DNA from: Perkinsus chesapeaki ATCC PRA-425 | Lineage: Eukaryota > Protista > Perkinsozoa | Reading direction: 5' to 3' | Assembly (NCBI GenBank): GCA_013115145.1 | Contig: JAAPAO010000231.1 | Span: 1 to 49,369 of the forward strand | DNA: 49,369 nucleotides | In this document: positions 1-49,369 of the stretch, in pieces | How the letters are laid out: each line of letters begins with the position of its first letter | How positions within the stretch are numbered: the stretch's first letter is position 1 | Position numbers and translations under genes: made by a program | The notes under the pieces: generated by a model | The model's database searches: none | What the model saw: the letters and a program-made list of their open reading frames with translations, nothing else | What the model was told of the DNA's origin: nothing

Positions 1-735
1 CTGTTTAGGCGTACTGCCAGCGCAGAAGGCCGGCAAACACTCCAACGGGGCTTTGAGAATTTATTAATTTTCATGACTAACTTATTGAGTCTCTTCACCA
101 CTATCACCATGCGCGACAACGTGCATTCGCGCACATATGGGGAAGCTGCACACGTGAAATTCGCGAAGAAGTTGCCCTTGAAATTTCAGTTCCCCAGAAA
201 AAAAAAGCCCCGTGGCATTGGAGGTGAGGACACATAGAAGAGAGGAAGCCGATGGAAAGTCCATAGCTAATCCTGAGCGATGCTCGCACCATGAACTCTT
301 TAAATGAAAATCATTTTAAATAAAATGTAGCATCGACAAAGCTGCCCAATTCTGAATCATCCTGTATGACATCTTGGGATTGAAATTAATATATATTCTC
401 TTCTTTATAATATAGTGTATTATTAACCCTCCCCTTACCTCCATCTTCCATACCATAAGCTTCGGAAGGTACTTTGGTACATTAATAGTTCATGGTATTC
501 ATTAACCTGACTCAGACGTTATTTCCCTCCCTAATCTGAACAACCCGTGATAGCCCGACATTTTCGAGACCCATCAGAAACTGCCTGTATTCCTCATCGC
601 CTCGACGAGTAACATCTTCAATGTAGTAGCAAACAAATAATAAAGTACGTGCCTTAGTCGACAGAAAACATCAAAACACTCCAACACAAAACGGGACAGA
701 CTGCCATGGAAACATAAGCATCGGAAACGTGAGCT

Positions 736-3700
736 CTAGGATATCTCATAGGAATCCATGCCAACACGCACTGCCATCACTCGCTCGACACAACTGTCCC
801 GTGCAGATGCCAAAAGTGATCGAGGAAGGTCCGGACAGCCACTCGATTCGTATCTGTGAAACTCGGCGTCACATCACACAGGTATCAATCTTACATCAGT
901 GAATTAGATTTAGGCGCACGGCCAACTCTGCTGGCTGCCAAGGCTTGTAATAGCACTTTTTGATAGCGCTTATATCGAATCTTAGGGAGGAAATGGAGAA
1001 TACGGTATGAAGAATCCTATTACATCATTAACTCCAGTAAGAACCATCACTCCGCCCGGAACAAGCTGATCCGCCGCCATCGACAGGAGCTGCTTGAGTC
1101 GGTCTATATCCGCACCCAACTCGCACGGCGGCGTCAGAAGCAGCAAATCGAATTCACCAGCGGCTCCCTAATAAAGATGCCGATAAGTCATCCAATAACA
1201 AAGGGAAAGAACCCCACTTGGACATTCATCAGAAATGTATTATGAATATTCTCTATAGAATAGCACTGAAATCTAATTAATAATTCATCTCTTATTTACT
1301 ACGTTCTGTGTTTTCCCTTAAAGGCGGTATTATATTCCTCCTTTGAGGTAATATTACTCTCCAAGTAATAACAGTATCGTTTCACCTACTAACGCCTTCT
1401 AATCTATTTTATACACTGAAAGTTGCTCCAGTGCGCGTAGCTATTCGAGCCATCTTCAAAGCCTCAGCGACTCTCGCTTAAGAGAGCGCATTCAACCACT
1501 GACGCGCTCCGGGCACGAAAAAGACACATCAAATTATCGGGGGAAATAAAATATTGGCACCAAGATTTGAACCCGGGTCGTCACCCTGCCAGCCAAACAA
1601 ACTACCTTCTGCGCTCTTTCTTCCAGCCAAACTGTAGGCACCTCATGCTCCGTCACAAAACGACTTTCAATGCTATTTAAACTTATCGATTCCTCCACTG
1701 AACGGCAAAATCTAGCCGACGGCTCCACTGCGACTATCATCGCCTGACATTCAGCAAACAATATCCCCCTCTTCCCTAAATCATACCCAGCTTCCTATGC
1801 TGATACGAAGACAATAAATTCCATGAAATCTCATTCAACTAGATATTCATCTAACATTGTTAACTGCTAATTTACATGTCAATATAGTATTAACGAGGAG
1901 TCTGATTTTTGAAATCCAGTAATACGTATAAGACTAGAATTAGCAGACGGTGAGAAACGGACACTACTGGAATAACCTACCTGCGTTCAACTAGCCCCAT
2001 CGTAAATCGCTCTATTAAATCAGCTTATAATAAGCACTGTTAAACAGCAAATGATAAGAAACATAATAAGTACGAGCTTAAGGGTAGCACTATCACTCAC
2101 TTATTCATCACATTCACCCTAGCCGGGACGAGACCCCTGGTAAAACTTAGATCAATAGAGCAGCTTTATTATTATACACCAATGGACCTATCCGACGTTA
2201 TCTAGTACTAATCAAGGCGTTGCTTTAGACTTCTCAATTACCAACCATATCTCCTTCCCACTTTGATCACAACATCCTCCTTGCCAGTAAGAGCCCCCAG
2301 TATTACCCGATCGCTTGTCCTCGCCTCCTCCAGTAGCCTACCCGTCGCCACGGCAGCTCGACCAGCATCACCATACAGTGCCAATACTTTTCGACGAGTC
2401 GCTTCAGGACGAGCCAGCCGCAGATAAGTAGGTAAATTGCGGATCAGCTCGGCATCTCGCATGGAGCTACCTGAGAAGGGAGGGAGTGATGCTTAGTCTG
2501 ATAAGGGTTGATTGTTATTTTTTTTCAAGTATTTGTATCTTGCCTCGATACACTACTATCCACATTTAATGGCTTCTCTGGACCTTCTTATTATGAACTA
2601 TGTTTAAGCATTTATATATTAATATTGTTATTATAATTAAACCTAGTGACCCATAGTTCTCTATCAGCAATAAAAATATCTAGATGACTCATACGGCGAT
2701 CGAAACCCCCCCTACAGAGTGGCTTACTAACGTTAAGCCTTCTACCCTCTATACAGATATCGTATATTATACACAATAGCTTTGAAAGTAAATAATAGTA
2801 AAAAGTAATATAATCAAGCACTAATGTATAATAACAAATCTCATTACAGATCCGTTTACCAGAGCTACACTAGTACACTGGCCCAAGAGATTCGGTTGGA
2901 GAAAACAGCCAATACTATTATTAAAGGTATGCTTCACTGCATTACACAGCTCACATGGCTAAGATGATGAATGACACCGATCCCGCCCCTACGGAAAGTA
3001 TCTCAACAGCCCTATCGATACTACCTAACCGAGGTCCTCCACTGTCCACAGTATTCCTCAATTTTGTACCACAAAGGTCTTCCCCGTTCTCAGTACTAAA
3101 TGGTCCCTCTTCAGCTGACCAGACCACACGAGACCGTAAAATCGGTAGTAGCTCCAGAGACCGACAGATAGGATCCACATCGTGACATAGGTGAATCTAG
3201 AGGGAAAGATAGTCTTACTGATTAAAGGAAGGACTTACTTTTTTCAAGGTGGGAAAGACTACCCTCAAAGAAGATACTATAAGGTCGATTTGGCGGTCCA
3301 TGAACGCTGTAGTGGGAGAGATGCAAGCTTCATTCGGAGATATGATGTCGATGTATCTGGTGGGGCTTTTGGAGTGGCTAAGAGTGGAAAGCTTACAAGC
3401 CAGGAAGGTGGTCACCATCGCTGTTGATAAGCTGAGCTCAAAAATATCCAAAAAGATACTTTTGAAGTTACTCACTCTGAAGGATTTCTCTCGAGGTCGA
3501 CCGAAAGCCGCTGTTCGTGCTTGAAGCGCTCGAGTGAATGCAGTGAGGAAATAATTATGATCAATTATGGTCTGTGAATTACGATGGAGTATCCTGAGGT
3601 TAAGCATGCATTTGATAAGCTTGAAAGATACGCTACCTGCATGAGGTGTACGCCGATGGGTTATAGGAAGCCACACCATGTGACGTTCCAGGTGACCCAA

Positions 3701-3923
3701 CGATTTCGACAAGACCAACTTCCGTCCCTCGTCCGGCCGACTTCTTGATAACGTCATTCGCTTGCAACGCCAGAGGCTATCAAGTTGACTTGAAAAGTAT
3801 CCAAAAAGATACTCTCACCGGCAAAGGTAAGCTCGTCATTTTCTTTAGTCCAACCTCACTGAGTTGTACTTTAGGGATCCTCTTGGATGCCTCCTTCAGA
3901 AGACACGGTGGAACTCGTCGCAT
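736..3923 (-). CDS. Multi-exon RlmI/YccW-like (PUA-associated) SAM-dependent RNA methyltransferase homolog with divergent catalytic motifs
   Basis: Manually spliced exons give GVASYNPSAYTSCR|ILHRN...ALQARTAAFGRPREKSFR|LINSDGDHLPGL|YIDIIS...MDRQIDLIVSSL, RKVLALYGDAGRAAVA, VAVEPSARFC, GEFDLLLLTPP, LVPGGVMVL and GCPDLP. These follow the order of RlmI-family motifs, and the resolved junctions are GT-AG. Start, end and some middle exons are approximate. Confidence 0.8.
1547..1605 (-). other. tRNA-like 3' fragment (T-arm/B-box plus T run) at the 5' end of intron 1168-1605, sense to host gene
   Basis: Minus strand reads GTAGTTTGTTTGGCTGGCAGGGTGACGACCCGGGTTCAAATCTTGGTGCCAATATTTT directly after exon EERAQK. 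The exon joins in frame to GAAGEFDLL. Confidence 0.6.
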
Positions 3924-4220
3924 CAATCAAGCTGAAGGTCGTGGATTTAGCTTAGATCCCGGGATCGATCCCAGCAATGTCACTTTTTCTTTCTTTTTCC
4001 GCTGCCCCTGTTCATCGGGCACCCTCATATTTCCTTTATACCGACTTTTCCGATGTTTAATGCCTTCTGGCGTCTACCAACATGGCTTTAACTATGACCG
4101 GTGGTTGTGATTTGCATGAATCTTGCAATCTTGCATTTCCTCAACTTTTCAAAATATAGCCTGATCGATTTGCACTGATCTCGCAAGCCTCACGGTCTAC
4201 CAAGTGCGTCTTGACACAAG

Positions 4221-4714
4221 ATGACTGCCTGCCTCAAGAAGACTCGTAAGCATAGAGGAAACGTTTCCCACGGCCACGGTCGTATCGGAAAGCACCGTAA
4301 GCATCCCGGTGGACACGGTAACGCCGGTGGTCAGCATCACCATCGTATCAACTTTGATAAGTACCATCCTGGTTACTTCGGTAAGGTTGGTATGCGTTAT
4401 TTCCACATGCAGAGGAACAGGTAATAGGAATAGTATTTTTGGGATAACAAGTTTTACTGTATTCGTTCAGATATTTCCGCCCTGAGGTAAACGTCGAGAA
4501 GCTCTGGTCTCTTGTGTCCGAGCAGACTCGTCTCCAATATGCCGATAAGAAGGATAAGGCCCCTGTAATCGACTGCACTAAGGCCGGTTACTTCAAGGTC
4601 TTGGGCAAGGGCAACCTCCCCAAGCAGCCCGTCATCGTTAAGGCTCGTTTCTTCTCTAAGAAGGCCGAGAAGAAGATTCAGGCTGCTGGCGGTGTCTGCG
4701 TGCTTACTGCTTAA
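4221..4714 (+). CDS. RPL27A: 60S ribosomal protein L27a (uL15), two exons, intron 4421-4470
   Basis: [26 protein letters not shown]...[24 protein letters not shown], spliced in frame to [18 protein letters not shown]...[39 protein letters not shown]. Confidence 0.97.
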
Positions 4715-5802
4715 AGAATAAGAAATAGGTTCCCATTGCTTATTGAAACGGCAGCAGTTCGTTGAGCGCTCTGGCTGGAAGTCATCTCAATAATGATTAT
4801 TGCGTTATTAGTGTTGTAAATATCAGCAGAATAGTCCTTGGTGCATCTCTTCCCATTTGGTCGGATGAATTTTCTCTTCTATGTGACGTCGTCCTGCAAG
4901 GTAGGATCGACCTGTGTTTTCCTGTTAATGTTTTCTTGTGCGCTTGGCATTTGATCATTATCGTTTTGAGATACGTAGCTGTTACAGGGAGGACATCTCC
5001 GAGGAGATTGTGAAACCAGAATCTCCCAGAAAAACTTTCACTTCTTCAGTTCCGAGAGTACTTCCATTAACTACATGAACTACATGTTAAAGACAAGGAG
5101 CTGTTGGAGGGACCGACGGACCTGAGGGAACATTCAGCTTTCCGCTAGGCTCCTTCACCGTTGAGTGCCAAAGAGCAGCATCAGTAGCAGCCACATGACC
5201 TCTTCCACAAGACGACTGGGATGTTTCATGCACAAAAGGCCTACTGAGGGCTGCTGTAGAGCAGATGCCAGCTCCTGTACAAACCAAAGCGTTTCCATCC
5301 TTTGAAAACATGTACCTTCGTGTAGCCCACTTTGGAGAGTAATAGACACTCGCATCCAGTGATGAGATATGATCCGGAGAATGGTTAAAATTCAGGAAAT
5401 ATTAATGAGGACATCTAGCCAACACCGCCAAATGCTTTCACTGTCCTCTACCACACATTCATCGAGCTAACAAACTCGCCGCCGCTTCCGCGGGCATTTG
5501 CTCGGCAGGCTTTAAGTGTCGCTTTGCATAGCATCGTAGTCCCGGTCGCTGCCTGGGATGGAGCGATTCTTCTGCTGTGGCTGGTTCATCCAGCGAAGTT
5601 GTCTCATTGTCACACTTGGTCATTCTCACGAACGCTCTTTGAGAGAACTTACTGCACAGGTTTCTGAGGGATACTTTTTGAAATGGGATTATCTAGTTTA
5701 TAATCAACCTGCTAAAAGGTGGGTTATTGCTAATGACGCCAAAGGAAACCCTCCGGAGCACATCATCTCAGTGGGCACGCGCGCGCGTAGTTCATTCGAA
5801 CA

Positions 5803-5830
5803 GTCGCTCGCCTTAAGAGACGAGACATGT
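5803..5830 (+). promoter_or_regulatory. Conserved upstream element of the GDDG secreted-protein family, copy A
   Basis: GTCGCTCGCCTTAAGAGACGAGACATGT, about 108 nt before ATG 5938. Near-identical copies lie at 8742 and 9119. Regulatory role is inferred. Confidence 0.55.
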
Positions 5831-5937
5831 GGCAATTGAGCAGCATAATATTTCCATTATCTGTTCTATTATCTTATTCACTTGTTAATGTGATATAGTG
5901 TGTGATAGTTTTATTTCGTATCTGTTAATAAGATTAA

Positions 5938-6909
5938 ATGATCTTTCAATCATCTATCTGTCGTATTATTATTGCATGTCTAATGTTGGTAGTATCACAA
6001 GTTAGAAGTAGGGCAGTTAAGAAGATGCCACCAGCACATTTCATATTCGGAGATGATGGCCACGGTAGAAGATATTATGTAGATGTTATCCCAGAAGGCA
6101 TGGAGCTGGTTCATGAAGGGCGTGCTGAATATAAGGTAGGCGACTATGACATCTTTCAAAGAACCATTCATCTGAATTCCTCGGAGCGAGGGCCTCCCAG
6201 TCTGCACATGACGGCAATCGAAAGGGAGAGTGGGTCCCAGAACTTCCAAACCACGCTAGAAAGGTCCGCTAATACACTCGTGTCTAGAATCGTGCTTCTA
6301 CGAGACGTACGCGAAATGCCTGGATCTCAAGCGGAAACCAGGGATGTCAGGGGCGAGGATGAACCTATTCTCAAGTCCTTCAATGAGATGTACCGAAATG
6401 GGAAACTTCTATACATGCAGTTCCACGAAAATGACAAACCTGCCTCAAATGCTCTTTACTATGGATTTAATAAAGATGGATTCGACATCCAGATAAGTAC
6501 AGATGGCAAGGGAATGATTAAATCAGTAGTGAAGAATGATCCTAGAAAAGCTGACTATGATGGGTTGGTCTATGTAATGTATGGCAAAGCGATGATGGAT
6601 GTGATACTGTTCAACAACGATGAGGCACTTTATATAGAAACCGAGCAAGTTGACAAAGCCAAGTTCAAGGGAAGGGAGACATTTGCCGAGTCCCGCATGC
6701 CTATGATGAGAGGAGAAGTTCTCGACGAGAATCAGCTATCAACATTGCTAAACTTGGAAGACACGGAGCCTGCTAGAAGCCCGAAGACTTCATCCGTGGT
6801 TAACTTCTTATCATCGAAATTTGGTTTTGGTAAGAAGCGTCAATATCGCCGAGTTGGCAGCCACTCTTCGAGCGAGGATGATGAGCAGGAATCACTCCTC
6901 GGCGAGTAA
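5938..6909 (+). CDS. Intronless secreted protein, GDDG-motif family paralog 1 (323 aa)
   Basis: Long ORF with an N-terminal hydrophobic signal peptide (IIIACLMLVVSQVRS) and FGDDGHGRRYY. Its core NALYYGFNKDGFDIQISTDGKG is shared with 9240-10403. Confidence 0.9.
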   Translation: MIFQSSICRIIIACLMLVVSQVRSRAVKKMPPAHFIFGDDGHGRRYYVDVIPEGMELVHEGRAEYKVGDYDIFQRTIHLNSSERGPPSLHMTAIERESGSQNFQTTLERSANTLVSRIVLLRDVREMPGSQAETRDVRGEDEPILKSFNEMYRNGKLLYMQFHENDKPASNALYYGFNKDGFDIQISTDGKGMIKSVVKNDPRKADYDGLVYVMYGKAMMDVILFNNDEALYIETEQVDKAKFKGRETFAESRMPMMRGEVLDENQLSTLLNLEDTEPARSPKTSSVVNFLSSKFGFGKKRQYRRVGSHSSSEDDEQESLLGE

Positions 6910-6951
6910 AAAGCAATGGTGAGAAGAGGAGAGTGTTGGTGTTAATAATCA

Positions 6952-7105
6952 ATAAAAGATATAATCCATTAATAGTCTATAAATAATATTTTTTTGATAT
7001 TATTTTATTATGATGTTATTAATAATACCAAAACCATTATTCATTTGTATGTTGTATGACACCATGATGTTTATCAATCAACTCATACCGAGTTTTGTTA
7101 AAGTT
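6952..7105 (+). repeat. 154-bp 3'-flank element, copy 1
   Basis: Matches 10444-10597 with 3 mismatches by eye. A degenerate inverted partial copy lies at 7553-7628. Confidence 0.95.
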
Positions 7106-7552
7106 CAAGTTGCAGTCGAAGGCCGTCCAAAGGCACTGCACTCCGAGTTAGGAGTGAGTTAAAGGCCATATCGTATCGCGAGACTTGAGTGCTTCTCATC
7201 TTTCATTGGTAAACATTGCCCTTTATGTGCGCATGCAGACCAATGTGATGGTTGTTCACGCCTTAGAGGCGGACCTTCACTTTCACCAACTCCCAGTCAA
7301 CTGCTAGAACCTGTTAACACTACAAATGTCAACAAGTGGGGGAAAAGGCCTGTCAACTGTGTTTAACGTGACTCGTAGCGCGCTAATCGAGACGTGTTGG
7401 GCGAGGTCACTCGCGTCCTCGGGACCCGGTCGTGTCCCAGCTGACAGATCGACAGATGACTTTGCAAGTTCTTATATAATTTCTTCAGAACATGCATGGA
7501 AGATGTCGAAAAGTGACAAGATCTTCAAACGCTTTTCATATGTATCAATCTT

Positions 7553-7628
7553 GAGAAACTCGAACAAGACTCGGTATGGGTTCAATTGATAGACACGCTG
7601 TCATACAACATACAAATGAATGGTGGTT
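7553..7628 (-). repeat. Degenerate partial copy of the 3'-flank element, downstream of paralog 2
   Basis: Reverse complement AACCACCATTCATTTGTATGTTGTATGACAGCGTGTCTATCAATTGAACCCATACCGAGTCTTGTT aligns with the core of 6952-7105. Confidence 0.85.
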
Positions 7629-7725
7629 CTGGGATTTTTTGAGTAGCGGAAGTACTTTAATAGACTATCAATGTATTATATGTTTTATTGATTAAACATA
7701 AAATATAACAGCAAAAGTCCTCAAT

Positions 7726-8571
7726 CTATTCGTCATTCTCTTCCAACAGTCTATCACTTGTTTGACCCTCACCAGGCCTACGAGGTTTTGATGAAGGAAG
7801 CAGTTTTCTGAATGATCTCCTCAAGCGGCTCATACGTGACGGTTCCTTTCCTAGCTGCTCCGGACCGCCTCCCTCTTTCTTCAATGTTCCATCATCCTGT
7901 ACCAATGGTCTCTCCATAGCCTCATCTTTACCGTGTCTACGTAATCTTAATGGAGGAAGCGTCTTTCTAACCGATCGCTCTATGCGTGTCATGCGTGGTG
8001 TATAACTTTCGGACTTGAGCAAACCTGCCAGCTGATTCTTGGTGAGTGGCATCGAAGCCTGTGAAGGTGTCCACTCATCAAGCTCGTGTATGCTAATGGG
8101 TCCAAGCATACGTAACTGACCTTCGGCGCAGAGTTTATTCAGCTGTTCGACGAGAGGGTCCTTGTTCAACAAGGCTTGTTGGACAAGGTTCTGCCTGGGA
8201 TCGCCCTCCGTGTTCCGTCTTCCGTGAAAGTTGCGGGTCTGAAATCCTGGAAGCAAGATGTATCCGATATTTTCACCGTTGTGAAGAAATATCGCGAACC
8301 ATGAATGTTGTCGTCTGTATTGAGCAGCACGAACTTCTTAACCCCGCCATTTTCCTGCACAGCATAGTACAATGCCGCGATGATACTAATGTTTCCGGAT
8401 GATGCTTACCTTTGATTTCTCACTTGTAGTAGCGTCTCTTATAGCCGCTTGGTACTTCGTACCCTTCCCATCATCCCCCACCAAAGCATAGAAAAGTTCC
8501 TCCGAAGATGCCGTCTGTAACATTAGGGCTACAATTAGCGGCAGGCTTCGGAGTAAGGACGGAGTTCTCAT
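7726..8571 (-). CDS. Secreted protein, GDDG-motif family paralog 2 (shorter, probably two introns)
   Basis: Signal peptide MRTPSLLRSLPLIVALMLQTASS and VGDDGKGTKYQ. DPLVEQLNKLCAEGQL matches EPILKSFNEMYRNGKL, and LTKNQLAGLLKS matches LDENQLSTLLNL. The first intron is GTAAG...TGCAG; the second (GTTCGC...CCAG) is inferred to restore frame. Confidence 0.75.
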
Positions 8572-8741
8572 TTGAACCACTTCGAAGCTAACGCGGTGGA
8601 ACAGAGTATATCTCGAGTGTAAGGGTGTTTTTTCGCGGTGGACGAAGAGCAGCCCTTTATAACGTCCCTTAGGCGAGAGAAGCGGGGTGCGTCTAGATTT
8701 GGAAAGCATCCCGCTGTGTATGTATCACATTCAGACCGCCC

Positions 8742-8768
8742 TCGCTCGCCTTCAGAGACGAGACATGT
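8742..8768 (+). promoter_or_regulatory. Conserved upstream element, copy B (between divergent paralogs 2 and 3)
   Basis: TCGCTCGCCTTCAGAGACGAGACATGT differs from copy A by one base. Confidence 0.55.
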
Positions 8769-9118
8769 TATACTTGTTAAGGTCGGCAACAATTGACGGA
8801 CAACTTTACAACGGTTAATTCCAGTAAGGCTATCGATACGGAACTAGTACACTTGTACCATTCCTTATAGTCAGTATTGCTCCATGCAGTTGGTACTGCT
8901 TTTCCCACAGATTTGCGCTAAGTATGTCAATTCTGTCCCTTTTCTTTACAGCAATTGCTGGTGATGCAGACCTTTATCCTAGATCCTGAGTTATGTCTTC
9001 TATTTGGACGGTCCTCAGAGTTTGGGTAATGGTATCACTGTGACACTGTTGCTTGTCGACTCGTAAATTGTGAGAAAAGCTTGACACGGGCATGCGCGAC
9101 ATGATGCAGTCAAAACTC

Positions 9119-9140
9119 CGCTCGCCCTTAGAGACGGGAC
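9119..9140 (+). promoter_or_regulatory. Conserved upstream element, copy C
   Basis: CGCTCGCCCTTAGAGACGGGAC, about 100 nt before ATG 9240. It is followed by TGAGCAGC, as is copy A. Confidence 0.5.
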
Positions 9141-9239
9141 TTTTTGAAAATGAGCAGCTCAATAATTCCTTGAGAGGCTCTCGATATTGATTGGTTATAA
9201 TGCGTGGTAGTTTAAGTTCATTTCGTTCATTCCGATCAA

Positions 9240-10403
9240 ATGAGATCACCCGTATCGATGCTTTATCGTATAGTCATATTCGCAGCATTAGTTGTTCCAC
9301 AGACTGAGAGCAGTGTGAATGGGGAAACGAGACCAGCAATAATTCTGATGGGAGATGATGGGCAAGGCTCGAGATATTACGCCAAGTTGGCTACAAAAGA
9401 CACGTTCATGACAAGCGTGGACCGGGAATCATATGAGCGGGATGGTTACACATGTATGAGGTCAGACTCAATATTGAACCGAGCTAACAAAGAGGGATAC
9501 GACCGTATGTGGGGTTATACAGTCAGTGACAGTGGTGGCTCTCTCGGAGAGGTGCTTAAGGGCTACATTAGCATTTCCGATAAAGGTTTCCTAACTGCTC
9601 TCGATCGATACTCAACTATATCTGACATGGACAACGGAATTTCGCGACCGCCGGCTGTGCCTGACATTCCTCGGCCCGATTTGATCCTCGAATCTTTCAA
9701 CAATTTGTATAATAATGGTAAAATGCTCTACCTCGAGACCGGCGATCATAAACCGTCTCCGAATGCTCTCTACTATGGATTTAATAGCGACGGTTTTGAT
9801 ATTCAAATCAAAACTGATCAGAACGGTCTAATAAGCTCGGTGAAGAACCATGATCCAAATGGAGTCAGCTACAACAGGTTGCTCTACACCATGTACGGAA
9901 GGGCCATGATGGTGACACTGCGCAATGAGATTAAACAAAGGATGATAATGACCGAGCCTGTTGACAAAGATAAATTTGATGGCACGAACCAGAGCTTTCC
10001 AGCAGCTCGCTTGGATACTCTCGAGGGGATCCCTCTTCGGAAGGGACAGCTGCCACAATTATTGAAGTCCCAATCACCACCCGAGGGCGAACCGTCTGCC
10101 AGCGGGGAATCAACATTGGCTCCCTTCTATAGAAGGTTCCGGAACTTGCTTCCTGCATTAATACCACGCACACGTGGTGTGAGAAAAGATGATGGTAAAA
10201 GATCGACAGAAGATGCAGTGCGCTCCCTCACCGATATCTTGTCACCGACAGGACAGGGAGACAGTGCGGACAAACCAGAACAGGAAAAGACACACGGTAC
10301 CCATCGGGGGAGGTCTCTTAGGTTACCGCATCTTCGATCAAGAACTCGTAAGGGTGGTGAGAGTGGACCAAAATATAGACAGTTGGAAAAGGATGGCGAA
10401 TAG
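9240..10403 (+). CDS. Intronless secreted protein, GDDG-motif family paralog 3 (387 aa)
   Basis: Signal peptide (IVIFAALVVPQTES), MGDDGQGSRYY, PSPNALYYGFNSDGFDIQIKTD core, and a charged low-complexity tail. Confidence 0.9.
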   Translation: MRSPVSMLYRIVIFAALVVPQTESSVNGETRPAIILMGDDGQGSRYYAKLATKDTFMTSVDRESYERDGYTCMRSDSILNRANKEGYDRMWGYTVSDSGGSLGEVLKGYISISDKGFLTALDRYSTISDMDNGISRPPAVPDIPRPDLILESFNNLYNNGKMLYLETGDHKPSPNALYYGFNSDGFDIQIKTDQNGLISSVKNHDPNGVSYNRLLYTMYGRAMMVTLRNEIKQRMIMTEPVDKDKFDGTNQSFPAARLDTLEGIPLRKGQLPQLLKSQSPPEGEPSASGESTLAPFYRRFRNLLPALIPRTRGVRKDDGKRSTEDAVRSLTDILSPTGQGDSADKPEQEKTHGTHRGRSLRLPHLRSRTRKGGESGPKYRQLEKDGE

Positions 10404-10443
10404 ATGGAGAATTGTTGGTGTTACTATCTAATATATTTAATCG

Positions 10444-10597
10444 ATAAAAGATATAATCCATTAATAGTCTATAAATAATATTTATTTAATATTATTTTAT
10501 TATGATGTTATTAATAATACCAAAACCATTATTCATTTGTATGTTGTATGACACCATGATGTTTATCAATCAACTCATACCGAGTTTTATTAAAGTT
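10444..10597 (+). repeat. 154-bp 3'-flank element, copy 2
   Basis: Near-identical to 6952-7105. Starts about 40 nt after the paralog 3 stop. Confidence 0.95.
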
Positions 10598-10993
10598 GAA
10601 TAGTAAGAACACACGTATTCGTTCTCCCAAACGCTTACGCCTGTAAAGTAGTCCCTTAACTGTTGTATGGCTAATAACTTGCCGCTTCGGGTTCAATGTG
10701 CTCTCGGTAACGAAAACGCGTTCTGAAGACTCAATGACTTTCAACCTCACCGTTTCTGTGTCCATTTCCGCATCGGTTTGCCTTCACCTTGTGACTCTTG
10801 CCACCACGAGCGACAAAAGACCACGGATGGAAGACAAGGAGCTACTATTCGATGAAAGCGGTTCTGTAACGGATCTACTATTTATACGAGTTTCTTAAAG
10901 TCACTAACTTCGTTTGCTTGGCAGCCATTCTCATATTCACAAACGTAACATTCAGAACTCAGATTATAAAATATTGTTAAGTTGTTATCATCA

Positions 10994-13900
10994 TCATCTC
11001 ATGCGTAATATCTCTAACAACAACTCGACGTTTTGCCTTCCCATTTCTTCAAAGGCCGTCGTTTTGCCTGAATACCAATTGAATCAGTTATCGGATGAAC
11101 TCGAGAACTCACTGATGGCATCGAAATTACGCAGGATGAAATCGAGACATCTCTTCCGAAGCCCGCTTGCTGCATGCATATCCGCCGCCTGAGGCGGAGC
11201 GATCCGCTTGCTGTCACTAAGTACTTTTCTTACTTGTAGAATTGTTGGTGCATTATCGATATTAATACTTTGCAGTATCTCCTTCTCACAAATCTTCTTA
11301 AGTCTATCGATACCGAATTGATCCGCGGTCATAAATAGGTCCATCGCGGAATCAACCGTGAGCTACAAAAGTTGACTGTTGAAAATAACTTTGCAGAATC
11401 ACACGCCATCGGTTTGTTCGTTGAGGTACTTTGATAAGACTCACTTGATGAACCTGGTCAGTATAGAGGAACTCCAAGACACCTTTAAAGGCAATATGGG
11501 TGACTCCTCCTTGAATTGGAATGCATTCATTAGCCGACATGCTAGATTCCTTCATATTCAACGACGGCGAGAACATCGCTCTAAAAGGAAGACTCAACGA
11601 AACGGGCGAGTCCGAGAAGCTTACTGGAAATAGGGACAACGCACACACATCATCTTGTGAGCGTACACCTGATTGGAGGAAAATACGGTATGAGCTTACC
11701 ATTCTGAGCTTAACCCTTTTCCCTTCAACTTCGAACACGACATCCGACCAAGTCGGATCATCCACCATTGCTCTCAGATCCGCCAGCAGCGTAGATTCTG
11801 GAATCTCCACATTAACCTAAGATACTTCTCGAGACGCAGCATTTCCAAAATGACCTACCTCCGAACCCAATGTGAACTTACGGAAGTCATTGAGTCTGTT
11901 TTGACCATCATAACCACCGAAAATGCAGAGACCGCCCCGATAGACAACTCCAGTATGACAGAACCTTAAACCATCGTAATGGACAGTACGTCTCCGATGC
12001 GAGTCACCATAAGTGTGGTACTGGGAAATGTCAAAGTGTTCATTGTATGGGAATGTAATAAGAAAAATGTTTCTAATGAGTGACGAGCATTGAAGCAATC
12101 TGAGCTAGGAATGAATTGCAATTATATACCTAGATGCTCGAAGGAGCCATACGGTTGAAGCAGGTAAAGATTAGCCACCACCGGAATCGAGGTCAGGACT
12201 CCCTCTCCCACTCGCTTTCCAATAACACGAAAAAATTACTGCAAGGTACGGTAGTGACGAGCATGAGTTATGACACAAAATCTACGAGGTGCTGTTGCTC
12301 TGTTATGATATACCTTTCTGATACATGTTCTCACCTCGGGCACGGTCGCACATCACCCTGCTGCTCAGCCATACCGTCTTCTCCACCAGCTGGACTATCC
12401 GGATTGTTACTGCTGCTCGTCGATCGCCAAGCTACCATTACCCGCGCAGGTTCAATTCCCACCAACGGTACTTTTCTCACCCGCTGATGTCCGTCTAAGC
12501 TCGTTCCATCCCCTCGTCACAAGATTGAACTCGTACAAGTCGTTTCGTGCTGTTCCAGTGCTGCCGCCAAACACGTACCTGAACCGTTTGCGTGGAGAAT
12601 TAGTGCGGCGAGGCAGTAATACCGCCTACGACTACCTGCGCGAGGTAGTGACGTTAGCCTCGGGAAAGGACTGCAAAAGACGCTACCAGTCACACAATGC
12701 TTCTTACGCCCGAAGTACCGTATTGCTAATAGTAGAACTAACTATTTGTATTCCACTGTCAGAGTAGGGTATTCCCCTTAGATGAACGAAATGAAGTAGT
12801 AGTTTAGAAGAGGAGGCTTGTAAATCATTCACGCCCACCTACATGCTGTCACCGTAGACCGCCGCTATATGAGAATCCCTAGGGGTCGGAGGGGGTACCT
12901 GATAAAGTTATGATCATAGCGGGGAGAGCGGTATGAAGAATGAAAAGTACGCCAACTTGACCATTTCATCAAGGTCTAAAACGCATAACGGGAAAGATAA
13001 ACTGGTTTGATTTGTCGACGTGTCGGACGTGGGACTCCGAGGGCCTCACAATTTGAAACTCAACTGTGATGGAGTCAACACTCCGGAATGAACTAGCTAC
13101 GGTAAGCCATTTGGAGGCACTGCCTTCAAGGCAGTATAATTCACTAAAGCGGCGAGAACCAGAATGGAATATAAAATCCCTATAACATTTTCTCCCCTCC
13201 TAAACTGACCTTAGAAGACAAGCTTGGCTCAACCATGGACCAAGTGTTGGTGAGAAAATCAAATATATAGAAGTCGTTGAGATGCTTCGACCCATCATGC
13301 CCACCAAACACCAGCATGCTGTCATTATGTATCACTGCAGACGTTCCTAACAACCATACCGGCGCAGGTTCGATTCCCGCCAGCGGCATTTTCTTACTAT
13401 ATCGTGCTCGAGGACCCGCTCCGCTGCCACCAGCCACCTGAGTTGAATGGGCCATGGAGTAGATGACTGTGTTGTGGCCTACCTCCACGGGAGACCATTT
13501 CTCTGAAATGAAGTTGAAGGCGTGGAAATCGTTGCGATAATTACCATCATAACCGCCAAACACATACCTGAGTATTCGGCCTCGAAGGAGCCGGAAACAT
13601 CAGCATCGGCATCAATCGGCTACTTTACTATCTATATATAACATACATATAATATTAATGTAGCCATAAATATATGCCAAGAGCGTTATAACAATACGGT
13701 ACGAGAGAACGGTAGTATATTACAAACTACCGATAGTTGATGATTTGATAGATACTATCAAACATGATAAGATATAATATTGTAACGAGTAGCCGTCCCG
13801 TTGTCTCTGGAGCAGCTCACATGGATGCATTATATTCCACTGCACTATGGCTGTGGCGTGCACTCGGTACAGGTCCCTGAGAGACGGGGGCGCGATAGAA

Positions 13901-14415
13901 ATAAGGATAGTATGGGGGAACGAGGTAAGAAAGATTTCTCCGTTACGCCGAATTTCCCACGCGCCTCGAAAATAAGATATTTTCCCGACAAAGTCGGTTT
14001 GTGAAAATACGCTTCTAGACGGCGGAGAGAGAAGCCAAGAAAATAACACGTTTTGGAATCAGTCAATATGCGGCGAGTGCCGAGCTCGCTAGAAATGAGA
14101 TATCTCTCAACGAAACTGGTTTCTTAAAACGGTTCCGCTTTATTGCCCCCTTAGGGACGAAAGCCACCTACTGTTTGAACCACCGTCGACCAGGACTGAG
14201 CTTGAGTGTCGAACATCCAAAAATCATTAACCCTGAAAAAGAGCAGGTTATCATCATCACAAGCACCAAGCACCACGGATCCACAGACCCACCGAGTGCT
14301 GCCATCATATCCACCAAAGATGTATATATTCCCACGGTAGGGTACTGCCACATGTCTATCTCGCGGTGATGGCCGGGGGGAATAGTACCTTAGGAGACAT
14401 GCTCTTCACGCTCAT
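10994..14415 (-). CDS. Multi-exon Kelch-repeat + BTB/POZ + BACK-like protein (LZTR1-like Cullin-3 adaptor)
   Basis: Repeated IFGGYDG..NDF...F...W Kelch blades (RDRHVAV, RYRTSAV, RFCHTGV), BTB SDVVFEVEGK, and LFMTADQFGIDRLKKICE. The C-terminus SKTTAFEEMGRQNVELLLEILRMR* is restored by splicing. Confidence 0.92.
12432..12480 (+). other. 49-nt intron of the Kelch gene that is an antisense tRNA-like 3' fragment
   Basis: Intron on minus: GTGAGAAAAGTACCGTTGGTGGGAATTGAACCTGCGCGGGTAATGGTAG. Plus strand reads GCGCAGGTTCAATTCCCACCAACGGTACTTTT. Flanking exons join in frame (RRTSA|AWRS). Confidence 0.75.
13347..13397 (+). other. 51-nt intron of the Kelch gene that is an antisense tRNA-like 3' fragment
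   Basis: Intron on minus: GTAAGAAAATGCCGCTGGCGGGAATCGAACCTGCGCCGGTATGGTTGTTAG. Plus strand reads GCGCAGGTTCGATTCCCGCCAGCGGCATTTT. Removal restores Kelch motif PRARY|RTSAVIHNDSMLVFGGHDG. Confidence 0.85.
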
Positions 14416-15849
14416 ATCCGACAGAGGAATGGACAGATCGTATGCACCAGTAGAACCTCTCTATAAGTGTGGCGAATCTCAAGACACAATATTTCCAATT
14501 CGTGCCAAAACCGAGTTCAATGAGCACACATAAGCATTTCAGTGCTGCTTTCAAATGGTACACCCTTGCCGGCTCTACCTAGCAGTCAACTCCCCTGCCC
14601 CAGACGAGTGGAAGAAGCAAAACGGCTCTACCACGCTTCCAAACGGCAATTTTTGGGGAACTATTAAATGTTCCTACCAGGAGATGATGAAGACCCCAGA
14701 TTTTTGAACGCTATCTTCGAGTTTCATAATACACCAAAGTCGCAGCCGCCTGCCCCCCCGGACTTACGATATAGTGAACCAGCTCTTTGTGAGGAAATGA
14801 TACCTACATAGGTAGCATCACGGTAAGGTATATTGATATAAGGAGTTATCAGATAACGTACTAACATCATGTTCCCTGGACGATTTATGAAAGCACTCAA
14901 AGGCCATGACTGTATGATAGTCATGACCCTCTTCCGCAATCGAGAATGCATCCGCTGATTTCTAGCTCAAGAAAAATGGTACGTAGCTAGATTACGGTCA
15001 TGGCCCGCATTAGGATCATATTTCTGCGAGGGCAGTCTTCGCGGCATGGGTACTACTACTATTACGCAATGCTCCTCCTGCCGCCGCACAGTACTCAATT
15101 TTCTTAATAAACAAAGTAATTAAAAATAATTTAATAGTTATTTAACAGGGATTAGTATACCTTTGAGCACGTAAGTTCAATTATCTGGTTATAATGTATA
15201 GAGTAATTTTGGAGATAATAATATTGTACAAGCCAAATCTTAATGACCAGATTGCTGCTATATGCGGATGGGGATGTGCATGGCGTGAACAACATCGAGG
15301 GACCTTTAATACTGAGTTTCATACGTCCCAATGCCCATGAAAACTTTATTAATAAATATGAAAAAGTATTCGTTATCAATTTGGCCAATAATACAGCGTT
15401 CACTGGGCTCTCTCGGACGAGGCAGATGGCCAGAACAGAACACCCCTTGGAGAAGTGTCCTCCATTTCCCATTGTCAAAACTTCCCCAACTCCGAGAGAC
15501 GACCTACTTGTAGAAATCATTAACTCTATTACTTCCATCATATCCACCAAACACATACCTACCAGACATGTCAACCCCGCGGAAGGAGCAGCATCATCAG
15601 CATCAGCAGCAGCCTACATGCAGTCATCCACTACAACACTCACATGAAGACTTCTGGCTCGAGGTGGCGTACCACTTGTATGGGAAATTACAGACCAATG
15701 ACCGGGAGATTCTGACACATTTCCTCCACGGAAAGCCAAACCGGGGGACCATCTTCCCTGTTAAGGCAGCGTAGACTTTAACAAGAATGCCGTTGCTTCT
15801 TCAAAATTAAGTGATTCTGAATGCTTTAATATGATCCTATTGTTCACTA

Positions 15850-18800
15850 TACGAGATAGTGTATATAGTGAATATACCCAACCATTACGAAAACGATTTT
15901 TCCCAATTCTACGAATATCTCCAGTGAATGATTCCATGAAGCTTTAAACACACCAAGATCGACGTAACAATGGTAAGTGAGCTGCTGGCTGGAATATAAT
16001 GACCGTCTACGTATATAAGGATCGAAACCTCTTATGTACATATAATACTCCTGGAAACATCGTCCGACTTGCCGGGGACAGGTGTGTCCATCACCCTCTA
16101 GCACTACTATCATAACTATTTCGACCAGAGAGCTTCTTACCATTCTCCCTTCGGACCTCCTCTACCGGCGGCATAAGTGTGTCCTAAAAATACGCCTACC
16201 AGGGATCGAACCCACGACCTTCCCCACCGTATCGCCCACTCGTCTCCGCCTATGTCTACCAGCCTGTCGAGGGGCACTTGCCAACATCCCCTAAATCACC
16301 AAGTTCTCGGCATTTCAGATCCCCTACTCACCGCAAGACTGCTGCTGCTAGCCTCCTCCTCCTCCTGCTCCTCCTCAAACTCCGGTCTGTGACCAGGTGA
16401 CAGCATCTCATCCAAGTCCGATGCGTCCTCCTCTACTCGCAGCGCCTTGAAATTGGTAAGCTCTCATAAATAGGTCAGTAATGAATATTATAGTAGTAGG
16501 AGTATGCCTGTAGTGCTATTAACAAACGTCATTTCGTGAGCTTAATAGTAAACACGTATTCCTATATGGCAATTTAAATAATGGAGGAATTGCACGAATA
16601 TTATCGAATTTGTCAAAGCTGAGCAAGCGCTGATCAGACTCCGACTCCAAATGCCCTTTCCCTTTCATACCACTCTTCCCTCGAATCCTGATGATCTCTC
16701 CATCCTCCCTGACATCGTCACCAATTCCCCATAGCCTTATCGACTATTACCTTCCTCGCTGCCACCGCCATCTACCGTTAGTCGAGACATGCCACCCCAA
16801 CCAAAATGACTATAATGTCCAGCTACGTACTCAACATCCCGAACCCTGCACTTCGGAAATAGCCCTAGAGTTCGAGCAACTTTAGTCTGGATTCGAACTA
16901 GCGACATCCTCTCGATCCCGATAAATTCCTCTTAAAAGAACTCTCGTTGCGTTCGGAAACGGCATCGGTGTGCAAGGGTGAAGCTTCGAGGTCTGCGGTA
17001 GGAAATCGAGATCCTCAAGTTCTTCTGCCCATGAAAGAGGCACCCTTCTATTCACGTAACTTTAACAAAAGTTTGGTATGAAAGGAAATGTCACCACATA
17101 AATGGTACATGTAACATCGTCAAATACAACACGCCTTCCGAAAGCGGCGACAAACTTGCCGAACTTTTAAACTCGTCACGGCAAAACGGCTGAGACGGTC
17201 CCCGCTCGCAGTAGCCACCTAAAACTACTAAAGCACGCTTCAACCTAAGATACTTACATGACACCGGACAGTATATCTCCTCTAAACTCGGGTTTCCTGG
17301 GGACCTGACCATCAAATCTCTCCCTCACTCGAACTCCCTCATCTAACCACCGCGATCTCCGACTGGGAGGCATGAAATTTTCCCAAAATTTTCCCAAAAT
17401 TTCCATACGTATTGAAGAATAATCCACAACTGCCGTACCTGCAGTTTTATCGGCCTCACCTGGTCCGATCATCATCACATGCAGCACGACAGTTAGGCAC
17501 ACCTGGCAGAGCCATCGACACTCCATAATCGTCATCTCGGCATTCCCAACGGACGCAATCTTGTACCTTTCACGAAACTATTACGGTGCTTTCGGGCCCA
17601 GCTAGCGCTTGAGGGTTTGGCCTCAAGGCTGACTCGTATATCTCTGTATGGGAAGTATTAATCATCTATTGCTACGATTACCATGTTGCTCTAATGAATT
17701 CAAATTACTATTTGGTCAATAATACGTAAGCCAAGGCGCCAGAGAGTTTGCTTTAACCAATACCATTAGGCTTAATTATCATTCGGTATCCAATTATTAT
17801 CAATCTTTACTATCATTGAGTTTATTTATTCCTTATTATTAGGTACCCATCTCCCCTTTCCTCTCCTCCCCAATTTACTACACTCATCGCCCCCAGCATA
17901 TCCTTCCTGAACAGCTTAGGCCCCTCCCGCTCACTTGGGGGACATGGTCGACATGATGCAAGTTGATTATCTAATAACCTTTCATTTTTCACGCGCCACT
18001 AAATTCCCTCTACCAGCGGCAGTGTCCTCCTCCTCCCATACTTCCCCCTCATTCCCCTACAGCAATAAGCGTGCTCTCATCCGAATGACCCGGTCTTGAC
18101 TCACTCACTGGCTCAACAACTTTCTGCCGGTCTATCTCTTCCGGAATAGCCTCTTCACCCACAAGGTACTGTTGGGCTTGCCTTCTATTGGCCCAATACC
18201 CCACAGGACCTTCATTAAAGGTCCCCAGTGGGCACTCATACCTGACCAGACCTGTAATACGCCCTGAGACGCTCGCCATTGGTAATTTATTCCTCTGCTC
18301 CCGGCCCGTTCCTCGGTCAAATGGAGTCTGTCTAAATCGATTGAGACTTTAATTTCTACCGGGAAATGGTGCAGTTTTGCAGCCTTCGCCGTGCTACTGA
18401 TATGAGGGCCTTGGGACACTTCAGCACTTCTATGCCCCGCTAAAGGTATGTATGAAACTTTTCCCAGTTAATTTCCTGTCCTCCTCCTAAGTCCAATATT
18501 CCCGCACCGGAGGTTTTCCAAGCCTTCTTTATTCGATGATCAAAGTAAAGAGCGGTATGGCACCCACAAAATAGTTCTACGAGGATTTATAATTGTGATA
18601 TTTTTTCTGCAAGCCAGTTTGCAATCACAAGAAAGAGCGGTATGAAAAGAGCACCTTACTTTTTACAGTCCCCCGGACAGCAATGTCCCGGTGGACACTC
18701 GCGGCACTCTCCACAACAGCAGAACGCACCAATCTCGAATGTTCCGCAATAGGAACAACCGCAGCAGTCCGAGGGCTCCGACGACTACCAAAGCGTTATG

Positions 18801-19438
18801 GTCGAATTCAAGATGATTATAGGAGAAATCGGTATGAGCTTCCGTACTGTCTTCTTGCAAGCACATGTCTCTACGTCATTACAGACGCACATGTTTTCTA
18901 TACCCAAAGATACCGCGGAGGTCCGTCGACTGGCCGGCATGGCATCGATGAAGCTCCGGAGCCAGCAGTTCTCAGGGACCTTGGGGAATCATCTTTGAAG
19001 AAAAGGCCGCTGGGAGATCACCTCTGTGAGATCTCGGGCGAGCTGACCGTATTCTAGGGTCTCGGTATCTTAATCCGGTGTGAAATGCACGGTTCAACCC
19101 CTGGATACCTTCAGGGTCATCGACACATTGGCAGCCGCATCGACATCGCCCCCAGCGCTCTGGGCATGTTCCGGGTTTAGTGGGATCCCCGCCAGGCAGG
19201 AAAGGAGACTCTGAAGGCCTATAGCTGACGAATTTCGTGGCGCGCGGTACTTTGTTCAGGAGTAAGGGCACGGAGATCGTCTGTAGTGGCTAGACAAGGA
19301 ATTCGGTTTATTACGCGAGGGGGAGGTTCGTAACCTGACAAGGGGCGTATCTTAGGTTGAAGCAAATAGATACTGAAATAGGTCGCTACCTTGTCGTGCT
19401 TCTAATAGTGACAGCAGCACAACAGGGGGAAGCAACAT
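15850..19438 (-). CDS. Multi-exon hypothetical protein with LRR-like segments (possibly more than one gene)
   Basis: Plausible spliced exons: MLLPPVVLLSLLEARQ, LQSLLSCLAGIPLNPEHAQ, TDFSYNHLEFDHNALVVVGALGLLRL, and acidic EFEEEQEEEE|GMLASAPRQAGRHRRRRVGDT|DTLMPP. Structure is only partly resolved. Confidence 0.45.
16184..16227 (-). other. 44-nt intron that is a sense tRNA-like 3' fragment
   Basis: GTGGGGAAGGTCGTGGGTTCGATCCCTGGTAGGCGTATTTTTAG. The oligo-T run forms the pyrimidine tract of the acceptor, and the exons join in frame (VGDT|DTLM). Confidence 0.75.
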
Positions 19439-19564
19439 CCCAAATTCATTGAAGGCACTTTTGTTTTGGCCTTCCAGCAGAGTCCAGTAAATCTTGCTCT
19501 CTCACTCTCACTTATATTTCCTCAACGCTATTTTTAACAAGGACTCCTCACTAGGCGATTCAGG

Positions 19565-19924
19565 ATGGCAGTATCTATTCCAGACTTGGAGCAACAGATA
19601 GCGGACCTAGAGGCGGAGCTGGCTCAAGGTTCAGCCATGCATTTCATACCAAAAAAGATTCCTTCTCTCCTTCAGTCGCTAGTATCCTTGGTGCCTCGTC
19701 TACCGACGTTGATCAGTACGAGGATTTGGACCGGCCTGCCGACTTTAAGCCAGGTCGACGGAGCTCCCCTGTGAAGCAACATACCAAGCATCTTGGTAGG
19801 CTTCTTGGGACAATGCTATTGCAACTCGGTAGGAGGCCATTCCGTACTTGGAAATAACTTAATTATTATTCAATAATAAATTCAATTTTATTATACAGGT
19901 GCATCTTTTGGCCACCCTGTGTGA
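19565..19924 (+). CDS. Small three-exon hypothetical protein (~69 aa) with N-terminal coiled coil
   Basis: Splicing gives MAVSIPDLEQQIADLEAELAQ|VASILGASSTDVDQYEDLDRPADFKPGRRSSPVKQHTKHL|GASFGHPV*. It is head-to-head with the minus-strand gene at 19438. Confidence 0.5.
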
Positions 19925-20339
19925 TATATTTATCTCTACAAGGCTTAAGGTCTGTTCTTATAGGCTTTTTACAATAGACACTATTAAAGGTTATAAATGA
20001 GGATATACTCCCATCAATACAATACTTCTGGTCGGTTCAAATAGGCTTCTTACAGATAGATCTCTCGTGAAGCATTCTCCTTTTTTGGTATATTATTACT
20101 AGTCCCCAAATACTAGTAACATTACTAGTATCACTGCTCCTCCCTACAGCCCTCACACTTTGAAGCTCGCCGAACCGTCATGTGGCATTCGGCAATTTCA
20201 CTTAACATGATAGCGCATTTTTGTATATTACCAGCAAATATCAATTTTACCTGGCGAAGAGGAAAAATGAAATCTCAGAAGTGCCTCCGCATTAGTTAGT
20301 GCATCGATCATCACAAAGGAGATGGGTTTATTAAACTGG

Positions 20340-23300
20340 ATGCCCCACAGTTCCCCTTTCAGAGTCTCTATTGGGTCAAGAGCTATCACCCGACTCGTCT
20401 GGGTCGACCTGTATCGACACTTGGTGGGACCAAAGCGTATCTTTGTTACCTCCATCAACACGGCAGGAGCCCCCAAGCATTAACGAGCTTAGCGATATTG
20501 GTCCAGGTAGGAGTTGAGGAAAGTGTGGTATGAAGATTGTCAGTATATTACGGCTTTTGCACACAATCTCCGACCTTCCTTGTAGCTCGTTTTTATGGTT
20601 GCAGGCGTCATCGAGCCTCTCAGTGTTCGTTTGGGGTCATTAAGTGTTCCTAATGTGGAGGAGATAGAATGGAAATTGTGGTATTAAAATATGTTGCCTA
20701 GACTACCCAAAGGCGCCTCCAAATGTATTCCTGCCGGGCCTGATATTTGATGTGTCTCTATGACATCCTGATTGATAATAATCTGTAATGATTATATTAC
20801 TACATGCTTTTATCTTCATCCTTATATAGCCTTCTCACTCAGCAATAGTAACTATACGAGGCTTTAACGGTTTTAGTAAGCATACTGTACCGAAACCCAA
20901 ACGCTTCTTCATATTTTTCAATCGATGGATTTCAGGAGATCTAGCAGTGTTATTGAAGATGATTCTGGAGGGCGACGACGGAGCATCTAATCTCACAGCA
21001 GAGGTGGCAGAGAAGCTCAATGAAGCAGCTCTGCCGACAATACCCGATCTAGACGGGCCTAGTCTGGCGATGTTATTGGTTATTGCAGAAATGAACAAGT
21101 AATATCACTTGTTGCTAGGGCGCACTCATACTTTGGGTCTATTATTTACCTTTTTATTCTCATATCAACTTTATTATTTACCTGTATAATCTGATATTAA
21201 CTTTATTATTTACCTTCCCATTCTCATATTAACTTTATTATTTACCTTCCCATTCTCATATTAACTTTATTATTTGCCCACATTTGTAATAACAGGTCCA
21301 CCTTGGTGACCGAGCCAAGGCTTGTGTCCGATCTAATGTTAGCTGTAGTGAGTCAAGCGACCTGTCTTGGACCATTCCTCAGGCCAGAGTAATGAGCTTG
21401 TGAGGCCTACTGGTGCCAGTCTGCTTTGGTAGGGTGATACCTACGCTAGCTGGTGCCTTTGCGGGTCTAGAGGAAGCCACACAGAGCTCTTCAACGGGAC
21501 CTACGCCGCAGAGACCGGGTAATATTGCCGTGATTTGAGGGAAAATCGGTATTAAAGCCGAGTGAAGGCGGTCATAGGAGAATAAGGGTTTAGGAATGCT
21601 CTTGATCGATTCCGATAACCTCACGGAGGAGTTTTGCTTTACTTGTCGATGTTGTTTGTACTTGCCTTGAGGATACAGCTACTTTCCTTTTATCTAGATA
21701 TGGATCATCATATAGTAACAACTTCCTTCATAATGCTTTATCATCATCTATCCGCACTATGGCTCTACTTCCTCCTTCATTGCCTTGTTCAGGTACCCCA
21801 GTTTCCTCGGCACCAGTCAGCCCAACAGCCTCAGGCAGCGCCGTCGCCCTTAACACACCGACATCAACAACGTCCCTCTCTGTCAGCCCCAGTGGAGTTT
21901 CGTGGCGCGCGCCGCTTTCTAGAGCGCTGTTGGCTAACTTGGACGATATAGAGATACCGTTGCTCTGTCAGAGTCTATACAGTCTCATTGTGAGCCCGGC
22001 ATCGGTGCCGCCTCCGAACGGCACGGTCGAACCGGTGAAACTGCCAGCTTCGCTCCGCCAAGTTTTGGATAAAGTTAGTCTCGTATTGTCGAGCACACCC
22101 ATGGACGCTAAATCTGCGTTGCTGATGGTGTGTGTGTTCGCCTCACCGGCAGTGGAAGATTCTGTTAATGCTGCGAAAATGACGAGAAAAATGTGCGAGG
22201 CGCCGGATTTGAACTCGGGTCACTTGGAGGAGATCGCCGCCGCTACCTGCTTCCACTGGAAGTTCTCTTGTGCGGCTCGCAAAAGAGTTTTGCCTTTGAT
22301 ATGTGACAGGGTCGAAGTATCAGGTACTTAAGTGGCTGCTTCGCTCCGCCTATTTTTGTATTTTCAGGATCTTCGCCGAGGTTAGTGGCGCTCTTGGCGG
22401 CAACGTGTGCTCCGCCGAGGGAAGCAATTCCTGGAGGCCGCCAGCATCCTAGCGGGGATGACCTGTTCGGGTTGGTTCAGAGCGCATCGTTGCTGAGCTT
22501 ATGTGCGAAGGAATCGGCTGGGGCGATGGTTCTGGTTGGACCAACGGGCGTGCCGGGAGGGAGTGCTTGGGTTGTAAAGGACGTTATTGATGTAATAATA
22601 GGGAGGTATTGTTATCATGCGGCAAATATATTATTAGTCGTTATATGTCATAATCTCTATCACTAAGGACTACTGTATCTTAAACGTTATATGTGTAAAT
22701 GTGGTCTTTGTATTATCAGTAGTTTATTGTAATTGCTGTATAGTCATACTACCCGTGAATTACATTGCGATATCATGGTAGAAAGTACTTGTTCTTTACA
22801 ATATAGAGTATTACTCCCCGACCAGACTTGTGGTAAAACTGAGTAATGAGAATAACCGTGACAGTTTCGGAAAGCTGATCTGATAGCCTGATGACCCCTG
22901 GAGTGATGTTTTGCACGGATGGGTTCGGGGTCGCTGATTCTGATCACTTTTGACTGACAAGCCTACTAGCTTGGTGCTTTGAAGAGGAGAAGGCGGAGCG
23001 AAGCGATTTTTGTTTACTATTTTAGGTAGCAAATTATGTATCATCTAGCCTTGAGGCTGAGGACTGTCCTGATAAGACCTCGGCTAGTTTGTTCCTGAAT
23101 CACTTGGTTGATTGGCTTGGAGCTACTTTGGTTGTACCAACGCATGGGATACATAGTGCAGCTACTGCCCCTGGAGGAGTGTATGACCAGTTATCGAGGG
23201 CTAGACCTCTGTGGCAGGTAGGGGGGATACGGGAGGACTTGAAACAGGCTGGAATCCCAGATATACTCTTATATGATAATACTATTATTGTATATTGTGT

Positions 23301-25888
23301 GGTTTATAATATAAAGGAAGCTCCCTTCAAAAGTCCCTGAACAACTCTTGTATTTCCTTAACCCTTGTTGTGAGATTGTCACCTGCGTAACTCCTCGTCT
23401 AGCCGCATATTGTCTGGCTATAATGGTCGCAGTTTGGGTCGCTGGTGCTATGTCAGAGGTACTCGTCTAGGCTCACAGTGGTATGCAGTCCGAGAGACGT
23501 CCGCGAGAAGTATTTCCGCCCCGTTTAGACTTACTTTGGCATATTTCAGCTCGCTTTTAGTAACATGGAGCTTGAATGTAGAAAGGGGTGTCTATAATCA
23601 ACTCTAGTCCATGTCGTGAAATATACTCCTATGTTATATAATAGCGAGTCACCATCGCTTTTTGGACATGCCGACTCGGGCGACTTGATGCCCTGCTGTT
23701 GTGGTAGTCTTTCATTACCTTTAGATTATTCGGGCAGTTGCATGTCTGCCGGTAGTCGACCAACCTCTGGTAACAGCTCTCGCTAACATGACTGAGAGGG
23801 CAGTAAAGAGCTCATCGGCGAGGCCAGCGGATACGCAGCAACTTGCAAAACATTTGGCGAAGCTTTTGATAAAGAGAGCGAAGGTGAGCTGAGTGGTAGG
23901 GTGGTTAATGGGTGTATGGTGATAACAGGCATCGGGCGCTGGACCGGGACAGAATATGGCTACGGCAGGGGGAGCATCGAATGGATTATGGACTATATTG
24001 ACTGATAGGATTGTTAGAGGACAAGGTAGAAGGGACGGAGAAGATTCTTCACGAATCCTGGATGCGGTTATATGGTCATTTGTGACGGAGCGATAATAGT
24101 AATACTGACCTTAATATCGTCTTTAACTGAATCGATCTGGAGCAGGCCAAATTATTAGCATTCCGTGGCTTTATTAGGTTATATTAGACAGGATAATGTA
24201 CTACTACGACCCATATATATTATCTCTATAGAGGTTTGTTACATTACTTTCTATACTGTAGCTTGATTGAATTCTAATCTCAACTTGGCGGCAGTTATTC
24301 CGTGTCTCTATTATTGACCCCTACCAGGTCCGATATCGGTGCCAGGAGCGATTAAAGCGCTCATGTCCCTCGGAACTACGCACGACTCGGTAAAGCATTT
24401 AATGCTGGCAACTTGCTGAAGTTTGTTCGGTTTAGTTGGTGAGCAAGCGACCTTTAACGAAGCTTGAGAAGGCATCTGATGTTGAAGAGCTTGCTGAGGC
24501 AATAGCGTTGGCAACCGACCCAAGGTGGGATGGGTTGACTTGGTTGTGTGAGCTGTTGGCAGCAGATCAAATACGTGCAAGAGGCTGTTTGCTGAGAAAC
24601 GAGCGTTGTATGAGACTGACGCCAAGGCCATATTTGCGGTCCTGTCAGCTAGCGCTGTGACGGGTAATATTGGCAGAGGAGGCGTGATAGTAATTATTGG
24701 ATTATAAGTTGTATGGAAACTCAAACTAGAACATTTTACGGCCATGCTCCCGCCGGCAAGTGCACTATCATTCTCAAAGGAGCGCATGCAAATATGTGGC
24801 GCGTGAGAATTATGATCGGATGAAATGAAATGGGATAATTGGGATCCTTACTCATTTTTGAAGTAGAACTGAGAAAGCGGAAACTTGAGACCTCGGAGCC
24901 GAATAGACGCCATTACGGGTGAGACGGTTCACTTTCTATTCTTGTCGAACTTTACGACATTATGAGAAGAGGCTTTGAATTGGTCATTTTCAGCTGCCGA
25001 GCATGGCACAGGAAGTCCGGAGGCAACAATGTTGCTAAGACAGCATCGTCAGCGTATATTAGACTTGAATGAGGAGGATGCCCCGGCCTGGAAGAGGCTG
25101 TTGGTTTGGTTATGTTTGTTACCAAGTGACACGGTGGCATTGAATTCACTTAAAAAGAGTATGGAGGAGGAGATGGGAAAGGAGAAGGGTGTGGCTCCTG
25201 GAGTGCAGAGAGTCAGGGATGTCATGGCGCTGCTGGGGTGAGTTGGATTGATAGAATAACTCCTGTCGGCTGTCTTCGATATTGGCAAAGCGCTGCGGAA
25301 ATACAGGTGTTAATACTTCATCACTACGTCAATATCTTCCTCTGTAAAATGCCTTATGACACAGCAGGTCTTTATTTACTCTAAAGTAGTACACAGACGC
25401 AATTATTCAAATGAAAGCTTCCCTCTGCTGGATGCTTTTGCGCGGTGGGTTGACGGCTGCTTTTAATGGGAAGGTCGCTGGTTCTAATCCCCGTTGGGGC
25501 ATTTTTATTAGATATTCTTCCGAGTCCATTACGTATGATTATGTAGTAGATGGTGTGGTGAAGGCAGATATTGCCTTACCCCAATACATGGTAAGTTGTC
25601 GAAGCGCCGGTAAATTAAGATTATTATTAGACGGCGATTGTCATTGAGCCTCAAGCGTTGTTCAACGTCCACAGTAAGCGTTATCAACGGACAGGGTGGA
25701 CGCTATTGAGAGTGAAGGCGCTGCAGCAAAAGGGATGGCAGGTAGGTCGTGGGCTCGATCCTCGGTTGGGGTATTTTTAATAGGTTATTGGCCCCGTGGT
25801 GCCTGAGTCTTTCAGATCGGAGGAGGCATCGGCAGATTCTAAACAACCTGGAAGTCTGGTGCAGTTTTTGAACGACCAGCTGAATGAC
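20340..25888 (+). CDS. Large multi-exon helical-repeat protein with a RAP (RNA-binding, Apicomplexa-abundant) domain
   Basis: Spliced exons ITYDYVVDGVVKADIALPQYM|TAIVIEPQALFNVHSKRYQRTGWTLLRVKALQQKGWQ|VIGP match the RAP pattern DIA.P...IAIE......TG.T.L+.R.L...GW.V. Upstream exons are Leu/Ala-rich and helical. The 5' end is approximate. Confidence 0.7.
20607..20810 (+). repeat. ~200-bp dispersed direct duplication, copy 1
   Basis: GTCATCGAGCCTCTCAGTGTTCGTTTGGGGTCA...GACTACCCAAAGG is nearly identical to 29102-29300 over the first ~100 bp and more diverged after. Confidence 0.92.
21140..21278 (+). repeat. AT-rich ~32-bp tandem repeat, about 4 imperfect copies (intronic)
   Basis: Unit TTCTCATATTAACTTTATTATTTACCTTCCCA. 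Confidence 0.85.
25445..25511 (+). other. 67-nt intron of the RAP gene resembling the 3' two-thirds of a tRNA (Lys-TTT-like loop)
   Basis: GTGGGTTGACGGCTGCTTTTAATGGGAAGGTCGCTGGTTCTAATCCCCGTTGGGGCATTTTTATTAG. It contains a CTTTTAA anticodon-loop-like heptamer, AGGTC variable loop, T-arm, TTGGGGCA and TTTTT. Exons join in frame (LDAFAR|YSSES). Confidence 0.8.
25742..25783 (+). other. 42-nt intron inside the RAP domain that is a sense tRNA-like 3' fragment
   Basis: GTAGGTCGTGGGCTCGATCCTCGGTTGGGGTATTTTTAATAG. Removal restores QKGWQ|VIGP. Confidence 0.8.
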
Positions 25889-25929
25889 GTAGTCACGCGC
25901 CACGAAATTATTCGACAGTGGTGCGACAG

Positions 25930-28900
25930 GTTCCCTATGATGCTTGTATTACCATTGATGGTGATGTCGACAGGGAGGAGTTGTCGAAGTCGGTTGGTTC
26001 GATGGGCTTGGGGGTCGGGGTGGGCACTAAGCTCATGCCTGGTGGACAGAGAATAAAGAAACTGGTAAGGAAGGCGGAGCGATGCATTTGAAGAGGTTGG
26101 AATCATGATATATGTTATTGGCATGTGCTCTTAGAATAGGCAACATTTAGAGGTCTATTGTAAGCTACACCTTTACAATACTTCCAGTTGCTGATAGACG
26201 TACTTCGTAAAATCGTATTTGTGAACAACTTGTGGTACCGTAATAGATTAATACCACTGCTATTGTCGCAGATTGTAGGTGTAAAAGTGTTGGCAATTTG
26301 CCAATGGCAAATGTTCAACACTAGCTCTGGTTAGGAGGGTGGCAAGAGTTGAACTTGTTGCCAGTCTCCTGTCTAGGGATCAAAAATTGTTGGGAGGCTT
26401 CATCCAATATACCTTAGTAACTGGACGAACTTGTGGGAGCAACATGTTGTCTGGCGAGCCGTGATTGGGCCTATATTTGAGATGACGAAGTTCCCCACAG
26501 TTGAACCTTCTATCTGATGGAGTACTTATATTAATATGAATTATTATATAGTACAAAAACGTTTCGATCTCAACTGTACTTTTAGTAATTACTAGAAGCT
26601 TTAGGATGGTTAGAATTATTAGTTATTTAGTAGTATAATTACTCACTGCTAAATACTTACTAGTAGTTACTGCTTTCTACTACTATTTGTTAATAGAAGG
26701 ATGACTGGATGTTTGTGATCAGGTTGTGGCTAACTGTAAGATGCCACTGGTGGCCAAGATTCTCTTGACGATGCTCCGGCTCGGCACGACGGTGGATATG
26801 ATAGTCCTGAAGAACCTCGGTTTAACAGATAACATGACGGATGTTCTGTCGGAATTCATTATGACGTAATAATGGCGCTGAATGACCGCGCGCCAGGAAA
26901 TTATTGGCGGCCTTTTCAGATACGTGTTGCGGCACCCTACGTTGTCCTTGGATTTATCAGAGAATCATCTCACTGATGTTTGCGCCAATCGATTGTTGAC
27001 GGCGGTGTCGACGGGAGCTAGCGGAGCGAGGGTAGGGTGGGAATGGTTTAATTGGAGATGAAGATAACAGTTTCCTATCAGTTGGTATAATTAATACAAG
27101 TATACTTGTACTTACAATATCTACAATACTCACAACTCCGCCGTCGTTGCATTGCCATACTTTAATTGGGTGTCTATCTAGACTGATAGACTAGTAACTA
27201 ACCGCGTTCCTCCTTACAGTAGTGGGAATGTAAATGGTTTTATTATACAACGCAACATTTTAAATAATATTATTTATATTATATAAAATGTTCCGCGAAT
27301 GTATGAGGGCATTTATCGACTTTAAGTAATTTTAATAATAAAGGAAGGAAGAACTTCTCTACTACATACTTTAAACTTAATGTACAATAACTATCACCGG
27401 TAGAGCTTGTGATAAGTCGGAAATGTTACAGTTGGTGCTCAATTGGTAATTTATTTGTATATCGAAGCGCGTCACCACACCTTTTCAAAGGTTACCAGTG
27501 ATGTTGGACACAAGTAGTTTGAGAAAATAATGCTTCGGAGATTTAGTTATGACGGATTGAAGTGTGGGCCTTTTAGGTGAGTTTGTGGCTAGGAGGCAAC
27601 TGTATCAAGGAGGCTGAGAAGATAGTCACTTTCGACAGTGGAATAGTACAGGTAAATTGCATTAAAAATGCCGGACGGTGGGATCGAACCCGCGTACTGC
27701 TGCACTCAGGGCGGTAATGACATCCTGGTCAAGATGGAGGATAACGTAGACGGAGTGAATGGCGTGGATCTGACGGCCGAGACGAGAAGTGTTGTGACGT
27801 TGTGTGGTGACGTCTACACTCAACAGCAGCAGATGGGTGCCGTTGGAACGTGAAATGGTTTCTTGTGGTGTAACATTGAATCATGGAAGTTGCTTGTTGA
27901 GTTTCGCACCCGGAAGATTCTACTAGTGGAAAGATACTTGTGCGGCGGTCTGCATAGCGGTTAGCAGTCGCTCGGTAGGGGAGATTTCTCGTGCTGAGTC
28001 AGTGAGGACGTTGTAACCGAGGAAGACACTGGAGTCGTTGAATGTGTTCTTTTGCGAAGTGTTTTCCGGACTGAGCTGTTAGTTCTGGTCCATTTCTATC
28101 TGTAGGCATTTCTATTGGCGTTGGTACAATGATATCATAATTTCTCAAATAATACATTTCATCTTTTGCTACATGGTAGAAGCCCGTTCTCTATCACTCA
28201 CACTGGGATTGACACTAGGAACAACCGAAGATAGTTGAACCGAAAGTTGAACATATCCGCCCGCCTGGGAGTTTTACATATCGACCGCTAATCGTGTTTG
28301 CCGCTAAAACATTCTGGCACTCCGTTTGAATTTGAAGGTTAGACTGTTGACTTGGTTTAGTCGATACTTTTTTCCTCTCAACAATCGAAATGATGTTCCC
28401 CGGTATGATGGCACCTCCTCCGAAGGAGTATATCGCCCCGAAGTACAAGGCGCCTCTGAGGTGAGTTGAACAGCTTGAGTGTTGTCGACTTTTATTTTCG
28501 TGAGAACATCCGTTTTTCCAATGATAAGCTCGATGAGAGAGACGTGAGATAATGAGAACACTGTTAGCGATCGCTTCAGGGATTGTCTAGCCCCGCGGGA
28601 ATGTGTTCCTCGGGTGCCAATTATTATTACTACTGCGAAGATATGATAGAAATTCCGGTCGGAAATGTGGCCAAAGAGAAGCGCCAAACTTTGGTGTACC
28701 TTTTTACTGATACTGGTGGTGACCAAATTAAATATTCCTGTACGCTTCGCTCCGCCGATTGTAGTGTTATTCTTCAGGGCCGTCGGATTTGCACTTTCGA
28801 TCTATCTGATGATACGCTTTGGTGACGAGTTGGAGATGCCCGAGAACCCCAGGCAGTAGAGAAGATACAATTGCACAAACAGCTGTCCCCAAAAGTCTAT

Positions 28901-29170
28901 CAGTTGTTTCTGTGACGAATTCGGTTGTTGCGTGTATGATCTTATAGAAGTGAATTTAGAGGGGGGGTCATCGGTGACATGATTAGAGGGAAGTTTGGTA
29001 TGGTATTTTACTGGTCTTGTTTGCTTGGAAGTAAACCAACACTCGTGACGTGTTTCTGCAGGCTCAACAGCCCAGGTTGATAGGACTATTCTTCGATGCG
29101 AGTCATCGAGCCTCTCAGTGTTCGTTTGGGGTCATAAAGTGTTCGTAATGTGGAGGAGATAGAATGGAAA
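25930..29170 (+). CDS. Multi-exon LRR-containing region, probably the C-terminal continuation of the RAP gene
   Basis: Exons VDMIVLKNLGLTDNMTDVL, YVLRHPTLSLDLSENHLTDVC and VSLWLGGNCIKE. An in-frame link to the RAP exons is possible via intron 25889-25929. The 3' end is uncertain. Confidence 0.55.
27652..27709 (-). other. 58-nt intron that is an antisense tRNA-like 3' fragment
   Basis: GTAAATTGCATTAAAAATGCCGGACGGTGGGATCGAACCCGCGTACTGCTGCACTCAG. Reverse complement reads GCGGGTTCGATCCCACCGTCCGGCATTTTT. Exons join in frame (SGIVQ|GGNDIL). Confidence 0.8.
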
Positions 29171-29300
29171 TTGTGGTATTAAAATATGTTGCCTAGACTA
29201 CCCAAAGGAAACACCAAACGTATTTCTTCCGGGCCTGACATTTGATGTCTCTATGACATCTTGATTGATAATATTCTATCATGATCATATTACTTCGGCT
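29102..29300 (+). repeat. ~200-bp dispersed direct duplication, copy 2
   Basis: Matches 20607-20810. Confidence 0.92.
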
Positions 29301-29718
29301 TCATATATATAGTTTTATCCCTTTGTCGGATATAGTTAGTAATAATATATAGCATCCATTCTCATAATATAAAATATGCGTTATCTACTGGCAGTCGCTC
29401 TTGCTGTTGAGGATCGTGACGCGACATGAAGGCTGCTTTCGCTGCGCCTTCGTCTACCTGACCCGCCTGGCAGACTTTAACAAAATTTTTCCAAGTCGAT
29501 CTGAACTGCTCCGGAGCGGGCCACTCCGAGGGGCTCTGACGAAGTTACTCAATAAGTACTCTGTTTCCACCTGGTATCTCCTCTTTCAATTTGCCCTAGA
29601 TCTTCCTTGCGTGATAGCCAGTAGGTGTCACGTGGAGGCGGTGGTGACAGGTTAGCTGTGCCTGATCGTTGCATTAACACTATATAATAATCTAACCCCC
29701 TTCAAGATTGCCCCTAAA

Positions 29719-31899
29719 ATGTCCGCCCGTCATCCGCCTACTCGTGACGTTCCCCTCGGCTCCTTCGGCAAGAGTGCTCTTCTTGTCATCGACGTTCAAA
29801 GACAATGCTCGGTCGCTGGTGAAGGCATCTGGGCGGATACTTCTCGTGCGGACAACCCTTATTTTTTCAACCAAGTCGATAATATGTTGGGCAATATCAG
29901 CAAGCTCCTCGACGCCACTCGTAAGATGGAGAGCCACTCCGATGTTATTTATACCTATATTGAGGCCTTGACCGCCGACTGCCGTGATGCTAGTCTGGAT
30001 TATAAGCTCTCTGGAGGGCCCTCTAGACCCTTGTTGGTCCCCAAGGGCAGTAAGGGCGCAGAGATTTTGACGCGGGTTCGACCTGAAGCAAATGACATTT
30101 TAATTCCAAAGACATCCTGTTCGGTCTTCCAAAGCACCAATATCGATTATGTTCTCAGAAATCTGGGCACAAAGCATCTGGTGGTGGTGGGCCAGCTCAC
30201 CAACCAGTGTGTCGAGTCCTGTGTCCGTGATGCCGCCGATCTCGGATATCTGGTGACTGTCGTCGAAGATGCATGTGCGGCTCTCTGCCAGGAGGACCAC
30301 TCTTCGGCTTTGAACAATCTGAAAGGCTTTGCTCGCATCATGTCGACCGCGGCGGTCCTCACCGAGCTGGCGGTGAGCGACCCAACGCCTCCTTCTGCTG
30401 CCCGCCAGGAGGAGGTGGTGCCGAAGCCTAAAGAGCCAGTGGTTTGGAATAGACTACCTTTCGTCAATTGCCACTATGAGCACTTCTCACCGTTCAAGCT
30501 CGATTTTTGCGGCGATCCTTTTGGACTCGCACAAGCCTTGTTGTCATCTCTGAAGGCCTGCGGCGTGCAGCTCCTGCGTTTCATGGTTTGTGATGTGAGC
30601 GGTCAGATCAGGAGCAAGTCGATAGCTATCCACAACTCGACCGCTGCAGAGTCGCTCCTCAAAGGCGTGCCATTCGTTACGTGCTTGAATGCCCTGCCGA
30701 GCTACGGTGATGCTATTTGCGGGGGAGCGTCGTCGACGGGCTCACAGAACCTCGTGGCTGATTTCTCGACTCTCACTGTTGTTGGGAAGTCCGCCTATGT
30801 TTTCGGTAATATGTTCGACCCTATCACCGACAGACCTGGTCTGTGCCCTCGCTCGATTCTAAAGGAGCAGTGCCTCAGAGCAGAGAAAGACTTTGGTATT
30901 CGGATCCAGTGTGGCGTGGAGATGGAGTTCATCCTGTTCGAGCGTGGAGTGCAAGCTTCAAGCTCGGATATGCCCTTCAAACCGTTGGGAGATCCGTCTA
31001 ACTTCGCCAGCGACTCAGCTATGACCGCTTCCCGGGCCGAAGCCTTCATCAGCGATCTCTTGAAGGGACTAAGCGAGCAGCCCAATACGTGCCGTCCAGT
31101 CGACTTGTGCCACGCCGAGGCTGCTTGGGGACAGTTTGAGGTCTCTTTGAGGTACATCGACGATCCGGTTAAAATGGCGGACTCGGTGGTGACGACCAGA
31201 CAGACGCTTCGACGCCTTGCCGACGTCCATGGCCTTGGGCTCTGTCTGTTGCCAAAGATAAGCTCGACCGCTGTAGGGTCGGGAATGCACTCTCATTGGA
31301 GCTTCTGTGATGTCGGAGGTGAAAAGAACGCTTTGGTGTCAGAGGAAGGTCGCTACGGCTTGTCAGTGAAAGGCAGCCAGTTCATGTCGGGCGTTCTTGG
31401 CAACCTGAAGGCTCTGACCGCGGTAACGCTCCCTTGTACTAATTCTTATAGAAGGATGGTCGATGGTTACTGGGCAGGGACCTACCAGTGCTGGGCGTAT
31501 GAGGACAAGGAATCCCCGATCAGGCTCTGCGGAGTTGATACGCTCACTCGCAACTCTGGAGGGCTGCCTAGCAACTTCGAGGTTAAAGCGATGGATGCGC
31601 TCTGCAACCCCTATCTTGCCTTTACCGCCATCATCTCCTGCGGGTTGGCCGGGATCACTAACAAGAGCGTGCTGCCGGAACCAGTGCCTCTGGACTGCGT
31701 GGATCGAGCGGCAGTGTATGACTCTGTGCCGAGAGATCTCGGTACGGCATTGGACCATCTCGAGGGGAACACCGTCATTAAGGAGGCTTTTGGTGAGGTG
31801 ATGATGAGCTATTTTTTGTGTGTGAAAAGGGCAGAATTTTCGTATTACAAAGACATGGCGATCGGTGATGAAGTTAAGGCGCTTGTCGGGCTCTTCTGA
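29719..31899 (+). CDS. Intronless isochorismatase-like cysteine hydrolase fused to a glutamine synthetase-like (FluG/GlnA-type) domain, 726 aa
   Basis: N-terminal ALLVIDVQ, PKTSCSVFQST, LVVVGQLTNQCVESCVRDAADLGY. C-terminal GVEMEF, HAEAAWGQFEV, GSGMHSHWS, NSYRRM..GYWAG, NFEVKAMDALCNPYL. Confidence 0.95.
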   Translation: MSARHPPTRDVPLGSFGKSALLVIDVQRQCSVAGEGIWADTSRADNPYFFNQVDNMLGNISKLLDATRKMESHSDVIYTYIEALTADCRDASLDYKLSGGPSRPLLVPKGSKGAEILTRVRPEANDILIPKTSCSVFQSTNIDYVLRNLGTKHLVVVGQLTNQCVESCVRDAADLGYLVTVVEDACAALCQEDHSSALNNLKGFARIMSTAAVLTELAVSDPTPPSAARQEEVVPKPKEPVVWNRLPFVNCHYEHFSPFKLDFCGDPFGLAQALLSSLKACGVQLLRFMVCDVSGQIRSKSIAIHNSTAAESLLKGVPFVTCLNALPSYGDAICGGASSTGSQNLVADFSTLTVVGKSAYVFGNMFDPITDRPGLCPRSILKEQCLRAEKDFGIRIQCGVEMEFILFERGVQASSSDMPFKPLGDPSNFASDSAMTASRAEAFISDLLKGLSEQPNTCRPVDLCHAEAAWGQFEVSLRYIDDPVKMADSVVTTRQTLRRLADVHGLGLCLLPKISSTAVGSGMHSHWSFCDVGGEKNALVSEEGRYGLSVKGSQFMSGVLGNLKALTAVTLPCTNSYRRMVDGYWAGTYQCWAYEDKESPIRLCGVDTLTRNSGGLPSNFEVKAMDALCNPYLAFTAIISCGLAGITNKSVLPEPVPLDCVDRAAVYDSVPRDLGTALDHLEGNTVIKEAFGEVMMSYFLCVKRAEFSYYKDMAIGDEVKALVGLF

Positions 31900-32376
31900 T
31901 GAGCTTTCCTCTCCACACAAACTCATTATTGTCTCCACACTACCTCTGCTGCCGGCTCCGCTACAACTGCTCGCATAGGTCTCTTTTTATCCCTTAGGGT
32001 CTAGTTAACAAATCTCCTACCGGGATTGGATGGTGGCAGGGGGTGCCGTTAGTTGATCTTTAAAATGCGTCTCCGATCACCACGGCACAGTCCTCTCGGT
32101 CACGCTGCGATACAGTATCATCATCACATGAGACCTTCCGGCGGGTAGCTTATTGATTCTTCCAGTGAGGGTAAATTTCCGACCGACTTTTGCTACAAAC
32201 ACTCCCAACATCCGAACAGCCATCTCGTCTTCTTTTCGGGGAAAAATCGTTAAAATATTTTATCGACTTGAAATCAGAATTGAAAGTATGTTCAGCGAAG
32301 CATTGTCGCAGCTAAGATGCTCTGTACTGCTCTGCCTTGTAAAAGTTGACCGAAATTTCGGGAGACTCTTATCGAG

Positions 32377-35265
32377 TTGTTGGAGATGTTGGCAGAGGAA
32401 AAGATATCTCCATCGAGTAGTAAAATCGCGGTTCAAGCTAAGATTTTCTCTTTATCCATGCCGAACTCCGCACCTGATTGCCGGTGTGCTGCTGATGCTG
32501 AGCTACCACAGTTGATCACGAAAAAGGCCGATGATAGTGAGGAGGAGTGCGAGTGGGATAGAAACATTGCCAAGGAGCCCGGAGGGAGAAATAGGGCAGT
32601 AAATGTGCATCAACAGGTAATAAGGGAAAGGGTGGAATTTTGTGCAGGTCCAAGAGGCTCTTGGATGGGGAGTTTGGTACTGCGAAATCCTAGTATGTGA
32701 TAAGATAATGATGATTGAATCTCAAGAAGGTTTTTTTCGTTATGTTATCTGAGCTGCGACTACAGCTTGCACAAAAATGGTGCTGGGAAAAGCGGAAAAA
32801 TTCAGATCGTCTCAGGCTAACCCTTAATTGGTTGTTTTCATACCACTCTCTCCGTTATGTAGATACAATTGAGGGGGGTCAGGTTGGGCACGCTATTACA
32901 AAATTCGATTGGCCTGTTCAAAGGTGAATCGCCGGAGGCCGCTGGTAGTAAGGGGCAAAGTGGGCTTTATGCTGATGATGGTGTTGGGCAGATGATGATG
33001 ACCCGTATAAGTTGTCGAAGGAGTGCAAGGAAGATCCTGGGCTTGATTATTTCCTGTCTCACGCATGGGTACGATGGCGAAGAGGAGAGTGCGCGATTGG
33101 GCGGGTTCATCTAAATAGTCTTGTGGACATGCGTTTCAAGGAGGGCCAAAATTCATTCTATCGCGGAGATATGATGAGAAATATCGAAGAGGCTTCAATC
33201 AAGAGGGCTCCGTGATCTCTGGTCACTTATAATGTCTCGACAGCTTGACTTACCTAGCTCCCTGGGGGAGCTAGAGAAGAGAAAGTAGATATAGGTATAG
33301 CTCTCCTAGGTAATATCACCCAAAGGCTCCAGGCTTCAGTTTCGGAACATTTCGGGTGGTCCCTGTACGGCGCAGCTTCGTCGAGCAAGGTCTGTTTCAG
33401 ACTATGTCATCGATCCCCAAGACGCTATTTTTGTTGGTCCATTTTAACCGTAAAGCTATGATAGTTTTATCGACCATTTTGGCGTTATTGGTGGGCATAG
33501 TGAAGCTGGTAATGTTTATTATGAAATATGATGGATGGATGATGTCGATGATGCCAGGCTCCATTAATGCGGGGGTGAGCTTGGATACGGTTGGAACCTC
33601 GAATGAACTAGCTAGTTCTGGGAGTAGTAGATACAGTGTATCGTATCAGTCGTTATATTACAGGGCGCGCAAGAAATTATTCGTCTTGAGCTCTTCAGCA
33701 AAACTAGGACGATTCTTTCTCGCATTTTATAAATTGGTTCGAGGGGCAGCAGCGTCTATGTTTCTGTGGATGGAAACACTTTAGCCGTACTTAATGATAT
33801 TAGTATTTACTTTTAATATTGTCATAACTTTTTACTTATTACAGTATGGTTAATGATATAGATAAACTCAACAGCAGCAAGAAGGGCTTTCCTTCGCTCT
33901 ATACCACATGATGATAAGACTCGTCCTGATCGAATTGTTATGAGAGCATGGTCTTTTTACGCAATCTCTACTAGATGCTCCTACACAGGCGCACGCCTTG
34001 TCTGTCCATGCCGAGCAGTTATCAGATATCTTTACATGTTATCTCTCAGATCGTTGGATACTTCCTTGGTCTGTTCTTTGGCCATTGGATCCTACCAACT
34101 CGAAAGAAGACAATATTTGTTGATAAGGCATGTATCAGACAGTGTCGTGCCCGGCACGATATGGAATATGATAAGGAGCTATTGGAGAAGGATAATCCTG
34201 AAGAGACTCATATTATGCCGGCAATGCGACAAAGGACACTCTCATCGGGCAGCAAGATCATGTCTGATCCGACGGACTGTCCGGCATGTTTGGAGATGAA
34301 AGCGGGAATTGACAGAATAGGTGGGTTAGTGGGATTCATTTGATGGGATGCTTTATACTTTGGGGAACTGTATGTATAAATCTCATCAGTGTGATGATCG
34401 GTAGTATGAGTCTCCCAATACAGTAACGGTGCATGGGGCTGTCTCCAGGCATTGGCTTTCATTATATCGAAGCGCGAATCAGAAGAAACGATAATACCAT
34501 ATTCGACTTGTAGTTGGTTCCCTATCAGAGTTATTTGATTGTCTCTCCCCTCGAATACCCCAACTTGTCCCTGTATATTAATACTCTTTCTTTAGGTGAC
34601 TATCTAGAGCATTCATCCACTCTCTTGGTGGTGCTGCATTGTGATTATTTTACCCGACTTTGGTGTGTATATGAGTTCGCGTGCTTCCTTCGACGCCACA
34701 AGCCTAAAGACATTCACATAATATCGCCACAAGGGGTTGCTTTATGTCTCATTGGTCCCGTCCTTATTATTACCTTGAAGGTTCTAAAAGGGAGCCTTCT
34801 CGAATCGGTAATATGCAACAGCTGGGAGAATTTTTCCCAACTTTTCCTTTTTTCATTACAATTTTTCCGGCATTACTCCCTCAACGTGCTTTGAGAAAGT
34901 CACCGATTTTTTGGCAAAAGTTCGGCACAATTTTCCCAAGTTCACACGCGAATTTTGGATTGGAAAAAGTGTGAAATTTTCGGGAATATTTTACCCTTTC
35001 AGCCCCACGAGTACATTGTATCATTCTTAACTGGCCTCGTATGGTTGCTAATCGATATGATAGCTGTTTGTGAGCTGTCAGATTATACGTCCAAGACACT
35101 TAGTGAAAATATTGGGGTAATAATGCAGGGTGCGGGGATCGAACTCGCGCCTTCTTACTGTTGAAGCAGGTACCTCTGCGGTCCTTTAAAATAGCGGAGA
35201 CGCATTGTGCATTTGAAAGTGATAGGGATTTGATATATGACAATATCGGTCAGGACTATGGCCGG
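32377..35265 (+). CDS. Multi-exon membrane protein with split HET-like motifs
   Basis: Exons DYFLSHAW, hydrophobic segments (IVLSTILALLVGIVKL), IFVDKACIRQ, STLLVVLHCDYFTRLWCVYEFACFL, and THCAFESDRDLIYDNIG. The start is approximate. Confidence 0.75.
35117..35169 (-). other. 53-nt intron that is an antisense tRNA-like 3' fragment
   Basis: GTAATAATGCAGGGTGCGGGGATCGAACTCGCGCCTTCTTACTGTTGAAGCAG. Reverse complement reads AAGGCGCGAGTTCGATCCCCGCACCCTGCATTATT. Exons join in frame (SENIG|VPLRSF). Confidence 0.8.
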
Positions 35266-35379
35266 GTAAGCAAATACGGAAGATGGCCGTAGTCGCCATC
35301 TTTCGGTAAATATCAATTTACACTACTAGTTGTTATACTTGTCGATGAAGGCAATGAGAATGGGAAAACTAAAGTAGTT

Positions 35380-37020
35380 GTGCTCTGTAGCTCGGGTTGT
35401 TGCCTTGGCTTATACACTCATTAGTCATAGGCTTGTTCATAATACCACTCTCAACAGGTTTATTGCATACAAACTCGTTACTAGATCCATCAAAATATTT
35501 AAACCAGGGAGTCTACAAAGGCTTCTTCTTAGATTACCCTCGCAGAGGGAATTAGGTATGCGCGCATGTACAAGGGCGCGGTCGGCGGCGGCCTTTTACA
35601 GATTTACTGTGCGTGCGATTTTGCTTGGTTTACTTTGTTTGTTCAACTTGTCGATCACTTTGCTCGAGGTAATCGGGAACAATATGCGCTCTTGGGATGT
35701 CATTAATACACCCCTTTTATATAACATCATTCTTCCCGAACGTGATGTCCACCGAGAACTTTATTTTTTCCGCAGTAGCAGTCGCTACTTAACATTTTCC
35801 TCCATAACTCGTGCTCACGAGCGTAATGTGTGAAATTGTAGAAGACCAGCTGTTTTTGCGAGGGAGTTTTCTGAGTAGTTATCCACCTTCAGATTAGCTT
35901 ATTTGAAAGCTTCATCCAGCAGCGTGTTAGCCAGTCCCTGATCGACGCCCATTTGCGCGTTCCCTGCCTTACTTGCATCGCCATGGCTATCCCCATCTTC
36001 TGGGCATCGACGGAAAGAACGGTGCAATGGGTCACAACAATGAGTGAGGTGGGTGTAAAAAGCGCGCGCCCTGGTGATCGATTTGCGGATTGGCTTCAGA
36101 TCAGTCATCCTGGGGCATTGATTGCAGCTGAGATGGTGATGGTAATTATATATATCAGTGTAACGTATCCAATAGCGGTGAGCATTATGATACGAGTTCG
36201 CCGGTGTCTCAAGTCTAAAATACTTCTCGCTCTTACCTTGACGTTGGGAGCATGTGTTGCCCAGGTAAGTGTTCGGTGGTATCTGATAGCGCTACTCCGT
36301 GGGGAGTTCACTGCTAAACTTGGTGGCGGCAGTTGCTGTTGGTTCCGACGAGCACACAATTATTCGTAAAATACTGACGCATCTTTTGGGGGCGCGAAAA
36401 GCACGGATCGAGCTTTGTGGGTGAATAGGAGTTTTCCTGTTTTTTCGTGGTAGGGAATATAGAATCATTGCAAGTGAAGCGGTGCAGCAAAGTTGTTGTA
36501 ACTTTGGCGAGACTGGCTTGGTGTTATTATAGGGGCATGATTTCGCCTTGTTGGAGCAGAAGCAAAATTCTCGTGAAGTCTTGCGATTTCAAGGAATGTA
36601 TTTTCACGATGAAGTCCATGATATGGATTTTCTACCGCAGAGTGTTCCTGTTTTTAGGTATTTGTGCGTAAGTGTGGTGAGAGTGGTCCTCAATGGTTCA
36701 CTTTAGTGATGGCTGTCACATTACTTCATGCCTTCACAGTTGCCTGGTTGCACCGCAATTTGTGGCCGGCTGGTATGCCCTCCCCGATAGATAAGTGTGC
36801 CCCCACGGTTCATTGAAGTCTACTACCTCGTCCTGCTTTTTTTTCTTGGCCTTACCGAGGAACTCAGCTCTGTTGTTCCGTTAGTCCCTCGCATTGGGCT
36901 GCTCCCATGTATTATTTCCTGGTTCCTCTCGAAGGCATCGTGTCACGTCTCTTGTTCTGAAGTCTGGTCGCTTCAAGGCGGGCATTGGAATTTTTGTGTT
37001 AGCATGGATAAGTGTTGAGT
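35380..37020 (+). CDS. Hydrophobic multi-exon coding region, possibly the continuation of the upstream membrane protein
   Basis: Several TM-like exons (RAILLGLLCLFNLSITLLE, VIIYISVTYPIAVSIM, ILLALTLTLGACVAQ) bounded by GT/AG. No start or stop could be fixed. Confidence 0.4.
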
Positions 37021-37269
37021 GAAGTTAATTCAAAAGGTTCATCATTCAACGTCCGTGCGACCTCGGTGTAGTTTCGTAGAGATTGGACTTCGCGATTGAG
37101 GACCATTCGAATGCTCGTAGAGGATCGATACTTCTCTTTTGACTGGTAGCGCCACATGTCGGACTTTCTATTAATCGATATATTAGTATTTACGATAGTA
37201 AATGCATATAAATATAATATTTACGATTTTTATAGGATTGAAGACATAACTTACCCTTTCTTTCCGAAC

Positions 37270-39795
37270 TTCCTGACCTATTTCAGCACGCTTCTCGGTA
37301 ATCAATAAGATGTCTCCGGGATTGATCTAGGATCTACCCGCAGAACACTCCTACCGAGTACGTTGTCGGTTACAACTTTGCAACGCAACTCGGCGCGCTA
37401 GGTTGGATTCTACAGGATAATTGGATCCTATTTTTAAATCTCGATTCCCTGGGCATTATCGTGATCTAGGTTTCCACTTAACTGCATATTATGGCGCCTC
37501 AGCTAAGTCCCCGGCGATCTCTGAAAGTATGTGTATTGGTGATGAAATCCCCGGGCAAATTTGCTGCGTCTTGAAAGTTTCAAGTTTCAAGTTGAAACTG
37601 TCTTTTCAGAATTATCTTTAATGTTCCCTCCTTTATTAACCCAATTGCCTGTAGAATTGCCTTTAATTTTCCCTCCTTTATTAACCCAATTGCCTTTAGA
37701 ATTGCCTTTAATGTTCCCTTCTTTATTAACCCAATTGCCTTTAGAATTGCCTTTAATGTTCCCTCCTTCATTAACCCAATTGCCTTTAGAATTGCCTTTA
37801 ATGTTCCCTTCTTTATTAACCCAATTGCCTTTAGAATTGCTTTTAATTTTCCCTCCTTTATTAACCCAATTGCCTTTAGAATTGCCTTTAATGTTCCCTC
37901 CTTTATTAACCCAATTGCCTTTAGAATTACCTTTAATGTTCCCTCCTTCATTAACCCAATGTGTTGGTCTTTGGTCCGTGGATGATGTTCAGACATGGCT
38001 CGAGTTCATAAATTTAAAACAGGAATATGGCCCAGCATTGAAGGCAGCTAAGGTGAGCTTATATCAATTTAATTTCTAAATTCCCGATCGTTTTGACTGC
38101 ATCCCAAAATGATTCAGTATTATGGGTCGACCCATCGCTCGAGCAACCGTCTCGAGTTTTCCTTGGCTTTCTCGATGAGCAGCATTTTCAACAATCGGTC
38201 CATTCTGGCTTCATAGCGATTTCTCGGTCACATGCTTGGTGATACAACTGTTCAGGTAGACGGAGCGAAGCTCGTTAGATTGACCGCTGATGTCGACGGC
38301 AATGTGTTTGGGTTGTCAACGGTTAATAGTGGCATGAGAGGGCTGCTTGAGCAAGCATTACGTCCTCTTCTCGAGGTAGGTGCAGTTTTCTAGGATCTCA
38401 CGTGAGTTCCCAGTTCAGCGTTTGCGAGTCATGAATAATAGATAGATTCTCAGCATTTGCTATACTATATATCTAAAGGATAATATATTCTTCACCCTAA
38501 ATAAATATAAGTAAAGGGCAGTGCAACTTCCTCTAATGTGAATTTACAGTTCAAGTATCGCAACAACTCGACGCAATAAAATAGAAAGATTCCTACTTCA
38601 TCAGTTCTCCGTTGATAGGTGTGGCTACACCACTCCGTTTTGGTGCCTCTAAAATTTCCATTGCAAGGAAGTAGTCGGAAAGTCCAAACGTCATAAAATC
38701 GAAGTGGTAAACGCTACACCAATGAATGGCTTTATCGGATACTGTTATTAGTTTTCTCGCTCCAACTCCCGTGATACTAAGGTTTAGCAATTGCTAATTT
38801 CGCGGTGATGGTCCAAAGGGTTCGTAGTAGGAATGCATCTGCTGTTTCACGTGGTTTTCTTACAGAATCTTTTACTGTATCTTTCTTTGAGTGAACCCTC
38901 GAGGGGCCATCGTGACCCTTCATACGAAGCCGTGTCAGGCTCACCATGAGAGTCGGGCATTCCCTCGGTCGCTGGCGTCGAAAGGAATATGTGACTGGGG
39001 AATAGAAGAAGTTCAAGAATGGCTGCAGCATTTAGGGCTCGGTGACAAATACGGCCCACCGCTCAGGGCTGCTGAGGTGTTCATCGCCGCTCACATGGAT
39101 TTACTGTGCCGGCCTTTGAGAGGCGGGTTAAACTTAATATCGGAATGCTTGATCATTTTGGACTATCCACCTTGCCTTCAAGCTAGCTGCTTCGCTATAT
39201 CACACTTGAGCTCTTCGCAAGATTTTTGACACGGCTGCTATCTTCTTCAGTATCTTAATTGGTTTGATCTTCTTACCACTTATCGGTGACATCGGCAAGT
39301 ACCTTATTTCTATGTCATATAACCAATATTATCAACTCTATATTATTGATATCACCACGACGTTAGAGTTGCTCCCTTTTATTTCTCTGCAGCACCACCA
39401 CCTCAGTCGGGAAAGGCCCCAGCACCTCCCGACCAGCTGCTTCCAGTCTTTGTCCTAACCGAGTTAATAGCTCTCAGCTGCTTCTTCACTTGACCGTTGT
39501 ACTGATACGATTGTGTAGAACGGCCGATATAACCGCCTAATAGCATTATGAAAAAGTAACTCTAATGCCTGCTCGTTCATAACGAATTTCTTATTGACAT
39601 TTTAATACCAACACTAATGATGATGACACCGCCTTTTTCGCTCAGGTGAAGGGTCTGGAATTGCTTTACATTATGTCGGGCATTCCGGAGAGCCCATTCA
39701 GAGAGAGAGGGGTTGGTCTGGAGACATTGGCGAAAGTTGAACAAGCGCTGAGGAAGAAGGTGACCTTGGAAGATGCAACGGTTTCATTTTTGTAA
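37270..39795 (+). CDS. Multi-exon protein with two SAM (sterile alpha motif) domains
   Basis: WSVDDVQTWLEFINLKQEYGPALKAAK|VDGAKLVRLT and WGIEEVQEWLQHLGLGDKYGPPLRAAE|VKGLELL. The 5' end is uncertain. Confidence 0.75.
37621..37960 (+). repeat. 45-bp tandem repeat, about 7.5 copies, in frame with the SAM exon
   Basis: Unit ATGTTCCCTCCTTTATTAACCCAATTGCCTTTAGAATTGCCTTTA encodes MFPPLLTQLPLELPL. Confidence 0.97.
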
Positions 39796-40339
39796 ATTTC
39801 TTCATGGGATTTTCCCGCTTCGCTCTTGCCAATGTAAACACTCTAGTGTTCGGCAAATATGATACAAATGTTGAACTATGAGTTTTTCCATTCTATCTAG
39901 ACTATAGCCATCTTTCCGTTCTATTAAATAGCCTTCGACTCCCGCATCATTAGGTTGAATCCATTGAACGTAGCCAGGCCGGTGATCACCAGCATCACGG
40001 GGGGGATGTCAGTGTGAGTAGATTGATACTAGGGCAGCTGGAGAACGGTGCTGTCAGTGGGGAGGGTAAGTCGACGTTGCAAGAATGATGCTCTTCTGGG
40101 TTTTCCGGAGGAAATCGCTAATCGACTTTTTGAGCGGGGATAACGTTTGATTGATTATGGAAACCTCGGCTGTTCTCTGGGTAGAGGACTGCCGTGAAAA
40201 AATGACCTGAATTATTCACGTATATTACACCTCTTTAACGGAAGCTATATGGGATTCTCAGACTAAGAACCTTAGTGATGTCCCCGCTTCACTCTCACTG
40301 TGTTGTATCATCAAGTACCAAAGAGTATCATTATTCATC

Positions 40340-43300
40340 TGTCAGTTACATTCGACCAGCTTCGCCTTAGTGACACATTTGATTTCCGCAATGGTCGTTT
40401 GAGGTGTGGTCGCAGTCGCACAGGCAACGATGTGGTAGTCTTCGACAGTAAGTGTCGAACGCTGGTTGCATTGCGATCTTGGCTGCAGCTACGATGAGCC
40501 GCCATCATTTCGAAGTACATGTGGAAGGACCTGACTCGGAATCCGCCACGGTAGCTCAGCGACTCTTCAGGGGTCTACTGCCTGCTAATCTTTCACTGCA
40601 GTGTGCGCAGCTCCATTACCGCGCGCCCCAGTGTGTTGTTTATTCTACCAACGATTTTTTCGGGTTAATTTGTGATATATCATATCTCCTCGTCAATACG
40701 TCCCAACGCAAAATTTAGGCGCTCATCACCCGAGGAAGTGTAATGCTTAGATACGTGACATAAATAGTTCTACTGGTACTTTCGTAATGGTGCCTTACGC
40801 CAGGGTTGAGGCGGAGGACATCGACGACTTTCAATGTGAACTGCCGGCTCGACTCAGGCTCGGATGGAGTAAGTGCGGATGGAGTGATCTTACCCAAGCG
40901 CATCGTTGCAGTCGATTGCTACATGTAACTTAGGAATCGAAACACATTGGCCACCGAACTAACTAATCTAAAGTTGTTGAGTATTTTACGCCGTCTATCC
41001 GTCTACTAATGGAAAGTTAGTCGATTCTGTCGAAACCGGTCTTATCTTGTAGCACTGAGCGGGGCCTGTTGCTATCTTATAATATTTCGATTAACTATGT
41101 AATTACCATCCTAGTGACTGTCACGTTATATGATTGTCATTATTATGGTTTATTACATCTCTCAACTATATTGTATGTGATTGACTTACATATCTTGACG
41201 CTAAGAACTCTCGGCTGAGTTGGAGAGCAAATGTGCGTTTTAATCTCGGCAACAGAAAGCCTGAAAGTCTCATGGGAAGCTCAAAAAATTCATTTGACCA
41301 TGATGGAAATTAAACTTACAGTTCTTTAGTTAAACATGCAGCTCGTTTCCTGAATATCATCAGCCTCGTATGGTGCAGTAGTACTGAGGAAGGATGTTGC
41401 ACGGCGGTACACTTGGGGGCAGTCGTGGCGATACGGTTTAGTGCTATTCACGTTTTACGTTCAGGAACGGACGTCCACATTTCGACAAGGGAAAGTGAGG
41501 AGGGTGATGTGGAGATATACGTTGAAGTCGAAGTTGGATTCGGAGAAGATACTGGGCGAGGTTGGTTTGGCTAGTGTGCTGGCCCTACTAAAAGCTAGCA
41601 GTTGTGGGGAGTTTATACTAGCTCTATATGAAATATAATATCTCCTATCGATTGCCTTATTATCTCCATTATTAATAAGTATCTGATAGTTAGTGGCAAT
41701 GGAGTCTCCCAAAGCTAATTTCCGGTCGGCCAACGGCCCGCGGTAGGATTGAGTGGTGATATGCTTGGTTAAGATCTTTGGATGACCTGCTGTCTTCCCC
41801 AAGAGACACCTTAAAGGCATCCTCAGGCTCCCTACGGCTTACGGGTTCCATTAGTATTTGTCATTCAGTATTTGGACCATATCATTGCGACCAAGACGAG
41901 GACAGTGTGTCACTGATAGTTGGTAGAGATCCTGAACGGTGTTCGGTGGTGCTCATGGATCCGCAAGTTAGCAGTGTGCACTGTAAGCGGAGGAATTCGG
42001 GACTTGCTGCTGCTGTTGTATTTCACAATGTGACCACTGCGATGTCTTAGTTATTGGGCATTCATTTCTAGACTAGAAATGAATGGCCTGCTAAGGCGCC
42101 CAGTGCGCCTAACACTAGAAATTCTAGTGTTAGTGCTGGGTAGAGGAAACTTTATTATTTAGTGCAAGAAAAGTTTCTGGTTTAGTGAAGCCGTGACAGC
42201 TGGAAGGCATCTGATGATTTATTCCTTGCTGGGGTATCTGCTGCTGGGTGCCTCGGAAATTGCTCATCAAATTGCCATAGAACCTGTACTGTCTAGTAGT
42301 GACAGGTTGAAAGCTGACTAGGCTGCTGGGTTGCGCAGAATCCCTCAATGACCTCTCTTCGTCGGCGACTGGCGCGGGCGTATATTTTAACACTGAGGCG
42401 ATTCTGCCGGAAAACTACATATCTTGTATTGTGAATCAGGTGAAATTGTATGGTACCCATCTGATGAGGGGCTCATACGGATCAGGGACTTCTCAAGCAC
42501 TAATAGTAAGTACCTTAGAGGTTGAGTTATGTAGAGTTATCAGTAGGGACATGGCACAGAGTGAGGCCCTGGCCGAGTGATGGGCAGTTTATACCCTATA
42601 CAGTATATGTTGGTGATGTTATCAAGGTAAGGCTATATTTGAGGTACATCTGGCGATGATAGTGTCTTCTCCACAATGCGACGATTTAGCGGAAGCCTCG
42701 CTGTGTGTGACTAGGAAAAGGAGGGCCTTCAAATACAAACATCTATGGTTACTCTGTGACTTTTTGGTCGACAAAGATTTGCCTTCTCTGGCATCTACAA
42801 TGTGTTATGGATTACAGTGCTGAGCGTCCCGAGAGTGATCAAGAGGAGCTCATCTCAGTTCCGCTAGTCTTGGTTTAGATCACTTCAAGTCTTTTGCCCG
42901 CCTATATGCAGACGTCAACGCGTGTAGGATAGAAAGATGTCTATATTTTCGCTACTACTTACTAAGACGGTGACTCTGCCGTCAGCTAGTAGTCTCCTCA
43001 GCATTCAGATGTATTATCAATTATTCATTTCTAACCGTGGTAATCTCGCGGTTTCTAATATTCACTTTATCTGTCTTCCTGACTCTCATTTTGGCTATTG
43101 TATTTCACGTGCACGAGATGCCGCACGCCGAAAAGTGAGCATCCCCTCGTTCAGGCAGGAGAAGTCGCGTTCGTACTGTTCGACCGCCTTGCATGGTCGG
43201 ACGTTCCAGCAGGCATAGATGACCGCTCAGATGGCGATGCTAGTGGCGCTAGTTCTGTGGTGATTTCTCAAGATTTGCAAGATTTGTGACTTATGTCGAT

Positions 43301-45016
43301 GATGCAGGTGTTAGTGCCTACTCATCAAGACCTACCCCGGAGCCTGCCCCGGAGGACTCGGCACAGTCCTCGTCGGGGAAGTAGGAGGGCACCGATTCCG
43401 ACTAGAAGTGGCCGAGATGGCGGTCCGAGGACTGGAGAGTATCAACCGACGGGGAGATCGGCTGAGACGGAAGCCGAAGAAGAAGGGAGAATAGTAAGTA
43501 GCTGTTGAAGAAGTTGAGGTATTTGGCTTCAGTATGAAGAGGACGATGGATATGGAGGGGCTCCGCGGGCGTTGACGCCGGGGGAGATATTTCATGCGCG
43601 GCTCAGAATGTTGTCATCGCAGCGGGAAGCACATCAACAACAATCGGTGAGCGATATCGTGCTGAATACACTACCCTTTTAGTTGTTCAGCTAATTTAAT
43701 TATATGACAACTTTTCACCGTCGAAACCACGCTTTTGATCGGGAGCAAATTCTCAAATTGGTCGATTTTTGGAGGGGCCTTTTAGTGTGCGGCTGGAGCG
43801 AGAAATGTGATTTTATAACTGGTCTTTTGGTCAGATTCCCGTGCCTAGTGCCCCGTCAAGAGGAAGTCACTTCGGAGTTACCGTAAGTTGTTCATAGTAA
43901 CATCTTCTGGTATCGCCAGCAGGAATACTAAATTTATGTTCCTGCTTGGAACACATTTCAACCGGAAAAGCCTACTTGACTTCAGCCACTCAGACTAGCC
44001 TCACAGAAATGTTTTCCGCCTCGGTTCGTAAATGAATGTTAGTCTCTGAATTGTTAGTAATGTCGAGATATGATTGAAAATCTGTTCTTAGAGGGAAAGT
44101 AAACTTCAAAAGTCAATGCTACTTTTGGTAACAACTTGTGTAATACAGTAACCCTTCGTTTCAATCTGCACCAAAACATCTCTGAGCATTCCATAATTTT
44201 TGCTGCATAACCCATACAAATCCAGTGGATACACCAGCTGGACCTTCGAAGATCGTCGTTGTGATACTCTCCCGATGAGATGTCTCCCGTATATCCCCGA
44301 TGATCCGCGGTCCTCTGTGTACTTAAGAATAGAACACAAATCGCTTCGCTTCGTTCAGAGTGGATTTTTGTCGGAGTTGGGTCACGAGCATCATCGGTCG
44401 CCATCACTCCATGGCGCCGGTGAATCAAGTAGCGCGTCCGCCGTTGAGAATGGCCACCAGGGCAATTGTCAAGTGAAGGATGAAGATGCCTGTAAAGTTT
44501 GCTATGAAAGAGCGATAGATACAGTAAGTAACCGTTTCGTGGTTAAGGTTTTCGACCGTTTCGTTCCAAGCTTGCCTTAGCGAGTTCTAACCGGGACATT
44601 TCGGACTCTACCGTCTTATGTGGGTCCCTAATTACCAGACTTGCCAGACAAGTTTTCGCGATGACCACGGCATGGGTTTTCCAAAAATGAGCTTTATTTG
44701 GAATACTGTATATCGGAAAATCTAAAGAAGTTTTCATGTATTCGATGATGTACCCTTATACGATATCACAGTTGCGTACCTCCATATACTTTCTCGGGCC
44801 CAACGAATTGGTTGTAATATGAGCTACAGTGCTAAGTTCCCACCAGTTTGTTAGGTTCTGGTCCCATGTGGCCACTTTGTCGTGTGCAGCGCATGTGTGT
44901 TAAGGCTCGACGATACCGACAAACAGTGCCCGATATGTCGAACTACTTATCAATTAGCACAGAGGATATTCAAGTCAGCGCTGGGGGCGGACACAGCGGG
45001 GATCAGTTTCCGTTAG
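40340..45016 (+). CDS. Multi-exon FHA-FHA ... C3HC4 RING E3 ubiquitin ligase
   Basis: FHA-like RLRCGRSRTGNDVVVFD|TMSRHHF and LIVGRDPERCSVVLMDPQVSSVHC. RING CKVCYERAIDT|VLVPCGHFVVCSACVL...CPICRT. Further 5' exons are likely, and the single-gene assignment is inferred. Confidence 0.7.
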
Positions 45017-45198
45017 GTCCTAATTGTGATTCATCATCAAGTCAAATCTCCAATGCAGCCACTAATTCCCTCATGTCAAAATTGCCTCTTCTCACAGTAG
45101 CAGCGGCTTTTGTTCGGTTGAACACCCAGCGACTTGGGAACCAACGGGGGAATCTACCGCCTTCTACTTTGGTGTCGTGGCAGCAAATCTGTTCAGTC

Positions 45199-48100
45199 AT
45201 GTCAACTTCAATAGGCCATGGTCCTGGAGTGGGGCCGATAGCTGGGTCTCCGAGGGATGCGAACAGTTCAATTAGTGGTTTGAAGGCTAACGTTATGGTG
45301 AGATAAGTCTGCCTTCTACGAGTTATGGAGGCAATCTATATAGCTATTCGATACAGGGGGCCTCACCGGCTTAGAGAGTTTCATTCAGGTTTGCGCGCGC
45401 GTACGGCCGTTGTTTGGATGTGGGGCAGAAGGGACATCACAGTGCGTTATCACCTCTGCTGACAAGAAGAGGATTGTATGTTATCGTAAATTATCGGGAA
45501 TACTTCTCTTGTATGACTGCAGGTATTGGAAGACCCGCGGCACCGAGAACTTCCAAAAGAGTTCCAGTTCGATCACGTCTTTGGTGAGTTTCAAGTGGAC
45601 TACGATGCGCTGTCACTGAGTGTGTTTGTGATGTTGTCCAGACTCTTCTGTCACGACATCAACGATATTCAAGACGCATGTAGCACGAGGGATTGATGCT
45701 GCGGTGAGATTCCAGATTCTCTTGGATATACATGCTTCATCATTCTAGGTCCTCTCGCACGTGCCTTGCACGGTGTTTGCTCATGGAGCCAGTGGTAGTG
45801 GGAAGACTTTCACTATGCAGGTATACTGGTGTCACCCTAGTGAGGTTTTCGGACAACACGTGCCGTCCCCATCTTAGGGGATTAAGTTCTACATGCTCAC
45901 GGGCTATAGTGCCCCAACCCTAATGCGTTTCAGCTCGTTTTCTGGGAGATACTATGCCAACCTCCGACAACTGATGGGTATATCGATGATGTCTGCTCAC
46001 AGTCGCGAAGCAAGCTGAACTAACCTGTTGAAATGAGACATGGGCATGTGATCCACAAGCCCTGATCCATTTCATTTTATGCTTGTCCAGTCACCATGAT
46101 CTCCCAACCAGACGCTAGTATGCGACAGTCTGCGACCGGAACTCATAGCGGGAAGACACATCAAATACCATACTTGAAATATATCGTCAGAACTACCCTT
46201 CACTAGGGAGCTCTACTCTAGTGTTTAGAGTCTAGTCTTTAAAAGTCTCGGGGACATTAAACTAATGCATCCCTAATTAATGTGAGTGAATGAAGAAGGG
46301 CATGGAGATGGAAATTAATGACGTTATTTGACACTTCCAACGGCTTGAAGAATTAGACTAAAGTATCGACCCTTTGTAATCTACAATGTCGACATTTTGA
46401 TAAGAGCTCACTCACTGCCACTGCGAGAGGAGGGGAAAGCACGATCTTGAGAATTTGTCCTCGAAAGTCGAGTTGGACTGCTTCCATTTCATGCTACGGT
46501 TCGAACTGGCATATCACTAGTTCATCACGTGCTCTACAAAAAGTTAGCCGGACACCTTAGTAACAAGCTCACTTAAGAGCAGGATGGGAATGTGAAGAAG
46601 AGCACCCCGACTGAATCTATGGCACAGCTTATACACATTTTGAGAGCACAACCTCAAAGCCATTGGAGCAGCCTGTCTAGTAGCAGAAAAGTGGGCTGCG
46701 TGATGCCAATGGTGTCTGACTGGCACAGTCTGTATATCGCAGTGCGTCGTATCGCGAGGTCTACTGTAATAATAGACGCAATAATAGTTGCTGAACATCA
46801 GTCATGAACATACTTTGTTGGCCAGTAAGCCTTCCCGTCTCCCTGTCATACTTCTCGTGTTGAGCCAAGACTGCTGAGTGGTTCGACAGTCGCACTGCGA
46901 CTCAACGAAAGTAGCGAAATTCCTCCGCTTTTGCTCACAAATTCACCGGGTGATCTTCAAGCGTATTCTTGAAGCACGAAACCGAACACTAGCACTGACT
47001 TGCTCCGAATTTTTGTCTATCTAGGGTATTGAAGGCCAACCAAGTGAGCCTGTGGTGGATGGGAACGAATCTGGACTCATCCCTATGTGCGTAGAACGGA
47101 TTTTTAAACGTCTCACAAGTAAGCTGCCTACTGAAGAAATTGTCAGACACTCAACTCAGGTGACATGATGGTAACAATGTCTGTGTTCGAGATTTATCAA
47201 GAAAAAGTTCGAGACCTCTTAGCTCAAAGTACCACGCCCTGCTCCTTGCTGCTTTCGTATCAAGCTACGCTGAGCAGCAGCGACAGATGGCAGATGTTGT
47301 AGCAGACGGTTAACCTCGTCCTTCTAGGCACCGACCAACATCATGGGCCAGTAGGTCGAAGAGGTGTGGGCAGCACTAGCCAGCCTGCACTACTCGACAG
47401 AGACGGGGGCTTCAGGGATTTGAAGATGCTGGAGGACAGCCTTGGCCAGGTAACCTGGATTGATATGTATTAATTATGTAACAGTATGTATTTTGTGAAT
47501 ACAACAGCATTTTGACTGATTGGATCCTCCTTTCCGGAATCGTCGATCATGCCCAGCGATGGCCATGCTGAATCTCCTTCTCGGTGACAGGTTACCATCA
47601 TGGGTCTTGTCGAGCGGGAAGTCACAAGTTCCACTGAGCTCCTGCAAGCCTACGAAGGTGCCATCAGCTTACGAGCTGTCGGCAGTACTGCTATCAACCA
47701 GCAGAGTTCTCGAAGCCATTGTACATTGCAGATTCAGGCAAACTACGCTCAAACTAATCTGACTCATCTGACTACTTGAATTGTACAGGTCCAAAAGAGA
47801 CAGCGAAACCAGCCAACAGGTCCTCCTGCGGCACCATCTGGGAGAGGCCGCAGGTAAGGGGCGCATTTGGTTGATCCTCTGTAATAGTGTAGGCTATTAA
47901 CCTATCATTCCGAAAGCTGAGGAACCAAATTCCGTACATGATCTTGTTGAGGAATTTTTTGAAAATGCAGGTCGGGATTGTCTTTCCACGAGCAAAAGAG
48001 AGTCGTACCAATGGGAAGGATCATGCTGGTTGACTTGGCTGGACTCGAGGACAATCGTGTGGTGGGATTCGTGGTCTCATCAAATTCTTACCTGTCGTAC

Positions 48101-48558
48101 TCGTTAGACTGGTAACATCGGTGGAGCTCTGAGAGAATCAACAGCTATCAACGCGAGCCATTTTGCTCTGGCGCGAATGCTGTGGGCCCTGAAGAAAAAT
48201 AGGGTAAGTCTCTTCTAACTTGCCCTGGGACCACCCAAGGTTTCAACAGCGGGCGTCAGGTTTTTCGAAACTTCTACCCCAGGTCGCATCAGCTTAGAAT
48301 ATTGGGTTACTCATCCGGGGGACGGTCGAGTGAAGTTTCTGTTTTCAGAATGTTCCGTATCGAAACTCTAAACTCACCCGGCTTTTCCAAAACTCAATGG
48401 AGCCTAGCATTCCCCTACCTGTAAGCTGCCGCATCTCTCGGAGTTGTTTTAAGGGCTAGTGGTGCTGCCAGGCACCACCTATGGTTCTTATGTTGGTAAC
48501 TGTCAGCCCCGCTACTAAGAGATTTCAGGCAACATATAACACCTTCTCAGCTATCCAG
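45199..48558 (+). CDS. Multi-exon kinesin motor domain protein (kinesin-10/KIF22-like)
   Basis: QVCARVRPL, FQFDHVF, FAHGASGSGKTFTMQ P-loop, FEIYQEKVRDLL, NQQSSRSH, LVDLAGLEDNR, NVPYRNSKLTRL. The DLAGxEDNR form suggests kinesin-10. Confidence 0.92.
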
Positions 48559-48688
48559 GTGAGCAGGGTTCGTTATTGTCAAGAACTAAGTGATGACTTA
48601 TCACACAAACCACTGTTCTTGAATGTCATAACTTATTATTCGTTGTCAAGTTATTGATATTATTAAGTAGAGGCGAATGACCAAGAAC

Positions 48689-48865
48689 TTTGTTTGTTTG
48701 TTTGTTTGTTTGGGCGGCCTTGCCGACCGCCATAGTGGCAGTATTCGGCCTTAGCGCCACACGGAGCTAGCTCCGTAGATATGTTGGTCCGCTGCATCCT
48801 GCCTGGCTCAGGATTCTACCTCCACCTCGTCATCTTCCGCTCGGCCTCCTCCCTAGTGCTAGTAA
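48689..48865 (-). mobile_element. Probable 3' end of an RTE-like non-LTR retrotransposon with (CAAA)n tail
   Basis: Minus strand has a short frame ending STREEAERKMTRWR*, a GC-rich hairpin-bearing UTR, then about 5-6 CAAA repeats. Confidence 0.5.
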
Positions 48866-48917
48866 TGGTACAGAATAGTAAACAATCAAGTAATGATACA
48901 TTTATATACATATATAT

Positions 48918-49369
48918 TTTTTTCTTTTTTTTTTCTTTTCTTTTTTTTTTCTTTTTTTTTCTTTTTTTTTTCTCTAACACCGACATGGTAAACCATTAAC
49001 ACCATTAACAACAAGGTATTAGGCTGCCCTGTCTGGCCAAATCCGCGCCAGCAGCCATACCAGCCCTCTCAAACGCCTCTTGCTTCGCAAAAACTCGTAC
49101 AGCCCCTTAGGGAAGGCAGCCGTGCCCATCTTCCTGCGACATATATCCCGTGTTACTCTCCATTTTGGGCAGTCAAAGATGATATGCCTTCCATCTTCCA
49201 CTGGGTGTCCGCACCCCCTGCAACCCTTAGGGGAGTTTCTATCGATCTTAACCCAGTGATCCCGCAGACACGAGTGACCGCTAATGGCTTCAATTAGTCT
49301 CCTGCGATCGTTAGACTCCAGCTTAATCCCTTCCAGTAGTCTCCTATGTGCTGCCCCTAGCTCCAGTCT
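48918..49369 (-). mobile_element. 3' end of a non-LTR (LINE-like) retrotransposon: C-terminal CCHC finger, short UTR, A-rich tail
   Basis: Open frame from the window edge: ...ISGHSCLRDHWVKIDRNSPKGCRGCGHPVEDGRHIIFDCPKW...WPDRAA* (stop at 49019). A G-interrupted poly(A) follows at 48918-48972. Confidence 0.9.

Follow-up and report, generated by a model that had tools for sequence, protein, structure and literature searches.

Short introns of Perkinsus chesapeaki carry modules resembling the 3' ends of tRNA genes, in both orientations

Introns and the module in the window

We analyzed a 49,369-nt stretch of a P. chesapeaki contig (JAAPAO010000231.1; hereafter the window), in which a module of 35 nt is present in eight discrete copies. 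Perkinsus is a genus of parasites of oysters and clams. The introns that hold the copies (i1 to i8), a module-like exonic site and a control intron are as follows.

1168-1605, minus strand: i1, putative intron of 438 nt, GT..AG, with a sense module (1547-1581) near its 5' end
12432-12480, minus strand: i2, intron of 49 nt in a Kelch/BTB gene, with an antisense module (plus strand, 12441-12475)
13347-13397, minus strand: i3, intron of 51 nt, in frame and free of stops, in the Kelch/BTB gene of i2, with an antisense module (plus strand, 13359-13393)
16184-16227, minus strand: i4, putative intron of 44 nt, with a sense module (16186-16220) and TTTTT directly before AG
22189-22223, minus strand: module-like site in a coding exon, in frame and antisense, a strict-pattern match scoring 13.7 bits
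25238-25511, plus strand: i5, intron of probably 274 nt, with a sense module (25472-25506) at its 3' end
25742-25783, plus strand: i6, intron of 42 nt, almost all sense module (25744-25778), beginning GT-AGGTC
27652-27709, plus strand: i7, intron of 58 nt, with an antisense module (minus strand, 27664-27698)
33069-33400, plus strand: control intron of 332 nt without a module, predicted from the comparison with P. olseni and confirmed by RNA
35117-35169, plus strand: i8, intron of 53 nt, with an antisense module (minus strand, 35119-35153) and the trailer TTATT

The original prediction of eight introns containing tRNA 3' fragments was borne out at the coordinates given for them, apart from one boundary. 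Every segment runs from GT to AG on the gene strand, its excision joins open frames, and the modules lie in both orientations relative to the host gene, four sense and four antisense. The exception was i5, which had been placed at 25445-25511: the 3' end stands, but the 5' end is probably at 25238, judging from the P. olseni orthologue. Excision of i1 joins frames open for 63 and 61 amino acids, and excision of i3 restores the Kelch spacing PRARY/RTSAVIH. Both i1 and i4 are classed as putative introns, called from frame-joining alone, and i4 is the least secure of the eight because its flanking frames are only 21 and 30 amino acids long and no orthologue is available. As for the control intron, contigs of two small RNA runs with the same species label contain a GT..AG joint that skips its 332 nt. 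It was the only intron of the window that these runs confirmed, RNA reads covering none of the module introns, and finding this joint validates the comparative method of intron calling.

The module consists of a variable loop, a T-arm with the B-box, the 7-nt 3' strand of an acceptor stem, a discriminator A and a T-run, and CCA is absent. When the eight modules were aligned on the T-loop, all read G53-T/C-T-C-R/T-A-N-N, and the distance from the T-loop to the T-run (five T-stem nucleotides, seven acceptor nucleotides and the discriminator A) was 13 nt in seven modules and 14 nt in i2. The T-run adjoins the discriminator directly. This alignment verified the tRNA-tail geometry that had been proposed, including the TTATT of i8. 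A73 is found in all eight window modules and in 14 of 15 intron modules over three species, Y72 is found in every module of the three species compared, and C48 belongs, with A73 and the fixed spacing, to the recurrent geometry. Five modules have the strict T-loop consensus G53 T54 T55 C56 R57 A58 .. C61, and the other three depart from it by one change each. The T-stem retains two to five of its five pairs, so a five-pair stem is not a feature of the class; it is complete only in i1, with two G-U pairs counted. Because the T-stems are broken, the copies are degenerate and not working parts of tRNAs. The 3' end of the module is fixed by the discriminator and the T-run, and its 5' end varies, falling at about tRNA position 32, 37 or 44. 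Introns of 42-58 nt consist almost wholly of module. In all seven short introns the T-loop core lies 17-31 nt upstream of the 3' splice site (distances worked out by hand from the window intron sequences), and the T-run abuts AG in i4, i5 and i6.

Detection of the module and its probable tRNA origin

A pattern set a priori, GTTCRANNC-N11-14-TTTT, gave eight matches at six loci in the window, five of which are introns listed above, whereas shuffled sequences gave a mean of 0.29 and at most 2. When a position weight matrix (PWM) was trained on seven modules and used to score the eighth, the scores ranged from 16.7 to 36.4 bits (i1 scored 16.7 bits in this way and 30.7 bits in the full model); the best score in shuffled windows averaged 10.5 bits, with a 95th percentile of 15.6 bits. 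The next-best real sites in the window reached only 15.5 and 13.7 bits, so the modules form a discrete class. Applied to a P. olseni and a P. marinus locus, the same PWM found seven and three sites, respectively, that scored 17 bits or more, where 0.005 and 0.01 were expected; one of the seven is a real tRNA gene. The bare B-box motif by itself was not enriched in the window, and the signal resides in the whole module. In the roughly 90 kb covered from the three species, every strong module seen lay within a gene.

That the modules derive from tRNA genes and are located in introns in both orientations is well supported. The PWM, although trained on intron modules alone, recovered the sole real tRNA gene of the P. 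olseni locus (tRNA-Ala); this gene matches no module acceptor strand and has no T-run after the discriminator. ARAGORN called no tRNA gene in the window and, at a lowered threshold, called i5 alongside four random sites. The Rfam tRNA model matched neither the whole window nor stretches cut to permit truncated matches. The modules show no A-box or cloverleaf, and their similarity to tRNA begins at about position 32-44. Their acceptor strands cluster into several types, in line with several tRNA sources as far as these sequences indicate. The nearest relative of the i1 module is an intron module of P. marinus (L002, G53 at 1355; 24/30). We found no published description of tRNA-tail modules in Perkinsus introns.

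Like tRNA-derived SINEs and tRNA pseudogenes, the modules have a B-box, a terminal T-run and descent from Pol III tRNA genes. SINEs, however, retain a 5' head related to tRNA, which contains the A and B boxes and precedes a body and a tail, whereas the modules are about 35 nt long, lack the 5' half, the A-box and flanking repeats, and do not qualify as SINEs. The split and permuted tRNA genes of Nanoarchaeum and Cyanidioschyzon likewise have a tRNA 3' half standing apart from its 5' half, but the Perkinsus T-stems are broken and no complementary 5' half or bulge-helix-bulge motif accompanies them. Functional tRNA half-genes were ruled out by the broken stems, the missing 5' half and the antisense orientation of half the copies to the only known transcript.

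Comparison between Perkinsus species

Modules occur in P. chesapeaki, P. olseni and P. marinus. In the two genes compared between one species pair, P. chesapeaki and P. olseni, they occupy about 16-20% of introns; to judge from these sequences, about one short Perkinsus intron in six would have the final third of a tRNA gene at its core, in sense or antisense. Six of the eight window introns (i2, i3, i5, i6, i7 and i8) have their positions, with GT..AG, conserved in P. olseni. The i2 position is kept as a 333-nt intron (L004, 628-960) without a module, the best PWM score anywhere in L004 being 6.8 bits, in another intron. For i3, contig L004 begins within an intron that ends at the same codon, and the annotated P. 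olseni fragment P0221 starts exactly after this position. A joint splice-site search placed the i5 orthologue at L005 6528-6646; the exon ends GCTGCTGGG/GTGAGT and GTTGTTGGG/GTAAAA align between the species, and the P. olseni intron carries a module (G53 at 6609, 17.5 bits). The orthologue of i6 (L005, 6895-6950) also begins with GTAGGTC and has a module of 21.3 bits, that of i7 (L005, 7761-7816) runs from GTAAAT to CAG and shares the identical core GGTGGGATCGAACC, and that of i8 (L005, 20389-20442) has a 25.5-bit module identical at 26/35 positions. Different stem-breaking changes have occurred in the two i8 orthologues.

All four testable modules were thus found in the orthologous P. olseni intron. 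Modules were common to 4 of 25 orthologous intron pairs (i5, i6, i7 and i8) and one further module was confined to P. olseni (Fisher p = 4e-4). None of the six testable window positions was new. The suggestion that the introns were gained recently is contradicted for these six, since the i2 and i3 positions and the i5 to i8 modules exist in P. olseni; colonisation of introns is unaffected by this result.

The two species are 34% identical at four-fold sites, where saturation would give 25.5%, indicating that neutral sequence is near saturation, and short introns without a module mostly align no better than shuffles. Alignments of the i6 and i8 introns with their P. olseni orthologues exceeded shuffles (z = 2.6 and 3.5, respectively). 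Orthologous modules are identical at 97/140 positions, and their T-arms at 49/68, compared with the 34% of four-fold sites. Over the B-box (consensus GGTTCGANNCC; positions 52-62), 34/44 positions are identical by a hand count from the orthologous module pairs; the acceptor strand (14/28) does not significantly exceed the neutral level. Retention of the T-run and the discriminator equals that of the B-box. The persistence of the B-box core across such divergence is consistent with selection. Because the tRNA pieces have been recognisable since before the two species split, they have probably been retained or renewed and are unlikely to be junk.

Orthologous module pairs are alike at 20-23/30 positions, any two modules at a mean of 17.5 (sd 2.8), and the closest pairs fall within one species: i2 and i3, from one gene, are identical at 25/30 and alike along the whole intron, and i4 and i6 are also identical at 25/30. 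The P. olseni i6 module is nearer to i5 of P. chesapeaki than to i6. At conserved positions, the lone differences in content are i2 and P. olseni 20964-21017. In each case the species-specific module intron is minimal and its orthologue long (49 vs 333 nt; 54 vs 393 nt), and it is similar to a module intron close by in the same gene. Since orthologous pairs are barely more alike than other pairs and the closest pairs are intraspecific, the persistence of the modules could reflect renewed copying instead of selection.

Explanations considered

The reading that we favor, tentatively and at somewhat less than an even chance, is that the modules are fossils of tRNA-gene 3' ends, extending from the variable loop to the Pol III T-run terminator, whose B-box core is kept by selection, likely as a docking site for TFIIIC, with turnover of copies. 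The pieces would have entered genes long ago as DNA or cDNA inserts. In sense copies, the T-run would act as the pyrimidine tract just before AG, and in antisense copies its A-rich complement would come just after the 5' splice site; because these tracts suit either orientation, a module could be spliced as a near-minimal intron. Afterwards, the B-box core would have come under purifying selection at the DNA level. Module introns would also spread by copying to further intron positions within their gene, where they take the place of longer introns.

A rival that we consider unlikely is a self-propagating, introner-like intron family seeded by a tRNA gene end, in which renewal rather than selection keeps the copies recognisable and whole module introns are copied or overwrite others by, for example, reverse splicing and recombination or an unknown element. 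Introners, transposon-derived intron families of Micromonas, Aureococcus, fungi and dinoflagellates including Amoebophrya (PMC7789003, PMC11282704), are likewise sequence families that make up whole short introns in unrelated genes and show signs of copying and turnover. The near-complete filling of the 42-58-nt introns by module, the intraspecific closest pairs, the minimal species-specific introns resembling their neighbors and the affinity of P. olseni i6 to i5 all agree with such a family. However, the Perkinsus modules have no terminal inverted repeats or consistent target-site duplications (end repeats are 1-4 nt and of the ordinary AG/GT type), the tested intron positions are old and common to both species, the end of a tRNA gene forms the core, in either orientation within the intron, and copies are 58-83% alike, not near-identical. 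The several acceptor-strand types speak against one master copy, reverse splicing does not predict exonic copies that lack splice sites, and similar pairs may simply share the same source tRNA species.

Functionless filler, in which tRNA-gene pieces or cDNAs of U-tailed pre-tRNAs were captured at DNA breaks and survived only where harmless, in introns or as tolerated in-frame inserts, would account for the fixed 3' end with discriminator and T-run but no CCA, the variable 5' end, both orientations and the in-frame exonic inserts of some species; the unusually many tRNA genes reported for P. marinus (PMC3706591) also favor it. We consider it improbable, as all four testable modules persist at orthologous introns despite near-saturated neutral sequence, insertion should lengthen an existing intron, yet module introns are minimal, and no strong module lies outside genes in the roughly 90 kb covered from the three species. 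A splicing element acting at the RNA level, with the T-loop core as branch region or hairpin and the T-run as pyrimidine tract, seems slightly more improbable still. The position of the core before the 3' splice site in the seven short introns, the T-run against AG in i4, i5 and i6, and the palindromic TCGA core, which yields similar RNA in both orientations, fit this proposal; but module introns have no excess of folding energy over shuffles or control introns, P. olseni cores lie as far as 43 nt from the 3' splice site, UCGAU and UCGAA are unlike the usual yUnAy branch consensus, and the majority of introns have no module. Chance likeness arising from ordinary intron signals (GT, an A- or T-rich tract, AG) would explain the unenriched bare B-box and the silence of Rfam and ARAGORN, but the 20- to 1000-fold excess over shuffles, the discrete score gap and the recurrence in two further species and at orthologous introns leave it a negligible probability, and it was rejected by the shuffle controls.

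Returning to selection on the B-box core, candidate TFIIIC docking is in our analysis the most likely reason for its persistence, and docking at the DNA level is favored because the conserved part is sequence rather than stem and the same motif occurs in both orientations. Such docking, without Pol III, would resemble that at extra-TFIIIC (ETC) sites, which are tRNA-gene promoter elements away from working tRNA genes and are also DNA-level and free of orientation. ETC sites of yeast and human have a B-box only, and those of C. elegans (CeRep3 repeats), which carry A and B boxes, coincide with repeats suspected to be tRNA pseudogenes and are found in introns more often than expected (PMC6950938). 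In contrast, the Perkinsus modules contain the 3' third only, in which acceptor strand, discriminator and terminator keep the exact spacing of a tRNA, and they form most of minimal spliceosomal introns. The retention of the T-run and discriminator argues against a function of the B-box only, which does not predict it. A bolder version, that tRNA ends seeded many introns, that their B-boxes now function in Pol II genes and that module introns renew themselves, is speculative and we regard it as doubtful. If true, about one intron in six would be marked by TFIIIC or by some other factor that reads this DNA motif, and Pol III promoter elements would be linked directly to how spliceosomal introns arise and are maintained.

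The modules may have originated by insertion in the distant past, a possibility favored by in-frame exonic copies, about 30 nt long and without splice sites, that are present in some Perkinsus species and absent in others. The well-supported B-box-like motifs noticed earlier were all intronic, but the weaker module-like site at 22189-22223 is exonic, so such sites are not confined to introns. This site sits in a block of about 95 nt that is almost invariant at the DNA level; it is identical at 35/35 positions to its P. olseni counterpart (L005, G53 at 4237), and in P. marinus the middle 21-27 nt or so are missing.

The intron module in the window

The eight segments originally predicted to be introns built from tRNA 3' fragments are all bounded by GT..AG, read on the gene strand, and removal joins open frames in each case (8 of 8 in the window). 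Each carries a 35-nt piece of the 3' part of a tRNA gene, here called the module:

1168-1605 (-), putative module intron i1
12432-12480 (-), module intron i2, in a Kelch/BTB gene
13347-13397 (-), module intron i3, in the same Kelch/BTB gene
16184-16227 (-), putative module intron i4
25238-25511 (+), probable bounds of module intron i5
25742-25783 (+), module intron i6
27652-27709 (+), module intron i7
35117-35169 (+), module intron i8

Read in the tRNA sense and aligned at the T-loop, the modules show, in this order, a variable loop of 5 nt with C48 as its last base; the T-loop T/C-T-C-R/T-A-N-N between two T-stem strands of 5 nt each; an acceptor 3' strand of 7 nt; an A; and then a T-run, without CCA. 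Seven copies have 13 nt between T-loop and T-run, and i2 has 14 nt. The spacing is exactly that of tRNA geometry.

The pattern GTTCRANNC-N11-14-TTTT, drawn up from general tRNA knowledge, occurred at 6 loci of the window, against 0.29 expected and a maximum of 2 in 100 shuffles, and five of the six were introns of the original prediction. The bare B-box motif showed no enrichment in the window. A score matrix (PWM) was then built from the window modules. When seven copies were used to score the eighth, we obtained 16.7-36.4 bits, far above the average of 10.5 bits for shuffled windows. With the full model, the eight modules scored 31-43 bits and the next real sites in the window 15.5 and 13.7 bits, which sets the modules apart as a discrete class. 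At the level of sequence, frames, pattern test and PWM bear out the eight tRNA-derived modules.

T-stem pairing is degenerate (2-5 of 5 pairs among the eight modules), Rfam detected no tRNA on the whole window or on stretches cut to permit truncated matches, and ARAGORN at default settings found none in the window. The modules are relics of tRNA genes and not working parts. At a relaxed threshold, ARAGORN called i5, and random sites as well. A tRNA 5' half within i1 was examined and found unsupported; at i6, neither compensating changes between species nor a 5' acceptor strand within the exon upstream could be seen by eye. A borderline module of 15.5 bits at 3954-3988 (+), AGATC CCGGG ATCGATC CCAGC AATGTCA C TTTTT, follows a second AGGTCGTGG and may be a decayed or compound copy.

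We found no published description of the modules in the literature on Perkinsus with introner, tRNA or introns. P. chesapeaki is an alveolate parasite of bivalves, and its genus has several sequenced species; here many minimal introns are built around a defined, easily recognised sequence class, whose origin, age, turnover and constraint are measurable from existing genomes and RNA-seq. The modules bear on two open questions, how new spliceosomal introns originate and why short stretches of intron are at times retained.

Modules and intron positions in other Perkinsus species

Introns of the genus are reported to be mostly short and GT-AG (PMC3101222), and P. marinus is reported to have unusually many tRNA genes (PMC3706591). 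With a PWM trained on the window modules only, a 21-kb locus of P. marinus gave 3 sites scoring 17 bits or more and a 21.6-kb locus of P. olseni gave 7, where about 0.01 were expected. Two of the P. marinus sites lie inside apparent GT..AG introns. One of the seven P. olseni sites is the T-arm of a tRNA-Ala, the sole real tRNA gene in the locus; that the PWM picks it out independently supports the tRNA likeness of the modules. These data confirm a real, discrete, tRNA-gene-derived intron module that is genus-wide. The cloverleaf-competent tRNA-Ala(TGC) lies downstream of the P. olseni isochorismatase-glutamine synthetase (GS) gene in two sequence stretches (L003 5060-5131; L005 16860-16931), with no T-run within the 49 nt shown after its discriminator, and the window has none at the corresponding place.

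Two home-made gene finders were unsuccessful on the window because codon bias is weak, and a local frame-joining screen scored the reversed sequence equally well; for these reasons, a de novo intron census was replaced by comparison with P. olseni, whose L005 stretch is syntenic with the window at about 18.1-36.8 kb. Introns were paired by a joint search for GT and AG at equal offsets from aligned exon blocks (the i7 pair was placed by eye), and 25 orthologous P. chesapeaki/P. olseni pairs were obtained in two genes. The pairing method is supported by contigs of two small RNA runs with the same species label, which skip exactly 33069-33400, a predicted intron that is a module-free control and the only one that the RNA confirmed. 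A weak 42-nt predicted intron was dropped, as RNA contigs read through it.

Per-intron PWM scores were bimodal: each was either 17 bits or higher, or no higher than 8 bits. Modules occupy 4 of the 25 introns in P. chesapeaki (i5, i6, i7 and i8) and the same four plus one more in P. olseni (Fisher p=4e-4). Judged by its P. olseni orthologue, i5 probably spans 25238-25511, which replaces the predicted bounds 25445-25511. When a Kelch exon was used for a representative search, repeat proteins dominated the matches and a single short P. olseni fragment came out. In a 1-kb P. olseni contig, i2 and i3 keep their positions; the intron orthologous to i2 measures 333 nt there and lacks the module. The P. 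marinus GS locus showed no synteny for the intron-bearing genes, and it lacks a counterpart of window 22.3-28.4 kb. By their positions in common with P. olseni, six of the eight introns are older than the split of the two species, so recent intron gain is unsupported for those six.

P. chesapeaki introns are often 300-660 nt long where the P. olseni orthologue is 48-53 nt (for example 26065-26722, 27032-27576, 35266-35892 and 24026-24327), and over the 25 pairs intron length sums to 6371 nt vs 3012 nt.

Constraint and copying of the modules

Four-fold sites (n=741) are 34% identical between P. chesapeaki and P. olseni, vs 25.5% at saturation. Among seven non-module short intron pairs, five align like shuffles (z -1.4 to 0.6) and two above them (z 3.0 and 2.2); the z 2.2 pair is 36031-36099, which seemingly holds a decayed module. 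For module introns i6 and i8, z was 2.6 and 3.5. The four orthologous module pairs are identical at 97 of 140 positions (p=3e-17 vs the four-fold rate; one base was taken out of the P. olseni copy of i6 to restore register). Identity is 49/68 in the T-arm, and in the acceptor strand, at 14/28, it is not significantly above neutral. What is conserved is the sequence and not the stem: stem-breaking changes differ between the two i8 orthologues, and the 14-nt core of i7, GGTGGGATCGAACC, is identical with P. olseni while its stem partner is not. RNA folding found module introns no more stable than shuffles or control introns. Since the same DNA motif is kept in sense and antisense modules, recognition would seem to be at the DNA level. 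The 69-nt intron 36031-36099 shares a conserved block with P. olseni (GCGCGCGCC..GTGATCGATTTG), and its minus strand reads TCGATC..GGCGCGC..TTTTT, like a decayed module with spacing one base too long.

The B-box is the binding site of TFIIIC tauB. Because of this and of the seemingly DNA-level recognition, a putative ETC-like role of the B-box cores is the most economical reading. The predicted retention of B-box cores for a DNA-level function is supported by the persistence of orthologous modules but unproven. The nearest precedent is the extra-TFIIIC sites of C. elegans, which lie on tRNA-pseudogene-like repeats and are enriched in introns (PMC6950938). If TFIIIC binds the cores, they would form an unusually dense, conserved ETC-like set inside the genes of an alveolate parasite.

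Part of the persistence could stem from renewal by copying. Orthologous modules are alike at 20-23 of 30 positions, only slightly above any two modules (mean 17.5, sd 2.8), and the closest pairs, i2 with i3 and i4 with i6, are both within P. chesapeaki; i2 and i3 share one gene and resemble each other along the full length of the intron. Both species-specific module introns have minimal length, opposite a long intron in the other species:

i2 (12432-12480): 49 nt in P. chesapeaki vs 333 nt in P. olseni
P. olseni 20964-21017: 54 nt vs 393 nt at window 36265-36657

Each of the two resembles a neighbouring module intron of its own gene, and it looks as if intron content was replaced by a copy of another module intron. 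Target-site duplications were not consistently found at module introns. If modules are renewed by copying, they would represent mobile introns of a new kind, with a Pol III gene as their source.

Module pieces in exons and genes of the window

The GS proteins of P. marinus and P. olseni have 10 additional residues (PGPR[IV]EPG..), which are a module core translated in antisense:

L002 11100-11140, 10-residue insert in the P. marinus GS gene
L005 10470-10510, 10-residue insert in the P. olseni GS gene

The insert is present in all alleles and strains listed for these two species and missing from the window protein and outgroups. In the window, an in-frame, antisense module-like piece at 22189-22223 lies in a coding exon and is identical to P. 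olseni at 35 of 35 positions; the middle part of its P. marinus counterpart is missing. It belongs to a ~95-nt exonic block, 22165-22262 (L005 4188-4285), which is almost DNA-identical with P. olseni, synonymous sites included, between flanks of roughly 60-70% identity by eye. Rfam gave no match on this block. Module-like pieces do get into coding DNA, which speaks for insertion as the origin of the intron copies; the T-run or its complement would help to get the inserted piece spliced out. Module pieces are translated as protein in at least two gene models of P. marinus and P. olseni, and module introns may be mis-called by gene finders.

The annotated 554-aa gene (32458-36816) and 890-aa FHA/kinesin gene (37936 onward) are probably a split model, because the syntenic P. 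olseni stretch has a single gene of more than 1772 aa (SAM, FHA, RING, kinesin). For the annotated 1144-aa gene at 19719-28859, P. olseni has two genes, one of 1023 aa and one of 185 aa. An ORF at 9240-10403 (within 5938-10403) encodes 387 aa, annotated as 351 aa; its family is species-restricted, since its sole database relative is one P. chesapeaki paralogue with 41% identity. GS of the window (29719-31899, 726 aa) has a single exon and fuses an isochorismatase domain to a glutamine-synthetase catalytic domain. Its nearest relatives are those of P. olseni (64%) and P. marinus (61%), and its nearest named cluster is a Lengsin-like family, mostly from diatoms and other eukaryotes.
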